Shown piece by piece: positions 1 to 64,000 of a DNA stretch of 64,000 nucleotides (position 1 is its first letter; each line of letters starts with the position of its first letter). A program made the position numbers and the translations under genes. The DNA comes from Nitrososphaerota archaeon (GTDB taxonomy: Archaea; Thermoproteota; EX4484-205; JAAOZP01), in contig JAAOZP010000017.1 in NCBI GenBank assembly GCA_011605725.1, positions 128,001 to 192,000 on the forward strand, written 5' to 3'. Under the pieces are notes generated by a model. It was not told the DNA's origin. It searched no databases and saw only the letters and a list, made by a program, of their open reading frames with translations.

Positions 1-784
1 GCGGTTTCGTGAAGCCTGGCCCAGGCGCTATCTCGCTATACACACCTTCATCTGAAAAATCCTGCTCCAACTCATTGAAACATGTTTCCAGCATCGAGTC
101 TGAAGATAAACCCTTAACCTTCTCGCTTAAAACTTCCCGAATCCTCCTTATGCTTCTCCCTCTTGCTACGGAAGCAAGCCCAGGATCTAGGCTGTGAAGA
201 ATATCAATCATTATCTTCGCCCTTAGGTAGCTGATGTCACTGTCCTTTGAAAGACCTATGACCATCCTTTCCCCGTCGACAAGCTTCAGCAGAAGAGTCA
301 GCTCCTTAACGTAGCTTTCAAAAACCCTTGAAACAGCTTTTAAGCGGTCCCTATTGTGGAGAAAAGTCAGGTAGAGGCTTCCGTCGAAAATGCCGAGGAC
401 CCTTCCATGCGACTGGAAGGCTTTTTCCAAAGCCCGCCTCAGCGTCCTAAGCTCTAGAGCCCTTAAAAACAGCTCTCTACCCTGAAGCCTATAGCCTGCT
501 TCCACCCCTGCCTCCAGCAGGCTGACCGGCTCTCTCCCCCTCGAGTAAATATGCGCCACGGATCTAGCTACCCAGACAACCAAGCCTCCGGAGAAGCTGG
601 ATTCACTGATGCTTCCATCGCAAGCCGCTACAGCTCCATCCGGCTCACATGCTTCATCATATGGACACCATTTTGAAAGATAGGAAGCCTTGAAGGGCGA
701 CGAGTAGAAGCCCGGTGGGCTCAGCCTGCCTACTGATTCACGCAGCCCGCTTAGGAACATCTGGAAGAACTGCTCCTCAGCCAT
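1..784 (-). CDS. nurA: NurA-family DNA double-strand break repair nuclease (3' end runs off the window start)
   Basis: Not in the ORF track. My translation from ATG 784 gives MAEEQFFQMFLSG...VAACDGSISE...RALELR...GIFDGSLY...VIGLSKDSD, matching the NurA DGS / E / DGSL / GxSKxS motifs. The frame is open to position 1. Confidence 0.8.
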   Translation of the reverse strand, partial: MAEEQFFQMFLSGLRESVGRLSPPGFYSSPFKASYLSKWCPYDEACEPDGAVAACDGSISESSFSGGLVVWVARSVAHIYSRGREPVSLLEAGVEAGYRLQGRELFLRALELRTLRRALEKAFQSHGRVLGIFDGSLYLTFLHNRDRLKAVSRVFESYVKELTLLLKLVDGERMVIGLSKDSDISYLRAKIMIDILHSLDPGLASVARGRSIRRIREVLSEKVKGLSSDSMLETCFNELEQDFSDEGVYSEIAPGPGFTKP

Positions 785-856
785 CTGCTTGAAAACCGGC
801 TCTAAGCCCTTATTATCCTTTCTATGCTGCCTTAACGGAAATAGTTTAAAGAATCT

Positions 857-3160
857 TTACTCTACTCGAACACTGCTGAAGAAGACTGTTCTAAAGCCTA
901 TGGTTCTAGCTTCACCCGTAACCTTGAAACTGCCTCTAAGCCTTATGTCCTCTGAAGAAGCGCCGATAAAGACTTCGAATACACCTGGCTCAACCACCAG
1001 CCTCATATGCTCATCGTAGAAGGCGAGCTGCTCAGTGTAGAGCGTGAACTCAACCATCCTAGTCTCCCCTGGCTCAAGACTCAGCCTTTTGAAACCCTTA
1101 AGCTCCATCACCGGCCTAGTGACGCTTGCCACAGGATCCCTCACGTAAAGCTGAACAACCTCGTCGCCCTTCAAGCCACCAGTATTCCTAAGTTTAAAAC
1201 GTATTTTAACACTGCCTGTGGAACTGGCTTCCTGGGGCTCGATCTCGAGAGAACTGTATTCGAAGACCGTGTAGCTTAAACCATGGCCGAATGGGAACGC
1301 TGGCTTAGCATCCATCCCGACGTAGCTCCTGAACGATGAAGGCTTCCTGTTATAGTTCAGCGGAATCTGGCCAGCGTCCTTCGGGAAAGAAACTGGAAGC
1401 CTTCCACCCGGATTATAGTATCCGAAGAGGACGTCTGCAACAGCGTTACCTCCCTCTTCACCAGGGTACCATGCTTCAAGTATTGCTGAACAATTTTCAG
1501 CCATCCAGCCTAGGGAAATCGGCCTGCCGTTAACAAGCACAAGTATAACCGGTTTACCGGTTTTGCAGAGCTCCCTCACCAAATCCTCCTGGACCCCGGG
1601 CAGCCCCAGGGAAAACCTGTCACACCCCTCGCCGGAAACCCCTCTTTCAAACATTCCAGACTTTTCACCCATCACTGCTACCACCACATCCGACTCCAAG
1701 GCTGCTTTAACAGCTTCGCTAAACTCTTCTCTCGACCCCCCGGTGATGTCGCAGCCCTTAGCGTATTTCACCAATATTTTTCCTGAAGCCCTGCTCCTGA
1801 TGCCCTCAAGTATGCTGACCGTCCTAACCGCACCCTCCTTGAAAACCTCGTCGTAGCCAGGCGGCGGGTTAGCCATATCCATGTGAGCCGTGAAACTATA
1901 GTCCCCGTGTAGGTTCCTCTTGCTGTCGGCATTCGGACCTATGACTGCTATCGACTTAACTGTCTCCCGGATCGGGAGGACCCCGTTGTTCTTCAGGAGG
2001 ACGATCGACTCCCTCGCAGCCCTAAGGGCGAGAGCCCTATCCTCATCCCTGTCAAACTGGCTTTTAGCCTCCTCAGGGTTGACGTACGGGTTTTCGAAAA
2101 GGCCTAGTAGAAACTTGGCTCTTAAAACCCTTGAAACCGCCAGGTCTATAAGACCTTCAGAAACCCTGCCCTCTCTAACAGCCTGCAGCAGTGGCTCCCC
2201 GTAGCAGTCTACATGGGGAAGCTCAATATCAATCCCGGCTTGAAACGCCTGGACCGCAGCATCCTTAGCGTCCTTAGCAGTGTTGTGAAAGTTTTCAAGC
2301 ATCCTGATGGCGAAATAGTCTGAGACGACAAACCCTTGGAACCCCCATTCACCCCTGAGAATATCTGTGAGAAGCATTCTGGAGGAGGCGCAGGGAACCC
2401 CGTCTATCTCGTGGTAAGCGTTCATAACCGATAGGACCCCGGCAACCTTAACCGCGGCCTCAAAGGGAAACAGGAAAACCTCTCTCAGCTCCCTAGGGCC
2501 TGCGTGAACCGGGGCACAGTTCCTCCCGCCTTCTGGAAAACCGTGGGCTGCGAAATGCTTGACGGTTGCTATGACACCGTTCCTCAAATCCTCTCCCTGG
2601 AGGCCCTTAACGTAGGCAACCCCCATGCTTGCAACCAGGTATGGGTCCTCGCCATAGGTCTCCTCCGTCCTGCCCCATCTCGGGTCTCTCAGAACATCCA
2701 GAACAGGTGCAAGCCCCTGATGGGCTCCGGAAGCCCTAACCTGCCTCCTTATCACTGAAGCGACTTTTTCAACAAGCTCCGGATTCCACGTGCTTGCTAA
2801 GCCTATCGCCTGAGGGAACACTGTAGCCCCCATCGCTAGGAAGCCTGTTAAACACTCCTCGTGGACGATAGCAGGCACGTGAAGCCTAGTCTTCTCAACC
2901 AGGAACCTCTGGATCTCGTTGGCAATTCTAGCACCATCCCCGGGATTAACCCCTAGGGCTCCTGATAAGCGTGTTAACTCCCCTATGCCTTTTTTAAGCT
3001 CCTCCAGCTTTTCACGCGGCATAGCTGCCACTCCGAAAACCCTTGGCCAGACTGACTGGAGTTGAGCAAGCTTCTCCTCCAGCGTCATCCTTTTCAAAAG
3101 ATCCCTAACCCTGAGCTCAACAGGTGCTGATGAGTCAAGGTAAACAGGCTTATCCTCCAT
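857..3160 (-). CDS. GH3 beta-glucosidase/beta-xylosidase with C-terminal Fn3-like domain, no signal peptide (cytoplasmic)
   Basis: Motifs HEECLTG, RDPRWGRTEETYGEDP, KHFAAHG, VVSDY nucleophile, FGHGLSYT and DEVVQLY. Confidence 0.95.
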   Translation of the reverse strand: MEDKPVYLDSSAPVELRVRDLLKRMTLEEKLAQLQSVWPRVFGVAAMPREKLEELKKGIGELTRLSGALGVNPGDGARIANEIQRFLVEKTRLHVPAIVHEECLTGFLAMGATVFPQAIGLASTWNPELVEKVASVIRRQVRASGAHQGLAPVLDVLRDPRWGRTEETYGEDPYLVASMGVAYVKGLQGEDLRNGVIATVKHFAAHGFPEGGRNCAPVHAGPRELREVFLFPFEAAVKVAGVLSVMNAYHEIDGVPCASSRMLLTDILRGEWGFQGFVVSDYFAIRMLENFHNTAKDAKDAAVQAFQAGIDIELPHVDCYGEPLLQAVREGRVSEGLIDLAVSRVLRAKFLLGLFENPYVNPEEAKSQFDRDEDRALALRAARESIVLLKNNGVLPIRETVKSIAVIGPNADSKRNLHGDYSFTAHMDMANPPPGYDEVFKEGAVRTVSILEGIRSRASGKILVKYAKGCDITGGSREEFSEAVKAALESDVVVAVMGEKSGMFERGVSGEGCDRFSLGLPGVQEDLVRELCKTGKPVILVLVNGRPISLGWMAENCSAILEAWYPGEEGGNAVADVLFGYYNPGGRLPVSFPKDAGQIPLNYNRKPSSFRSYVGMDAKPAFPFGHGLSYTVFEYSSLEIEPQEASSTGSVKIRFKLRNTGGLKGDEVVQLYVRDPVASVTRPVMELKGFKRLSLEPGETRMVEFTLYTEQLAFYDEHMRLVVEPGVFEVFIGASSEDIRLRGSFKVTGEARTIGFRTVFFSSVRVE

Positions 3161-3302
3161 CTTTACTCACAAATTAAGCCACTCTTCTTCAATATTTATG
3201 TTTTCAAGCCGTCGCCACCGCTTAAAGCAAAGAGTTGCGGCTTCAAATCGTTAGAATTAAAATTATTTAAGGCTGAGAAAGCGATTATTGAAAGAGGGAA
3301 CA

Positions 3303-3420
3303 ACGGCTAGAAGACTGACGGTCCCGGATATTGATAAATGCGTCGGATGCCAGCTCTACATGTTCAAGAAGGTTCGGAGAGGCATGGTTCTCCAGGTCAG
3401 CCATAAGCGTTCAATCAGAC
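3303..3420 (+). pseudogene. 5' remnant of a 4Fe-4S dicluster (ferredoxin-like) gene
   Basis: Reads (ACG)ARRLTVPDIDKCVGCQLYMF, then frameshifts into CSRRFGEAWFSRSAISVQS, a broken CxxCxxCxxxC motif. GAGGGA RBS-like and TTATTTAA TATA-like sequences lie upstream. It is truncated next to the stop of the convergent hydrolase. Confidence 0.7.
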
Positions 3421-3423
3421 TTC

Positions 3424-4860
3424 TTACGGGCTACGCGTCATCCCACCCACATGCATGATCTCAGCCTTGAGATTGACGGAAGTAGCCCTCGTAACCAGAA
3501 TCACCCATGGCTCGTCATTTATGTTCACAAGGCCGAAATTACTGTTCTCACCATCGAACCTGCCCTGAGCAGGCTGGTCTGAATACTGAAACCAATGGTA
3601 GCCAACCACATATGGCTCGGAAAGAAGTTTTGCAACGTATTTCTCAAAACGCTCCGCCCTATCTTCCTGTGTCGCTAAAGGTGTTCCAGCACCCTTAGTG
3701 TTCGGCAGCCCCGAATCCCTTGCCTTAAAAGAAAACTCGGTGATAATGACTGGCAGACCAGTTAGACGGTTTATAGCCCTAAGGTCCTCTATGGGAGGCT
3801 CCCAACCATAGTTGTTTATCGAAACCACGTCAGTATAACCGACACATCCCTTTAAAACTTCATCCGGAGGCCTGAATGCGAACCTGCATCCCAAAATAAG
3901 GTGGTTCGGGTCATGTCTTCTTATCGCGTCATGACAAACCTTAAAATACCTTTTCGAAACGACCTCTAGGAAGCCAAGCCTATCCGAATCCAATGAGGCT
4001 CCGCCGGGAGGCTCGTAAACATTCAGGATATCCTCGAAAGAGTTGAAGCCCGTTCCCCATTTAGCGTTAAGCTCCCCTATGTTGCCGTACTTCTCCCTTA
4101 GATACTGGACTAGGGCTTTCTTACCCGGCGCATCTTTTTCAAGGGCAATATAGTCGTCGAAAAGATGCTTAGTAGACCTCCAGTCAGGCCCCCACCTCAA
4201 CTCATTATCTGTGAAGTAGCCTAAGAGATACGGGTCGTCCCTTCTTGAAGCACATATTTCCCCCGCCGCCTCATCAGCCACCTCCTCGAACCTTTTCGAG
4301 AAATAGTCCACAACCTTTCCGCTTAACCATTCTGACCCGGCTTTCGCAGCAATGTCAAGTATTATCGTGTATGGGATTTTAAGCCTGTAGAGCTCGCTGC
4401 TAGACCAGGCGCCTATAGTGTTGAAGCCATAGCTGCGAAGCCTCTCAACAGTGGCTTCAGCCCAAGACTCAGCATGCCCGTATTTCCCTAGAACAACCCT
4501 GTTGTACGGACTGTATCCTAGAGAGGGAGAGTAATCCCCGTCGAAGCTAACATGATTCACCCCTTTAGATATGAAGCCGTTTCCCTCAGGATCTATAATC
4601 CACCAGACGCCGTTAATCTTCTCAACGTGGAAGAAGCCTGTAGCTGTACCTTTAACACGCAACGTCCCACCGTAAGAATCATAGAAGAGGATTGATATAA
4701 GGCTTGCCAGGCTTTTAAAGCTTTCACTGTGTTCAGCGAGCTGACGGTTAAGCTCCCTGACTGATTGCATTGAAACGGATAGGTTGTAGAGTGAAAACGC
4801 TAGGATTATCAGCATGATTACGAGGAGCAGGCGCATCATCTTAAAACTCGACGTCATCAA
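3424..4860 (-). CDS. Exported/membrane-anchored clan GH-A glycoside hydrolase, agarase-like (GH50/GH42-related)
   Basis: Hydrophobic N-terminal segment, then TGFFHVEKINGVWWIIDPEG, GFNTIGAWS, GYFTDNE (acid/base), ITEF (nucleophile), VGYHWFQY and DGENSNFG. Exact start (4860/4857/4839) uncertain. Confidence 0.8.
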   Translation of the reverse strand: MMTSSFKMMRLLLVIMLIILAFSLYNLSVSMQSVRELNRQLAEHSESFKSLASLISILFYDSYGGTLRVKGTATGFFHVEKINGVWWIIDPEGNGFISKGVNHVSFDGDYSPSLGYSPYNRVVLGKYGHAESWAEATVERLRSYGFNTIGAWSSSELYRLKIPYTIILDIAAKAGSEWLSGKVVDYFSKRFEEVADEAAGEICASRRDDPYLLGYFTDNELRWGPDWRSTKHLFDDYIALEKDAPGKKALVQYLREKYGNIGELNAKWGTGFNSFEDILNVYEPPGGASLDSDRLGFLEVVSKRYFKVCHDAIRRHDPNHLILGCRFAFRPPDEVLKGCVGYTDVVSINNYGWEPPIEDLRAINRLTGLPVIITEFSFKARDSGLPNTKGAGTPLATQEDRAERFEKYVAKLLSEPYVVGYHWFQYSDQPAQGRFDGENSNFGLVNINDEPWVILVTRATSVNLKAEIMHVGGMTRSP

Positions 4861-4930
4861 ACGGTCTTACGCCGCCGTTTTTAAAAACTTTCCGTCAGAC
4901 TTAACCAACTAATACGTGAAAAGGATTGTG

Positions 4931-4946
4931 AAAAAGATAAAAAAAA
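4931..4946 (-). terminator. Oligo-T archaeal terminator after the 699-aa membrane protein
   Basis: T8-ATC-T5 on the minus strand, 6 nt after the stop codon. Confidence 0.55.
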
Positions 4947-4952
4947 TGGTTT

Positions 4953-7052
4953 TTACGGTTTGAACAGGGTTTGCATCTTCGGGAATACTACTCCAAGGTT
5001 CAGCAGCGCAGCGGGCAGCCACATGGCGCCGAAGCCCAGGATCCATCCTGCTACGATAGGCATAGCATACTCCTCATACCTCTTTATTCCAATAGTCCTG
5101 ATCACGACGAATTTTATTATTAACGCGATCAGCGAGGTGAGCCACATGTATGTCGGTATAGTCATGGATATGTAGAGCGCTGGAACGCTTATGAACCAGA
5201 AGAACGGAACCTTAAGCTTCAATATGTAGAGCACGAGCGCCAAAAGTATCCCAAGGCCATAGCATATTCCAAGAGAGTATTCTACTGTCAGCTCCGCCGG
5301 CCCAGCCCACCTGCCTCTATGGTAGTAGCCTGCAGCCATCCAGGGCCACCATGTGAACACACGGTCACTCAGCTGGTTGACACCGCCCTGCGTGTTGAAG
5401 ATGAAATAGGTGTCCAGCGGAACAAACACGAAAAGCAGCACAACCATGCCGATGATCAAAGCTATCAGGAAGTCCCTCATCCGCATCTTGAGCTCGTAGG
5501 CAAGCTTGTAAAGCGTTACTTGGAACCCGCCGGACAATGGGCCGAAGGAAACGTTCCAGTGGCCAGCGTTCGCCATATGCCTAGCTATCGTGAACCAGGC
5601 TGGGTCAGTCATAGGCGTGTCCCAAGTTACGGCGGTGGGCGCAGGCCACCCTCTTAGGGCTGACCCAACTACGTAAGTCGGGTCCCAGGCGGCGGGGCCA
5701 GCACCCCAGCCTGTTCCAACGTGCCAGAACACCTCCGCGTATACCCTAGCGTAGGTCACGTGGAAGACGAGTGCCCATAGTGGCACCAGGAGGGCGATCA
5801 ACGGGTCTGCTCCTTCAATCAGCATTAACGCGTACCATCCGAACGCGCCTATAAGTAGTAGCAATGGGATTGTTCTCATGGATAGACCCCTCTCCTCCCC
5901 TCCCTTCCACAGGGATGAGAAGACGCTTGCAAACCTCTTCCTCTGAGTGTAGAGGCACCATATCGCTATTCCAAGGCCCACGCCGGTTGAAGCAACATAC
6001 CTGTATGGGAAGGGCATCCATACTCCCGGGTATGATTCCCAAGGCCAAACGTACTCCATTCCAGCCTGGTATGCGACTATGCCCATGCTTACGCCTATGC
6101 CCTGGTAGAGCACGCCGAAGATGATCCAGCCGAGTATCAGGGTTATCAGAGCATCGTTAGGCATAACCAGTCCCACGGCTATCTGAGGTATGAAGAATAT
6201 TGCTGAAGCATATATCCCGGGCCAGAGCGCGGCGAGGAAAGGCAGGTTCACATTCTGCTCACCCCACCATGCGGACGCTGGGAACTCCGGCCAGAGCTCA
6301 GCTATCAAGGGCTGTATTCCGCTTATCATGCCTATTACGAACATGCCCCAGAAAATCTTTGAAGTTGGAACCTTGAAGTTGAAGAGCCTAGACTTGTTGG
6401 TAGTGGGATCAATCTCACCCGCTTCCCTGAACAGGTAGAGAGATGGAACAGCCAGCGGGAAGATTAGCCTCTCCTCCTCAACCCAGACCTTGCCGAATAC
6501 GAATGTCACGAAAATGCTTATGAAAGCGTAGAACATGTAGACTAGGCCCCAGTATATTATTGCGTTCATTATGTAGCCCCATGGAACAGTTTGCCCAGGA
6601 GCCTTACCGTTCATCAGCATCGTAGCAATCTCGAAGCGTACCGGCTCAGGAGCAATTACGACTGCTGGAACAGCCTTGCTCCAGTAGTCTCTCAAGGCGT
6701 CGATCGAGAACGCTTCGTAATCGCTTAGGGCACCGTACACGGGCATGCTTAAAGGATTATTATGGGCTGCGGCATGCATCGTAAGGTAGGAGTGCATCCC
6801 TAGGAATGAGATGACTGAGAATACGAAAACCAGCTCCTGCGGCGTCAGCCTCATCTTAGGATTGGCTCTCCCTAGGAGTTCAAATATCACGACTAAGTAC
6901 ACCATAGGTAGGATGAAGGTACCGAAAGTAGACGTCTTATCAGTATATAGGCCTACTACAACCGACATGTATGCGAAGAATATTGCGAGGGGGATGGAGA
7001 TGGCGAGTGATTTTGCTGTTAAACCTGTTCTCAGCTCTACTTCAGTAGCCAT
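4953..7052 (-). CDS. OPT-superfamily-like polytopic membrane protein (DUF6785-like), putative transporter subunit
   Basis: Hydrophobic throughout with many TM segments. Motifs TGLT, LTPQEL and EEERLIFPL are shared with 12521..14434. GGTGA RBS upstream. Confidence 0.7.
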   Translation of the reverse strand: MATEVELRTGLTAKSLAISIPLAIFFAYMSVVVGLYTDKTSTFGTFILPMVYLVVIFELLGRANPKMRLTPQELVFVFSVISFLGMHSYLTMHAAAHNNPLSMPVYGALSDYEAFSIDALRDYWSKAVPAVVIAPEPVRFEIATMLMNGKAPGQTVPWGYIMNAIIYWGLVYMFYAFISIFVTFVFGKVWVEEERLIFPLAVPSLYLFREAGEIDPTTNKSRLFNFKVPTSKIFWGMFVIGMISGIQPLIAELWPEFPASAWWGEQNVNLPFLAALWPGIYASAIFFIPQIAVGLVMPNDALITLILGWIIFGVLYQGIGVSMGIVAYQAGMEYVWPWESYPGVWMPFPYRYVASTGVGLGIAIWCLYTQRKRFASVFSSLWKGGEERGLSMRTIPLLLLIGAFGWYALMLIEGADPLIALLVPLWALVFHVTYARVYAEVFWHVGTGWGAGPAAWDPTYVVGSALRGWPAPTAVTWDTPMTDPAWFTIARHMANAGHWNVSFGPLSGGFQVTLYKLAYELKMRMRDFLIALIIGMVVLLFVFVPLDTYFIFNTQGGVNQLSDRVFTWWPWMAAGYYHRGRWAGPAELTVEYSLGICYGLGILLALVLYILKLKVPFFWFISVPALYISMTIPTYMWLTSLIALIIKFVVIRTIGIKRYEEYAMPIVAGWILGFGAMWLPAALLNLGVVFPKMQTLFKP

Positions 7053-7080
7053 AAGGTTTTCACCTTCGTTTAGTTATACA

Positions 7081-7155
7081 TTTGCAAAATTTAAACTTTA
7101 CGCATGTAAACTTTGTTCCATAGAGCCAGACTTTAAAAATGGGTTTGCAAACCCA
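7081..7155. promoter_or_regulatory. Divergent promoter with TTTGCAAA-core palindromes
   Basis: TTTGCAAA at 7081-7088 and a perfect 16-bp palindrome TGGGTTTGCAAACCCA at 7140-7155. Each lies directly downstream of a TTTAAA TATA-like box for one of the two divergent genes. Confidence 0.55.
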
Positions 7156-7198
7156 CGGATGAATATGCAACCCCTTCCACTCCCGAAGTTAGATTTAT

Positions 7199-7885
7199 TT
7201 GGCGAAAATTCAATGGCATAGGGTAATGTCGTGGGTTCAAAGCGTGAAGAGGGCTCTTGAAAAGTATGAAGTGTCTTTTGAGGAAACAGGCAGGGGAAAC
7301 CTTGTTGTAAAGCCCGTTGAAAACCCGCAGATAAAGCTGATTATCCTCGTGAGAAGGATGCAGTTCAGCTTTGAAAGGAAGTTTGAAATCACCGGTGTGC
7401 TTGAAATCCCTGAAGAAAGGCTTGAGAAACATGATAAGCGTCAGCTTTTAAGAAGGATGCTTTCAGAGTCTGTGGAACTGGAGTTGAAAGGCGTTTTGAG
7501 AAGAAGCGTGAAGGCCAGCAAGTGGAGTGGACTCGCATCACTAACCGGGATAAACATGCCCGAGGAGGAGGGTATTATGCGAGTCATCGGGACCAAGGAT
7601 TTTGAGGAACTGGTTAAGAGGGGGGGAGGCGACTTGATAGAAATCTTTCCATCCATCATACCGGTCGAACTGTTCGAAACATACTTGATGGCTTCAGACA
7701 GAGGGCTGATAACCAGCAGCCTTGTTAAAAAATACTTGGAGGATCCTCAATCCATATCTTGGATCGTGAGGATGCACATGCTGTATGGCCTCCAGTCTCC
7801 GGGAGTGGTTCAGAAAGCATTCCTCACCGTTGTCAACTTGCTTAAGAAAATAGAGGAGTATACTTACACTACGCTTTTGCCATAG
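7199..7885 (+). CDS. Hypothetical soluble protein embedded in the transporter locus
   Basis: 228-aa ORF (TTG start) with protein-like composition. Its 3' end overlaps the convergent 1517-aa gene by 17 nt. No recognisable motif. Confidence 0.65.
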   Translation: MAKIQWHRVMSWVQSVKRALEKYEVSFEETGRGNLVVKPVENPQIKLIILVRRMQFSFERKFEITGVLEIPEERLEKHDKRQLLRRMLSESVELELKGVLRRSVKASKWSGLASLTGINMPEEEGIMRVIGTKDFEELVKRGGGDLIEIFPSIIPVELFETYLMASDRGLITSSLVKKYLEDPQSISWIVRMHMLYGLQSPGVVQKAFLTVVNLLKKIEEYTYTTLLP

Positions 7886-10800
7886 ATATGTAGCTTGCTT
7901 TCTCAGCCGCTGAGAAGGATCCCCACATTATCAGCTGTTTCCTCAACTCGTTTACAAACCTGTAGTTCGAAGTTACCCATGTGCTCTGCGGCCCGGTAAG
8001 CCTCTCCAGGTGAAGCACGACATCATATCTTTTCACCTCCTCGTTCAGCCTTGCAGCAATATCAACCCTTTGAGAAACACCTACTTCAAACGGTGAGAGG
8101 CTGACTGTCAAGCTTAACGATAGATCCTCGTAGTTCGGGGGCTGCAGCTCCTTAACCATGTGAACACCCTCTTTAACAGCTCCCGCACCAGAGAAATACT
8201 CGTGTAAATATGCTAGAAGCCCTCTTCCCTCCTCGATTGTCGAAACGCTGATGAGCAGAGGAATATCCCACTCGTTACCCTTAGGCTTAGTTTTAAACTT
8301 CCATCTCCTCTCAAGCGAGGGCGTGGCTACTTTCGAAGCCATGTAAGACGGGTATGCGGCTGCCGCTAGGGCTGACGCCATCGTTACCAAGGTTCCCAAT
8401 ATTGCGAATGCTGAGGCGAAGTTGAAAACGTGTTCAGAGGGTAGTATTCCGAGAAGCATGAATACCCTTGTCATGAAGTATCCAGCAATATACCCTACTA
8501 AAGCGCTTACTACCGCATAGACCAGAACCTCCGTCATGAAGAAAACGGTTACACCCATCGGGGATAGGCCGACGATGCTGAATATATGGACTTCCCTAAC
8601 ACGCTCCCTCAGACTGCCAAGTACTGTTGTAAATATGTTGAGCGCTCCAAGGATAACTATCATCCATATTATTTCCCACCCTCCCAGCAGCACTGTGGTG
8701 AAGGTTGAAAGCAGATACGGCTTTCCCTCATGGGAAACGTATATTGACAAGTCTAGGGAGTAGGCCAGCTCCTTAGCCAGGCTGAATACCTCTTCGAAAG
8801 ACATTTTCTCCTTCGGCACTAAGGCTATTGAAGCAATGTACCCCCCGATCATCAATGCCCTCTTGTACGGTATTATCATTGTTGTTGAAACACCGAGGTT
8901 TGGAGGAGAAGACCCGGCTTGAGCAGAGACAGCCATGTCCCTGCTTATTGTCGGGAAGAAACTCGGGTTAGCCGGGAAAATATTGTAGCCATCCGCCTCC
9001 TGTAGGAAATCAACCTCGTTTGAATCAATTATCCCGGTCACCGTGAACCTGATGCCTGAAACGTAAATAGTATCCCCTATTGTTACGCTCAAGTTAGTCG
9101 CCAGAGACCTGGATATCACCGCCTGATCAGCATCGTCGGAAAGCAGCCCACCCCTCACGATGCAGGTGCCCCTTACAATCCGGTTGAACTCCTCCACGGT
9201 CATCCCCATTATCGCAGGAATTCTCGAAGTGTTGGTTGCACTCCACACTCTGAAGGAGGTGGTCCATGCAGCCCTATCCACTGGACCGTAGATCCATACT
9301 CTCGGGAAAACATAGTATTTGTCTGCAGCGAATATTTTCGCAATATCTAGAATCTTGTCTGAAAGAATGTTCGGGGGAACACCTCTCCCCTGCTTTATTA
9401 GGATCTCATCCCTATAGGAGTTACACTCGTACCCATATCTGGTGACTGGCACAGTTACCCTCCCAGGCATCAGCGAGGTGAAGGAAGTCATGGCTATAAC
9501 CATAGTGATCAACGTTATGAAAACCAGTATTGCGCGGAAAGGCCTGCGACGCATATGTTCACTCCCTAGGGAGAAAGATATCATCGCCGTGTCAAGCCTG
9601 CTTACTTCAGCCCTGTGGACGCCGAGGACACGCTTCTCAATGCCTTTCCTAACCTCCTCGCTTATCGAAAGTATTATTATGAACACGATTAGGATGACGA
9701 TCAGTATTAGCGAGCCCATCATGCCCAGCGATATATTGCTCATTAGCCCGAATGCTGGATGCAGAATGCCGAATAAAGCTAGGAATATTGCTGAGAGAAC
9801 AGCGATTGCAACAATACGCCTTGAGCCGTGAGCCTTGATGACGAGCTTCTCAAGGAAGAAGGCGCCGAATATGACGAGGATAAACATGTAGAGGAGAGAC
9901 TTCGCCGAATCGTTTATCAAGGGCATGACTTCAACGGAGTAAGCTCTAACTGCGTATGCTCTTGCTAGAAGAGCGTAAGCATACATGCCGCTGTATTCCT
10001 TCCTAGCTAAACGCTTCTCAACCTCCTCTATGTATTTCCTAGCCTTGTTCAGCGTTTCATCCGCGCTTGGGCTCCCCATGTTTCTCTTAACCAGCTCAAG
10101 ATACCGGCCGTATGAAACGTAGTAAAGGTCTTTAGCAGTACTGAAAGTGGAGAAGCGGATCCTTTCCTTCTCCCCATAATTCACGTAGAAACCGCTTCCC
10201 TCCGTGTTTTCAAGCGAAGAATTCGTTAAAAGTATCCCAGTCGGGCTGGCGACTACGAACCTTATTCCAGGCTGAACCCAAACTATTGAAACAGGCTCCC
10301 AACCGTTAGAATAATACCCGTAGCTTATGGGCGGGCTTTTAGTAAGCATCTCAAACGAGGACACCATAACCGGTTGAGGCGGGCTCCTCCACATTTCGAA
10401 CGCGCCGGCCCTAGGGTCAATTATGCTGGGCGTCATTATGACGGTTGGGATTTCGAAATCCAACACCTCCATGGAAACAGCTTTAGCAATAACTACAGTA
10501 ACATTCTCGTAAGCGTGTAGGACAGTTATCTCAAGCGGGAAGTTCATCATGCCGAACTGTCCCAAGTCAGTAGCCATCGTGATAACGCCCTCCTCGTTGA
10601 AAACCCACCCTCTAGCGATCCATCTTGAGAATATTACTGCAGTCCCTCCTCCCCCGGCTGCGCCAGAAATAGGCACTCCATGGACGGTGAAAGACCCGTC
10701 CTCACCGCTTTTCATAACTATCCTGTTAAGCTTGTAGGTTGAAGTAACCAGTCTCACTTCAACCAGGGCACCGGGAACCCCGTCGTACCATCCTTTACTA

Positions 10801-12422
10801 TAGTTATAGATAACAACCCGGCCTTGAAGAGCAGCATACCCGGGGTATGCCCTCGTGTTGGAAAGCAGAAACCTTGTTGGCTTGATCGAGGCCCTATCTA
10901 TATTCCACTCCATCCGTAGAAGCCTGTCAACAATATGGAGGGCAAGTTGGAAGTATGGGTCTAAAACTTCTACATTAGCATAGCTCGAATCGTCAATGGG
11001 GGAGCCCACGTAAATCCTGTTTGAACGCCTGGTTGTTATGGAGAAAGCCGGTATACCTGCGATCGAAGCAGGCTCAGAATCCAGCATGAACGGTATCGGC
11101 TCAGTCCCTGAAAAAACGTTGTATTGGAAGAAGATGCTTACAAGCGAGGAGATGAATGTGCTTGACGAGGCTGAAACGTTAATGTTCGGCATTCTCCTCG
11201 CGAAGCCTCTGACTTCAGGCGTGTCAACTATACTCCCTATGGTTGTGCTAAACCATGAGAGCCTCAGCGGGAAGCCGCCGCTGTGTATGGCTGTCCCCCC
11301 GTAGGTTGAGTACTGGCTTGCGTGAAGAAGCTGAAGGCCGTCGGAGTCGCTCGCCATAAGGTCGAAATTTATGTTTCCGAGAATCGTTATCTTCCCACTG
11401 CTCACATCCCCTCTGAAAAAGTAGTCCTCGACAAACTCTCTCGAGCCGCTTAGCGCCTGCCAGTGTCCGGAGTAAAGCGTTACCCATACTGAATACCTAG
11501 GCGGGTTGGCCTTGAGGTGACGGGCATACTCGAGTAATAAAGCCAATGGTAACAGCTCAGTCTTGCTCGCCGACAAGCCTGGGACAACAGACCACGAGTC
11601 GAAATGTGCAGACAGTATGACGACCTCGTTAGGCGAAGCCGTGCCATTTATAAACCCAACTATGTTTTCAGCCTCAACCTCCCTCCAAGCCATTCGGGAA
11701 ACGATCCTAACCCGGGTGGCGGTTTTCAAAACATCCCAATCCTGCTTCTTAACGTAGACCCTCGTGAAACCCATGGGAGTATCTAGGAATTTAGCGTAGC
11801 ACTCCTGATAGGTTGTTTGCTCCGGCTCTATGAATATTACGGCCTCGGCTCCCAGGTTAACTGCTTTAAGCCAGTTATCCCGAGAATTAAACTCCATAGC
11901 AACTATGCTACCCTCCACATTCTTCCCATCTAACTCCTGCAAGTCGCCTCCCCCAGCGTAAATCAGGCTTCCAACTATCCCGCCGGACGGGGTTGGGCAA
12001 GGGTTAACACCGTTAGGATAAAGCGCGTAAGCGTTAAACCTGGCTTTAAAAGGCTCTAAAGCCTCGACATAGGTCTCCTCATCATAGGGCACCAGTACCT
12101 TATACTTGTGTTTCTGGGTCACTATCCCCACATCATTCTTAAGATAAGAGTAAAGGTATTCCAGCGTCTTGTAGTAGCCCGGGTAACCAGTCATCCTAGA
12201 ACCATAGGAAGACACTTCTGCCACAAACCTGTTCATCCAAGCCGTGTCTATCGGAAACAGTTCTTCGTCAGCTGAAACAGGACTTTTGAAAGCAGAATTC
12301 AAATCAGGCTTTAAAGATGTGTAGTATTGCTGCCCATAGATTGGTGGAACCTGTGTGACAGATATTAAGAGGATGGATAGGGAGAGAAGCAGTATCGACA
12401 TGATCTTAATCCTGCCAGCCAT
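7869..12422 (-). CDS. Giant membrane protein: signal peptide + PA domain + degenerate M28-peptidase-like domain + TM bundle + MacB-like extracytoplasmic domain + FtsX permease domain + cytoplasmic C-terminal domain
   Basis: GSRMTGYPG, IYAGGG...GAEAVIF (PA), ENIVGFING...VVILSAHFDS (M28 fold), MRRRPFRAILVFITL (MacB TM1) and SLRERVREVHIFSIVGLSP (FtsX motif). Confidence 0.85.
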   Translation of the reverse strand: MAGRIKIMSILLLSLSILLISVTQVPPIYGQQYYTSLKPDLNSAFKSPVSADEELFPIDTAWMNRFVAEVSSYGSRMTGYPGYYKTLEYLYSYLKNDVGIVTQKHKYKVLVPYDEETYVEALEPFKARFNAYALYPNGVNPCPTPSGGIVGSLIYAGGGDLQELDGKNVEGSIVAMEFNSRDNWLKAVNLGAEAVIFIEPEQTTYQECYAKFLDTPMGFTRVYVKKQDWDVLKTATRVRIVSRMAWREVEAENIVGFINGTASPNEVVILSAHFDSWSVVPGLSASKTELLPLALLLEYARHLKANPPRYSVWVTLYSGHWQALSGSREFVEDYFFRGDVSSGKITILGNINFDLMASDSDGLQLLHASQYSTYGGTAIHSGGFPLRLSWFSTTIGSIVDTPEVRGFARRMPNINVSASSSTFISSLVSIFFQYNVFSGTEPIPFMLDSEPASIAGIPAFSITTRRSNRIYVGSPIDDSSYANVEVLDPYFQLALHIVDRLLRMEWNIDRASIKPTRFLLSNTRAYPGYAALQGRVVIYNYSKGWYDGVPGALVEVRLVTSTYKLNRIVMKSGEDGSFTVHGVPISGAAGGGGTAVIFSRWIARGWVFNEEGVITMATDLGQFGMMNFPLEITVLHAYENVTVVIAKAVSMEVLDFEIPTVIMTPSIIDPRAGAFEMWRSPPQPVMVSSFEMLTKSPPISYGYYSNGWEPVSIVWVQPGIRFVVASPTGILLTNSSLENTEGSGFYVNYGEKERIRFSTFSTAKDLYYVSYGRYLELVKRNMGSPSADETLNKARKYIEEVEKRLARKEYSGMYAYALLARAYAVRAYSVEVMPLINDSAKSLLYMFILVIFGAFFLEKLVIKAHGSRRIVAIAVLSAIFLALFGILHPAFGLMSNISLGMMGSLILIVILIVFIIILSISEEVRKGIEKRVLGVHRAEVSRLDTAMISFSLGSEHMRRRPFRAILVFITLITMVIAMTSFTSLMPGRVTVPVTRYGYECNSYRDEILIKQGRGVPPNILSDKILDIAKIFAADKYYVFPRVWIYGPVDRAAWTTSFRVWSATNTSRIPAIMGMTVEEFNRIVRGTCIVRGGLLSDDADQAVISRSLATNLSVTIGDTIYVSGIRFTVTGIIDSNEVDFLQEADGYNIFPANPSFFPTISRDMAVSAQAGSSPPNLGVSTTMIIPYKRALMIGGYIASIALVPKEKMSFEEVFSLAKELAYSLDLSIYVSHEGKPYLLSTFTTVLLGGWEIIWMIVILGALNIFTTVLGSLRERVREVHIFSIVGLSPMGVTVFFMTEVLVYAVVSALVGYIAGYFMTRVFMLLGILPSEHVFNFASAFAILGTLVTMASALAAAAYPSYMASKVATPSLERRWKFKTKPKGNEWDIPLLISVSTIEEGRGLLAYLHEYFSGAGAVKEGVHMVKELQPPNYEDLSLSLTVSLSPFEVGVSQRVDIAARLNEEVKRYDVVLHLERLTGPQSTWVTSNYRFVNELRKQLIMWGSFSAAEKASYISMAKA

Positions 12423-12450
12423 GTCTTTTGTAAAAATGGAAGTAGACCGG

Positions 12451-12484
12451 CTTATAAGTTTTTAGCAAATTAAAAATTTTTATA
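12451..12484. promoter_or_regulatory. Compact divergent promoter (two BRE/TATA boxes)
   Basis: AAAACTTATAAG on the minus strand ~29 nt before ATG 12422, and AAAAATTTTTATA on the plus strand at 12472-12484. Confidence 0.6.
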
Positions 12485-12520
12485 TTGGAGCATCACGGTG
12501 GAAATCGAGGTGAAGGGCCC

Positions 12521-14434
12521 CTGACGGAAGCCTCGCAGGAATTTTCACCGGGATTGACTTGGAGAAGCATCCTAGCAATGATAATGGCTGCACTAATCTT
12601 CCTGCCCTCCTCAATATACTTATGGTTTGCAGTAGGATCCGGAGTGAGCACAGCCGCAACCTATGTGACAGCAATACTTTTCACAGCCTTAACACAGATT
12701 TACGGCAGGAGGCTTTCAAGACAGGAGCTTTTCATAATATATTCTATCGTAGGAGGAATAGGCGGAGCCATGCCCATGTACTACTGGCTTGTCTACAGGT
12801 CTTACTACGTTACTAATCCTTTAAGCCTAGAGTTCAAGCTTTTCAACACCCCATTAAGGGAATATGTTCCCACATGGATGTCTCCCCCAGCAACTTCAGT
12901 CGTCCACCAGCTGAGAACCCTGTTGCATCCAGACTGGTTTTTCGCCCTAGGCGTAAACCTTGCCTTCTCAATCCTGGGCCTGGCAGCAGAACTATCCATA
13001 GGCATACTGTTCTCCTACCTGTACGTGGTGGAGGAGCCTCTGCAATTCCCGTTCGCACAGATCGACACAGCCATGGTGAACACTCTGCACGACAGGAGGC
13101 CTCAGGACCTGCTTTACTTCATCCTGTCTCTAACGATTGGAGCAATATACGGCTTAATACTTTACCTGGCGCCTATGCTCATCGGCCCCCAGGCGCGTTT
13201 AATCCCATACCCCTGGGTTGACTTAACACCCTACACGCAGTTCTTCCTGCCTGGGGCTGTAATAGGCATAGCAACAGACCCGTTGAGCTTCCTCTACGGC
13301 ATGATCCTGCCTCCCTCGCTGACTTTCGCTATGCTCGTGGGGTCAGTAATCACATGGATCTTCGGAAACACTCTTACTCTAACAACCTTCAAAAGCTTCT
13401 CTCCCCAGTGGGTTGAGGAGTATTCACCAGGGATGGGAATATTCCTGATACTTCAGAGAGCAGGCTTAAGACTCTGGCTCTCCCTGTTCATGGGTCTATC
13501 CTTCGGCCTAGCGATCTATCTTTTAGCCGCGACAAGCAAGAAGATCCTTGCAGCTTTCAAAACACTTCCGAAAATAAGCAGGCTGAAGGGTGGGCCAGGA
13601 TATCCTTCACCAAGGATACTGCTCGCCACATTCTTCTGCTCCACCGTTTTAAGCGCACTGCTCTACAATATTCTCCTCCCGGATGTTCCATTGTGGCTCC
13701 CCATAATTGTTTCAGTAGGGTTCAGCTTCGTCCTAGCGTCTGTCGGCGCCAGGATTTATGGTGAACTCGGGCTGACCTTCTCCGCCGACTTCATATACAA
13801 CATGTGGAAAGCAGCCATATACTTCAGTCCCTACAATGGCTATGCTGGATGGATTTTCACACCCGCCATAGCGGGCTTCTCCACACCATACTTTGCAAAC
13901 TCCACAAAGGTGGCGTATGCGACTGGGACAAGACCCATGGACTATTTTAAGGCAGTCATAATATCATTCATACTGGTAACAACGTTCGGCCTTATATTTA
14001 CAGACTTCTTCTGGAGAATAGCTCCAATACCCTCCTACTTATTCCCATACGTGTACGGTATTTGGCCGAACTATGCCATCAGCGACTCGCTGTTTGCAAC
14101 CCGGCAGATACTCATAAAGCCGGACCAGATACTGATGGGAATGGGCATATCCATCGGCGTCAGTCTTGTTTCAATCCCGTTAAACAGGCTGGGAATACCG
14201 TTTAACCCGGTTGGGCTAGTCGGCGGAATGTACAGCACGCCACCCTACACGGTTATGCTGTTCCTAATGTCGCTTGTAAGCAAGTATTTAATGACGCGTA
14301 TACTCGGTCCGGAAAAATGGTTGTCAATAAGAGGCATTGTGCTAGCAGGATTTGCAGCAGGCATAGGTATTGTAGTAGCAATGGGAACCACGATCACTCT
14401 GGTTTCAAGAGCCTCATGGATATGGCCCTGGTAG
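12521..14434 (+). CDS. OPT-superfamily-like polytopic membrane protein (paralogue of 4953..7052)
   Basis: Motifs PGLTWRS, LSRQEL, VEEPLQFPFA, IPYPWVDLT and FFWRIAPIPS, with many TM segments. The ORF-track start is TTG 12485; I favour CTG 12521 (see findings). Confidence 0.75.
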   Translation: MTEASQEFSPGLTWRSILAMIMAALIFLPSSIYLWFAVGSGVSTAATYVTAILFTALTQIYGRRLSRQELFIIYSIVGGIGGAMPMYYWLVYRSYYVTNPLSLEFKLFNTPLREYVPTWMSPPATSVVHQLRTLLHPDWFFALGVNLAFSILGLAAELSIGILFSYLYVVEEPLQFPFAQIDTAMVNTLHDRRPQDLLYFILSLTIGAIYGLILYLAPMLIGPQARLIPYPWVDLTPYTQFFLPGAVIGIATDPLSFLYGMILPPSLTFAMLVGSVITWIFGNTLTLTTFKSFSPQWVEEYSPGMGIFLILQRAGLRLWLSLFMGLSFGLAIYLLAATSKKILAAFKTLPKISRLKGGPGYPSPRILLATFFCSTVLSALLYNILLPDVPLWLPIIVSVGFSFVLASVGARIYGELGLTFSADFIYNMWKAAIYFSPYNGYAGWIFTPAIAGFSTPYFANSTKVAYATGTRPMDYFKAVIISFILVTTFGLIFTDFFWRIAPIPSYLFPYVYGIWPNYAISDSLFATRQILIKPDQILMGMGISIGVSLVSIPLNRLGIPFNPVGLVGGMYSTPPYTVMLFLMSLVSKYLMTRILGPEKWLSIRGIVLAGFAAGIGIVVAMGTTITLVSRASWIWPW

Positions 14435-14510
14435 AAAACAGTGTCTGAAAACTGGTTTCCCCCTAGGCTGTGTTTTCGAACATTCAGGCCTGAAACCTGC
14501 TCCCAGTTTT

Positions 14511-14548
14511 AAGACTTATATCTTCTTGACAAAGCCTGTTTAAACAGG
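14511..14548 (+). promoter_or_regulatory. TATA box plus 14-bp perfect palindrome abutting the start codon
   Basis: AAGACTTATAT at 14511-14521 and CCTGTTTAAACAGG at 14535-14548, immediately before ATG 14549. Confidence 0.5.
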
Positions 14549-17266
14549 ATGAAGAAAACATTTTTAATCCTGCTGACAATAGGCCTGATTGCTTCTCTAA
14601 TCTTACTCCAAAACCTATTTAAACCCGTGAAGCTTGAGGAACGAGTGTTTCCCTTCTATCTCCCCTGGGATGACAGTGAGCAGACTGTGATAAGTATGAG
14701 CAGTAGTCTCCCTAAGCCGGCTGGTAGCCTTGGACACGTTTACGTTGGGGAGGACGGACACCTATATGTTAACGGTGGAAGAGTGAGGTTTCTAGGAGTC
14801 AACATCTGCGGAGGAGCATGTTTCCCTGAGAAGGATGAGGCTGAGAGGATAGCCAGAAGGCTTGCTAAATTCGGGGTCAACGTGGTGCGTTTCCACCATA
14901 TGGATGCAAACTGGGAGGTTTTTAACATATTTGACAAGACCACTGGGGGTACACGTCGCCTAAACAAGGATGCGCTCGACAGGCTTGACTACTTTATTTC
15001 AAAGCTTAAGGAGAACGGCATATATGTTGACCTGAACCTGCTCGTGTCGAGAAGGTTTACTTCTGCAGACGGCTTACCTGGAGAAGTGGAGACGGTAGAC
15101 TGGAAGGACCAGCAGGTCCTCGGGTTTTTCCTCAAAGAGTTTGAAGAGCTTGAGAAAGAGTATGCTAGGCAACTCTTAACCCATTTAAACACCTATACTG
15201 GAATGACTTACGCTGAGGACCCTGCAGTGGCCTTCGTTGAAATAGTGAACGAGCAGGGGCTTATTCATTCTTGGCTTGGCGGCGTTATCGACAGGCTTCC
15301 AAACTTTTTTAAAAACAGGCTTCAGGAGAAGTGGAACGCCTATTTGAGTTCGAAATACTTGTCTGACGAGGAGTTTAGAAAGGCGTGGAGGGTTGAAGCA
15401 GACCCGGGAGCTCAGGCCGAGGTTCTGAGAAACGGCTGCTTCGAAAATGGTTTGGAGGGATGGGTAGTTGAGGTTCATAACGGTGCGCAAGCATCCGGAA
15501 GAGTAGTTGAGGAAAACGGGGGAAGGATTCTGGAGATAAAGGTTACGAGACCCGGTTCAGAAAGCTGGCATGTGCAGTTCAACCAGCCTGGTTTAAGAAT
15601 CAGGGAGGGTGAAAACTATCTTGTCAGGTTTAGGGCTAAGGCTGATAAAACGGTTAGCGTAAGCGTGAGCCTAGTTCAGGCGCACGAGCCATGGAGGCTA
15701 GTTTCGCAAAGGGTTGAAGTATCGCTGACAACAGAGTGGAAGGAGTACGAGGTGGCTCTAGTTGCGTCAGAGTCAGAGGATAATGCTAGGCTAGACGTTT
15801 CAGGGCTCGGCGGGAACATAGCAACCTACCTTTTCTCCTGCTTCTCCATGAGGCTTTTCAGCGGGTACGGGCCGATGGAGGATGAGAGTGTTGAAAAGGC
15901 GAACGTTAGGATACTGACGCTTGCCGAATACGGCTTAAGGACGAGTGCAGCCAGGAGAGACTGGGCTGAATTCCTGTACATCACGGAGGAAGAGTTTTTC
16001 ACGGAGATGTGCAGATTCGTTAAAGATGAGCTCGGTGTGAAAGCCCTGGTGATAGGTACTGTAGTTGGGTGCAGCACGCCGAACATAATGTCTAAGCTCG
16101 ACATTGTAGACACGCATGCCTACTGGAATCATCCCTCCTTCCCAGGAACTCCCTGGGACCCTAGCAACTGGTACGTGGTTAACGAGCCGATGGTTAACAA
16201 CCCTCAGCGAAGCACTATAGTAAGCCTGGCTGTTAAGAGGGTTGTGAACAAGCCTCACTTCGTCACCGAATACAATCATCCTGCTCCGAACATGTATGAT
16301 TCTGAAACAGTCGTAACGCTAGCAGCGTATGCTGCACTGCAAGACTGGGATGGAATCTTCCTTTTCGACTACGGAAGCCGTGGCGACTGGGACTCTCGAA
16401 GGATAAGAGGGTTTTTCGATATTGACCAGCATCCCGTTAAAATGGCGAGCATGATAGCTGCGCACATGATATTCTTGAGAGGCGATGTTAGGCCTGCTGA
16501 ACAGCTTGTTTCCGTAAGGCTCGGTAGACAGGACGAAATAAACCTGATAGCGGCGGGAAAGGTTTACGCTTGGGCGCTGCCGGACGGTGGCCATATGGGT
16601 TTAAACCCATTGGTCTCCCTCACGCATAGAATAGCCGTCAGCCTCGAGGAGGAAGATTCTCGCGAGACTGGTTCCAGTGTTTCCGGGCCTGTCTACCGCT
16701 CTGACACCGAGGAGATCACTTGGGACACGTCTGAGTCTGGAAGAGGCATCATCACAATAAATACTTCGAGAAGCATAGCTGCCGTAGGCTTCACCGGGGG
16801 CAGGAGCCTAGACTTCGGAGAACTCGTTATCGAACCGGGTGAAACGCTTCTAGAAGGCTGGAGCCTCATAACAGTCTCAGTGCTGGAGGGAGAAAGCTTC
16901 GATTCCTGGAGGAGGCTGCTGGTGATAGCTGCCGGCTACGTTACTAACACTGGGATGAGGCTCCGCACGTATGAGGGGAACACAGCCTTATTAACTTGGA
17001 GACTAAACGGTTTAGCCGGTGTGAAAACAGCTGTGGAGCCCATAACCTGCGGCACTAACTGGGGTTCGGCCCCAACGCTAGTGGAGGGGGCTAGGGCAAC
17101 GCTGAAGATTAGAACGGACGGAGAAATAGAAGTATGGGCATTAGATAGCGTGGGAAAAAGAATAAAACGGGTTCAGGTTTCTAGTGAGGGACAGTATAAA
17201 GTTTTTTCAATCGGCCCCGATTTCCAAACCATCTGGTATGAGATAGCTCAATCCGAAACCGGTTAA
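14549..17266 (+). CDS. Exported clan GH-A glycoside hydrolase with a CBM4/9 inserted in the catalytic domain (GH148-like beta-glucanase architecture)
   Basis: Signal/anchor peptide, then VRFLGVN, VRFHHMD and EIVNEQG (acid/base). CBM4_9 insert LRNGCFENGLEGW...WHVQFNQ...YLVRFRAKA...LTTEWKEY. Then DTHAYWNHP, VTEYNH (nucleophile) and QDWDGIFLFDY. Confidence 0.8.
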   Translation: MKKTFLILLTIGLIASLILLQNLFKPVKLEERVFPFYLPWDDSEQTVISMSSSLPKPAGSLGHVYVGEDGHLYVNGGRVRFLGVNICGGACFPEKDEAERIARRLAKFGVNVVRFHHMDANWEVFNIFDKTTGGTRRLNKDALDRLDYFISKLKENGIYVDLNLLVSRRFTSADGLPGEVETVDWKDQQVLGFFLKEFEELEKEYARQLLTHLNTYTGMTYAEDPAVAFVEIVNEQGLIHSWLGGVIDRLPNFFKNRLQEKWNAYLSSKYLSDEEFRKAWRVEADPGAQAEVLRNGCFENGLEGWVVEVHNGAQASGRVVEENGGRILEIKVTRPGSESWHVQFNQPGLRIREGENYLVRFRAKADKTVSVSVSLVQAHEPWRLVSQRVEVSLTTEWKEYEVALVASESEDNARLDVSGLGGNIATYLFSCFSMRLFSGYGPMEDESVEKANVRILTLAEYGLRTSAARRDWAEFLYITEEEFFTEMCRFVKDELGVKALVIGTVVGCSTPNIMSKLDIVDTHAYWNHPSFPGTPWDPSNWYVVNEPMVNNPQRSTIVSLAVKRVVNKPHFVTEYNHPAPNMYDSETVVTLAAYAALQDWDGIFLFDYGSRGDWDSRRIRGFFDIDQHPVKMASMIAAHMIFLRGDVRPAEQLVSVRLGRQDEINLIAAGKVYAWALPDGGHMGLNPLVSLTHRIAVSLEEEDSRETGSSVSGPVYRSDTEEITWDTSESGRGIITINTSRSIAAVGFTGGRSLDFGELVIEPGETLLEGWSLITVSVLEGESFDSWRRLLVIAAGYVTNTGMRLRTYEGNTALLTWRLNGLAGVKTAVEPITCGTNWGSAPTLVEGARATLKIRTDGEIEVWALDSVGKRIKRVQVSSEGQYKVFSIGPDFQTIWYEIAQSETG

Positions 17267-17339
17267 CGATACTTTAAACGAAGAGGTTGAGGGCAGTGGA
17301 GTGATAAGTTCTTATGCTACTTGCCAGACAAATAGTTTT

Positions 17340-18134
17340 ATGACACTGGAGGTGAAGAGGCTTAGCACAGGGGTTGAGGGGCTGGACTCCCTGCTTCAAG
17401 GCGGAATACCGGAAGGGTTCTTCATCGCCGTCACCGGGGAACCAGGGTGTGGAAAAACAATACTCTCCATACATTTCATAAATAAGGGTGTTGAAGAGGG
17501 GGATAAGTGTATCTATGTCACAACCGAGGAGAGTAGGGAGTCGATAGTTAGACAGGCATCACAGTTTAAAATGGATTTCCAGAAGAGGATTGAAGAGGGC
17601 AAGATGATAATAATCGACGCCCTAATGGGTAGAGCAGACAAGTGGAGCCTGCAGAGCCTAGACATGGAGGCCCTCGTATCCAAGATAATAGAGGCTAAGA
17701 AGGAGCTTGGATACGGTAGGGCTAGGATCGTCATCGACAGTCTTTCAGCATTCTGGCTGGACAAGCCTGCAATGGCTAGGAGGTACAGCTACTATGTTAA
17801 GAAGGTTCTCTCCAAGTGGAATTTCACGATACTTGCTGTTAGCCAGTATGCGATAACCACTGCTGAGAGCTTCGGCTTCGGCGTAGAACACATAGCAGAC
17901 GGAATAATAAGGTTCAGAAGGCTTTTGAGAGGCGGAGAGTTGAAAAGATTCATCGTCATCGAGAAGATGAGGCAGACGGACCACAGCAGGTATCTGCATG
18001 AGATCGACATTAAACCAGGCGTAGGCCTGGTGGTTCTGGGTAGGGTTGAGAAAAGGGTTGAAGACTATAAGCTTCCCTCAGAAGTCATGAGGAAAATAGT
18101 TGAAGCGAGAAAAGAGGCTGAGAAAGAACTATGA
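17340..18134 (+). CDS. Archaeal single-domain KaiC/RAD55-like RecA-superfamily ATPase
   Basis: RLSTGVEGLDSLLQGGIP, Walker A GEPGCGKT, TTEES, Walker B IVIDS, EHIADGII and EKMRQT. Start taken at ATG 17340. Confidence 0.9.
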   Translation: MTLEVKRLSTGVEGLDSLLQGGIPEGFFIAVTGEPGCGKTILSIHFINKGVEEGDKCIYVTTEESRESIVRQASQFKMDFQKRIEEGKMIIIDALMGRADKWSLQSLDMEALVSKIIEAKKELGYGRARIVIDSLSAFWLDKPAMARRYSYYVKKVLSKWNFTILAVSQYAITTAESFGFGVEHIADGIIRFRRLLRGGELKRFIVIEKMRQTDHSRYLHEIDIKPGVGLVVLGRVEKRVEDYKLPSEVMRKIVEARKEAEKEL

Positions 18135-19045
18135 GCCCCAGGATTCCTCTAGAACATTATGGAAAGCCTGAAGTAAGGAGAGAACTGGCTGATTATTGTA
18201 AGGGGCGCTGGATCGCCATCCACTGTGAAAAAATTAGAGAAAACAGTATGCGCATGATGATCAGGTATGAGAAAGGAAGACCATTAACCATAGGTTCCGA
18301 TTCAGAAGTAGCATTGTTAATCGAACGCTACAAACAGTACAGGCCGAGAGCCTTCTACGCTACACCCCACATATATTCCAAGCTTGAAACCAGGGAGGAT
18401 ATTCTGGATAGGAGTAACATTGTTTATTCTTCTCCCGTGTGGGATATAGATTCTAAGGATGGAGACTGGAGGAAAGTAGTTGGTAAAGCCCTGGAAATAG
18501 TCAGCCTGCTGGATAAGCTTGGGGTAGTTAAATCCGTCTTCGTAAAGTGGAGCGGCCGGGGTGCTCACGTCCACGTCAACCCTTTCTGCTTCACTGCTGA
18601 CATCAGGAGGAAAATAGAGCCGATTGACATAGCGTATTCAGTAACCTGTTTCATCGCCAATAGGCTTGAGCCTACAGAGGGACTCGTTGTCGAGAATCGG
18701 ATAGACATCCAGAGGGTTTTCACCATACCCTTATCTCTGCACAGGATTCTAGACCGTGTAGCAGTATGCATACCTCCTGAGAAACTGGAGGAGTTTGACA
18801 TAAGCTGGACGAACCCGGAGAATTATGTCCACTTTCCCGAATCCTGGAGACGATTTTCAGAAGGAGAGGGGGATGAGCTGGCTAGAACAGCTTTCGACTC
18901 AATAGGTCCTTACGTAGCTGGTAGACACAGGAGCCGGAGGCATAAGCGGCTTGACGACGAAATACTAGAGACGATGGAGAAACTTAGCCGCAGTATTCAG
19001 GAGGATACGTCTCTAAACAGCCATTTGAAAAACCCGCGGGTTTAG
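18131..19045 (+). CDS. Archaeo-eukaryotic primase (AEP)-fold protein
   Basis: AEP motif I WDIDS, motif II KWSGRGAHVH, motif III IDIQRVFTIPLSLH. ATGA overlap with the KaiC-like gene. Confidence 0.7.
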   Translation: MSPRIPLEHYGKPEVRRELADYCKGRWIAIHCEKIRENSMRMMIRYEKGRPLTIGSDSEVALLIERYKQYRPRAFYATPHIYSKLETREDILDRSNIVYSSPVWDIDSKDGDWRKVVGKALEIVSLLDKLGVVKSVFVKWSGRGAHVHVNPFCFTADIRRKIEPIDIAYSVTCFIANRLEPTEGLVVENRIDIQRVFTIPLSLHRILDRVAVCIPPEKLEEFDISWTNPENYVHFPESWRRFSEGEGDELARTAFDSIGPYVAGRHRSRRHKRLDDEILETMEKLSRSIQEDTSLNSHLKNPRV

Positions 19046-19130
19046 GAAATAAGGTATCAGAACCGGCTAGAACTTTGAAAAGCAGAGGATAATTGATAAG
19101 CCAACAGGTTGGAAAGGAAAGAGAACATGC

Positions 19131-19454
19131 TTATTGTTTTTTAAGTTCCGTGTTCATCCATTCCAAGTAGCTTCTGTTCCCGGAAACTATTTGCATCACA
19201 ATAATCTCTGGAACCTCGTACGAATGATTTTCTCTAATAGTTTTCTCAAGTTCTTCATACAAGTCCTCTCTACTCTTGATTATGCATAACCATTCTTCTG
19301 CCTTCTCAACCCTCCCTTTCCACCAGTATAGGCTCGATACTGGACCCACTACTTGAACACATCCTGCCAGTCTCCTTTCCAACAGTATTCTTGCAATCTT
19401 CTCAGCATCCTCCCTTTTCCCTGTCGTCGTGAAAACCTGAATATACATGTCCAT
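19131..19454 (-). CDS. cutA: Divalent-cation tolerance protein CutA
   Basis: RRLAGCVQ, SLYWWKG and HSYEVPEII. Confidence 0.95.
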   Translation of the reverse strand: MDMYIQVFTTTGKREDAEKIARILLERRLAGCVQVVGPVSSLYWWKGRVEKAEEWLCIIKSREDLYEELEKTIRENHSYEVPEIIVMQIVSGNRSYLEWMNTELKKQ

Positions 19455-19514
19455 GAAGCAAGTCAGCCAGAGCCCTTTAAGAATTTTACAGTAAACAGGG
19501 TTGAAGCCTTTAAC

Positions 19515-19943
19515 TCAGACAGCCCTTAGAAGTCTCAGACCCGTCGCCACGTCTGGAACCCGGTTGAACGAGACCCCCGTAATCTCTGCCACCACTATTT
19601 CCGCAAGATAAAGTATTCGGCTTCCCGGCTCTAAGTGCCCCCCGTAAGTACCCTTACCATTGGAGACAGAGATATGCGCATGAAGCCTACCGTCAGCTAT
19701 CACGCCACTTACCGAGTTTATTTCTAAAGGACCATCCATGTCAACATACTCCTCCTCAGGCGGAAGCTTCTCGGAAGTAACCCTGTGAATGCGACAGTTT
19801 TCAAGAGTACCTATTGCAGAGAGTATGACGCCGTTTGTAACATGGTTGCTCCGGGCGCTGGTTTCAATCGTTTCTAAAAGATCCTCGCCACGGTCCCCTC
19901 TCAACACGATAATTCTCCCTAATCCTGCCTCCCAGGAGTCCAT
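19515..19943 (-). CDS. PPC/DUF296 domain protein
   Basis: GEDLLE, SAIGTL, LEINSVSG, HAHISVS and YGGHL. Confidence 0.9.
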   Translation of the reverse strand: MDSWEAGLGRIIVLRGDRGEDLLETIETSARSNHVTNGVILSAIGTLENCRIHRVTSEKLPPEEEYVDMDGPLEINSVSGVIADGRLHAHISVSNGKGTYGGHLEPGSRILYLAEIVVAEITGVSFNRVPDVATGLRLLRAV

Positions 19944-19953
19944 CTTTAACCTC

Positions 19954-20661
19954 CTAAAGCCTTATGCCAAACTTCTCTAAATAAGGCTTCTGGTTAGCAC
20001 GGTCCTCTTGAAACTGCCGCAGCGCTCTCTCCGAAACCGCTTCAACCAGCTCTCTTGGGACGACTACCACTCCGTCATCGTCACCCATCACGAAGTCCCC
20101 GGGCTCCACAGGCACGTTCCCAACAGTAACAGGTACGTTAACGTCCTCAGGCCTCAGGATAAGCCTCCCCACAGTCTCAGTGCGACCTACCCCCCTGCAG
20201 AAAACAGGAAACCTTTCCCTCCTTATTTCAGCTACATCCCTGCAACCACCATCTATCACTAGCCCAGCTATGCCCCTGTCCCTTGCGATTAAAGCGATGT
20301 AAGAACCCCAGAAGCCAACCCTAGTGTAGCCGCCGGCGTCTGCAACAAGGACATGACCAGGCTCAGCCAACCTCAGGAAGAGCTCAGCATTGTTTCTATC
20401 CCTATACCATTCAGAGGCATAGTGATCATATTCCTCAGGCGACATGCTTGGTATTGGCTCCCTTGCCTTAACCAGCCTTATCGTCAGCGCGACGCCTACC
20501 ATCTTTACGTCGTTGAAGAGAGGCCTTATCTCCTCCGACATTATTGTAGAATCATGAACATTATACCTGTCTAACGCGTCTATGACGTCCGCGGTACGCA
20601 CCTCTGCTAGACGTTTTAAAAGCTCTCTATCCTCATCGGAAACCAGACCCCTGGCTTTCAT
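19954..20661 (-). CDS. RraA family protein (HMG/CHA aldolase-like)
   Basis: TADVIDALD, VGVALT, FWGS, VIDGGCRD and VEPGDFVMGDDDGVVVVP. Confidence 0.9.
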   Translation of the reverse strand: MKARGLVSDEDRELLKRLAEVRTADVIDALDRYNVHDSTIMSEEIRPLFNDVKMVGVALTIRLVKAREPIPSMSPEEYDHYASEWYRDRNNAELFLRLAEPGHVLVADAGGYTRVGFWGSYIALIARDRGIAGLVIDGGCRDVAEIRRERFPVFCRGVGRTETVGRLILRPEDVNVPVTVGNVPVEPGDFVMGDDDGVVVVPRELVEAVSERALRQFQEDRANQKPYLEKFGIRL

Positions 20662-20769
20662 TCCAAACCGTCAAGAACCCTACTCGTGTAACCACTAATA
20701 AGTCTATCCGATTAACCTTTGAATGCTTAACCATGGAAAAGCTTATCCCATCGCCGTCAACTATGAAGC

Positions 20770-21795
20770 ATGATGCCAAGAGGCATGCTTCACTTGCCTA
20801 AGCCGGTTTCAGCCGGCATAATCCTCTCCTATAAGTGTAGCAGCACGTGTAAACACTGCATGTACGCTTGCTCCCCGAAGTGGAGGGCTGACTGGCCTAC
20901 TGAGAGAAGCATCGAGCTGATCCTTAGAAAGTTGGCTTCAAGCATTAAGCCCAGCCCAAAAGGCTGTGAAAACGTCAGCCTGAACCATGGGCTGCATTTT
21001 ACTGGAGGAGAGCCGTTTCTGAATTTTCAGCTTCTTCTGAAAGCGGTTATGATTGCGGATGAGCTTAGAATCCCGTCGATATTCGTCGAAACAAATTGCT
21101 TCTGGTGTGTTGACGATGAACAGGTTAGAGAGAAGTTTACGGCTCTAAAACAGGCCGGGTTAAAAGGGATACTGGTCAGTGTAAATCCTTTCATACTTGA
21201 GCAGGTTCCCTTCGAAAGAACTCAGAGAGCCATTAAGATAGGCAGGGAGATATTCGGAGGGAACACGATGATATACCAGGAAACGTATTACCACCGGTTT
21301 AAGAGCCTCCGTATAAGTGATACTCTAACTCTGGACCAGTATCTGGAGAGAGACGCGTGGGCACTGCGCTTCTCCGAGCTTCTTCCAATGGGGAGGGCTT
21401 GCTACAGGCTTAAACACTTTTTTGCGAAATATCCAGCTAAAGCCTTCTTCGACGAATCATGCATATCGGAGCTGACTAGAAGCTGGCATGTTCACGTTGA
21501 CAACTATTTCAACTATGTGGCAGGGTATTGTGGGGGAATATCCCTCGGGGACGCGAGAGACCTGGATGCTTTAACCAGCGGGGTAGACCTTCAGGATAAG
21601 CCCGTATTGAATTCGCTTGTCGAAAGCCTTGGGAGGCTTTACGAGTTTGCAGTCAGGGAGTTCAACTATAGGGAGAGGGAGGAGGGATATGTTTCCAAGT
21701 GCCATCTTTGCGTGGACATAAGAAGACACATAGTTGAGCAGACAGATGAGTTTAAGGAGCTTCAGCCGAGAGAACTATATTTTAATCTAGAGTAG
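20770..21795 (+). CDS. Radical SAM protein of unknown function
   Basis: CSSTCKHC (CxxxCxxC), FTGGEPF, VETN, and extra C-terminal Cys residues (YCGG, KCHLC). Confidence 0.9.
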   Translation: MMPRGMLHLPKPVSAGIILSYKCSSTCKHCMYACSPKWRADWPTERSIELILRKLASSIKPSPKGCENVSLNHGLHFTGGEPFLNFQLLLKAVMIADELRIPSIFVETNCFWCVDDEQVREKFTALKQAGLKGILVSVNPFILEQVPFERTQRAIKIGREIFGGNTMIYQETYYHRFKSLRISDTLTLDQYLERDAWALRFSELLPMGRACYRLKHFFAKYPAKAFFDESCISELTRSWHVHVDNYFNYVAGYCGGISLGDARDLDALTSGVDLQDKPVLNSLVESLGRLYEFAVREFNYREREEGYVSKCHLCVDIRRHIVEQTDEFKELQPRELYFNLE

Positions 21796-21922
21796 CGACT
21801 AGCCTATCTTAAAGTAATCATGGCGTAAAATAAAAAAGTTAATAGCGCGGCTAAAAACACTGCTGTCGTCGAAAACAACGATTAAACTTTTAAAGAGTGT
21901 TAAAGGCACATGGAATTGAAAA

Positions 21923-22138
21923 ATGGGAGGCGGAGCTATTCCTTTAGCTAAGAGAAGAAAAGGCATTACACCATACTGGAGGCGAGCGAGAGGGTTTTCA
22001 CTTGGAGAATTAAAAGAAGCCGGCCTGACCGTTGACCAGGCTAGAAAGCTTGGGCTAACTATAGATCTTAGGAGGAATTCTAAGCATGATGAGAATGTTA
22101 AGAGGCTTAGGGAGCTCCTGGGCCTTAAACCCGCGTAG
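21923..22138 (+). CDS. rpl13e: 50S ribosomal protein L13e (short archaeal form)
   Basis: RARGFSLGELKEAGL...ARKLGLTIDLRR...NVKRL. Confidence 0.9.
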   Translation: MGGGAIPLAKRRKGITPYWRRARGFSLGELKEAGLTVDQARKLGLTIDLRRNSKHDENVKRLRELLGLKPA

Positions 22139-22148
22139 CGCAAATTAT

Positions 22149-22952
22149 TCAAATTTTTCTCTCCAAGATTCTCCGCTTGCTTAAGGTGGCTATACGCTCA
22201 TAGCCAAAAGCCTTCACGTAGCTTATTAAAGAATCGTAAGCGTAGTCTATTTCTTCAACGGAATGCGCGTCAGTACCCAGCGTCAAAGGTATTTCTAGTT
22301 CACGAGCCTTCCTCATGATTCTGTGTGAGGGATATATTGAGTTAACCGGTTGTCTTAAGCCTCTTGAAGACGCTTCAATACACATTTCATGCTGTTTAAC
22401 AAGGTTTAACACTTTCTGCTCATCCATGGAACCATCGCCAGGGTTAAACCCCCATATTCTCACTATGTCGATGTGACCAATAACGTGGAAAAGACCTGTC
22501 TCTACAGCTTTACTGACGAGACGCATATACTTGGAGTAAAAAACGTTGAAACCGTTACTCCCTATCTCCCTTTCCACCAGGATTCTATGCTTAGGAGAAT
22601 CGATGCAAATCCCCCCGACAAAGTGCACGCTGCCCATTATAAAGTCGAAGTCATAACTGTCCAAAACGTTCTCTAAAAACCTCTCGTTTCCAGGAATGTA
22701 ATCAACCTCCAGCCCGAGCCTCACAGCCAGCCTGCCCCCATACTTTTCACGAGCCATCTCAGCTTCTTTAACATAGTTTTCAAGCTTAAGCCAGTCTAAA
22801 GAGTGAGCAGTCGAAGAACCGTCTGGGAAAACAGTCAAATGATCAGTGAAAGCGATTTCCTCAAAGCCTTTGCGAATCGCTGCCTCACAATAGTCAAGCA
22901 TGCTGGATGAACCATCGCTAAACATGGTGTGAATATGATAGTTGATTCTCAC
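22149..22952 (-). CDS. PHP-domain histidinol-phosphatase, HisJ family
   Basis: YHIHTMFSDG, FTDH, GLEVDY, GSVH, GHID and GTDAH. Confidence 0.88.
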   Translation of the reverse strand: MRINYHIHTMFSDGSSSMLDYCEAAIRKGFEEIAFTDHLTVFPDGSSTAHSLDWLKLENYVKEAEMAREKYGGRLAVRLGLEVDYIPGNERFLENVLDSYDFDFIMGSVHFVGGICIDSPKHRILVEREIGSNGFNVFYSKYMRLVSKAVETGLFHVIGHIDIVRIWGFNPGDGSMDEQKVLNLVKQHEMCIEASSRGLRQPVNSIYPSHRIMRKARELEIPLTLGTDAHSVEEIDYAYDSLISYVKAFGYERIATLSKRRILERKI

Positions 22953-23018
22953 AGACGGCTTAACTCTCCCCCATTTTTAAAAATTATGCTAGGATGAAGC
23001 CTGAAGACCATGTTGCTT

Positions 23019-23732
23019 TTAAAGGTAGCCTCTTTCCCTCGCCTCCTCCAGTATTGCAACCGTCGAAGACGTCCCTATCCTCGCTGCACCAAGCTGTTTA
23101 AGCCTCAGCAGGTCGTCAAGCGTACGGATTCGACCTGCCGCCTTTATCTGAATCTCCGGGATACACTCCCTACGCATCAGAATAACGTCACTATCAACAG
23201 CACCTCTATACATGTATGTTCCATCGGGTTGCTTGACGAAACCGTATCCTGTAGATGTTTTAACGAACGCTACACGGTGCTTATTGCACACGTGGCACAG
23301 CTTTACCTTGCAGTCATCCGTAAGATAGTCGTTTTCAAAAATCACTTTAACTATAGCACCTTTTTCAACAGCAGTATCGTTAACCGCTTTAATCTCCCTT
23401 GAAACATAATCCCAGTCGCCGCTTAAAACCTTCCCAATGTTTACTACGAAGTCTATTTCAGTGGCACCGTCTTCACAAGCCTTCTCAGTCTCCATCACCT
23501 TTATTTCCGTATTGCTGCTACCATGGGGAAAACCAACCACGGTGCAGACAGCCACGCTCGAGCCTGAAAGCATCTCTTTCGCAAGCCTAACTGCATAAGG
23601 CTTAATGCATACTGCAGCAACATTATATTTTTTAGCCACTAGACACCCCGCCTTAAGATCCTCGTCCGTGAGAGTAGGATGGAGAAGCGAGTGGTCAATC
23701 ATCCTCGAAATGGATTCGAGCGACTTAACCAT
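23019..23732 (-). CDS. deoC: Deoxyribose-phosphate aldolase
   Basis: IDHSLLHP, VVGFPHG, EIDFVVN, KVIFE, FVKTSTG and RIGTSS. Start taken at ATG 23732. Confidence 0.93.
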   Translation of the reverse strand: MVKSLESISRMIDHSLLHPTLTDEDLKAGCLVAKKYNVAAVCIKPYAVRLAKEMLSGSSVAVCTVVGFPHGSSNTEIKVMETEKACEDGATEIDFVVNIGKVLSGDWDYVSREIKAVNDTAVEKGAIVKVIFENDYLTDDCKVKLCHVCNKHRVAFVKTSTGYGFVKQPDGTYMYRGAVDSDVILMRRECIPEIQIKAAGRIRTLDDLLRLKQLGAARIGTSSTVAILEEARERGYL

Positions 23733-23979
23733 CGGTAACTTTAACAATATTCAAGGCACAATATAAGCATATCTTAAGACAATTCAAACTTACTATTCGC
23801 TGGTTTCTAACCGTCCCTCTTCCCCAACTCTATTCATCCGCATACGTGCTGCGGCTTGAATCTGGATTGTGGAAACTCACGTAACGTGATTACCCTGCGG
23901 GAACACGGATTGCAAGCTTGAAATGCGAGCCGGCTTTAAATAATCATTCGTATCTGGTGTTATTGGAGGTGAAGGAAAT

Positions 23980-24096
23980 ATGGTTTGGAGGAAAAGAAAC
24001 GGGGAAAAGAAGATTGACTGGGAGGAGGTTGCGAAAGATCTTCGAGCAGACATTCCCCCCAGAGACCGCCGACATGTGAGAGTCTGCTTCAAGTAG
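23980..24096 (+). CDS. Small 38-aa ORF (MVWRKRNGEKKIDWEEVAKDLRADIPPRDRRHVRVCFK) or gene remnant
   Basis: TTTAAATA box at 23935-23942, perfect GGAGGTGA RBS and a downstream T-rich tract. Below the ORF-track size cut-off. Confidence 0.45.
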   Translation: MVWRKRNGEKKIDWEEVAKDLRADIPPRDRRHVRVCFK

Positions 24097-24187
24097 ACCC
24101 AACTCTAATTCATGGTTCACTTTTTCTTATTTTAAAAATCTCCTTACTTGCATGTCTTGAAAACAAGTCTACTTTAAAAATCCTCTT

Positions 24188-24199
24188 AAAACTTATAAG
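24188..24199 (+). promoter_or_regulatory. BRE/TATA box for a probably leaderless transcript
   Basis: AAAACTTATAAG ~25 nt upstream of ATG 24223, the same element as at 12451-12462 (minus strand). Confidence 0.6.
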
Positions 24200-24222
24200 A
24201 GTGTCGGGAGACTACGCTCTAG

Positions 24223-27200
24223 ATGTTTAAACATGGACTATTGATGATTTTTTCCACCCTCTTACTCGTAACGATGACGACAGTTTGTGAGAAACCCCTC
24301 TCAGCGCAAGTTAGCTACGTTAACTACACCATTGTTTTAAACGTCGAAGTATTGTTCGACCAGCCTCCGCAAAAAACCGTTAATTTCACCATGTGGCTTG
24401 GGCAATACGGTTTTTCATGGAGCATGAATCAAACAGGCAGCTTAACTCAGAAGCGTGAAATAAGTTTAGATGCATACATAGCGCAGAATCAGCGTCTACT
24501 TCTTCCCTACAGCATCTTGTTACATACTGATTCGTGTCTCCAGCTAAACAGGCTGGCAGTTATGACTGACTACTATGGCACTGTTCAGAGCTGGAGCGTA
24601 AGGCTTCTTGACAGGAACTATACTTACTATATTGACCAGCTTAGGTGGAGCAGCACATACCGATTTGAATCCAGCGTAGATTCTATACTGGATTACCGTG
24701 TAAACAACACGGGTAGAATAATCAACATCCGCTTTACACTGAGGGCAAGCTTAGCCAAGCTTTACAAGCTTGACCTAACACCTTTTCAAAGGCTTGACAC
24801 TAGACTCCTGTTCGAAGAGCCCACGGGGACTCACATAGGTTTTTTCGAGAATGGAAGCCGCTTTCTAATAGTACGCATTAATGCAGATAACTTGAAGCTT
24901 TCGGGCAGATATTTGCTTGAGCTCCACACACTTGAATCAAGCCCGATACGGATCGTATTCCCGTTCCAAATGAACTTGAACTTGAACAGGGAAACCCTTA
25001 AAATCGGGCCAGTAATTTTCAGAGCGCTTTTCAACTCGACTGATAACCTGATTAGAGCTTCAGATGAGTTTCTGAGTGAAACGAGGATTTACGCTCCAGA
25101 CATATCTTCAAAGCTTCAACAGGCAAGATCATACTTAAACGATGTTAGACAAGTAAACCTGGAGGGACTTACGAATATTTTTCCACTTGAGGGAGCTATT
25201 AATCTGGTTTGCGAAGCCAGCAGCAGCATCGGTATGCTAGTCTTATCATCGGGGATGCTGATCGTCCCGATCGTGCTGACTATAATTCTAATAGCGGGTG
25301 CAGTTGTCTCGCACCTAATATTCAACGGAAGCAGGAAATTGACGATTATTCTCTTCATGCTCTTCTCATTGATAGCTTTCGGACTTCACCCAGGTTTAAG
25401 ACTAATACTCTTCTCAACAAAGCCGAAAGCATTGATAGACCTTTGGTCCGTTTCAAACCTCACGTATGGAATACCATTCCAACTTCTTCCACTCGCATCA
25501 ATCACCATAAGCATTATACTTTTGCTTTTGACGGCGCGACTAATGCTCAGGTATTCGGGAACAGCCACGATCCATAGCCTGGCTGCATCAACCGCGGTTA
25601 GAATGCTTAAAAGCAGGAGGCTTAGAGGCGCCCTAGTAATACTTACCGTTTCAACAATAGCGATGGCAACTGTCCCAGCCATAACTCTGAAAACGGTCGT
25701 GCCACTCGTAACCTCGTTTCAAGAAGCCCGGGACGGGGAAGGAAAGATTTTTTTCTCAAAAACTTGGCTGGCGAGAGTAGTGGAATCAACTCCTGCAGGC
25801 ACTTTTGAGGAAAAGTATAACGGGCTGTTTTTAATGAGTCTTGAGGAGGCTGCTTTCTACGCGGGGAAACTTGGGATGTTGGAATACACGCCGATATGCA
25901 TAGCTTTCTGCAAACTCGGGCCTTTGCAAACAGGATCTTCCTCAAGCAGGTTAAACCTTACCGGGCCGGGTGGAATAAACATCACTATTCCAGTGGAGTC
26001 GGACAACCAAGAGCTAGGAGGCTTAATAATATTTGTGAACCTCACCTTCATGAGAAATCATCTGGGATTAAACTTTTCAGGAGATTTTAAAAACGGCATT
26101 CTAGTTGACAAGGAGTATTTGAAGAAACAGTTTTTCCCAAGCCAGTTAAACGTGATGGGTTTAAATCTGAATGTCACAGGAGTATTCGACAAATCTACTC
26201 TAAAAATGCCGGATGGAGAAGGATTGGAGAACTATCTTAGAGGCAGACCACTCTTCGTAGGGACCATTAGCTGGGATGCTGTGCAAACGCCGATTAAATT
26301 GTCAAACGATAATTTTTTAACTGAGGGCAACAGGATGCTCATCATATCAAGCCCGGTGATTGGGCTGGTTGATATTGGGACTGTGAAGAACCTTCCCGTT
26401 TTTAAAAGAGTCGTAGCCTTTATAGGAACCTATCCTGATGCCAGGCTTTTTGAAATAGAGAACTATTTGAAGACTCTAGTCTCGTCTCATAAGATTTGGC
26501 TCAGCCGTGCCATAACCACTGGCGGATCAGGAATCTCTATTGACTTTGTCTCCTCTTACTCGGCAATCATTAGTAAAGGCTCGCAGCTTGAAACCATTCA
26601 GCTCGGAACCCCGCTTGTAATGGCTCTAGGCAGTTGGGAATCCATTCTCATGATGATACTCATAGGCTCCCTCATCATTCTAAACGCGATGTTAAATTCA
26701 ATATACGAACGGAGAAAGGAATCAGTAATAATGTCCAGCCTAGGGGCATCCCCAAGCTTCATAACCTATCTGTTTTTAACGGAAGGATTGATAATAGGGG
26801 TAATGGGAGGCTGCTTGGGATATGTTGCCGGCTATGTCTGGGCATATTCAATAGGTGCTAGCAGTCCTGAAATATTTACTGAGCTGTATAGTCTAACCCC
26901 CCTGCTGCTGGTTTTCGTAATTGCAATCCTGGTTACGGGCATTGGTTCAGCCTTTCCTGCGAAGGAGGCAATTCTCAAAATAGTCCCGAGTAAAATCATG
27001 CTTGTCAGGGGGGAAATCGCCATCAAAACCGAGAGGGATGGTTCTAAAAGAGCATCTACACCTATCCGGCTAAAAAGGGATCATTTGGAACAATTCTCCT
27101 CACACGTAATAAACATGGCGCAGTCCCATTCCTACTCTCTCTACGGTATTATAATCCACTCCTATGAGAAGGAGGAGGACGGAGTGAGGCTGAAACTAAG

Positions 27201-27441
27201 CTATAGGGCGATTTCCGGCCTTTCTGAAAGGACAGCGGATTACGACGTGGAGATTAAGTATGTTCCTGACAGAAGCTTCTACAATGTTGAGTTGATTGTT
27301 AAGAATATCGAGAGAAGCTCGTATGCATATGTAGAGTATAAAGCGTTAATGAAGTCGATGCTTTATGAGCTGCGTGACGAGCTTTTGAAGATTACTGTTT
27401 CAGAGCAGTGGACATCCGGCAAAAAGGAGAATACGTTGTAA
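24223..27441 (+). CDS. Large FtsX/MacB-type permease-domain protein with an unrecognised N-terminal ectodomain (paralogue of 7869..12422)
   Basis: Signal peptide and many N-x-S/T sequons. MLKSRRLRGALVILT (TM1), SIYERRKESVIMSSLGASP (FtsX motif), and a C-terminal soluble tail ending ELRDELL. Confidence 0.8.
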   Translation: MFKHGLLMIFSTLLLVTMTTVCEKPLSAQVSYVNYTIVLNVEVLFDQPPQKTVNFTMWLGQYGFSWSMNQTGSLTQKREISLDAYIAQNQRLLLPYSILLHTDSCLQLNRLAVMTDYYGTVQSWSVRLLDRNYTYYIDQLRWSSTYRFESSVDSILDYRVNNTGRIINIRFTLRASLAKLYKLDLTPFQRLDTRLLFEEPTGTHIGFFENGSRFLIVRINADNLKLSGRYLLELHTLESSPIRIVFPFQMNLNLNRETLKIGPVIFRALFNSTDNLIRASDEFLSETRIYAPDISSKLQQARSYLNDVRQVNLEGLTNIFPLEGAINLVCEASSSIGMLVLSSGMLIVPIVLTIILIAGAVVSHLIFNGSRKLTIILFMLFSLIAFGLHPGLRLILFSTKPKALIDLWSVSNLTYGIPFQLLPLASITISIILLLLTARLMLRYSGTATIHSLAASTAVRMLKSRRLRGALVILTVSTIAMATVPAITLKTVVPLVTSFQEARDGEGKIFFSKTWLARVVESTPAGTFEEKYNGLFLMSLEEAAFYAGKLGMLEYTPICIAFCKLGPLQTGSSSSRLNLTGPGGINITIPVESDNQELGGLIIFVNLTFMRNHLGLNFSGDFKNGILVDKEYLKKQFFPSQLNVMGLNLNVTGVFDKSTLKMPDGEGLENYLRGRPLFVGTISWDAVQTPIKLSNDNFLTEGNRMLIISSPVIGLVDIGTVKNLPVFKRVVAFIGTYPDARLFEIENYLKTLVSSHKIWLSRAITTGGSGISIDFVSSYSAIISKGSQLETIQLGTPLVMALGSWESILMMILIGSLIILNAMLNSIYERRKESVIMSSLGASPSFITYLFLTEGLIIGVMGGCLGYVAGYVWAYSIGASSPEIFTELYSLTPLLLVFVIAILVTGIGSAFPAKEAILKIVPSKIMLVRGEIAIKTERDGSKRASTPIRLKRDHLEQFSSHVINMAQSHSYSLYGIIIHSYEKEEDGVRLKLSYRAISGLSERTADYDVEIKYVPDRSFYNVELIVKNIERSSYAYVEYKALMKSMLYELRDELLKITVSEQWTSGKKENTL

Positions 27442-27474
27442 AAATTTTTAAGCTGAACCTTCTACAGACTACTG

Positions 27475-27813
27475 ATGACCATAACCTGGTATCCCATTGT
27501 TTTTCCAGATCGTTGCGACGGTTGCAGAGAATTAGATAGGCCGAAATGCATAGAATTCTGCCCCCATGATGTTTTCGCATTAGCAGGTAATAAAGCGGTG
27601 GTTGCAAACCCGCAGAACTGCGTCGAGGGCTGCATAGCCTGCATGCCGCTTTGCCCCAAGAAGGCAATAGAGTTCCCGAGGCATCAGGGGTTTAGAAGAG
27701 CTGAAGGATCCTGGTCAAAGGGTTTGAAGAAAGTGGTGTGCAAGAAATGCGGCAGGAGCTTCTGGACTAATGAGGACAGGGAGCTCTGCTGGGAATGTAG
27801 CAGCCTAAAGTAG
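27475..27813 (+). CDS. 2x[4Fe-4S] ferredoxin fused to a C-terminal zinc-ribbon-like motif
   Basis: CDGC-x7-CIEFCP and CVEGCIACMPLCP, then CKKC...CWEC. Confidence 0.85.
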   Translation: MTITWYPIVFPDRCDGCRELDRPKCIEFCPHDVFALAGNKAVVANPQNCVEGCIACMPLCPKKAIEFPRHQGFRRAEGSWSKGLKKVVCKKCGRSFWTNEDRELCWECSSLK

Positions 27814-27977
27814 TGTCCACGTGTTAAACGGAAAAACCGGATTTCGTGCGCTAAAAGGGATTTCATTTTTCAAAGATAAAACTTATAAACAGAGAATATT
27901 ACTGCCTCCCGTAGGATCGTTTAACTGGTGGTCAATGGGAGTTGTTGTTTGAAATTCAGGAGCGCTCGAACAGCAAA

Positions 27978-28916
27978 CTATTTCGTAGAAAGTAAGACGG
28001 CTCCGCTTGGCTCGAACTCCCATTTCTTCAAGTATCCCGAGGACTCGGCTATTTTTTCAGAGAAGGAAACTATGTCGCTCATCCACGGCATCGCTTCCTT
28101 CGGAAGCCTCGACTGGCTTTCCCCAACCCACTCGTAAGCCTTAACTTCAACGTAATCAGGGCTAGCGATATTTATTAGCCTAGCATAACCCTCCGCATCG
28201 CTATCGTTAACACCCTTAACCATTGTTATTCTGAGCACACGCTTAACACCATTTAGGCTGGGCAACAACTCTAGCGACCTTAACAGTCTCTGCCAAGCAT
28301 CCTTAACCAAGGGTCTCGCAACCATTTTGAAAATCGTCTCGTTAGGGGCTTGAATACTGATGTAAAGCTGGTTTGGAAGAGGGTTGAGGATTTCTAAAAC
28401 CTCGGGCATGCTGCCGTTAGTTACAAGGTATGTCACCATGCTTCTCTTGCGAGCCTCGCCTATCAGATCACCCAGCCTAGGGTACAGGGTTGGCTCACCA
28501 GTGAGACTAAAGGTCACCATGGATGGTTTTAGAGCCTCTTCGAAAACCTTGGGATCAACCATCTGATTTGCCTTATAGCCTATTAGGAGGAGCCTCCTCA
28601 TCCTAATGGCTTCCTCAATAATGTAAGCGGGATCGTCTAACTCAGAAACTTGAGCGGGATACTCTTGCCAAACATACCCGGGCCTGTCTCCAGAGTGGAT
28701 TCTCCAGCAGTAGGTGCACCTGTAGTTACAACCTAGGAAGGGAGTCATCTGCATGCACCTGTGGCTCTGAACATTCTTATACCAGAGCTCCTTGTAGCAA
28801 CTCCGCCCCCGGGTTAATCTCTGTCTAGTCCAGTAGCAAACCTTAACGGCGGAGTGTCTACCGACTACCCTGTACTGTTGCTTCTCAAGCAGGCTCTTAA
28901 CGTTTAACGGGAGCAT
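27978..28916 (-). CDS. taw1: 4-demethylwyosine synthase Taw1/TYW1 (radical SAM)
   Basis: GRHSAVKVCYWT, CYK, SHRCMQMTP, CNYRCTYCWR, SLTGEPTLYP and YVEVKAY. Start taken at ATG 28916. Confidence 0.95.
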   Translation of the reverse strand: MLPLNVKSLLEKQQYRVVGRHSAVKVCYWTRQRLTRGRSCYKELWYKNVQSHRCMQMTPFLGCNYRCTYCWRIHSGDRPGYVWQEYPAQVSELDDPAYIIEEAIRMRRLLLIGYKANQMVDPKVFEEALKPSMVTFSLTGEPTLYPRLGDLIGEARKRSMVTYLVTNGSMPEVLEILNPLPNQLYISIQAPNETIFKMVARPLVKDAWQRLLRSLELLPSLNGVKRVLRITMVKGVNDSDAEGYARLINIASPDYVEVKAYEWVGESQSRLPKEAMPWMSDIVSFSEKIAESSGYLKKWEFEPSGAVLLSTK

Positions 28917-29499
28917 TAGTACTCGGATTAGTAGCTCGGATGGTGATTTAAGAATTTGGGATCCTCGAAACAGCCTCCCTCGGCGCACGTGCTCGTGCTA
29001 AATACTCGCTTACCAGCAGGTAAACACTCGTTTACTCCAGGTAGGCATTTGCTTCCCATGTGTATTTGAACGGCTTAAGCTTCGAGAAAGGGATTGCTTA
29101 GCCAAGCCAGGCCCCGTTGAGAACTCGCTTGCTCGGCGAGTGCCAAGGCCCTCAGGTATGGTTATCGTCACCGTAGTTGACTTAGTGTGCTGTGCGTCCT
29201 GGGTTTATCAGCCTTGATGTGAAGGTCGCCCGTCCCGCCATACCAAGCCCTTTTATTCGGGAAGTAGGTAGCGTGTGCTAGGAGTGTTTAGCAAGACTAA
29301 GAGCATGTTGCCTAACATTACGACTACTTTTCCAACTGGCTTCTAAATCCTAAAAACACGGGGTTTCTTAGAATACATCCAATAAAAAGGATCTAAACGA
29401 TTTTCACATGATGGCAGTGGCTTGATAGCTATTTTAAACAGGTTGCGTTGAAGGTATTTAGCGGTAAAATTTAAATGCACGTATGTGTATGCATATTTC

Positions 29500-29730
29500 A
29501 TGGGTCACAAGACCATCACTATCTCAGACGAAGCGTACAAAGCATTATCCCGTCTTAAACGTGGCAAGGAATCGTTCACAGACGTGATACTGAAACTGGC
29601 CAGGGGGAGAGTGGAGGGCACCCTTTTAGACTACGTGAGGTCGCTTGAGCAGGATGAGGAGTTTGCAGAGATAATGGAAGACGTGGTAAGGGAGAGAAGG
29701 AGAATCAGATTGAGAACGCCCAGAGTGTAG
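29500..29730 (+). CDS. vapB: VapB-type antitoxin (DUF217/UPF0330-like)
   Basis: MGHKTITISDEAYKALSRLKRGKESFTDVILKL, directly upstream of a PIN toxin. Confidence 0.88.
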   Translation: MGHKTITISDEAYKALSRLKRGKESFTDVILKLARGRVEGTLLDYVRSLEQDEEFAEIMEDVVRERRRIRLRTPRV

Positions 29731-29740
29731 GTGTACCCAA

Positions 29741-30136
29741 ATGGTTTGCTTAGATACGAGTTTCATAATTGCCCTTATAAGACGTGACCAAAAAGCGGAG
29801 AGGAAGCTGGAGGAGTATGTGAGCAGTGGGGCAAGGCTTTCGACGACGCCTATAACAGCGTGTGAACTGTTTAAAGGGGCCTATAGGTCGAAGAAGAGAG
29901 ATGCCGAGGTTAGGAAAGTCAGGGAGATACTGAAACGCCTAGACATGTTGGATTTCTCTATAGATTCCTGCGAAAGGTATGGTAAGCTTGTGAATGATCT
30001 TGAATCTGCAGGAACGCCGATCGGCGATCTGGACGCCATCATAGCGAGCCTAGCCCTAACTCATAACGAGCCCGTAGTAACAGCTGATAAGGACCACTTT
30101 GAAAGGGTTTCAGGCCTCATAGTTGAATCATGGTGA
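29741..30136 (+). CDS. vapC: VapC PIN-domain ribonuclease toxin
   Basis: LDTSFII, ITACEL, GDLDAIIAS and VTADKDHF. Confidence 0.93.
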   Translation: MVCLDTSFIIALIRRDQKAERKLEEYVSSGARLSTTPITACELFKGAYRSKKRDAEVRKVREILKRLDMLDFSIDSCERYGKLVNDLESAGTPIGDLDAIIASLALTHNEPVVTADKDHFERVSGLIVESW

Positions 30137-30150
30137 ATTCAGCTCGAGCC

Positions 30151-30783
30151 TCATGAGCCTAGTATTATTGAAACCGCTTCGTCTAGGCTCTTCACTGTGA
30201 AATCCGCGTTCTCGCAGCGGGTACCCCTCCTCGAAACAAGTATGAATCGCATTCCCGCGCTCTTAGCCGACTCGCAGTCGAAACAAGTATCTCCAACCGC
30301 GAAACACTCCTGAGGCTTAACCTTCAAGAGTTCAGCCGCCTTCAGGAAAACGTCTGGCGCCGGTTTTCTTCTGACAACAATATCTGAGCCTACGAGCACG
30401 TCGAACATTTTTAAAACTCCCAGGAGAGAAAGGTACTTCTTGAGCCTCCTCGTGGTCTGGGAGCTTGCAACCGCCGTTTTAACACCTCTCTCCCTAAGTA
30501 TTTTCAAAGATGGTTCCACATCTTCAAAAAGCCTTATTTTACCAATATATTCAGCGTCATATATCTCGTCTTTAAGCCTCCTTAGCTCTTCAGCCTTAGC
30601 CTCGTCTCCTCCAGTGATTTTAAGAGAGATCTCCGGCCCGGCGAGCCCAACATACTCCTCAACATCCTTAGGGTCAATCCGTATCCCCATAAGGCTAGCC
30701 GCCCTAGCCCATGCTTCAGAAAGCAAGCCGACCGTATTAACGATTGTCCCGTCAAAATCAAGTACTACTGCTTTAATCGTCAA
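30151..30783 (-). CDS. HAD-superfamily phosphatase (beta-phosphoglucomutase/PGP-like)
   Basis: DFDGTIVNT, VASS, KPAPD and VGDT...D. Confidence 0.9.
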   Translation of the reverse strand: MTIKAVVLDFDGTIVNTVGLLSEAWARAASLMGIRIDPKDVEEYVGLAGPEISLKITGGDEAKAEELRRLKDEIYDAEYIGKIRLFEDVEPSLKILRERGVKTAVASSQTTRRLKKYLSLLGVLKMFDVLVGSDIVVRRKPAPDVFLKAAELLKVKPQECFAVGDTCFDCESAKSAGMRFILVSRRGTRCENADFTVKSLDEAVSIILGS

Positions 30784-31239
30784 AGCCTCATAGATACGTT
30801 AAACCATTTTTAAAAACTTTACTTTCATCTCATCAAATACTAAAAGCTATTTTTTATCTCTATGTTTATATAAGATCAAGCGCGTGCTCAGCACGAGGGG
30901 GCTGATAAGTGTCTTACGCCATCCCTCCATGACTTTTTCCCCTATCTAACTCTTCAGGGTATCTGAACTCCTTTTCCTTAACCATTATCTTCAATCTCTT
31001 TACGTAATGGTGATCAGTTCCTTTAAACCTTATAGAACCTTGATAAAGAGAATAGGGAGGCTCAAAAACCATCATAACCATGTAGTAGTCAAAAGTACTG
31101 TTTCAGTCGTCAGGATTGCGTAGGCAGTGTTGGGAATGGTTTTAAACTTTCCATTATCCATAGCGCATACTTGGGCTAGACTATATTTTGTGCGAAGAAT
31201 GGATTATGAACCGGGGGCCTCTATGGAAGCTAAGGAATG

Positions 31240-32313
31240 TCACCATTCCGTTAACTTCTTGACTGTCTCCTCGTCGAGTCTCTTAACCATCTCTAAGACA
31301 AGCCTGACAGCATTCCTAACGTCGCTGAGACTCATTATTGAAGCTGCTGAGTGAATATGCCGCGTTGGAACTCCGATGACTAGACTGGGGCAGCCAACCT
31401 TATGAATGTGAATCCTGCCCGCGTCAGTCCCTCCTCTCGCCACAAGTGAAAGCTGGTACGGGATATTGTTCTCCTCCGCAACTCTTATCGCCAGATTCTT
31501 TAAGTTTTGATTTGGTATCATTGAAGCATCCATTGCGACTATCGAGGGGCCTTTCCCAATCTTGGTTTGAGCCTGTCCAGGAGGTATCCCCGGAACGTCG
31601 CCAGCAATATCTACTTCAAGCACGATGGCTACGTCAGGATCCACCAGGCTCGCGATCGTTGTAGCTCCTCTGAGACCAACTTCCTCCATGACTGTTGCTG
31701 CACCATACACGGTGTTAGGATGCTGAACATTCTCTGTTCTCAGCCTTCTCACAACCTCCATCGCTATCGTAGCCCCAACCCTGTCGTCGAAAGCCTTGCC
31801 CATCGCAACCTCGCCACCCTTCATAAGGGTGAAGAAGGAGCATGGTACCACCGGGTCGCCTACTCTAACACCCATGTTCTTAGCTTCGTCTGCCGAGGAA
31901 GCACCTATATCGATGAACATGTTGTCCTTCGTTATCACTTTGCCGGCCTCCTCGGGCGGTATTAGGTGGGGAGGTTTCGCAGCTATAACCCCGTTTAAAT
32001 CACCCTTCTGGGTTCTAACTATAACCCTGGTTGAAAGTAGAACCTGGTCGAACCATCCTCCGAGCGGTGCGAAGGTCAGGAAGCCCTGGTCATTTATGCC
32101 TGAGACGACGAAGCCCACCTCGTCAACATGGCCGGCGAGAAGGACACGCGGTCTTTCGGAACTACCCTTCTTGACGAACGCTAGAGAACCCAGTTTGTCC
32201 GACATAATCTCGTCAGCATAAGCCTGCATATAGCTCTTCGCCTTTAACAGAACCTCCTTCTCATACCCAGCGGGTCCGAACGAGTTTGTCAGGTCCTCCA
32301 GTACTTTAACCAT
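31240..32313 (-). CDS. M42 family aminopeptidase (TET-like)
   Basis: GPAGYE, GHVDEVG, KAFDDRVG, EEVGLRGA, GGTDAG and RHIHS. Start taken at ATG 32313. Confidence 0.93.
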   Translation of the reverse strand: MVKVLEDLTNSFGPAGYEKEVLLKAKSYMQAYADEIMSDKLGSLAFVKKGSSERPRVLLAGHVDEVGFVVSGINDQGFLTFAPLGGWFDQVLLSTRVIVRTQKGDLNGVIAAKPPHLIPPEEAGKVITKDNMFIDIGASSADEAKNMGVRVGDPVVPCSFFTLMKGGEVAMGKAFDDRVGATIAMEVVRRLRTENVQHPNTVYGAATVMEEVGLRGATTIASLVDPDVAIVLEVDIAGDVPGIPPGQAQTKIGKGPSIVAMDASMIPNQNLKNLAIRVAEENNIPYQLSLVARGGTDAGRIHIHKVGCPSLVIGVPTRHIHSAASIMSLSDVRNAVRLVLEMVKRLDEETVKKLTEW

Positions 32314-33021
32314 CCATTCTCCGGACAATGTTGGAAAAAGGTTTAACAAAGGTTAAATAAAAGCTTTTTCACCTTCCTCTGTACACTTATCCCGATCATC
32401 TGGATTACAAATCCATAGTTATATTTGAACCTAAATCAGTATCTTGGTCCATCCTTGCTAAGAAGAACGACCCCGCCTGCTCCCAGGTTTCAACAGCCTT
32501 TTCAACGTCGCTTGATACTCTCAGGGATCTCCGGCCCATGAGCCAAACTGATTCTCCGAGTCTCCTGCCTCATACGCTTTTTCTCAACCATGGTCTCCTG
32601 TCCTTCGAATTTACCTTACGCGGCGTTACAGGCCTCCTGCAAACAACTAAATGCGGCAAACCTACTTTAGGCTTCTTATTATAATCGTAAACCAGCTTCA
32701 GCATCACTCTGTGAACACGTTTACACACCTACCTGTATACAAATCTCTAAGGTCGAAGATAACCACATCCGAAGAAATATTCTTCGAGTAACCATAATGC
32801 AACTATTCCCGCAAGCAGACTATAACGATGCGATAAACATTATGAAGCAGGTAATCACGCTACATGTCTTCGCTGGACCAATCCTTCGGGTGAAGTATGT
32901 CAAGCTTTAATCCCTCATTCCTGAAGGCTTAAAGGCTTTTTGATGGCAATATCTTCCCGAAATCATGAGGGAAAAATTAATATTCCCCCGTAGGCATGTT
33001 TTCTAAGCGGAGGTGTTTAAA

Positions 33022-33609
33022 ATGTCTGAAGACTGGTTTGAAGACTGGTTTGAAAAGCTTGAGAAGGATTTAAGAAGAATGATGCGGAGAGCCTTTAGCG
33101 CAACACCGTTCGAAGAGGATTTCTTCGACCTTTTCAAAGGTCTTGAGGAGAAGTTTCCAAAAGACCTGGTTAGGGAGGAGAAGCTTCCCGACGGAAGCGT
33201 CAGAAGGGAGTACGGCCCGTTCATATATGGCTACTCCGTCAGGATAGGGCCTGACGGCAAGCCAATCGTAAGAGAGTTTGGAAACGTTAAGCGTAAAGTT
33301 TCCCCTGTGAAACCGCTTGAAGTTAAGGAGGCTGCTGAGCCGCTGATAGACGTCATCACGGAGGAGGACAAGATTAAAGTCATAGCTGAGGTGCCCGGTG
33401 TGGATAAGCAGGATATTAAGCTGAACGTTGTCGGGAAGACTCTTTCAATACGTGCAGAGTCTGAGAGGAGAAAGTATAGTAAGGATGTTGAGCTGCCTGA
33501 AGAGGTTGACCCCAAGACTGCTAAAGCCAGCTATAAGAATGGTATTCTGGAGGTAACGCTGAACAGGGTTAGGAAGGAGAAGAAGGGCGAGGAAATACCA
33601 ATAGAATAG
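33022..33609 (+). CDS. hsp20: Archaeal small heat shock protein Hsp20
   Basis: GPFIYGYSVRIGPDGKP..REFGN, EPLIDV, AEVPGV and ASYKNGILEV. GGAGGTG RBS before ATG 33022. Confidence 0.95.
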   Translation: MSEDWFEDWFEKLEKDLRRMMRRAFSATPFEEDFFDLFKGLEEKFPKDLVREEKLPDGSVRREYGPFIYGYSVRIGPDGKPIVREFGNVKRKVSPVKPLEVKEAAEPLIDVITEEDKIKVIAEVPGVDKQDIKLNVVGKTLSIRAESERRKYSKDVELPEEVDPKTAKASYKNGILEVTLNRVRKEKKGEEIPIE

Positions 33610-33619
33610 CCTGCACTCC

Positions 33620-33883
33620 ATGAACACGCTGCTGACCCTAGCCGCTACGCTCCTAATCCTAGCGGGTTTCCTACTTGTTTTTATAGCTGTTTTCATGGAG
33701 CTGCTACGTGCTTTTAAACAGGGAGGCACTGAGGTTGAGAAGCAAAGTGGGGCAGTGGTGATGATAGGCCCAATCCCCATAGTCCTTGCTTCAGACCCTA
33801 AGACAGCCAGAATGCTGCTTGTGCTTGCCATCATACTCACCCTGATCTTAATCTTTTTAACAGTCTTATTCGCCTACGGTTGA
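33620..33883 (+). CDS. DUF131/TIGR00304-like small membrane protein
   Basis: Two TM segments flanking GAVVMIGPIPIV. Confidence 0.8.
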   Translation: MNTLLTLAATLLILAGFLLVFIAVFMELLRAFKQGGTEVEKQSGAVVMIGPIPIVLASDPKTARMLLVLAIILTLILIFLTVLFAYG

Positions 33884-33889
33884 GAGGCT

Positions 33890-34153
33890 TTGAAGAGTTT
33901 CGGAAAACTAATACTAGCAGGCTTCATCCTTATAATAACTGGTTTCGTAACGCTTCTCCTGGCCTCACTGCCGTTTGCTGAAGCCAAGGTTGGGGGAGCC
34001 TTCGTAATATTTATAGGTCCCTTCCCACTGGCATTCGGCTTCGGAGAATACTCTCCCATCCTCCTACTCGTCAGCGTAATTATCGCCGCGGTGATGATAA
34101 TGATCATACTGATAATTTTAAAAAGCTCTTTGAAAAAAGCTGACGCCTCTTAG
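33890..34153 (+). CDS. DUF131-like small membrane protein (tandem paralogue)
   Basis: GGAFVIFIGPFPLAFG between TM segments. Confidence 0.75.
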   Translation: MKSFGKLILAGFILIITGFVTLLLASLPFAEAKVGGAFVIFIGPFPLAFGFGEYSPILLLVSVIIAAVMIMIILIILKSSLKKADAS

Positions 34154-34175
34154 GTTTGGAAAAGCGAGTTTAAAG

Positions 34176-34811
34176 CTACGGCTCAGGTTCCATTATAACA
34201 GCGTTCTCACCAACTATGCTGCGGAACCTCTCAGCGTCACTCTTACCTCCAACAATGGAGCCATAATGCATAGGCACGAATATTCCCACACCTATGTCTT
34301 TAGCCGCCTGCGCAGCCTCCTCAGCATTCATAGTGTATGTTCCACCGATTGGAAGAAGGGAGACATCCGGCTTTAAACCAGCCATTTCAGGAATTCTGTC
34401 AGTATCCCCTGCATGATATATTTTCACACCGCCTATTGTAACCACGTACCCAACCTTGCCATCCATCTTAGGGTGGAAGGATTTTCCAACGTTGTACGAG
34501 GGAACAGCCTCAACCTTAACACCTGCGACATCGATGCTTAAACCAGGCTTAACAAACTTATGCTCTAAGCCTAACTGCCTGAACCTTGCTTCACACTCCT
34601 TGGGGCCGATTAAAAGAGTCTTGGGGGAAGAAACCTTCCTAATGTCTTCTAAGCTTAAATGGTCGAAATGGTTGTGCGTAACCAGTATGATGTCTGCAGT
34701 CGGACCGCCTTTAATCTTAAACGGATCTATGTAGATTGTTTTCCCTTCTCCAACTATTCTGAAGCCAGCGTGCCCCAGCCAATATATCTTAACACCCTTA
34801 ACCTCTATCAA
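34176..34811 (-). CDS. Metallo-beta-lactamase-fold hydrolase (UPF0173-like)
   Basis: WLGHAGF, THNHFDH, YHAGDT, LPIGG and PMHYG. Start uncertain (TTG 34811 or 34835). Confidence 0.9.
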   Translation of the reverse strand: MIEVKGVKIYWLGHAGFRIVGEGKTIYIDPFKIKGGPTADIILVTHNHFDHLSLEDIRKVSSPKTLLIGPKECEARFRQLGLEHKFVKPGLSIDVAGVKVEAVPSYNVGKSFHPKMDGKVGYVVTIGGVKIYHAGDTDRIPEMAGLKPDVSLLPIGGTYTMNAEEAAQAAKDIGVGIFVPMHYGSIVGGKSDAERFRSIVGENAVIMEPEP

Positions 34812-35305
34812 ACTGTATTTAAGTAGTTGGAACAAGGTTGAATATAAAGGTTATTCTCCATGATCTCTGCAGCCCCAAGTGCTCACATGTCCCGGCGTGT
34901 TAAGACAGCCCTGTCATTAATGCACTGACAACATAGAGAGTACGAGTAAAATAGAAGATACGTGTGTTAAACTTGTCCTGGAGTAACCGGTTCTAGCATC
35001 TAGGCTTGACAGAGAGATTAAGCAAGCATTCAGTTCATCCAGCATGATTGACCTAGGCTCATGCATATTCTCCAGTCAGCACAGTCCTCCGCCTCTAATT
35101 CCCGTTTAACTCGTGAATACACTTGTGGAGGCATTTTTCCACCTAGGCTCATTGAATCATTATCGAGCTAATCTTCAATTTCCAAATTTAATTCAGTAAT
35201 TCCTTCATCCCTTGTTGAAACTGGGAAAGACTAGTCTTAGGGAAAACCAGGCTCGACCGTTAAACATTACGTTTATAAGGCTTATCGCAATGTCTGCAAA
35301 CAGTC

Positions 35306-36958
35306 TTGAAAAAACTAGTTTACGCAGTGTTCCTAATGCTCGCACTCCTAACTCCACGGAACGCGGGCAACCGCTTCCTTGCGTCAGTGGGTGAAGCGGG
35401 CCCGCACAGTTTTAAAAACACTGCTGAAAAAAGCTTTTCAATCCAGATGACGGTTAACTCGGCAGAGGATGGAGACACGATATATGTTCCACCAGGCAAA
35501 TATACGGAGAATCTTAAAATAAACAAATCCGTGAAGCTTATTGCTAACGGAACGGTGGAAATTAGACCGGTTAATCCGAAAGACAATACCGTAGAAATAT
35601 TGAAGGATAATGTCACCCTTATTGGTTTCACTTTAGTAAACCAGGGAGGAATATGTGGAATACGCGTTGCAGGGGTGACGGGCTACAGGATTACTGGCAA
35701 CAAGATTCTAGGTGGCGACTACGGATTGCTGATTGAGGATTCAAGTAAAGGTTTTGTCTACGGAAATGAAGTTGAAGGGTGTCTTTTCGGAATATACTTT
35801 CGAGAATCCTCTGGCAACACTGTTTCCCAGAATACTGTTGAATCCTGCAAGTATGGAATTAGCCTCTCATTATGTTTAAACATCACGGTTGTTGGAAACA
35901 TGGTGGCCAACTGTACCTACGGCCTGTATAATCACATGTCTGATAGGAGCAATGTGTCGAAAAACGTTTTTCGGGGAAACATGATGGGTTTAGTGGCCGC
36001 CAGGTCTGTAGAAAACCAGATACTTCTGAACGAAATCCTAAATAATTTTTACGGAGTGCATTTAGATGATGTTCGCATAAGCATCGTGGCTAAGAATAAT
36101 GTTTCCGGAGGCCTTATAGGCGTAAAGGTGCAGAACTCGTACAACATCTCTTTACTGAACAACGCCGTACGCTTCTCAACGAATAACATTGCAATAGATT
36201 CAAGCCTCAACATGACTGTCTCAGGCAACATGCTGGAACATGCCAAGGGACATGGAATAATCGCTTATGAAACAGCCAACAGCATTCTATCTTGGAATTC
36301 GATCTCCCATTGCCGCGTAGGGATCTCTATTGAAAATTGCAGGCTTAACAGGGTTGAGGGAAATTTAGCGGTGCAGAATTCGTATGGGCTCTACCTCTTC
36401 CGTTCATCCGGAATCCAGCTTACAAATAACCGATGTTTCAACAATACGAATACGGATTTCTATTCAGAGGGCTCCGAGAATATTTTTGTCAAAGATCTTG
36501 AGTTAAATGGCAATACGAATGATACAGAAGTCTCTTTCACCTATCGAGGCGACGTGTCTATAAAAAGATCTGAGCCCATCGAGTTCAGAGCTGGAAGACT
36601 TTTAAGCGGCTTCTTCAACATCACCCTACTCTCCGCCAACTGCCAAGTAAGGATAAACGTCACATATAACTTGAGAGACATCCAGGAAACCCGGAGGGAG
36701 GAGCCAGTCCTCTACCGTTGGACAGGCTTAGAGTGGAAACCATTAAGAGGCTCTGTAAGGGAAGAATCCTCCGTAAAGGGTTCAGCATCCTTCCTATTAT
36801 CAGAAACCGGAATCTACGTGCTAGGAGTCGGTGAGAAAACCCTGGAACAGTTTCCTTCAGCCGTGACGGTTACAGTTGTTTTAACACTCATACTCGGCTC
36901 CTATTTGACTCTGAAGAAACTCTTAAAAAGTAGAAAGACATCGGTTTTAAAATCGTAA
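35306..36958 (+). CDS. Cell-surface right-handed beta-helix (NosD/CASH-like) protein with C-terminal membrane anchor
   Basis: Signal peptide, SIQMTVNSAEDGDTIYVPPGKYTEN, many N-x-I/G-I PbH repeats, and a C-terminal TM with basic tail. Confidence 0.85.
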   Translation: MKKLVYAVFLMLALLTPRNAGNRFLASVGEAGPHSFKNTAEKSFSIQMTVNSAEDGDTIYVPPGKYTENLKINKSVKLIANGTVEIRPVNPKDNTVEILKDNVTLIGFTLVNQGGICGIRVAGVTGYRITGNKILGGDYGLLIEDSSKGFVYGNEVEGCLFGIYFRESSGNTVSQNTVESCKYGISLSLCLNITVVGNMVANCTYGLYNHMSDRSNVSKNVFRGNMMGLVAARSVENQILLNEILNNFYGVHLDDVRISIVAKNNVSGGLIGVKVQNSYNISLLNNAVRFSTNNIAIDSSLNMTVSGNMLEHAKGHGIIAYETANSILSWNSISHCRVGISIENCRLNRVEGNLAVQNSYGLYLFRSSGIQLTNNRCFNNTNTDFYSEGSENIFVKDLELNGNTNDTEVSFTYRGDVSIKRSEPIEFRAGRLLSGFFNITLLSANCQVRINVTYNLRDIQETRREEPVLYRWTGLEWKPLRGSVREESSVKGSASFLLSETGIYVLGVGEKTLEQFPSAVTVTVVLTLILGSYLTLKKLLKSRKTSVLKS

Positions 36959-36973
36959 ACCACTGAGTGTACA

Positions 36974-37231
36974 CTATTCTCCGGATTCTTCTTTTTTCCT
37001 CACAGCTTCCCTTATTATTGTTATAAGGTAGACGAGAGTACCGTAACCCACTAGTGCGACGCTGGAGAAAGAAAAAGCTATTTGAATCACGACGAGGACG
37101 GATAGCATAGTCGGATTATAGCCTGTCCTAACATACCACATATTGTATAAACCGGCAAGCATTGACAGCAGGTAGAGCAGAACTCCGATGATCATAGCTC
37201 TCTTAGGATTCACTCTGCTAAGACCTCTCAT
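36974..37231 (-). CDS. Small two-TM membrane protein at the end of the ABC operon
   Basis: ATG 37231 overlaps the end of the second ATPase gene. Two hydrophobic helices and a charged tail. Confidence 0.6.
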   Translation of the reverse strand: MRGLSRVNPKRAMIIGVLLYLLSMLAGLYNMWYVRTGYNPTMLSVLVVIQIAFSFSSVALVGYGTLVYLITIIREAVRKKEESGE

Positions 37232-38210
37232 AAAGCCAGCATTTAACCCAGTGTCCTGGGGCTGCTTCAAACTCCGGCGGCTCCTCTTTAAAACACTTGT
37301 CAAAGGCACGTGGACAACGCGGAGAGAATCTGCAGTTCTTAGGAGGATCTACGAGGGCGGGAGGCTCTCCTGGTGGAACTTCTTTAAACCTGCTCCTGTT
37401 CTGCGGATTTGGGTCCGGTGTTGCTATAAGCAGGGCTTTTGTATACGGGTGTAAAGGATTCCTCAAGACTTCCCGGGTAGAAGCCTTCTCCATAACGTGC
37501 CCGGCGTACATTATCAGCGCCGATTCTGAGAAGAATCGTGTTGTTGCAAGATCGTGCGTTATGTATATCACGCCGAGCCTAAGCCTTTCCTGAAGCCTTC
37601 TTAACAAAGTTAGAATCTCTATCCGCACGGAGGCATCCAGCATCGATACAGGCTCGTCGGCAACGATTAGCCGGGGTTCAAGAATTATCGCCCTAGCTAT
37701 CGCAACCCTCTGCAACTGGCCTCCGCTGAGCATATGGGGATACTTATATGCGAAGTCCTCGACTGGCGTAAGCCTCACTTCTTCAAGCGCCTTGAAAACT
37801 CTTTCAGCCCTCTCCTCTCTCGACTTAACCGTGTTATGAATTAGGAGTGGTTCCTCCAATGCCCTGAATACTGTGAAATGGGATGCGAAGGCTCCGAAAG
37901 GATCCTGTTGGACTAGGCTCGCCATTCTCCTGTACCACTTTAAATCCTTCACCTTAGTATGTGTGATATCTTTCCCTTGAAAAAGTATCCTGCCGCCGTT
38001 GGGCTCGTAAAGCCTTAGGATAGTCTTACCCAGAGTCGTCTTCCCACTTCCACTCTCCCCTACGAGCGACACGGCTTTTCCCTCTTCAAGGCTGAAAGTC
38101 ACGCCGTCAACCGCCTTCACATAATTCACCCTAGAGCTTAGGAAACCCCTTCTGATTTCAAACCATTTCCGCAAGTCTTCCAGCTCAAGCAGCCTAGTAT
38201 CCGAATTCAT
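37218..38210 (-). CDS. oppF: Oligopeptide/dipeptide ABC transporter ATPase (OppF-like)
   Basis: GESGSGKT, LSGGQLQR, DEPVSMLD, HPYT and CRFSPRC. Confidence 0.92.
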   Translation of the reverse strand: MNSDTRLLELEDLRKWFEIRRGFLSSRVNYVKAVDGVTFSLEEGKAVSLVGESGSGKTTLGKTILRLYEPNGGRILFQGKDITHTKVKDLKWYRRMASLVQQDPFGAFASHFTVFRALEEPLLIHNTVKSREERAERVFKALEEVRLTPVEDFAYKYPHMLSGGQLQRVAIARAIILEPRLIVADEPVSMLDASVRIEILTLLRRLQERLRLGVIYITHDLATTRFFSESALIMYAGHVMEKASTREVLRNPLHPYTKALLIATPDPNPQNRSRFKEVPPGEPPALVDPPKNCRFSPRCPRAFDKCFKEEPPEFEAAPGHWVKCWLYERS

Positions 38211-39181
38211 TTCCCATCACCGTAAAGCCAGCATCTAACTAAATGGTCTTCACCCACCTTAATCATCCCGGGTTCCTCAGCACTACACTTATCCCACGCA
38301 AACCTGCATCTCGGGTGGAACCTGCAGCCCGAAGGCGGGTCTATTAGGCTTGGCGGAGCCCCACTTATGAACTCTGGCTTCCTATCGGTGGTAAGCGTTG
38401 GGACACTTGCTATTAGGCCTCTTGAATAAGGGTGCTTCGGCTCCGTGTAGAAGACATCCGCGCTGGAGAGCTCAACTATCTTACCCGCGTATATAACAGC
38501 AACTTTATTTGCAAGCTCGCTGGCTAAGCCCAAGTCGTGAGTTATGAAAATATAGCTGAGCCTAAACTCGTTTTTAATCCTCTTCAAAAGGTTGATTATG
38601 TTAGCCTGGGTCAAGACGTCCAGCGCTGAAGTAGGCTCGTCGAGAATCACTATTTCAGGATTGGTTATCAGGGCCATTGCTATAGCCGCCCTCTGTTTCA
38701 TGCCGCCACTGAGCTCAAACGGATATCTTTCAGCAAATACTCCAGGCATCCCCATAAGCTCAATCAGCTGCCTCGCCTTTTTCAAAGCCTCTTTCTTCTC
38801 AACATTATCGTGAATGACCAGTGGTTCAGCCACTTGCTGGCCTATTTTATAAACCGGGTTGAACGAGTTCATCGCTCCTTGGAAGACAATTGATATTTTC
38901 TTCCACCTAACCTCCCTTCTGAAAGCCTCCTCGTCGAGCTCCATCACGTTCCTGCCGTTGAGAAACACTTTTCCCTCGTAAGTATGAATGTTCCTCGGGA
39001 GAACCCGGACAAGGGCACGAGCCAACGTACTCTTCCCACATCCTGACTCGCCGACGACCGCTAGCACATCCTCCTTCTCCAGGTCGAAATTTATCTCCTC
39101 CAAGGCCTTCACTACTCCTTTTCTAGTTCTATAGTAAAGCTTAAGGTCGCGGACTGATAAAACTGTTTTTCCGCTGCTCAT
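38207..39181 (-). CDS. oppD: Oligopeptide/dipeptide ABC transporter ATPase (OppD-like)
   Basis: GESGCGKS, LSGGMKQR, DEPTSALD and GCRFHPRC. Confidence 0.92.
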   Translation of the reverse strand: MSSGKTVLSVRDLKLYYRTRKGVVKALEEINFDLEKEDVLAVVGESGCGKSTLARALVRVLPRNIHTYEGKVFLNGRNVMELDEEAFRREVRWKKISIVFQGAMNSFNPVYKIGQQVAEPLVIHDNVEKKEALKKARQLIELMGMPGVFAERYPFELSGGMKQRAAIAMALITNPEIVILDEPTSALDVLTQANIINLLKRIKNEFRLSYIFITHDLGLASELANKVAVIYAGKIVELSSADVFYTEPKHPYSRGLIASVPTLTTDRKPEFISGAPPSLIDPPSGCRFHPRCRFAWDKCSAEEPGMIKVGEDHLVRCWLYGDGK

Positions 39182-39185
39182 TCCT

Positions 39186-40586
39186 CTACAACTCCTTTAG
39201 CTTCGGGTTAACTATCTTCTCGAGAGCCATGCCTATCAGGGCGAAAGCGATCGAGGTGAGAATCAGCATGAAGGCAGGCTCTAAAACCCAGTAATACATG
39301 CCTTTGTAGAATGCGCCGTTAGTCTGAGCATCGTTTATAATCTTGCCCCATGTTGGGAGGAATGGGTCTCCCAGCCCTAAGTAGGAAAGCCCAGCCTCAA
39401 GAAACACGAAGCCCGGCACTGAGGATATCATTCCGGGAACTACTGGAGGCAGTATCTTCGGTATAACGTAGAACAGTATTAGCCTCATGTTACTGGCTCC
39501 ATATGCTTGCGCAGCCTCAATATACGGGTAACTCTTAATCTGCATGACTAGTATGCGGGTGCCCTTTATGCCGAGAGAGAATATACTTAGGACAACCACG
39601 CTTAGAAGGATGATTAACAAGTCTATCCTGTAGAACGTTGTAAGCATGATTAGAATCGGCAGGAAGGGCAAGACCGCGTTTATTTCAACTATTCTCTGAA
39701 TAACTAGATCAATCTTCCCACCATACCAACCGCTTATCGTGCCTATTATGAGGCTTAAAACCGTTGTAAGTATAGCGGATGTGAGCCCGAAGGACATGGC
39801 TATTGGAGTTCCCCAGAGCAAACCTATTAGTAGGGGCCTCCTCAGATGGTCTGTACCAGCCAACCCGTAGACTGAACCGTATATCACTACCTCCGCGTTC
39901 AAAACATCATTCTTTTCAAGGGTCGTTTCGAAGCGTATTCCATACCTGCCTTTCAAGACCCTTGGGTCCAGCGAGTATTCTGCGAAAAGGCCTTTCTCAA
40001 CAGTTACCATGAAGCTGGGTTTTCCTCCGACCTTGTTTTCGAAAAGCCCCTCCAGCCTCAGCTCTAGGCTAAGGTCGTTGCTCAAATAAAGCCTGTCGTC
40101 TGGTCTCCTCAAAACATGCTTCTTCAAGAAGACCTCTTCACCATCCGGCCTAATCCAGTAGAATTCTACTGCAGGCTTCTCCGAATAGCTTGAGTTGAAG
40201 AACATCACTATTTCCGACGGAAAATCGTCGTACTCATAGTTGAAGTAGACAGTCCAAGATGCGGCGAGCCTACCGTCTTCAAGCAAAACCTTTGTAGCAT
40301 CAGCATCCTTAAGCGGAACTATGATTGTTCGAGGTAGTTTTTTCCCATAGAAAATCTCAACCCATTCTGGTTGAGCGTTCCTCGGATTCCTGCTCCAGGC
40401 CTCGCTTGACCTCCAAGCTTGAATCGCCTCTGGAAGAGGTATTGTCACCATGGTGTAAACAGAAAGGACAATAAGGAAGAGGAGTATAGCTACTCCGATG
40501 ACAGCAGACTTGTAGCTTAAAACTTCGTGCAAAACGCCTTTTAAGCCGCCAACACGCTTTGAAGAGCTCATTTTCAACCTCCCCAT
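39186..40586 (-). CDS. oppC: Opp/Dpp ABC permease (OppC-like) with large extracellular insertion
   Basis: GTDHLRR, YIEAAQAYGAS (EAA loop), EAGLSYLGLG and PTWG. Confidence 0.9.
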   Translation of the reverse strand: MGRLKMSSSKRVGGLKGVLHEVLSYKSAVIGVAILLFLIVLSVYTMVTIPLPEAIQAWRSSEAWSRNPRNAQPEWVEIFYGKKLPRTIIVPLKDADATKVLLEDGRLAASWTVYFNYEYDDFPSEIVMFFNSSYSEKPAVEFYWIRPDGEEVFLKKHVLRRPDDRLYLSNDLSLELRLEGLFENKVGGKPSFMVTVEKGLFAEYSLDPRVLKGRYGIRFETTLEKNDVLNAEVVIYGSVYGLAGTDHLRRPLLIGLLWGTPIAMSFGLTSAILTTVLSLIIGTISGWYGGKIDLVIQRIVEINAVLPFLPILIMLTTFYRIDLLIILLSVVVLSIFSLGIKGTRILVMQIKSYPYIEAAQAYGASNMRLILFYVIPKILPPVVPGMISSVPGFVFLEAGLSYLGLGDPFLPTWGKIINDAQTNGAFYKGMYYWVLEPAFMLILTSIAFALIGMALEKIVNPKLKEL

Positions 40587-41638
40587 ACTCTAACCCTTGG
40601 ATCCAGAAACGCGTAAACAATATCGAGTGTTAAGACAGTTAGGGTTAACAGCCAAGCGTAAATCGCTACTTCTCCCACTATAACCGGTGGATCCGGGTAA
40701 GAAAGGGCTGCTGACAAGAGCCTACCTAAACCAGGCCAGTCGAAAACGGTTTCTGTTATTATGGCACCGCCCCAGGAGCCGATAATAGCTAGAGATAGCC
40801 CTGTTACTATCGATGGTAACGTCGGCCTTAACACATAACCCATATCCACCTGCCTGGGTGGGAGGCCTTTAGCCTTAGCCACCTCCACGTAATCCTCGGT
40901 TGAGAATATAAGGAAGAAAGTCCTGTTAGAATATATTCCCAGGAACAACCCAGCTATTATCCAAGAAAGCATAGGCAATACCATGTGCTTCAAAACAGAC
41001 AGGAAGTATATAAGTGGGTCCTTGGGCGGAGGATAATCCACTAGTCCCCCTGGAGGAAGCACATGCAGCCAAGTGTAGAAGATCAGTATTAAAAATATTC
41101 CATATACCCATCCTGGTATTACGGAGGTTGGAGCCAGTGCCGCTATTACCCTGTCTATTTTTGAACCGTATTTTCTAGCTATGAGTAGGCCACCTAGAAG
41201 GTTCGTGAAAAAATTGATGATGGTCACAGTTGTGAAGAGCATGATTGTTTGAGGCAGCCTCTCCAGTATTATCAGCCTCACCTGCTTCGACCCGCTGTCG
41301 CTAGTCAGGTAGAGGGCTGTCCCCAGATCCAGGGTTAACGCATTCTTCAAGTGGTAGAGGCTTCTTATTAAGAACGGCGTGTTAAGACCTCTAGCCTCCA
41401 ATGCGGACTGGTATAGGCTGTCTATGATCTTCTGCCTTTCAGAAGCGGTAAGACCCTGGTAAGCCGGATTGTTCCTGACGTTCATCGTGATGCTCATCAT
41501 GAGGTCCGACTTAACCATCTCATCTATAAGACCCCCAAAGTTGGCAAGCAAGATGGATATGTATACAGCAATTACGAGGCTTATAAGCAGTAAAACCGTT
41601 CTCTTAGCCACGAACTTTAAGAATCCTTTTGGAATCAT
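40574..41638 (-). CDS. oppB: Opp/Dpp ABC permease (OppB-like)
   Basis: ERLPQT, EDYVEVAKAKGL and ITETVFDWPGLG. Confidence 0.9.
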   Translation of the reverse strand: MIPKGFLKFVAKRTVLLLISLVIAVYISILLANFGGLIDEMVKSDLMMSITMNVRNNPAYQGLTASERQKIIDSLYQSALEARGLNTPFLIRSLYHLKNALTLDLGTALYLTSDSGSKQVRLIILERLPQTIMLFTTVTIINFFTNLLGGLLIARKYGSKIDRVIAALAPTSVIPGWVYGIFLILIFYTWLHVLPPGGLVDYPPPKDPLIYFLSVLKHMVLPMLSWIIAGLFLGIYSNRTFFLIFSTEDYVEVAKAKGLPPRQVDMGYVLRPTLPSIVTGLSLAIIGSWGGAIITETVFDWPGLGRLLSAALSYPDPPVIVGEVAIYAWLLTLTVLTLDIVYAFLDPRVRVWGG

Positions 41639-41676
41639 TGATTATGGGTCACCCTGCTCCATTTTTCCAGAAGGAG

Positions 41677-41696
41677 AAAAAAGAAGGGGATAAAAA
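41677..41696 (-). terminator. Oligo-T tract between the binding-protein gene and the permease genes (partial terminator)
   Basis: T5 and T6 runs on the minus strand just after the stop at 41711. Confidence 0.4.
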
Positions 41697-41710
41697 CTTT
41701 TCTGTGTACT

Positions 41711-44158
41711 CTACTTCTTTTTCCTTCTTAACAATAGGACTGCAGCTATGGCGATGACCAGGATGACCACGACTATCCCGATTACTGCTTCATACCACAT
41801 TCTGAACACGGCTCTAATAGTGTGAGGCTTGTCCGTAGTGACCGTGATGGATGCGGATGCCCCCTTCTCCTCCCCGTCGACAACCCATTTTTCGAGGACG
41901 CTAAGGAAGCCGGGTTTAGCCGTTATCGTCACTGTTTCACGCCCGAAGTACCCGTGTGAACCAGGCTCAGGGTCAGTTGTTCCGCTTCCCTCCACGGAGA
42001 TCACGAGCTCACGCTGCAAAAGCTTTCTGAATGGTTTCAGGACCGCGGTGTGCGCCGTTATGTCAGCAGTCTCCAAATAGTAGGGACCGGCACCAACCCA
42101 GAAGTGCTTATACTTAGCATACCAGTTTTTCAAAGCGTTGTACCTTGCCCTAGCCTCCTCCGCAGTGATGTATTTACTGTTAAGCTCCTTGAAAGGTATG
42201 TAGCCCTCAGTTATAGCTTCATCCACCATTTGAGACAGGATTTGCAGGCTTGGACCGGCTATGTAGTTCATCCATTCAACATTGTTCTTTAGAGCCTTGT
42301 CCTGGCCGAAGGCAAGGAGGCCTTTCTCCTCAGCCTTAACGCCTATCGCAGTGGTATGCCATGGTCCAGCCAAGCCGACGTAAGCGCTGGCTATTAGCTC
42401 AGCATCCATGTTCGTGTAGTCAGTGTACCATTCTATCTTCAACGGGTGCTCGCTCACGATCCTCCACGCTTTGAAAACCTCCCTCCAGGACTCGAATGAT
42501 CCTACATAAGCCTCGTCGTAAAGCGCACTTTTGTTACTAGCCCTCTCAAAGTTGATAGGCCAGCTCCAAACCCAGTCGGCGAGACTCATAACCGTTCCAT
42601 CATGGTATTCAAACTTGCCAATGATGTCCTCGTACTCTGCAACTATCTTAACCTTCGCCTTAGTCACTCCGGCTTCCCCAGCAGTCACAACCTTCTTCTT
42701 TTCAACATCCCAAGCATACCAAGCGTCTGAAGGTATAGTAACGCTGTCCACGAAATTCAGAGTCAGCCAGTTTTTACTCTCAGGATTCTGGAAAGTCAGA
42801 AGGCCTTTTTCAGCCTCTATCGTAACGCTTTTTACGAAGCCCGTGGGTATTGGAAGCCCACTCTTAGGATGACTTAGAAAAGCAGGCATGCCGGTGGCTG
42901 AGCTCACCATACCGTCGTATATCCAGTTAGAACCAGCTATCGGGTTCCACGCGTCCCCGGTCAACACGTCTGAGCTACCTATTTTCACTGTTCCACCCGT
43001 CTTCCCTCCACGGTTCAACGTGAATGCCCATATTCCAACCCAGTAGCCTCCGGAGTAGTCGGCTATAGCGTTTATTTCCTTCCTCCTGACCCATGCTGCA
43101 GTCTGGTCTACGAGCCAGACTCTCACAGAGTCTTGAAGCGCAAGTTCGAAAGCCTTTTTCATCCATGCTGTCCTTTCATCTATAGTGGTGAACTTCTTTT
43201 CAGCAAGCTTATCAGCAAGCTCGCTGAACTCTGGGGAAGGCTTGTAAGAGGCCCATAGCGGGCTGATTGAAGCCATGCCTGACTTAGGACTGTAGAAGAA
43301 CTGGAAGTTGTCTGAATCATCTCTCGACACTACTGTAGTCACCCAGCCGCCAGTGTATATGTGCCACTTCCCTTCAGCAGGATTGCCTCTCATCCATATG
43401 GGTGAGGCTTCTCTCGAAGTCTTGTACATCCTCTCCACGGTGAACCCGAGCTTCTCCAATTGCCCTGAAACATAGTCTCCTATCTGCCTCCTCCTGTCTT
43501 CAGTCCTTATGACGAATTTCAGGACGATCGGCTCACCCTTATATAGCCATTTTCCATCTTTATACTCTACACCCGGCTCCTTCGACAACTCGTCGAATAT
43601 AGTCTGCTTAGCCTTTTCGAAGTTGTACGCATATTTAGTCTCAATGCTTTTTATCACATCCTTATGTCTCTCGTAGTCTGGAAAACCGTTGCAGACGGGG
43701 ACATACTTAGGTATAGCAAGGCCGCCCATGATCTCGTCAACTATATACTGCCTGTCTACAAGCATGTTCATGGCTTCCCTTATCTTAGGGTTGTAGAACG
43801 GGTTGAACTTGCCGTCAAGCGTTGTAGGACCAACAGGGTTAAAGGTAAGTTCATTGTATAAGCCGTATGAGAAAGCGTATGTTAGTGCTGCCGATTCCCG
43901 TACCCTTCTGAAAAGCACCGGGTCGCCTATATCCTTAAAGTAGATGTCCATATCCCCCTTCTCCATCATTTCAACGGCTTTAGCTGCATCCGCCACTGGG
44001 AAGAAGACCACCTCGTCGAACCACCCGTAGTTATAGATCGGAAGCTCTTCCTGCGCAGAAGTGAAAGTGACGATTGGGGCTAGAGCCTGAGAGAGCATTA
44101 GAAGCATTAGGATGGATGCTATGCATACTGTTATCTTGTTTTCTGAACCCCGTATCAT
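41711..44158 (-). CDS. oppA: Family-5 ABC substrate-binding protein with a C-terminal beta-repeat domain and TM anchor
   Basis: Signal peptide, FNPVGP, KIREAMNMLVDR, YTGGW and GPYYL. C-terminal VISVEGSGTTDP...VTITAKP...W...HTIRAVF, then a TM and RRKKK. Confidence 0.9.
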   Translation of the reverse strand: MIRGSENKITVCIASILMLLMLSQALAPIVTFTSAQEELPIYNYGWFDEVVFFPVADAAKAVEMMEKGDMDIYFKDIGDPVLFRRVRESAALTYAFSYGLYNELTFNPVGPTTLDGKFNPFYNPKIREAMNMLVDRQYIVDEIMGGLAIPKYVPVCNGFPDYERHKDVIKSIETKYAYNFEKAKQTIFDELSKEPGVEYKDGKWLYKGEPIVLKFVIRTEDRRRQIGDYVSGQLEKLGFTVERMYKTSREASPIWMRGNPAEGKWHIYTGGWVTTVVSRDDSDNFQFFYSPKSGMASISPLWASYKPSPEFSELADKLAEKKFTTIDERTAWMKKAFELALQDSVRVWLVDQTAAWVRRKEINAIADYSGGYWVGIWAFTLNRGGKTGGTVKIGSSDVLTGDAWNPIAGSNWIYDGMVSSATGMPAFLSHPKSGLPIPTGFVKSVTIEAEKGLLTFQNPESKNWLTLNFVDSVTIPSDAWYAWDVEKKKVVTAGEAGVTKAKVKIVAEYEDIIGKFEYHDGTVMSLADWVWSWPINFERASNKSALYDEAYVGSFESWREVFKAWRIVSEHPLKIEWYTDYTNMDAELIASAYVGLAGPWHTTAIGVKAEEKGLLAFGQDKALKNNVEWMNYIAGPSLQILSQMVDEAITEGYIPFKELNSKYITAEEARARYNALKNWYAKYKHFWVGAGPYYLETADITAHTAVLKPFRKLLQRELVISVEGSGTTDPEPGSHGYFGRETVTITAKPGFLSVLEKWVVDGEEKGASASITVTTDKPHTIRAVFRMWYEAVIGIVVVILVIAIAAVLLLRRKKK

Positions 44159-44257
44159 TTTCTCATCATAAATGGGCCTCCTGAGGTATTTTATAAAGGT
44201 TTCTAGGGCAATTATAAAAAAATGTGTAGCATTTATAAGGAATAGAGGTTTACATCA

Positions 44258-45127
44258 TCAAACTCTCAACCCATGCAGCAAGCTCCTCAAGGCCTCAAGC
44301 TGGTTAACCTCAATGCACATGTATTCCGCAGCAGATCTTAAGGCAACGCCAGTTTTTTCAGCCTCCTCATACAGTTCTCCGAAATACTTCCTCCACTCCA
44401 AGTCCCGCAGAAGATGATGGTCGAGGATCATGATGGATGGACTTACCTGGCTTATTATCCTCCTGATGTTTCTCATGCTTGCCTCAAGCTGTTCCTCCGT
44501 AAGGTTTAGACCAAGCATATAGGTGGATGGGCCATCTATGTAAATCGTGCCGGGCCTCTTCCCTATGACGAACCTAACCTGATAGTCCAGGGGGAAGCCC
44601 TGCACGTCGCTCGTGAAAAGGAAACTGTCGGCAGAATCCTTGACGCTGAGCTCAACCACGTAGCCGAGCTGACTATCAGGGCCGTGGGGAACCGGGTTTG
44701 AAAACTCAAGCCTAGTTCCACCGAACAAATATTCCTTGCCGTCGGCAACCATAACCCGAGACGCGATCGGCCTGATCTTATCGAGAAACACTGATGCCCT
44801 TCTCCTCTGGCTGAAGTTTATCATGTTCTCCGGATCCTTAACTATGATTATTCTCCCCCCATAGATCTCCTCGAGAAACCTTGTTGAACTATGATGATCA
44901 TAATGATAGTGCGTCACTACAATGACTTCACACTCCTCTGCTGCAGAGGCTATTCGCTCCCAGCATTCTTCCAGGAGACTGAGCTCTTTCGGGTGCGGTG
45001 GAAGCCCGTATCTTCGAGGCGCGACGGCGGCAGCAGGGTCTATCATCAGCTTCAGGTCTCTAGTTTCAACAAGCGTAGCCATGCTTCTAACGCCCATCGA
45101 GTCGAAGCAGATCGGGTTTATCTTCAA
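44258..45127 (-). CDS. UPF0282-like metallo-beta-lactamase-fold protein
   Basis: DSMGVRSMAT, PRRYGLPP, THYHYDH, FTSDVQG and DHHLLRD. Confidence 0.85.
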   Translation of the reverse strand: MKINPICFDSMGVRSMATLVETRDLKLMIDPAAAVAPRRYGLPPHPKELSLLEECWERIASAAEECEVIVVTHYHYDHHSSTRFLEEIYGGRIIIVKDPENMINFSQRRRASVFLDKIRPIASRVMVADGKEYLFGGTRLEFSNPVPHGPDSQLGYVVELSVKDSADSFLFTSDVQGFPLDYQVRFVIGKRPGTIYIDGPSTYMLGLNLTEEQLEASMRNIRRIISQVSPSIMILDHHLLRDLEWRKYFGELYEEAEKTGVALRSAAEYMCIEVNQLEALRSLLHGLRV

Positions 45128-45220
45128 TCCTCTGTTCTGATTGCTCTACGACTTTAATAAAACTTTTAAGAGATATAAATCAGAATAACGCGGCCGGCTT
45201 CTAACAGCTATCCTATTTTT

Positions 45221-45547
45221 TTACTCTGCGCCTTTAACCCACTTTGAGAAGTCCAGAGCCCTCTTTAAAACGCCTTTCTTAACTAGGGAACAGTATACTT
45301 CCCTACCCTTCTTAACGGTTTTAACCAAGCCAGCGTTCTCAAGAATCCTGATGTGGTATGACACTGTGGGCTGGGAGAGGTTGAACTTCTCCACGATGCC
45401 TGTTATCATCATGCTCTCGCCCTCTATTATAGAGAGTATTCTGAGCCGGGTTGGGTCAGCCAGTGCCTTGAACACCTTAGCCGCATGCTTGAATGCCTCC
45501 TCATCCTCCTTTTTAATTGACAATTCTATATCGTTAATAAATCCCAA
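45221..45547 (-). CDS. ArsR/SmtB-family transcriptional regulator
   Basis: FKALADPTRLRIL...SQPTVSYHIRILENAGLV..KKGR. The true start may be TTG 45523. Confidence 0.92.
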   Translation of the reverse strand: MGFINDIELSIKKEDEEAFKHAAKVFKALADPTRLRILSIIEGESMMITGIVEKFNLSQPTVSYHIRILENAGLVKTVKKGREVYCSLVKKGVLKRALDFSKWVKGAE

Positions 45548-45572
45548 AGATTAATATATAAATCTTTTGGAT
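45541..45572. promoter_or_regulatory. 32-bp near-perfect palindrome over the arsR promoter (putative operator)
   Basis: ATCCCAAAGATTAATATATAAATCTTTTGGAT; 14 of 16 pairs are complementary. Confidence 0.7.
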
Positions 45573-45657
45573 GCTACTTAACGGATAGAAAATACTGATA
45601 AAACCTTTCTAAAGGCTTAAAAATAGGCTTAAGTTAAATATTTAAAAGAAGCTATTA

Positions 45658-47088
45658 TCAGCCTCTTACGAGTTCACCTATAAGCCTGTTTTCAGAGTCG
45701 TAGAGCAGGACTCTAAGAGGCATTTCACCTATGGCATGGGTTGCGCAGCTTAGGCAAGGATCTAGAGCACGCACAACAGCCTCAACCCTGTTCAGCATCC
45801 CCTCGCTGAGGCTCCTGCCGTTAACGTATTTTTTAGCAACCTGGGTCACAGCCTTGTTGAAAGCAAGATTATTGTTAACAGTGGCAATTATCAGGTTAAC
45901 CCAGCTTATCCTACCTTGCTCATCAACCTTGTAATGATGGATCAGGGTTCCTCTAGGGGCTTCGATAACCCCTATGCCTTCCCTCCTGTTAAGAGAGGCT
46001 TTAGCCTGAACGTTCACGTCTAAAACTTCAGGATCCCGCAGGATCTCCTCAGCCTTCTCAACGCAGTGGACTATTTCAATCAGGCGGGCGTAGTGGTACA
46101 TGAAGGTGTTTTGAACAACCCCGTTGCCCCCTAGTTTCTTAAAATCCTTGTGAAGGTCGTCTGCAAGCCTTGTGCCGCAGCGTGAGGAAACGTTAAGCCT
46201 AGCCAGCGGGCCAACCCTGTAAACGCCGCCAGGGTAGCCTGCAGGCTTATAGTATGGGAACTTCATGTAGGACCAGTCTTCAACAGCCTCCCCGATGTAC
46301 TCGAAGTATTTAGAAGGATCAAGCTGGTCTGCCACTATCTTTCCATCTGGACTCATTATTCTTATTCTTCCATCGTAATGCTCGAGTCCACCGTCCTGCG
46401 TGACTAGGCCCATGTAGTAGGTTGGAAAATCGCCGAAGTTTTCAACATCCTTATTAAGGCTTTCAAGTGTCTTAGTGAAGATCGAGATCGCGTTTAAAGC
46501 GATCTCAATAGCTTTAGGAGTTTCGGAGAGGATTGCGTCAGCCTTCTCCTTGGAAAGTGGTGTTTTAACGCCACCCGGGAGGATCCAGTCGCTCGAGTGA
46601 ATCCTCCTGCCTGCGAGGCTTTCAATAATGCGCTGCCCGAATTTCCTAAGCCACACTCCCTGCTTAGCGATCTCAGGATATTTTTCAGCAAGGCCGAGAA
46701 TGTTCCTTTTAGACGGGTCTGAATCCATGCCGAGCAGGAAGTCTGGAGAAGAAAGGTAGAAGAAGCTTAAAGCGTGCGACTGTATTATTTGACCCATATG
46801 CATCAGCCTACGTAGCAAGACAGCTGTTCTAGGTGTTTCAACCGCAACAAGGTTATCGCATGCCTTAGCAGAAGCCAGAAGGTGGCTTACTGGGCATATG
46901 CCGCATATTCTTGAAGTAATACCCGGCATCTCGTAGAACGGCCTGCCTTCGCAGAATTTTTCAAACCCTCTGAAATCCGTAACATGGAACCTGGCCTCTC
47001 TGACTGAACCGTCGTCGTTAAGATGTATAGTTATCTTCGCATGCCCCTCTATCCTGGTGACGGGGTTAACAACAATCTCCCTAACCAT
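45658..47088 (-). CDS. hoxH: [NiFe]-hydrogenase large subunit, HoxH (group 3d) type
   Basis: PVTRIEGH, L1 RICGICPVSH, and L2 DPCLSCATH followed by a cleavable IGEMPL... extension. Confidence 0.9.
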   Translation of the reverse strand: MVREIVVNPVTRIEGHAKITIHLNDDGSVREARFHVTDFRGFEKFCEGRPFYEMPGITSRICGICPVSHLLASAKACDNLVAVETPRTAVLLRRLMHMGQIIQSHALSFFYLSSPDFLLGMDSDPSKRNILGLAEKYPEIAKQGVWLRKFGQRIIESLAGRRIHSSDWILPGGVKTPLSKEKADAILSETPKAIEIALNAISIFTKTLESLNKDVENFGDFPTYYMGLVTQDGGLEHYDGRIRIMSPDGKIVADQLDPSKYFEYIGEAVEDWSYMKFPYYKPAGYPGGVYRVGPLARLNVSSRCGTRLADDLHKDFKKLGGNGVVQNTFMYHYARLIEIVHCVEKAEEILRDPEVLDVNVQAKASLNRREGIGVIEAPRGTLIHHYKVDEQGRISWVNLIIATVNNNLAFNKAVTQVAKKYVNGRSLSEGMLNRVEAVVRALDPCLSCATHAIGEMPLRVLLYDSENRLIGELVRG

Positions 47089-47104
47089 TTTTCAAACCAT
47101 CCTC

Positions 47105-47638
47105 CTAACCATACTTGAACCTGCCCTCTAAAACAGGAGCCCTGCCTTCGAGAAGCTCGTTTAAAACCTGACTTATCAATTCAGCGTTAGGCGGACATCC
47201 TGGAACATAAACGTCAACCTTAACAACCTCGTTCAAAGCAAGAACCCTCTTCAGGAGCCTAGGCACCTGCTCCGGAACACCCTGGTTAAGACTCGCGTTT
47301 TCAACGTATGCTCTCTTCAAAACCTCTTCATCACCGTTTCTCAAACTGTTTCTCAAAGCCGTCACATTCCCGTTTACAGCGCAGTCCCCGAGGGCTACTA
47401 GAATCCTGCTGTTTCTCCTAATCTTTTTCAGAAGCTGAAGCTGCTCCTCGTTTCCAACCGCACCCTCAACAAGCGTTACGTCAACGTTCTCAGGAAAATC
47501 CTTAACGTCAGCGATCGGACTGTAGACAAGCTCCGCCTTTCCAGCTAACTCAAGAATCTTCTCATCCTGGTCGAGAAAGGACATGTGGCACCCCGAGCAG
47601 CCGCTCAGCCAGACCGTCGCCAGCCTAATTTTAGCCAA
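47105..47638 (-). CDS. hoxY: [NiFe]-hydrogenase small subunit HoxY (single proximal cluster)
   Basis: WLSGCSGCHMSFLD, VEGAV, LGDCA and PGCPP; short (177 aa). Confidence 0.92.
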   Translation of the reverse strand: MAKIRLATVWLSGCSGCHMSFLDQDEKILELAGKAELVYSPIADVKDFPENVDVTLVEGAVGNEEQLQLLKKIRRNSRILVALGDCAVNGNVTALRNSLRNGDEEVLKRAYVENASLNQGVPEQVPRLLKRVLALNEVVKVDVYVPGCPPNAELISQVLNELLEGRAPVLEGRFKYG

Positions 47639-48343
47639 CTACTTCTCACTCCTCCTCTCCATTATGAATGAGACAAGATCCTTCTTCTTAACCTCTGAAA
47701 GAGGCTTACCCTTAACGTAGAGTGCTCCAACCGGGCATGATGCGGAGCATTTTCCGCAGGAGGTGCAGGACCGTGAGAAACCCCAGTTTTCATCAAGGTC
47801 GAAAATAACCTTAGAATTCTTGCCCCTGAGCATCAGGTCCAAGGTGTGCACGCCCTCAACCTCGTCGCAAACCCTGATGCAGCGCGTGCAAAGTATGCAC
47901 CTGTTAGGGTCGTACGCGAACCTCTCGTGAGTAAGGTCAACCTCGTAATCCGTCCACTCCCTGTCAACCCTAAGATGGTCGACACCCAGCTCAGTAGCAA
48001 GCTGCTGCAGCTCGCAGCTCCCGTTGGCCACGCAAACCGAGCAGACATGAGGCCTCTCAGCCAAGAGAAGCTCCACCGCCCATCTCCGGTAGCGCCTAAG
48101 CTTCTCGGAATCCGTAACCACCTCCATGCCGCCTGTAACAGGCGTGACGCATGAGGCGAAGACCCTGGGAGAGCCCTTCAGTTCAACCACGCAGACCCTG
48201 CATCCGCCGAATGACGAGACTCCTTCAAGATAGCATAGAGCTGGAATATACAGCCCGTTCCTTCTCGCAGCCTCAAGAATAGTCTCTCCTTCTTTAGCAG
48301 TAACCTTCTTACCGTCTATGGTGAGCTCTACAGGCTTACTCAA
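47639..48343 (-). CDS. hoxU: Diaphorase Fe-S subunit HoxU
   Basis: IPALC..GGCRVCVVE, HVCSVCVANGSCELQ, CILCTRCIRVCDEVEG and CTSCGKC...CP. Start taken at TTG 48343 after GGAGGTGG. Confidence 0.92.
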   Translation of the reverse strand: MSKPVELTIDGKKVTAKEGETILEAARRNGLYIPALCYLEGVSSFGGCRVCVVELKGSPRVFASCVTPVTGGMEVVTDSEKLRRYRRWAVELLLAERPHVCSVCVANGSCELQQLATELGVDHLRVDREWTDYEVDLTHERFAYDPNRCILCTRCIRVCDEVEGVHTLDLMLRGKNSKVIFDLDENWGFSRSCTSCGKCSASCPVGALYVKGKPLSEVKKKDLVSFIMERRSEK

Positions 48344-49988
48344 CTCCACCACCTCCACTGTTCCCGAAACATTTGCCTGCGGGACACCTCTTCTCTACAA
48401 GGTGCGCAATATACTCGTCCCTAAAGTACCTGAGCGTCGTCAGAGTCGGGTTTGGCGCTGTCTGACCTAGGCCGCATAGGCTGGCCTCCTTAATGAACTC
48501 GCATAATTCCTCAACCTTTGAGAAGTCTTCAACACTCCCTTCCCCGCGCGTGAACCCGTCTAGAACCTTGTAAAGCTTGTAAAGACCAGCCCTACAGGGA
48601 GTACATTTCCCGCATGACTCGTCCACGCAGAACTCTGTGAAGAACTTTGCTGTGTCAACCATGCATGACGTGTCGTCAAGCACAACTATCCCGCCTGAGC
48701 CCATTATGGCACCCGCCTTAGTCAGAGACTCGTAGTCTATCGGGAGGTCGAGAAGCTGCTCGGGCAGGAATCCTCCTGAGGGCCCGCCTACCTGAACAGC
48801 CTTGAAACGCCTACCTGGCGCGACGCCCCCGCCTATGTCGAACACAACCTCCCTCAGAGTAATCCCCATGGGCACTTCGATCAAGCCAGGGTTGTTAACC
48901 TTGCCGGTGAGAGAGAAGCATTTCGTCCCAGTGCAGTTCTTGGAGCCTATGCTTGAGAACCATTCACTACCCTTAAGCAGTATTACTGGAACATTAGCCA
49001 GAGTCTCAACGTTGTTTATCAAAGTAGGCTTCCCCCAGAGGCCTGACTGCGCGGGATACGGGGGCCTAGGCCTAGGCATGGCTCTACGTCCCTCTATCGA
49101 TGCCAGTATCGCTGTCTCCTCACCCGCTACGAACGCTCCCGCGCCCAGCCTCAGCTCAACGTCGAAGCTGAAGGAAGTCTCGAAAATATTGTCGCCAAGC
49201 ACACCCATACTCCTCGCAGCTTCAATAGCCTTCTTAAGAGTCTGAACAGCCAACGGGTATTCGCTGCGCACATATATGTAGCCCTTTTGAGAGCCCACGG
49301 CGTAGGCGGCTATCGCCATTCCCTCCAGAATCGCATGTGGATCAGCCTCGGCTAGAGTACGGTTCGCGAAAACACCTGGGTCACCCTCATCCAAGTTCGC
49401 TATAACGTATTTCGGCGACCCTGGTGCTCTAGCAACATACCTCCATTTCAAGCCTGTCAGGAAGCCGGCTCCACCACGCCCCTTCAACCCGCTTAAAGCA
49501 ACCTCTTCAATCACACCCTGTGGAGTCATCCTGGTTAAAGCCTTGAGCAGCGCGTAATACCCGCCTACAGCAATATAATCTTCTATTCTTAAAGGATCTA
49601 TTTTACCAGCGTTTCTTAAGACGATCCTCAGCTGCTTCTTGAAGAAGGCTTCATTACCGTAGAGCATGCTTTTAACAGGCCTGCCGCCGACAATATGCTC
49701 CTTAACTATCTCCCTAGCCTTTTCAGGAGTAACGTTCTGATAAAGATAGTCACCCGGCTCCACGAGAACAGCCGGCGCTAGGGAACAAGTACCAACACAG
49801 CCCGTTCTCGCAACGTAACACTCCTCCTCAACCCCGAATTCCCTCACAGCATCCTTGAAGGCGCTTAAAACCTTTAAAGACCCGAAAGGCATGCAGCCGC
49901 TTGAGCAGCAAACGTTTATCCTGTACCTGTAGGACTTGCGAAGCTCAGACTCTTTCTGAGCGAGGCTGCGAAGCTCATCTGGCTTCAA
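48336..49988 (-). CDS. hoxF: Diaphorase FMN/NAD-binding subunit HoxF (NuoF-like, with N-terminal thioredoxin-like 2Fe-2S domain)
   Basis: GLKGRGGAGF, DEGDPG, GAGAFVAGEET, NNVET and ESCGKCTPCR...SLCGLGQ. Confidence 0.92.
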   Translation of the reverse strand: MKPDELRSLAQKESELRKSYRYRINVCCSSGCMPFGSLKVLSAFKDAVREFGVEEECYVARTGCVGTCSLAPAVLVEPGDYLYQNVTPEKAREIVKEHIVGGRPVKSMLYGNEAFFKKQLRIVLRNAGKIDPLRIEDYIAVGGYYALLKALTRMTPQGVIEEVALSGLKGRGGAGFLTGLKWRYVARAPGSPKYVIANLDEGDPGVFANRTLAEADPHAILEGMAIAAYAVGSQKGYIYVRSEYPLAVQTLKKAIEAARSMGVLGDNIFETSFSFDVELRLGAGAFVAGEETAILASIEGRRAMPRPRPPYPAQSGLWGKPTLINNVETLANVPVILLKGSEWFSSIGSKNCTGTKCFSLTGKVNNPGLIEVPMGITLREVVFDIGGGVAPGRRFKAVQVGGPSGGFLPEQLLDLPIDYESLTKAGAIMGSGGIVVLDDTSCMVDTAKFFTEFCVDESCGKCTPCRAGLYKLYKVLDGFTRGEGSVEDFSKVEELCEFIKEASLCGLGQTAPNPTLTTLRYFRDEYIAHLVEKRCPAGKCFGNSGGGGVE

Positions 49989-50493
49989 CCATCTCAGCCC
50001 CCATGGCAGATTTCACTTTTCTCAACACGTCTTCTGGAGTAGCTTTCCCGATTACTTCTCCGTCGACGATAGCGTTAGGAGCCATTGCACACGCCCCGAT
50101 GCATCTTGTTACGAAAAGCGAGAGTCTTCCGTCGCTAGTGGTTCCCCCACGTTTAAGGTTAAACTCCCTCTCTATGGTTGAAACAATGTTCTCAGCACCC
50201 TTAACATAGCAGGCTGTCCCCATGCAAACCGTCACGACGTGCATACCAGGCTTCTTCAGCTTGAAAAGGTTGTAGAATGTTGCAACACCGTAGACGTGGC
50301 TCGGGGGAAGACGGAGCTGTCTTGAAATATGCTGTAGAAGATCTTTATCCAAATAACCGTAGAGCTCCTGAGCAGTATGGAGAATCTCCAGTAGAGCATC
50401 CTTACTATACTGATGCTGTTTAATAGCTGCTTCAAGCATCTGGAGGCGCCGATCGCTTTTCACACCGGTTTGCTGACCCCCTGAATTAGGCAT
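49975..50493 (-). CDS. hoxE: 2Fe-2S subunit HoxE (NuoE-like)
   Basis: GVATFY, VCMGTACYVKG and RCIGACAMAP. Confidence 0.92.
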   Translation of the reverse strand: MPNSGGQQTGVKSDRRLQMLEAAIKQHQYSKDALLEILHTAQELYGYLDKDLLQHISRQLRLPPSHVYGVATFYNLFKLKKPGMHVVTVCMGTACYVKGAENIVSTIEREFNLKRGGTTSDGRLSLFVTRCIGACAMAPNAIVDGEVIGKATPEDVLRKVKSAMGAEMVEAR

Positions 50494-50647
50494 TACACAG
50501 CCGTCGAAGGGGCCTTTAGACTAATATTTAAGAATTTGCCCGATTAGAATCAGCAGAGTTGCAACTAGTCTAGAGGAAACAGCTTTCCAAACATGAGTTA
50601 AAGATTTATAAAAAAGTGTGTAAAAGACATTAACCCGTGATAACGGA

Positions 50648-51676
50648 ATGTCGTTCATAATAAAGAGGGAAGACATTCCACATTTCTCTAGACACGTAAT
50701 CTCGAAGGGCTACACTCTTTTTGCACCGGTTAAAGGAGAGTTTAAACATTCCTTTAAGAAGATCGCTGAGAATCAGGTTGAAGATGTTTCGCTCGACTTT
50801 GTTAGAACAACGATGCCACCTTTAAAGAGCCTGCTAATACCTCCTAGGGAAACCCTGTTAAAAATCAGAAACGGAAAGGTTGAGGAGACGCTTCCCGACG
50901 CAACCAGTAGGACTGCAATCCTAGGTGTTCACCCTTGCGACGTAAACGCGATGAGCCTGTTGGAGAGGGTCTACATGGACCGGCCTAAGGACCCTTACTT
51001 CGAGGCGAGGAGGAAAAGCCTTCTCGTAATAGCCTTAAACTGTAAAACTGCTGACGAGTATTGCTTCTGCACATCATTCGGAACAGGCCCGTCACTCGAG
51101 GAGGGGTTTGACCTTCTCCTGACAGACTTGGGAGACAGGTTCCTGTTGGAAACAGGCTCCAGGAAAGGGGCTGAACTGATAAGCGACTTCTACATGCCTC
51201 GAGCCACAAGCACGGATATTCTTGAGAAGGACGATACGATAAGGAGGGTTAAAGGAATGATAAGGAGACATGTGAACACAGCCGGCCTCCAAAGGATAAT
51301 GATAGGAGCACTTTACAACCCTATTTGGAACGAGCTCGCAGGCATGTGCACAGGCTGCGGCGCCTGCAACATGGTTTGCCCCACATGCTTCTGCTTCAAC
51401 ATGACGGATGAGCCGGAGCTTGACTCAGGCGGCACGGTGAGAATCAGAACATGGGACGGCTGCTTACTATGGGAGTACGCTGAAGTAGCATTAGGCGGAA
51501 ACTTCAGGAGGGACCTGTCGGCAAGGATCAGGCAGTTCGTAAACCATAAGATGAATTATTGGCTGAACCAGTATGGCTCCCTTGGATGCGTGGGCTGCGG
51601 GAGATGTATAGAGCAGTGTCCTGCAGGAATAGATATAACAAGGGTTGTAGCCAGGCTGAGAGGTGAGACGCCGTGA
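50648..51676 (+). CDS. hydB: Group 3b (sulfhydrogenase) beta subunit, Fe-S
   Basis: HPCD, CFC, CTGCGACNMVCPTCFC and CVGCGRCIEQCP. Confidence 0.9.
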   Translation: MSFIIKREDIPHFSRHVISKGYTLFAPVKGEFKHSFKKIAENQVEDVSLDFVRTTMPPLKSLLIPPRETLLKIRNGKVEETLPDATSRTAILGVHPCDVNAMSLLERVYMDRPKDPYFEARRKSLLVIALNCKTADEYCFCTSFGTGPSLEEGFDLLLTDLGDRFLLETGSRKGAELISDFYMPRATSTDILEKDDTIRRVKGMIRRHVNTAGLQRIMIGALYNPIWNELAGMCTGCGACNMVCPTCFCFNMTDEPELDSGGTVRIRTWDGCLLWEYAEVALGGNFRRDLSARIRQFVNHKMNYWLNQYGSLGCVGCGRCIEQCPAGIDITRVVARLRGETP

Positions 51677-52512
51677 GCAACGGGTTTGAAAACCCATATG
51701 TGCCTGCTTTCGCAAAAGTCGTAGAGGTTAGGAACGAGAACAGTATTACAAAGACCTTTACAATGAGCATGTTGAACGGCGAGGCTTTAAGGTTTAGGCC
51801 AGGCCAGTTCAACATAGTATCATACTTCGGAGTTGGGGAATCAGCCTTCTCCATTTGTTCAAACCCTGAGGAGAGAAACACGTTTGAAAACACCGTCAGG
51901 AGAGTTGGCAGAGTCACCACGGCGCTTTTCAACGTTAAGCCTGGAGACGTTCTTGGAATCAGAGGACCCTATGGGAAACCATGGCCGCTTGAGAAGGCTG
52001 CGGGTAACGATCTTATACTGATAGCAGGAGGTATGGGTCTGGCCCCGTTAAGACCAGTGATACACTACGTAGCTAGGCACAGAGACCTCTATGGCTCCGT
52101 GGACCTACTTTACGGCGCTAGAACCCCTGACGACATGATATACACTTATGAGTTTGAATCGTGGAGAAACATTCCTAACATGCGTCTCTATCTTACTGTA
52201 GACTATGTTCCTCAAAACGTTAAATGGGAACACGATGTGGGAGTAGTCACTGAGCTGTTAAGATATGTGAAGCCGCGGATGCGTTACACCACGGTCTTCG
52301 TATGCGGGCCGGAAGTGATGATGAAGTTCACTGCGCAGCTGCTGCTTAGAATGGGCTTCTACCCGTCTGAGGTCTATCTCTCGCTGGAAAGGAGGATGAA
52401 GTGTGGAATAGGGAAGTGTGGACACTGTCAGATAGGCTACAAGTATGTTTGCAAGGACGGGCCCGTGTTCAACCTGGAGGAGATTGGCCTCCTTCCAGAC
52501 GTGATTGAGTGA
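51673..52512 (+). CDS. hydG: Group 3b gamma subunit (FAD/NAD(P)-binding, 2Fe-2S)
   Basis: PGQF, RGPYG, AGGMGLAPLR, CGPEVMM and ERRMKCGIGKCGHC...CKDGPVF. Confidence 0.92.
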   Translation: MSNGFENPYVPAFAKVVEVRNENSITKTFTMSMLNGEALRFRPGQFNIVSYFGVGESAFSICSNPEERNTFENTVRRVGRVTTALFNVKPGDVLGIRGPYGKPWPLEKAAGNDLILIAGGMGLAPLRPVIHYVARHRDLYGSVDLLYGARTPDDMIYTYEFESWRNIPNMRLYLTVDYVPQNVKWEHDVGVVTELLRYVKPRMRYTTVFVCGPEVMMKFTAQLLLRMGFYPSEVYLSLERRMKCGIGKCGHCQIGYKYVCKDGPVFNLEEIGLLPDVIE

Positions 52513-52523
52513 GGTGGTTGAAA

Positions 52524-53273
52524 ATGGTTGATAAGCTTAAGGTTGGAGTCTTCAAGCTCACATCCTGCTCAGGATGCCAAATGGTTCTAGTTCACCTGGA
52601 GGAAAGCCTGCTTGAAGTTCTTAAGCATATTGATTTAAAGTATTTCAGAATGGTTAGTGACGATGATCTCCCTAACGAGCCTCTTGATGCAGCGCTTGTT
52701 GAAGGCGCGGTTACTAATGAGGAGGAGGCTGCGATGCTGAAAAAGATTAGAAGGCTGTCGAGATTCCTGGTTGCAACCGGAGCCTGCGCAGCCACCGGTG
52801 GGGTCAACGCGATGAAGAACATTACTCCTGAAGGAGAGGTTGAAAGCATAGTCTACTCTTCGCCTGAATACGTAAGGTCCGGAAAAGCATTCGGGTTGAA
52901 TGAATACGTCAAGGTCGACGCATACTTATACGGATGCCCCATAGACAGGAATGAACTCGTCAACACGCTTATGTCACTAGTGCTTCGTGTCCCGCCGTAC
53001 ATACCTGGTTTAACCGTATGCATGGAGTGTAAGATGAAGGGTAACGAGTGTGTTTTCCTTACGAGAAGGGAGCCGTGCCTCGGCCCGGTTACAGTAGGAG
53101 GCTGCGGCGCACTATGTCCCTCGAACAACGTGGCTTGTGAAGGTTGCAGGGGTGTTTTGAAAGGCACTAACGTGAACGGCTTAGTATCAGCCTGGGAGAA
53201 AGCAGGAGTAAGCCCTGAGCTCATCCGGATCAAGCTCAGGAAGTACACGGTTTATCCGGTTGCTGGAAGGTGA
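52524..53273 (+). CDS. hydD: Group 3b small (delta) subunit
   Basis: TSCSGCQ, GACA, GCP, VCMECK, CLGPVT..GCGALCP and CEGCRG. Confidence 0.92.
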   Translation: MVDKLKVGVFKLTSCSGCQMVLVHLEESLLEVLKHIDLKYFRMVSDDDLPNEPLDAALVEGAVTNEEEAAMLKKIRRLSRFLVATGACAATGGVNAMKNITPEGEVESIVYSSPEYVRSGKAFGLNEYVKVDAYLYGCPIDRNELVNTLMSLVLRVPPYIPGLTVCMECKMKGNECVFLTRREPCLGPVTVGGCGALCPSNNVACEGCRGVLKGTNVNGLVSAWEKAGVSPELIRIKLRKYTVYPVAGR

Positions 53274-53279
53274 TGCAGC

Positions 53280-54566
53280 ATGGCTGACAGAACTATAGTC
53301 TACGAGTATATTAGCAGGGTTGAGGGACAGGGCTCGCTAGAGGTTACAATCTCAGGCGGCGAGGTTGTGGATGCTAAGCTGAAAATATTTGAAGCACCAA
53401 GGTTCTTCGAAGCATTCCTTAGAGGCAGGAAGGCTCTTGAACTGCCTGAATTAACCGCCAGAATATGCGGAATATGCCCCATAGCTCACGTGATAACCGC
53501 GGCAAAAGCTGTTGAAAACGCTCTAGAAATCGCTCTAGACGAGAAGACCATAGCGTTGAGAAAGGCGCTAGCCCTCTCCGGAATAATGCAGAGCCACGCG
53601 CTCCACGTATATTTCCTAGCAGCCCCCGACTTCCTCGGCTACCCGAGCGCGATAGCAGCCTCAAAGGATCTTGCAGACGTTGTGCGCAGAGGCTTCAGGC
53701 TGAAAAGAGTTGCGAACATGGTTTCCGAATACATAGGCGGGAGGGCTGTGCACCCTGTAACTCTTACGGTAGGAGGCTTCACCAAGCCTCCTCATGCCGA
53801 CGGATTAGAGAAGGTTCATAATGCTCTTGAAAACGCTTTAAGAGACGCTTTAGAAACAGTTAAGCTTGTCTCAGGCTTCAACTACCCTGAGTTTGAGCCT
53901 AACCACGTTAACGTTGCGCTTTCCAGTGGAGACGGATACGCGATAACTGAAGGCTTTGCGAAAGCAAGTTCCGGAGAATATTTTGAAAGCAGGGATTATC
54001 GGAGATACGTGTCTGAGGAGCAGGTTCCCCATTCAAACACGAAGAGGTCGATGTTTAAAAACAATAGTGCCTTCGAAGTAGGCCCGGTTTCAAGGTTCAA
54101 TCTCAACTATGAGTCGCTCTGCAACACGGCTAAGGAGGCTGCTGAGAAAGCCGGCATAAAGCCACCTGTGAAGAATCCTTTCAAGTCGACAATCGTCAGG
54201 GCTGTTGAAATAGTGCAGGCGATAGAGGAGATGAGGAGCATACTGGGAGAGGGAGTAAGTATCCCGCCCCCAAGGAAAACCAGGTTCCGACAGAGCAGCG
54301 GTTCAGCGTTGACTGAAGCGCCTAGAGGGCTATTATACCACTCTTACTCCATCGACAGGGATGGCAACGTTTTGAATGCTGACATCGTTACCCCGACTGC
54401 TCATAATTCTTGGAGAATAGAGAGGGATGTTTTCGAACTGGTTCCCTCAGTAGCCCACTTGGATGACGAGTCTCTAAAAAGGTTGCTCGGCATGCTTGTG
54501 AGAGCTTACGACCCATGCATATCCTGCTCCGTCCACGCGTTCACCGTTAAGCTTAACAGGACGTAG
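53280..54566 (+). CDS. hydA: Group 3b [NiFe] large (alpha) subunit
   Basis: SRVEGQG, L1 RICGICPIAH, EAPRG, TPTA, and L2 DPCISCSVH with a short extension. Confidence 0.92.
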   Translation: MADRTIVYEYISRVEGQGSLEVTISGGEVVDAKLKIFEAPRFFEAFLRGRKALELPELTARICGICPIAHVITAAKAVENALEIALDEKTIALRKALALSGIMQSHALHVYFLAAPDFLGYPSAIAASKDLADVVRRGFRLKRVANMVSEYIGGRAVHPVTLTVGGFTKPPHADGLEKVHNALENALRDALETVKLVSGFNYPEFEPNHVNVALSSGDGYAITEGFAKASSGEYFESRDYRRYVSEEQVPHSNTKRSMFKNNSAFEVGPVSRFNLNYESLCNTAKEAAEKAGIKPPVKNPFKSTIVRAVEIVQAIEEMRSILGEGVSIPPPRKTRFRQSSGSALTEAPRGLLYHSYSIDRDGNVLNADIVTPTAHNSWRIERDVFELVPSVAHLDDESLKRLLGMLVRAYDPCISCSVHAFTVKLNRT

Positions 54567-54585
54567 GCACAGGGGCTTTAAACTC

Positions 54586-55104
54586 CTACTCTCTTTTTAA
54601 AAGACCTGTAAACTCAGCGGCTTCACGTATAGCTTCAGCCACCTTACTAACATTTTTAAGACATTCCTGGGAAACAGTGGAGCCGAGTTCAAAGTTCTCC
54701 ACGCCTATTCCCAGGATTTTTACGCTTGTTTCCACGGGTTTCCCTAAAGCCTCTAGAAGCAAGGGGAGTGGTATCGCGTGTGTTGAAACCGGTGTTTCCC
54801 GCTTCAAGTCGGCAGGATCCAGGAGCATCAGCCTGTTCCCGTCTGGGAAAACATCCACAATAAGCAGGTGCGAAGGCTTCTCTCCGAAAGCGTAGTCGAT
54901 GCAGTCTTCAACCGTAGCCCCGCATTCAACCACCTTAAACCTTTTGCTGTTGAAAACCCTAAGGGCCCTAGCCACTAGTAGACCGGCAGCATCATCACCC
55001 CTAAGCTCGTTCCCAACCCCTAGGACAATAAGCTTCTCCGCCCCGGCCAGCCATCCTCTTAAGGCGTTTTCAACCAGCTTGTACTGAGAATCCCTATCCT
55101 GCAT
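54586..55104 (-). CDS. Hydrogenase maturation endopeptidase (HycI-like)
   Basis: VLGVGNELRGDDAAG, IVD and STHAIPL. Start taken at ATG 55104, because the longer ORF start overlaps the next gene. Confidence 0.88.
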   Translation of the reverse strand: MQDRDSQYKLVENALRGWLAGAEKLIVLGVGNELRGDDAAGLLVARALRVFNSKRFKVVECGATVEDCIDYAFGEKPSHLLIVDVFPDGNRLMLLDPADLKRETPVSTHAIPLPLLLEALGKPVETSVKILGIGVENFELGSTVSQECLKNVSKVAEAIREAAEFTGLLKRE

Positions 55105-55185
55105 GAACAGGGTTTGAAAAACCCTGGGAGGCTTATTAGTGTTCCGCGTAAAAGCTATATATTTTAGAAACGTTTTAAAAACGGG

Positions 55186-55461
55186 TTGAACGAGGAAAAG
55201 GTTTACGTGGGGAACGTGAGGCACTTCTTCCCAAGGATTAGCGTGGCCATAGTTGACCTTGTCCGGGAGCTTAAGACTGGTGACGAGATACTTATTCAGG
55301 GCAGGACAACAAGCCTCAGGCAGAAGGTTGAGTCGATGGAGATAGAGCATAAGAGGGTTGAGGTTGCTCCAGCAGGCAGCTCAATAGGCTTGAAGACTGT
55401 TGAAAGGGTTAGGGAGGGAGATAGCGTGTACGTTGTCAAGACTTCAGCCCAAGCTCCCTAA
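55186..55461 (+). CDS. Small EF-Tu domain-II-like beta-barrel protein (U32-peptidase C-terminal-like)
   Basis: VGNVRHFFPRISVA...LKTGDEI.I.G....QKVESMEIEH...G.SIGLK...VREGD.VY. Confidence 0.8.
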   Translation: MNEEKVYVGNVRHFFPRISVAIVDLVRELKTGDEILIQGRTTSLRQKVESMEIEHKRVEVAPAGSSIGLKTVERVREGDSVYVVKTSAQAP

Positions 55462-56392
55462 GCCTCTCCTCAATACTCAGCTTAACAGCCTCCCTGCTCG
55501 TGTGCCTCGGCCTCCAGCCGGTTGCTTTAATCCTACTTATATCCAGGTTCATGAGCTTAACATCCCCAATCCAGCCTCTGCCGTTTTCAACACCCCCGGT
55601 GAAAACCTTCTCAACGCTGCTTAACCCCATTGACTCTATAACCATGTCGGCAATCTCGGATACGGTGACCCAATCATCAGAGCCAATGTTGTAAACCTCG
55701 TAGCCAGAGGCTTCGACAAGCCTTGAAACGTGGAGAACAGCCTCGACACAGTCGCCAACCCAGATGTATGACTTCCTCTGCGAACCGTCGCCAAGGATTT
55801 CAAGCCTCCCAGGGTTCTGCAGAAGCTTATTGATGAAGTCATGCACCACTCCGTGCGTAAGCCTTGGGCCGACAACGTTTGCAAGCCTTAGGGAAACACC
55901 TGACATTCCAAACGTGTAGCAGTAGGATGAAACAAGGCCCTCGGCTGCAAGCTTAGCAGCCCCGTAAAGGGAGATGGGTTTCAGCGGACCATACTCCTCA
56001 GGCGTAGGGATCTTGGAAGCATCACCGTAGACCGTTGAGGAGGATGCGAAGACAAACATTCTCACCCCTGCTTTCCTAGCGTATTCAAGCATGTTGAAAG
56101 TCGCTACAACGTTCTCCTGGAAATGAATGGAGGGAGAGGTTTCCCTGACGTCAGGGTTTGCGGCGAAATGGAAAACATACTCAACATTACCCTCCTCGCT
56201 GAGAAGGTCGACAGTCTTAGCGTCTCCAATTATGATCCTCAGCCTTCCCGTTTTAAAAGCATTCGCAATGTTTTCAAACCGGCCTGTTGAAAAATTGTCT
56301 AAAACAGTAACGTTCCAACCTTCTTCAACAAGCCTGTCAACAAGATGGCTGCCGATGAAGCCCGCGCCACCAGTCACCAAGGCGGAAGGCAT
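55436..56392 (-). CDS. galE: NAD-dependent nucleotide-sugar epimerase (UDP-glucose 4-epimerase-like)
   Basis: VTGGAGFIGSH, SSSTVYG, YGAAK and LGDGSQRKSY. Confidence 0.85.
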   Translation of the reverse strand: MPSALVTGGAGFIGSHLVDRLVEEGWNVTVLDNFSTGRFENIANAFKTGRLRIIIGDAKTVDLLSEEGNVEYVFHFAANPDVRETSPSIHFQENVVATFNMLEYARKAGVRMFVFASSSTVYGDASKIPTPEEYGPLKPISLYGAAKLAAEGLVSSYCYTFGMSGVSLRLANVVGPRLTHGVVHDFINKLLQNPGRLEILGDGSQRKSYIWVGDCVEAVLHVSRLVEASGYEVYNIGSDDWVTVSEIADMVIESMGLSSVEKVFTGGVENGRGWIGDVKLMNLDISRIKATGWRPRHTSREAVKLSIEERLRELGLKS

Positions 56393-56398
56393 TCCAGA

Positions 56399-57643
56399 TC
56401 ACCCTAGAAGCGTTGCTGAAACACCTGGACCCACGCCGGTCGTGAAAACACTCTGGGCTCCGGCTCTTCGGAAAGCCTCCTCAACCCTAGGCGCGTCATC
56501 CATATTCCTCACGAGCGCAAGTAGCGAGCCCCCCATGCCTGCACCAGATATTTTAACCCCGAGGGCACCAGCTTCTAGAGCAGAGTCACGCATTGCTTCA
56601 AGCTTCTCATGGCTAACTTCATAAAGATCCCTGAGCAGGATGTGCTGCAGGTTAACTATCTCCCCGAGCGCGTGAAGCCAGTTCTCAACTGGTTTCAAGC
56701 CCAGCCTCTCTAAATCTCGCCTATTAACCATCCTGTACTTAAGGATTTGAAGCGCAGCCTCAGTGGAGGCCTGCATCCTTAGGGTGAAAAGGATTCTTGA
56801 GGCGAGCCTCGGCGGGATCACGCTAAGCAAGTCTTTTAAATGCTCTTCCCTAATCGTCCTCCAATCCACACTGGCAAAGTCTCCATCAAGCATTCTCGAC
56901 AAGGAGCCGCGCGAAGCCTCCCTAAGCATTTTTAATGCAGCGTTAAGCTCAGACTGCCTAACAGGATGTATTTCAGCAGTACTATGCCTTATACCCGAGT
57001 CGGCTACTGTGAAAAAGATTCCTTCACCGTTAAACTCCTCTACACTTATGCTGGGTTTAAAGTCAAGCTTCACTATACCACCGTATGAAGCAGCATACTG
57101 GTCAAGCCTGCCGCAGGGAATACCCATGACGTTGTGCTCAGCCTCGAATGCGAGCTCAGCCAGCTCCATCCTGTTTAAACCGAGACCTAAAAGCTCCGAG
57201 TACATCGCAGCAAGTGAAACATGGAGCGCAGCACTGCTCGCCAAGCCTGAGGCGACAGGCACCTCACTGTCAACATAGATCGCTAAGCCAGCCTTAACCA
57301 TCCCATATTTCTGCGAAACAAGCTTGTGAAGGGAACGGAAATAATTTCCAAACCACTTCCCTTTCAAAAGCTCAACCTCATCGGATTGAAAAGCATCATT
57401 GCTCTCAACACCTTCTTTTTCAAGCGTCAACGACTTGACCCTTACAACACCCGGCTCACTCAGCTTTGAGCAGACTATGAACGTTCTCTTCCAAATAGCT
57501 GCGGGAACAACCGGAAGCATCTTATAATCCTGATGCGTATTAAGAAAGTCGCACCGGGCTGGAGCTGAGGAAAAACATGTTACGTTGCCGTTTTCAGCCT
57601 TAGCCCTTTCGAAAACCTCCTTGGCGAGACCACACAGTCGCAT
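56399..57643 (-). CDS. GHMP-family sugar kinase, galactokinase-like
   Basis: SAPARCDFLNTHQDY, PVASGLASSAA, CGRLDQ and KISGAGMGGS. Start taken at ATG 57643. Confidence 0.85.
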   Translation of the reverse strand: MRLCGLAKEVFERAKAENGNVTCFSSAPARCDFLNTHQDYKMLPVVPAAIWKRTFIVCSKLSEPGVVRVKSLTLEKEGVESNDAFQSDEVELLKGKWFGNYFRSLHKLVSQKYGMVKAGLAIYVDSEVPVASGLASSAALHVSLAAMYSELLGLGLNRMELAELAFEAEHNVMGIPCGRLDQYAASYGGIVKLDFKPSISVEEFNGEGIFFTVADSGIRHSTAEIHPVRQSELNAALKMLREASRGSLSRMLDGDFASVDWRTIREEHLKDLLSVIPPRLASRILFTLRMQASTEAALQILKYRMVNRRDLERLGLKPVENWLHALGEIVNLQHILLRDLYEVSHEKLEAMRDSALEAGALGVKISGAGMGGSLLALVRNMDDAPRVEEAFRRAGAQSVFTTGVGPGVSATLLG

Positions 57644-57920
57644 CAAGACTGTTTGCTGCCGAACGGCTTTAAGCTTTTTCAAAGAGCCTTGAACAAATAT
57701 TATTTTTCACGAAAAAGGCGACTTACAGATTCGTTAATAAGGCTTCTCTCACCAGCGCGTGCTACGAGAATAGGGAGATCAACGGGACCGATATTGGGAG
57801 AATAAAGTATACGATGGTTAAGAATAATTCATGATTTTAGACGGAATAATTGGAAGCTGCGCGCGTTAAGTCTCAGCCATGGTTTCAATGAACCCGTTAA
57901 AATCCTTACCCATTATTTTT

Positions 57921-58286
57921 TCAGACTATTCTGAATCCTCCGATGTTAACCCGGGAGAATGAGGCGCGCCATGAATTAGCCTCCTTCACGCTGAAACTGG
58001 GTTGTTCAAGCAGATTCTTGTCAGAATGATAGACTAGTGTGACGACTGGTTTTCTAAGTAAGCCGCCGCTGGACAGCTTAACCTGCTCCAGAACGTTCAG
58101 TGGTATTTCAAGCCTGATGACTGTCCTCCTGTTCCTTCTGCCGACGTATTCCTCGAAAAAAATCCTGTGAGTTGTTAAAACCAGCATGCCTTTCAAAGGT
58201 GCTTCTAAGAACGTTGAGCCTCCGATGAACCTTGCAGGCCCCTCGTAAACAAGGCTTTCACCCGTCGGAAGCTTCCTTTCAGACAC
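57921..58286 (-). CDS. Stand-alone PH/GRAM-like domain protein
   Basis: GMLVLTTHRIFF...IPLNVL..V...beta strands...F.V..A..W helix pattern. GGTGGTGGAGGA RBS before the GTG start. Confidence 0.65.
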   Translation of the reverse strand: MSERKLPTGESLVYEGPARFIGGSTFLEAPLKGMLVLTTHRIFFEEYVGRRNRRTVIRLEIPLNVLEQVKLSSGGLLRKPVVTLVYHSDKNLLEQPSFSVKEANSWRASFSRVNIGGFRIV

Positions 58287-58427
58287 TCCTCCACCACCTC
58301 GTTCCTAATCCTTTCAGCTTTAAACGCTAGAAGTAGGTTTTAACTTTTTAGCTAGACGTTTTAAACCTGGAGAAACCCTGAGTAAAAACATATCTATATC
58401 CGGTGTGTAGCTTAACTAGGAGTAGTC

Positions 58428-59000
58428 TTGTCAGAAAGTGGGGAGGAAGAGACCCAGAGGCTGGCAGACCTGAAGAAATACTTAGCCGGGAAAAAAGCCG
58501 AGCTTGAGGAGGAGCTTGAAAAACTAGACGGCTTGATGCAGATCGTGGATGATCTTCTAGCTTCTAAGAGCTTTAAAACAGGGGCTGAGATGATGAAGAA
58601 GGCTGAAGCTGAATCTGTTGTTCAAAAAATTGAGCTCACGTATAAGAATACTAAGGTTGGAGAAATAGAGGTCTACCAGACTTACGCCAAGGTTATTCCG
58701 CTGCCGGAGCTTAAGCTTAACACGGCAGTCTCTCCGTTTGAAGCCTTCCTGGTTAGAAAGGTTCTGGAGCCTATGAGGGAGAGGGATGTGGAACGGGCTG
58801 CTAAAAACGAGCTTAGACCTGACCAAATGTTCTCCTATGACATTCTGGAGGAAAACGGTTTGTTGAAAGCAATTATCCTCCGGAATTTTAGGGATAAGAT
58901 AAGGTTGAAGGAGCTGGCGAACTCGATCTCGTGGACGTTTTTCAGAATGGCTGAGAAGGAGCAGCGGGTTGCAGGCTCTCCCGGAGAAAGCGGACAGTAA
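58428..59000 (+). CDS. Hypothetical protein with N-terminal coiled coil
   Basis: 190-aa ORF with heptad-like N-terminus and GGAG RBS. Confidence 0.75.
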   Translation: MSESGEEETQRLADLKKYLAGKKAELEEELEKLDGLMQIVDDLLASKSFKTGAEMMKKAEAESVVQKIELTYKNTKVGEIEVYQTYAKVIPLPELKLNTAVSPFEAFLVRKVLEPMRERDVERAAKNELRPDQMFSYDILEENGLLKAIILRNFRDKIRLKELANSISWTFFRMAEKEQRVAGSPGESGQ

Positions 59001-59031
59001 AGCCTGATTTCGAATGAGGGAACCATTCACC

Positions 59032-59664
59032 CTAGTGTGAGCCTAATTCCATTCTTCTTACTTCACCGTTTGGACGCGTCTCCTCGAAAACGACCGCTTC
59101 GAACCTGTAGACCCTGGTTTTCTCGTCAAGCCAGCAGCCAGGTGGCAAGCCTGCTTTAACACAAGTGTAGGATAGAAAGGTTTCTGGATCCCAGTTCTCC
59201 TCAACAGCAACCTGAGGTAGGAGAAGGCCCCTGTTAAAGCCGCGTTCAACGATAAGCCCATCCCTACCTATTTTAACCTCCTTCAGAAGCATCCTCCTGT
59301 CTTTAACGTCTAAAAGTCGCGGAGGAGTTAAAACGCTCACATCTATAACGATCATGCTCATTTCTTCAAGCGACACAGGCGGGAACCGCGGGTCCTCAAC
59401 CGCTGCAGCCACAGCAGCCTCTATCAACGCTTCCACCAAGGGTTTAACAGGCTCTGGGAAGCCTATGCAGCCCCTGAGCTCTTTACTTTCCGACCCCTCT
59501 GGGCCTATGAGCCTGTTAAGGGTGACGAAGACCCCGCAAGGCTCGTAGAAAACATCTTTCAGGTCAGCTGGGGGGCTTAAAATTTTTTCATCCCTTAGAT
59601 ATGTCTCCACGGCTTTCCTCGCAATCTTGACTAGCAGCCTACCGTCCTCCAGAGACAGTTCCAT
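59032..59664 (-). CDS. AMMECR1/TIGR00296 family protein
   Basis: GVFVTL, LRGCIG, DPRFPPV, GLLLPQV and KAGL. Confidence 0.93.
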   Translation of the reverse strand: MELSLEDGRLLVKIARKAVETYLRDEKILSPPADLKDVFYEPCGVFVTLNRLIGPEGSESKELRGCIGFPEPVKPLVEALIEAAVAAAVEDPRFPPVSLEEMSMIVIDVSVLTPPRLLDVKDRRMLLKEVKIGRDGLIVERGFNRGLLLPQVAVEENWDPETFLSYTCVKAGLPPGCWLDEKTRVYRFEAVVFEETRPNGEVRRMELGSH

Positions 59665-59709
59665 CAGAATAATGTTTCAAAAGACTGTTAAAAGGATTAT
59701 GGATAGGCT

Positions 59710-60825
59710 TCACGGCCTATCTTTAAGAGAATCCTTGTTAAAGATGAAGACCCTTATGAAGCCGGATAAGAGTATTGTAAACCAGAGCGGAGAGTAAACG
59801 AAGTATAGAAAGGCGAATCTGGCCAAGTTGAACCTGAACCCCATTTCTCTCGCAATCCTGTAGTAAAATATTGAGAAGAACGCGAAAGCAGCTATTAGCG
59901 CTATCAACGTTTTGGTGAAGAGAAGCAGTATTTTGACAAAAAGCCCGTATGAAAATATTGTTGCAAAAGGCAGAAGACCAGAGTATAGTGAGGAGAACGT
60001 GAGCAGCCCAACCCATATGAGCCTGTCCTCTAGAAGAGTATTCAGGAAGAACGTTATCGTGAAGGAGGCTAGTGAAGGAAGTACTAGGAATAACAGTAAC
60101 AGTATTAACGATGGCTCTTCCCTAATTATTTTTAAAAGCGTGCGCCAATTCTCCTTAACCCAGACAGCAGCACCTATGCCCCATCTTACACGCTGCTTAA
60201 ACCACTCTCTCCAGCCTGATGGAGCATAGTTTATCACGCTGGGATTCTTCAGGAAGCCGAAGCGTAGCCCAGTCACATAACTTCTAATACCGAGGTCGAA
60301 GTCATCCGGTATCTTAGGCCTGAAGCCCCCTATTTTCTCGTAAGCCGACCTCCATATTGCGAAGGCTGCACCGTTTAAACCAAGGCATCTTCCAGTTCTA
60401 CTTGCGAGAAGCATGCTTCCATAGTTGAAAGACATGAATTCATAGTTCACCGTCTGAGCCAGCAGCCCTTCCCCCTCCACAGTTTTCATGAACTCCCCGA
60501 TCTCAAACCCCTTCATCGACTCCACAGCCCTAGAAAGAAAGCCTTCGCCAGTTATACACACGTCGTCATCCAGAAATATGAGAAGCTCTCCCGACGACTG
60601 TCTAAAAGCCTCTATAAGGGCACTCACCCTTCCCTCCCTACTTTGACGGAAAATAGTTTTCACAGGCTGATGCCTAAGCCTCTCAGCAACCTCTGGAGAC
60701 GGGGCGTCTACAACAACCAGCACCTCCTTGTTACGGTAATCGTCTTCAGCAAGCTTGTTAACAAGCTCAACGAGCCGTGGAGAGCCTTTGAACGACGGGA
60801 TTATCACTGATACTTTCACGTTCAT
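59710..60825 (-). CDS. Membrane GT2 glycosyltransferase with QxxRW motif (processive beta-glycan synthase-like)
   Basis: VSVIIP, FLDDD, NGAAFA, PDDFDL, KQRVRW and C-terminal TM helices. Confidence 0.85.
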   Translation of the reverse strand: MNVKVSVIIPSFKGSPRLVELVNKLAEDDYRNKEVLVVVDAPSPEVAERLRHQPVKTIFRQSREGRVSALIEAFRQSSGELLIFLDDDVCITGEGFLSRAVESMKGFEIGEFMKTVEGEGLLAQTVNYEFMSFNYGSMLLASRTGRCLGLNGAAFAIWRSAYEKIGGFRPKIPDDFDLGIRSYVTGLRFGFLKNPSVINYAPSGWREWFKQRVRWGIGAAVWVKENWRTLLKIIREEPSLILLLLFLVLPSLASFTITFFLNTLLEDRLIWVGLLTFSSLYSGLLPFATIFSYGLFVKILLLFTKTLIALIAAFAFFSIFYYRIAREMGFRFNLARFAFLYFVYSPLWFTILLSGFIRVFIFNKDSLKDRP

Positions 60826-61153
60826 CTTCCGACACTGCTTTAGGCTTTAACCAACTTGAAAAAGGTATTAAAAGTTTTAACCACTATTTTAGAAGCGCTC
60901 TCCCCATTTTTGAAACTCCTGATGCATGGGGTAATCCTCGAGCGCTCCCCATGAAAAATGTTTAGCGAATCCCCTTTCTTAAACCCATTCTTTCCATCCG
61001 AATAAAGTCGGCTGATCTTTTCCATGACAATAGAGCAATGCTTGTAAATAGCCGTATCTTAATGAAGCCCTGTCTCGCGCGCTATGCGCATAAAAATACT
61101 CAGAAAAAGTTAAAACCTCTTTCCCAGGGATTTTACGGAAAAGGTGAACGGGA

Positions 61154-62179
61154 ATGAGAATAGGAGTATTGACAGGGGGAGGAGACGCACCAGGGTTAAA
61201 CGCAGTAATACGTGCTGTTTTGAAGCGTGCTGAGCATTACGGTTTCGAGGTTATCGGTATTAAGTACGGCTGGGCTGGGCTGCTGAACATGGATACTGTA
61301 CCGTTGAAATATAGCGATGTTGAGGATAAGATTGGCGAGGCTGGAACCGTGATTAAAACCTCCAGAACGAATCCTGCGAAGGACGAGGCTACGATGAATA
61401 AATGCGTAGAGAACTTTAGGAAGCTTGGTCTTGATGCTTTAATCGCCATCGGCGGCGACGATACTCTTACCGCTGCGAGGAAGCTTCACGAAGCCGGTTT
61501 GAAAGTAGTTGGTGTTCCAAAGACTATTGACAACGATCTCAAAGGTACAGATTACACTTTCGGCTTCGACACGGCGGTTAATGCCGCTATGCATGCTATC
61601 GAGTCTTTGAAGACTACCGCTAGATCGCATGACAGAGTAATGGTTGTCGAGATTATGGGTAGGCACGCGGGCTGGATAGCACTCTACTCTGGACTCGCCG
61701 CCGGAGCCGACTTAATTCTGATTCCTGAGGAGCCCTTCAAGATAAGCGACGTGGTGGAGTTTGTCAAGAGGAAAAAGCCTGAGAAGGGTAGTTTAACCAT
61801 TGTTGTTGCAGAAGGTGCCTTAATCGAGGATTATAAGGGTCCGATAACGAAGGATGTTAAGGTTGACCAGTATGGCCACGTGTATCTAGGCGGCATAGGA
61901 GAGTTTCTAGCTAAAGAGATTGAGAAGGCCACTGGCTTCGAGACTAGGGCAGTCGTCCCAGCACACATTATAAGAGGGATGTCTCCAACAGCTTTCGACA
62001 GGGTTCTAGCCACGAGGCTCGGATATGCTGCCGTGGAACTTGTAAGGCAAGGTGTTTTCGGGAAAATGGTCGGGTTAAGAGGAACCGAGATTGTGAGCAT
62101 AGACCTCTCCGAAGCCGTTGCGGAAACAAAGCTTGTCGACAAGTCCCTGATAGAGCTTAAGAATGCACTGACGTCTTAA
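61154..62179 (+). CDS. pfp: PfkA-family phosphofructokinase, PPi-dependent signature
   Basis: TGGGDAPGLN, IGGDDT, PKTIDND and EIMGRHAG. GGTGA RBS. Confidence 0.85.
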   Translation: MRIGVLTGGGDAPGLNAVIRAVLKRAEHYGFEVIGIKYGWAGLLNMDTVPLKYSDVEDKIGEAGTVIKTSRTNPAKDEATMNKCVENFRKLGLDALIAIGGDDTLTAARKLHEAGLKVVGVPKTIDNDLKGTDYTFGFDTAVNAAMHAIESLKTTARSHDRVMVVEIMGRHAGWIALYSGLAAGADLILIPEEPFKISDVVEFVKRKKPEKGSLTIVVAEGALIEDYKGPITKDVKVDQYGHVYLGGIGEFLAKEIEKATGFETRAVVPAHIIRGMSPTAFDRVLATRLGYAAVELVRQGVFGKMVGLRGTEIVSIDLSEAVAETKLVDKSLIELKNALTS

Positions 62180-62408
62180 GGCTTCTACTGGAAATCATTG
62201 GGCGTGTTTCTGGGGGAAAATCGAATAAGTTGAACGAAAAACACGTAGAACCGGGGGTTCACATCCGGCCGCTTACGATGAGACTCAGTAGCCTTAGTTA
62301 GCGCGCGAGCATTGGAATGTTCGTTTAAAGCTGGTGAGTCTCAATGATTTCGGAGAGGTCTATGCTGGAATCACGCTAAAAAAGATAGTGCGCGCTTAAT
62401 ACTGACCT

Positions 62409-62432
62409 ACGGTCAGGAAGACGGTCAGGAAG
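62409..62432. repeat. 12-bp tandem duplication ACGGTCAGGAAG x2
   Basis: Read directly. It overlaps a CTGACC-TAC-GGTCAG hairpin at 62402-62416. Confidence 0.6.
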
Positions 62433-62508
62433 TTGAGAAGCAACACGGCGCATCAGCGCGCTGAGGCAAATGCTTGGAGGGAACAAAGTAAAGCTTAATA
62501 ATTTGTTA

Positions 62509-62529
62509 ATCTTAACTTATTGTTAAGAT
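62509..62529. promoter_or_regulatory. 8-5-8 inverted repeat (putative autoregulatory operator of the TA operon)
   Basis: ATCTTAAC-TTATT-GTTAAGAT ends 2 nt before the TTG start at 62532. Confidence 0.65.
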
Positions 62530-62531
62530 AA

Positions 62532-63272
62532 TTGTGGCTGCCTGCTTGGCTTGGAGAGGTTTATTCGAGGCTTTTCCTAGAGTTTGGAGTAGAATTGTTC
62601 ACGCATAGGGATGCTTTAGAGCATCTAGAAATGGATGAAAACAGGGTTTCAGTAGCTTTAAGCAGGCTTCACAAGAACAGGGTTCTACTGGTTTTCGACG
62701 AGGGTAGACCCAGGCGGTACAGGCTTCTCGACCCAAATGGCTTCATACTGCTCGCCTCAGGGGCCGTGAGGAACCTGGACAGAGTTCCACAGGAGAGGTA
62801 TGTTAAGTTGTTGTGTGACTTTTTCCAGGTTCTTTCACGCTTCCTAAGGCTGACATCCTTAGCTGTATACGGCTCTGTCGCCCGTGGGACAGCTGGAGAG
62901 AACAGCGACATAGACCTGCTTATTGTTTCAAACGATTTCTCCGGAAGTATTGGGAGGAGGATTGAAATGCTCTTTAGACTGGAGGAGAAGATTGTAGACG
63001 AGTTGGCATGGCTTAGGAGGCACGGCGTCTACACTGGTTTCAGCTTCTACCCTCTGACTGAAGAAGAGGCCTCCGGGAGGCCTTTGCTCTTCCTCGACAT
63101 GACTGAGGACGCTGTCATACTTTACGATAAGGATAGGTTTCTTGAAAGGGTGTTGACGGAGTTTAAAGCTGAGCTGCTCAGACTCGGTGCCAAGAGGGTT
63201 TTCCTCGATAAGGAGAACTGGTACTGGGATCTAAAACCCGGCTATAGGTTTGGGGAGAAGATAATGGTTTGA
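62532..63272 (+). CDS. Winged-helix + minimal nucleotidyltransferase (MNT) antitoxin-like protein
   Basis: N-terminal FT..DA...VSVALSRL.....L......RYRL wHTH pattern, and YGSVARG...SDIDLLIV NTase motif. Confidence 0.88.
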   Translation: MWLPAWLGEVYSRLFLEFGVELFTHRDALEHLEMDENRVSVALSRLHKNRVLLVFDEGRPRRYRLLDPNGFILLASGAVRNLDRVPQERYVKLLCDFFQVLSRFLRLTSLAVYGSVARGTAGENSDIDLLIVSNDFSGSIGRRIEMLFRLEEKIVDELAWLRRHGVYTGFSFYPLTEEEASGRPLLFLDMTEDAVILYDKDRFLERVLTEFKAELLRLGAKRVFLDKENWYWDLKPGYRFGEKIMV

Positions 63273-63694
63273 GGCTCGTCAAGATTGCTCAATCATACTT
63301 GAAGCAGGCTGAGGCTAGACTCAGTGATGCTGAAGACGCTTACAGAGAGGGGAATCATCCTTATGCTGTGAGGCTGAGCCAAGAGTGTGTCGAGCTTTCT
63401 CTTAAAGCAGTGCTTAAGGCGGTTGGCATAGAGTACCCGAAGGTGCATGATGTTTCAGACGTCCTTCTAAGTGTTAAACAGAGATTTCCAGAATGGTTTC
63501 AAAGAGAGTTGAACCATCTTTCCGAATCCTCAAAGATTCTGGTTAAGAAGAGGGAGTTGAGCTTCTACGGCGGTGAGGAAGCGTTTCTCTCTCCGGATGA
63601 AGTAATAGGTAAGGATGATGCTAAGGATGCTGTTGAGAGGGCTGGGAAGGCTTTCACCCTTTGCAGGAAACTGGTTAAGGAGCTTGAAGACTAG
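63269..63694 (+). CDS. HEPN domain protein (partner of MNT)
   Basis: AVRLSQECVELSLKA, YPKVHDV and RELSFYG. TTGA overlap with the MNT gene. Confidence 0.9.
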   Translation: MRLVKIAQSYLKQAEARLSDAEDAYREGNHPYAVRLSQECVELSLKAVLKAVGIEYPKVHDVSDVLLSVKQRFPEWFQRELNHLSESSKILVKKRELSFYGGEEAFLSPDEVIGKDDAKDAVERAGKAFTLCRKLVKELED

Positions 63695-63794
63695 GGGGTG
63701 TTCGAAAAGCTTTATCGCCGAACCATATAGAACGCGGACCTACAGCAATTGCTTGTAGCTGTTAATTTCATAAATAACTTTAATCGCGCGCCTT

Positions 63795-64000
63795 TTAATC
63801 CTGGTTTACCAACGGCTTCCAATAGAAGTTTCTCTCGTTGAAAGAAGCGTCAAGCTTAATCTCCCCCAGCTTAACAGTATCGAAGCCTGTTGCTAACGGT
63901 GTTTTCACGGTCACCTCGCTGCTGCTTAGAGACTCTATTATGCCCACTCCAATAATTCTGCCCTCTCTCCCCAAGCCGACTAGAAGCCCCTTCTCCCATC
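63795..64000 (-). CDS. C-terminal end of a probable Clp1/Nol9-like polynucleotide 5'-kinase (5' part outside the window)
   Basis: My translation ...WEKGLLVGLGREGRIIGVGIIESL...VKTPL...VKLGEIKLD...QD* resembles the archaeal Clp1 C-terminal domain. Only ~67 codons are visible. Confidence 0.55.
   Translation of the reverse strand, partial: WEKGLLVGLGREGRIIGVGIIESLSSSEVTVKTPLATGFDTVKLGEIKLDASFNERNFYWKPLVNQD

Follow-up and report, generated by a model that had tools for sequence, protein, structure and literature searches.

How an archaeon might take up the products of polysaccharide breakdown at a locus that encodes no classical sugar carrier is the question raised by positions 857-17266 of the stretch of DNA analyzed here (64,000 nt of contig JAAOZP010000017.1 from a Nitrososphaerota archaeon, hereafter the window). 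The source organism is a hot-spring archaeon. It was proposed in an initial annotation, made from the sequence alone, that surface enzymes release beta-oligosaccharides, a 1517-aa membrane protein (hereafter the giant) captures them, two OPT-like permeases import them and a cytoplasmic GH3 enzyme finishes the hydrolysis. All seven ORFs of the region were found at exactly the annotated coordinates and each is a real gene. The ORF coordinates also bear out the two divergent gene pairs of that annotation: OPT-like permease A and the small gene p228 are separated by a spacer at 7053-7225 (its p228 side set by the start inferred from alignment), and the giant and OPT-like permease B by a 62-bp spacer at 12423-12484. 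No gene for a sugar-binding protein (SBP), an MFS or an SSS carrier is present within 857-17266, as annotated; an Opp/Dpp-type ABC importer lies at 37218-44158, about 20 kb from the locus.

The two exported clan GH-A enzymes and the cytoplasmic GH3 of the initial reading are supported by Pfam, PDB matches and signal/anchor predictions. The GH3 exo-glycosidase (857-3160, minus strand, 767 aa) is complete, with Pfam GH3_N, GH3_C and Fn3-like domains and no signal peptide; its top NCBIfam model, a beta-xylosidase/alpha-L-arabinosidase, scores under the cut-off. The gene at 3424-4860 (minus strand) encodes a 478-aa clan GH-A glycosidase, membrane-anchored by a hydrophobic N-terminus, of which residues 124-469 match GH50 Aga50D (4bq2) at E 9e-54 in a phmmer search of PDB; judged by this homology to a characterized GH50 catalytic domain, the product is of GH50 type. 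The same gene adjoins the DUF6785 (permease A) gene at the orthologous loci L012 and L013. The third enzyme (14549-17266, plus strand, 905 aa) is secreted, with a signal peptide, a CBM_4_9 domain (Pfam, 53 bits) and a GH5-like clan GH-A catalytic part. In PDB searches it matches the laminarinase CBM 1gui at 6.5e-12 and GH5 mannanases at 1.8e-5, the latter a weak match of the catalytic part.

The two permeases had been described as paralogous OPT-like proteins, and this is correct because their families align over the full length by hhalign (99.8%, E 5.8e-30, 575 columns end to end). Permease A (4953-7052, minus strand, 699 aa, polytopic) matches Pfam DUF6785 at 72 bits and no other Pfam family; four further copies occur in the genome, each adjoining a giant. 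Permease B (12485-14434, plus strand, 649 aa, TTG start) has no Pfam match itself and is placed as a divergent member of the OPT superfamily at the family level: 11 of the 28 family members pass Pfam OPT (PF03169; best E 1.3e-17), and the paralogue at locus C3 reaches 38.6 bits vs a 25.8-bit cut-off. Its family comprises 456 representative clusters in the 50% library. Plain BLASTP of A vs B gives E 0.005 at best; by the profile alignment the two are ancient paralogues within the OPT superfamily. Both have approximately 11-14 hydrophobic segments, and sequence-profile searches of PDB returned no solved structure for either family. The window permeases thus share with the OPT/Yellow-Stripe-like carriers (PF03169, TC 2.A.67) a polytopic build and a homology that extends throughout DUF6785, but they are very divergent, neither passing Pfam OPT itself; moreover, they form a near-obligate paralogue pair with a giant partner, in a carbohydrate rather than a peptide or metal-chelate context. 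A and B probably form a heterodimer. No fusion of a giant with an OPT-like protein appeared among the best 150 representatives, and a check of longer proteins, which is weak evidence, likewise gave none.

The giant (7869-12422, minus strand) is the PA/M28-MacB/FtsX fusion that had been annotated, as seen from Pfam matches (Peptidase_M28, MacB_PCD, FtsX), its homologues and the modeled fold of residues 930-1517. It consists, in order, of a signal/anchor, a PA/M28-like head, a middle ectodomain of about 420 aa, three extra TM helices, the MacB/FtsX module (TM1, periplasmic core domain or PCD, TM2-4) and a conserved cytoplasmic tail domain of about 150 aa. The model of residues 930-1517 (pLDDT 81.7) has the four-TM FtsX fold, TM1 and TM2 being separated by an extracytoplasmic domain, and compares with type VII relatives at VIA Z 13-19 overall (19.0 for 5xu1, 17.8 for YtrF, 17.7 for MacB, 15.6 for LolC) and Foldseek E 5e-14. 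The MacB-type PCD (aa 1048-1172; 8907-9281, minus strand; Pfam MacB_PCD) gives VIA Z 10.6-12.8 to the periplasmic domains of MacB, LolE, YknZ and LolC. The TM2-TM4 segment (aa 1251-1364; 8331-8672, minus strand; Pfam FtsX) keeps the coupling-helix motif ERxRE(V/I). This helix, CH1, is located in the TM2-TM3 loop (PMC8277102); ERVREV of the giant aligns with ERTQEI of YtrF and ERTKEI of MacB, and also with LolC, and its E and R are invariant in an alignment of 24 giants. The tail domain (aa 1376-1507; 7902-8297, minus strand; model pLDDT 85-93) is an alpha+beta, KA1/helix-grip-like fold whose top VIA Z values of about 8 (KA1, BamC-N, Bet v1/Aha1-like) are borderline. It is not a nucleotide-binding domain, and it carries a motif, TPSLERRWK..PTKPKG, common to archaeal and bacterial giants; an ESM Atlas look-up of the tail gave no usable lead. 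The four-helix FtsX fold, the MacB-type PCD and CH1 are therefore features held in common with the type VII ABC systems (MacB, LolCDE, FtsEX, YtrEF, HrtBA, BceAB). The giant differs from these in its added 900-aa ectodomain, three extra TM helices and conserved non-NBD tail and in being encoded near-obligately with two OPT-like permeases; known type VII members do not import.

The M28-like core of the head (aa 253-365; 11328-11666, minus strand) gives a 36.5-bit profile match in the window giant and is found in all five paralogues of the genome. Alignment to NAALADL1 (4twe) and the columns of 66 giants indicate a remodeled metal site: H273, D275, H320, D354 and R328 are conserved, the bridging-Asp column contains A, G, S and a few other residues, never Asp, and the Glu-Glu pair is replaced by His (65 of the 66 giants) followed by Trp/Phe. 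With neither the co-catalytic zinc ligand set nor the catalytic Glu of canonical M28 enzymes retained, the head appears to have lost the peptidase catalytic set. By the same column counts the pocket hardly varies among the five paralogues or in bacteria, and the most variable regions of the giant are the middle ectodomain and the PCD; a substrate-specific receptor role of the head is therefore doubtful. The proposed capture of oligosaccharides by the giant is thus unsupported, since the nearly invariant, remodeled pocket is unlike a glycan-specific site. In FtsEX-EnvC and FtsEX-PcsB an FtsX module controls an extracellular, catalytically dead peptidase-like regulator. The giant similarly couples an FtsX-type module to an extracellular degenerate metallopeptidase-like domain; however, its head belongs to M28/PA instead of LytM/M23 or CHAP and forms part of the same polypeptide, its partners are permeases, and there is no ATPase gene close by.

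Permease A, permease B and the giant constitute a near-obligate three-gene membrane module, in agreement with the consistent linkage expected from the initial annotation. The trio occupies five paralogous loci in the source genome and is colinear at three; at locus C2 a p228-like antisense gene lies between permease A and the giant. Giant-profile matches were found in 25 of the 26 class genomes (1-13 each), and the copy number of permease B tracks that of the giant, with about 64 of the 78 class copies adjoining a giant and the copies elsewhere being mostly fragments or at contig ends. In G006, a genome of another family, six of the seven loci have the full trio; a 787-aa membrane protein beside one G006 giant was considered as permease A and rejected, not being DUF6785-like. 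On bacterial contigs the order giant-DUF6785-OPT-like is maintained. The genome G010 has neither giant nor permease B. Two kinds of neighboring gene were dismissed: a KaiC-like ATPase (17301-18134) is no general partner, since neither L013 nor any of the other four source-genome loci has it, and AAA_15/AAA_21 genes found close to certain giants (C5, L029) resemble inserted defence-type genes rather than NBDs. The annotation had suggested an undescribed system, and we found no description in the literature of the module, of DUF6785 or DUF6784, or of an FtsX+OPT pairing with or without M28; a paper on polysaccharide-degrading Thermoproteota leaves the module unmentioned.

The expected enrichment of CAZymes near the membrane genes held in part. 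In this archaeal order glycoside hydrolases or phosphorylases account for 6 of the 16 genes at +/-1 and for 2 of the 42 scanned at other positions (post hoc Fisher test, p = 0.004; about 60 neighbors scanned). In contrast, the bacterial module loci scanned contain no CAZymes, and at three orthologous loci from other lineages (L014, L021, L030) no glycoside hydrolase gene adjoins the module. The gene sets differ between locus types: GH50-like, GH3 and CBM4_9/GH5-like in the window; a GH130 neighbor, kept in two families; GH38, GH42-like and a sugar-isomerase-like TIM barrel; GHL10; and GH127 with MFS and GFO_IDH. TrmB sugar regulators and a galactokinase flank some related loci, and the C13 locus is flanked by Asparaginase_2 (glycosylasparaginase family) and GH38. 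In the reverse direction, a giant is found no more than 12 kb away from 8 of the 90 class GH3 genes, all eight being orthologues of the window GH3 beside the orthologous giant, one in each of eight genomes, and 3 of the 58 class GH38 genes are near a giant, a weak signal (rough chance estimate about 4%). The clan GH-A enzymes are exported and the GH3, GH130 and GH38 partners appear to be cytoplasmic, in keeping with import. If the module is an uptake device, its arrangement with surface glycanases and an intracellular exo-glycosidase, repeated through the genome with varying enzyme sets, would follow the logic of the Sus-type PULs of Bacteroidota. This is an analogy only. Pfam searches of the window genes revealed no SusC/SusD pair, an archaeon lacks an outer membrane, and the locus is not homologous to those systems; nor is there a regulator in the window, although TrmB occurs at related loci.

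From gene content, homologies, folds, linkage and genomic context we infer a substrate class and a direction of transport, and we give about even chances to the module being an oligosaccharide importer, each copy in this archaeal order being putatively wired to a different carbohydrate-catabolic gene set. The GH50-like and CBM4_9/GH5-like enzymes would cut a beta-linked polysaccharide outside the cell, the OPT-like pair would import the oligosaccharides with proton-motive force as the proposed driver, and the cytoplasmic GH3 would complete their hydrolysis. The giant, presumably in contact with both permeases, would form a platform on the outside of the cell, either to hold or pass on substrate or to gate the permeases, its small tail domain sitting where type VII ABC systems dock their ATPase. 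Relatives of the giant in which GH2 domains are fused onto the same FtsX module count in favor of this reading, as cases in which an FtsX module carries an extracellular glycan enzyme. Against it count the missing CAZymes at bacterial loci and the wealth of classical ABC importers in the source genome (45 ABC_tran matches); we also know of no sugar-carrying member of the OPT family. TRAP and TTT systems are secondary carriers that work with a binding protein, and the delivery of substrate to a secondary permease by an extracytoplasmic protein that captures it is a possible common principle; they have no homology to the module, however, and capture by the giant is putative.

Import could also be powered differently. 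The giant may belong to an ATP-driven type VII ABC machine with a LolD-type motor in trans, performing extracellular work by mechanotransmission (feeding, extracting or gating), with import of the products left to the OPT-like pair, a reading that differs from the one above only in the energy source and the activity of the giant, and which we regard as a realistic possibility that falls short of probable. It draws on the MacB/LolCE/YtrF/FtsX fold, on the (near-)invariance of the CH1 motif in the 24 archaeal and bacterial giants aligned, and on the four LolD-type ATPases of the source genome. One of these (G000:C11:54087-54869) is an orphan, without a permease neighbor, between Cgi121 and RLI, and is present in 25 of the 26 class genomes; another candidate is the ATPase of a small-FtsX + ATPase pair at G000:C10:57025-58462, which might act as heterodimer partner. 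The co-occurrence with a LolD/MacB-type ATPase that the initial annotation proposed to test was not seen in cis: there is no ABC_tran gene within 15 kb at four of the five source-genome loci (C2 has only an unrelated double-ABC gene 6 kb upstream), and no ABC ATPase at the seven G006 loci or at eight other DNA loci (L010, L012-L015, L029-L031). The exception is the metagenomic locus L028, where a giant and an OPT-like gene are followed, five genes downstream, by genes for a 202-aa FtsX protein and an ATPase, the latter 68% identical to the C10 ATPase. Within the class, however, the C10-type pair is never on the same contig as a giant, and the conserved tail after TM4 occupies the place expected for CH2 and the NBD. 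Furthermore, giant-free G010, which also lacks OPT-like genes, keeps both candidate ATPases, matching the orphan ATPase query at 84 and 61% identity, and it has just two FtsX genes, both accompanied by an ATPase of their own. The candidates are therefore not dedicated to giants; a dedicated role of the orphan was rejected on this ground, and a shared role is possible.

Import of peptides, glycopeptides or metal chelates, with a peptide-binding head and carbohydrate genes that reflect glycopeptide use or general CAZyme richness, is in our view unlikely. The kinship of the permeases to OPT, the His/Asp residues kept in the head (possibly a single-metal or ligand site), the fit of Asparaginase_2 and GH38 at C13 with N-glycopeptide breakdown and the CAZyme-free bacterial loci would all agree with it, but the canonical M28 catalytic set is gone (bridging Asp to A/G/S, Glu-Glu to His-Trp/Phe), none of the scanned loci has peptidase or amino-acid catabolic genes, and sugar-specific TrmB regulators, galactokinase, GH130 and GH127 lie beside other copies. 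Less probable still is a function in export, envelope maintenance or sensing, for example in the handling of S-layer or glycan building blocks, or as a transceptor for extracellular polymers in which FtsX controls enzymes as in FtsEX. Known MacB/FtsX systems do work outward and none imports (PMC8277102). The control of extracellular hydrolases by FtsEX through a dead peptidase-like partner, the KA1/helix-grip-like tail, which could be regulatory (Z only about 8), and the likeness of p228 to transport-factor and chaperone folds point the same way. Nevertheless, the copies, up to about eight per genome, lie beside catabolic rather than biosynthetic genes; the envelope does not require the module, since the reduced genome G010 has lost it; and sensing alone hardly explains two full-size permease paralogues per module.

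Should the oligosaccharide importer be correct, polymer-degrading archaea (Brockarchaeota-like hot-spring lineages) would import sugar fragments by a non-textbook type of transporter that unites OPT and MacB/FtsX, families with no earlier link. Carbohydrates would then count among the substrates of the OPT superfamily for the first time, and a type VII ABC membrane module would be seen to work, or to be re-used, without an ATPase of its own. A stronger version, which we put forward tentatively and consider rather doubtful, is that the trio represents a new importer class, in which a MacB/FtsX mechanotransmission module without ATPase, and with a tail domain instead, is coupled to an OPT-fold heterodimer for receptor-coupled, proton-driven oligosaccharide uptake, multiplied in a PUL-like manner in an archaeal order. 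As the module is also widespread, without the sugar context, among uncultured bacteria, an understanding of it would annotate hundreds of genes now listed as 'DUF6785/6784' or 'M28 family peptidase / FtsX-like permease'.

The soluble protein of the locus, p228, had been annotated as 228 aa. The gene is real and conserved, but the length is not upheld: within the ORF at 7199-7885 (plus strand) alignment of orthologues places the probable start at the ATG at 7226, giving a cytoplasmic protein of 219 aa (7226-7885). It is antisense to the giant gene, with a 17-bp overlap that covers the giant stop codon, and orthologues of 93, 48 and 34% identity keep this antisense position. Complex prediction of giant residues 930-1517 with p228, run without controls, scored 0.01, a value that counts neither for nor against an interaction. 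Foldseek returned nothing at E <= 0.001 for p228 and an ESM Atlas look-up no usable lead; its model (pLDDT 86) resembles secretion chaperones, YbjN and TtfA, with VIA Z 7.5-9.8 to DR_1245, T3SS chaperones and TtfA. Distant paralogues occur at the C2 locus and in G006, and the family is confined to Thermoproteota/'Brockarchaeota'; p228 is a lineage-specific cytoplasmic accessory and may act as an assembly chaperone or adaptor.

The gene coordinates given for the locus (857-17266) in the initial annotation are matched exactly by the ORF map. The reverse strand carries a GH3 protein (857-3160) that is complete in Pfam and has no signal peptide, a 478-aa GH50-like protein (3424-4860) with an N-terminal membrane anchor and a weak clan GH-A signal in Pfam (E 9e-54 to Aga50D, 4bq2), the 699-aa OPT-like A (4953-7052, Pfam DUF6785), and a giant 1517-aa protein (7869-12422) with Pfam Peptidase_M28, MacB_PCD and FtsX domains. 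On the forward strand are the 649-aa OPT-like B (12485-14434) and the 228-aa p228 (7199-7885, antisense beside the giant), for which the Pfam search returned no match, and a 905-aa protein (14549-17266) with an N-terminal signal peptide, Pfam CBM4_9 and a weak GH5 signal; its CBM is of the laminarinase type and its catalytic part is distantly GH5-mannanase-like. As first described, no binding protein, MFS or SSS carrier is seen across 857-17266. An Opp/Dpp-type ABC importer, the kind of system by which archaea classically take up oligosaccharides or peptides, lies 20 kb from the locus (37218-44158, reverse strand) and comprises an 815-aa SBP_bac_5 protein, a BPD_transp_1 permease, an adjacent 354-aa gene and two ATPases.

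The giant, OPT-like A and OPT-like B (the trio) were found five times by tblastn in the window's own genome, on contigs C7 (the window), C3, C13, C5 and C2. On C3, C13 and C5 they follow one another as OPT-like A, giant and OPT-like B on the same strand; C2 keeps this order, with OPT-like A and the giant separated by a p228-like gene in antisense. A profile of the giant's C-terminus matches 25 of 26 genomes of the class, with 1-13 matches per genome (counts that include some other FtsX giants), and a single genome has at most about 8 full trio giants. OPT-like B copy numbers track those of the giants: about 64 of 78 matches directly adjoin a giant when the two coordinate lists are compared by reading, and the others are mostly fragments or lie at contig ends. 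In a class genome from another family (G006), full trios occur at six of seven giants, the seventh having OPT-like B and an unrelated 787-aa membrane protein. On two bacterial contigs of 4.6 Mb and 110 kb the giant, a DUF6785/6784 gene and a 656-aa OPT-like gene are consecutive, with CarboxypepD_reg/TonB-like neighbours. Neither giant nor OPT-like B was found in G010 (same genus, 1.3 Mb, 92% complete). The proposed linkage of the three membrane genes is thus clearly upheld, in the five trios of this genome, across the class and in bacteria.

Plain BLASTP aligns OPT-like A and B only across the last 180 residues (E 0.005). Family profiles built from this and other genomes align across 575 columns (99.8% probability, E 5.8e-30), and the two are therefore ancient paralogues. 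Pfam OPT is matched by 11 of the 28 OPT-like B family members (best E 1.3e-17) and is the sole Pfam family matched in the set; the C3 paralogue of the 649-aa protein scores 38.6 bits against a cut-off of 25.8 bits. The earlier "OPT-like pair" label is therefore right at the superfamily level. The OPT-like B family is of moderate size (456 representative clusters at E <= 0.001), and sequence searches with either protein reach no solved structure. No fusion of a giant with an OPT-like protein turned up among the best 150 of these representatives or, as weaker evidence, among longer proteins. A TTG start at 12485 gives OPT-like B 649 aa; the public gene call of a 97%-identical orthologue (locus L012) gives 618 aa and would drop a conserved N-terminal G-x-T-x-R motif that the protein shares with DUF6785. 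The longer form seems the more likely to be correct.

The N-terminal head of the giant can be aligned, if weakly, to NAALADL1, a GCPII-like protein. In 66 archaeal and bacterial giants, the column of the canonical M28 bridging Asp never holds Asp (0/66; A, G, S or a few others occur), and the canonical Glu-Glu pair is replaced by His (65/66) followed by Trp or Phe. The residues H273 (58/66), D275 (66/66), D354 (62/66), and G326 and R328 (66/66) are kept. By these alignments the M28 site has been remodelled, not decayed, and the head, which lacks the catalytic-residue set that defines M28 metallopeptidases, is no standard di-zinc peptidase. The predicted model of residues 930-1517 (pLDDT 81.7) matches MacB, LolC/E, YtrF, HrtB and FtsX (Foldseek E down to 5e-14, VIA Z 13.5-19.0), the large rmsd of these matches being due to domain orientation. 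In the cytoplasmic loop that follows TM2, the giant retains an ERxRE(I/V) motif that can be aligned with YtrF, MacB and LolC and whose E and R do not vary among 24 giants; the corresponding loop of MacB is its main coupling helix to the ATPase (PMC8277102). TM4 is followed by a strongly conserved TPSLERRWK..PTKPKG motif and a 130-aa alpha+beta domain. This domain is not of the nucleotide-binding kind; in structure it comes closest to KA1, BamC-N and Bet v1/Aha1-like folds, with a borderline Z of about 8. Among the five giant paralogues of this genome, the head, TM2-4 and tail are the most conserved (33% identity) and the middle ectodomain the least (24%).

In contrast to type VII ABC systems, the module formed by the trio has no defining ATPase in cis. 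Four of the five trios have no ABC_tran gene within 15 kb, and the C2 trio has only an unrelated double-ABC gene, 6 kb upstream. Of 14 FtsX-domain matches in the genome, three belong to canonical systems that have a LolD-type ATPase next to them and five are the trio giants; five more are large proteins (855-1794 aa), four without a nearby ATPase and one, on C12, 4 kb from a double-ABC gene. One of these five is encoded in the window (24223-27441, forward strand): a 1072-aa protein whose FtsX domain is C-terminal, whose ectodomain matches no recognisable family and which has no ATPase gene close by. With no OPT-like genes beside it, it represents another type of FtsX giant lacking an ATPase, and many class genomes have comparable frames of 980-1110 aa.

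An ATPase might instead be supplied in trans. The genome has four LolD-type ATPases, a group of 50-61% identity; one of them, an orphan LolD/MacB-type ATPase on C11 (54087-54869, reverse strand; L017:4087-4869), lies between Cgi121 (KEOPS) and RLI/ABCE1 with no permease. Orthologues of this orphan, 72-96% identical to it, occur in 24 of the 25 other class genomes, including G010, which has no giant, no OPT-like gene and only two FtsX genes, each with its own ATPase. Since it is kept in G010 without giants, the C11 ATPase is not dedicated to giants; it may still be shared. A metagenomic locus (L028:397-11111) has on one strand a giant, DUF4190, DUF2752, an OPT-like gene, TatA, a 300-aa protein, a PqqD-like protein, a 202-aa FtsX protein and a LolD-type ATPase, and is the sole giant locus among those examined with such an ATPase near the giant. 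This ATPase is 68% identical to that on C10 of the window's genome, which likewise follows a small (231-aa) FtsX protein, and homologues of the 300-aa and PqqD pair lie 5 kb upstream of the C5 trio (L007:1446-2940). These two cases make it conceivable that a small-FtsX/ATPase half-transporter pairs with giants, an arrangement that would resemble LolC/LolE. Within the class, the C10-type pair was never found on a giant's contig, and G010 has likewise retained it. We regard use of ATP by the module as possible, if somewhat on the doubtful side.

The carbohydrate context varies between trios. GH50-like, GH3 and CBM4_9/GH5-like genes are the immediate neighbours at the window locus. C5 has GH130 as its next gene downstream and an HTH protein on the upstream side, an arrangement kept in G006. 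At C13, GH38 is downstream, Asparaginase_2 and a sugar-isomerase-like TIM barrel are upstream, and a GH42-like gene is two genes away. GHL10 is downstream at C3, and at C2 DUF5107-TPR is downstream and GH38 is 12 kb away. Locus L015 has GH127, MFS and GFO_IDH; the G006 loci have TrmB, galactokinase, a sugar-isomerase-like TIM barrel and an enolase-superfamily enzyme, and one has nothing sugar-related. With one representative per locus type, and the same regions plus the rest of the window as controls, 6 of 16 directly flanking positions hold a glycoside hydrolase or phosphorylase, versus 2 of 42 other scanned genes (one-sided Fisher p = 0.004; a small, post hoc count). Seen from the CAZyme side, the link is much weaker: within 12 kb of a giant are 8 of the 90 GH3 genes in the class, all orthologues of the window locus, and 3 of the 58 GH38 genes, stretches this close to a giant covering by rough estimate about 4% of the genome. 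Orthologues of the window locus type in other lineages (L014, L021, L030) have no adjoining glycoside hydrolase; the neighbours are TrmB and HAD at L014 and an enolase-superfamily gene at L021. The bacterial trio loci have no glycoside hydrolase neighbours either. The suggested association with CAZymes thus stands as flank enrichment in this archaeal order, where it is real and loose, and does not extend to the module as a whole.

Proteins of about 1800 aa (P0063-P0065) join GH2 domains, in place of the M28 head, to the giant's FtsX module; a glycosidase fused in this way would be unusual in itself. Their loci contain a GH12 gene or housekeeping genes, and OPT-like genes are absent. In this lineage, FtsX modules seem to act at the membrane as platforms for glycan-active domains outside the cell. 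An FtsX giant in the same size class (1794 aa) is encoded on C3 at ~145-151 kb (~145200-150600, reverse strand).

The module is a new combination of parts from known superfamilies (OPT, MacB/FtsX, M28/PA, GH3, GH50, CBM4_9), and shares with Sus PULs only the logic. Our literature search found no paper naming DUF6785, DUF6784 or this combination, and in a recent paper on Thermoproteota that degrade polysaccharides the only transporters listed are ABC transporters and "porters". On the likeliest reading, to which we give about an even chance, the module would mediate proton-driven or trans-energised uptake of oligosaccharides, with the OPT-like pair as the conduit and the giant as an extracellular platform. 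That it represents a distinct class of receptor-coupled importer is rather unlikely. The genes, domains and arrangement reported initially are confirmed; the interpretation holds in part, its weakest step being the capture of glycans by the giant's head.

The p228 ORF is a real gene. Orthologues of 93%, 48% and 34% identity (E 8e-43 for the last) keep the antisense position at the 3' end of giants that are 97%, 65% and 57% identical to that of the window. L030 has a 231-aa gene in a p228-like position, and distant relatives occur at the C2 locus, between OPT-like A and the giant (E 2e-4), and in G006 (hhalign 80%, E 1.4e-5). The family is small and confined to Thermoproteota, one member being labelled Candidatus Brockarchaeota. 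The predicted model is confident (pLDDT 86, pTM 0.87), and its best matches are consistently of the secretion-chaperone/YbjN fold (DR_1245, Z 9.8; TtfA, Z 8.6; many T3SS chaperones, Z 7-8.4). As these values are middling, we take the likeness as a lead, not a family assignment.

On the GH3 side of the locus lies a NurA, HerA-like (DUF87) and Mre11-like (Metallophos) row (window 2-784, reverse strand; L012:21682-24554). The CBM4_9 enzyme is directly followed by a KaiC-like ATPase (PF06745) and, overlapping it, a 304-aa gene that belongs to no known family (17301-19045, forward strand); a KaiC-like/DUF7125 gene is also near the orthologous locus L014, and none was found at L013 or the other four trios of this genome. 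A 550-aa NosD/right-handed beta-helix protein (35306-36958, forward strand) with a weak pectate-lyase-like match is possibly another exported polysaccharide-active protein.
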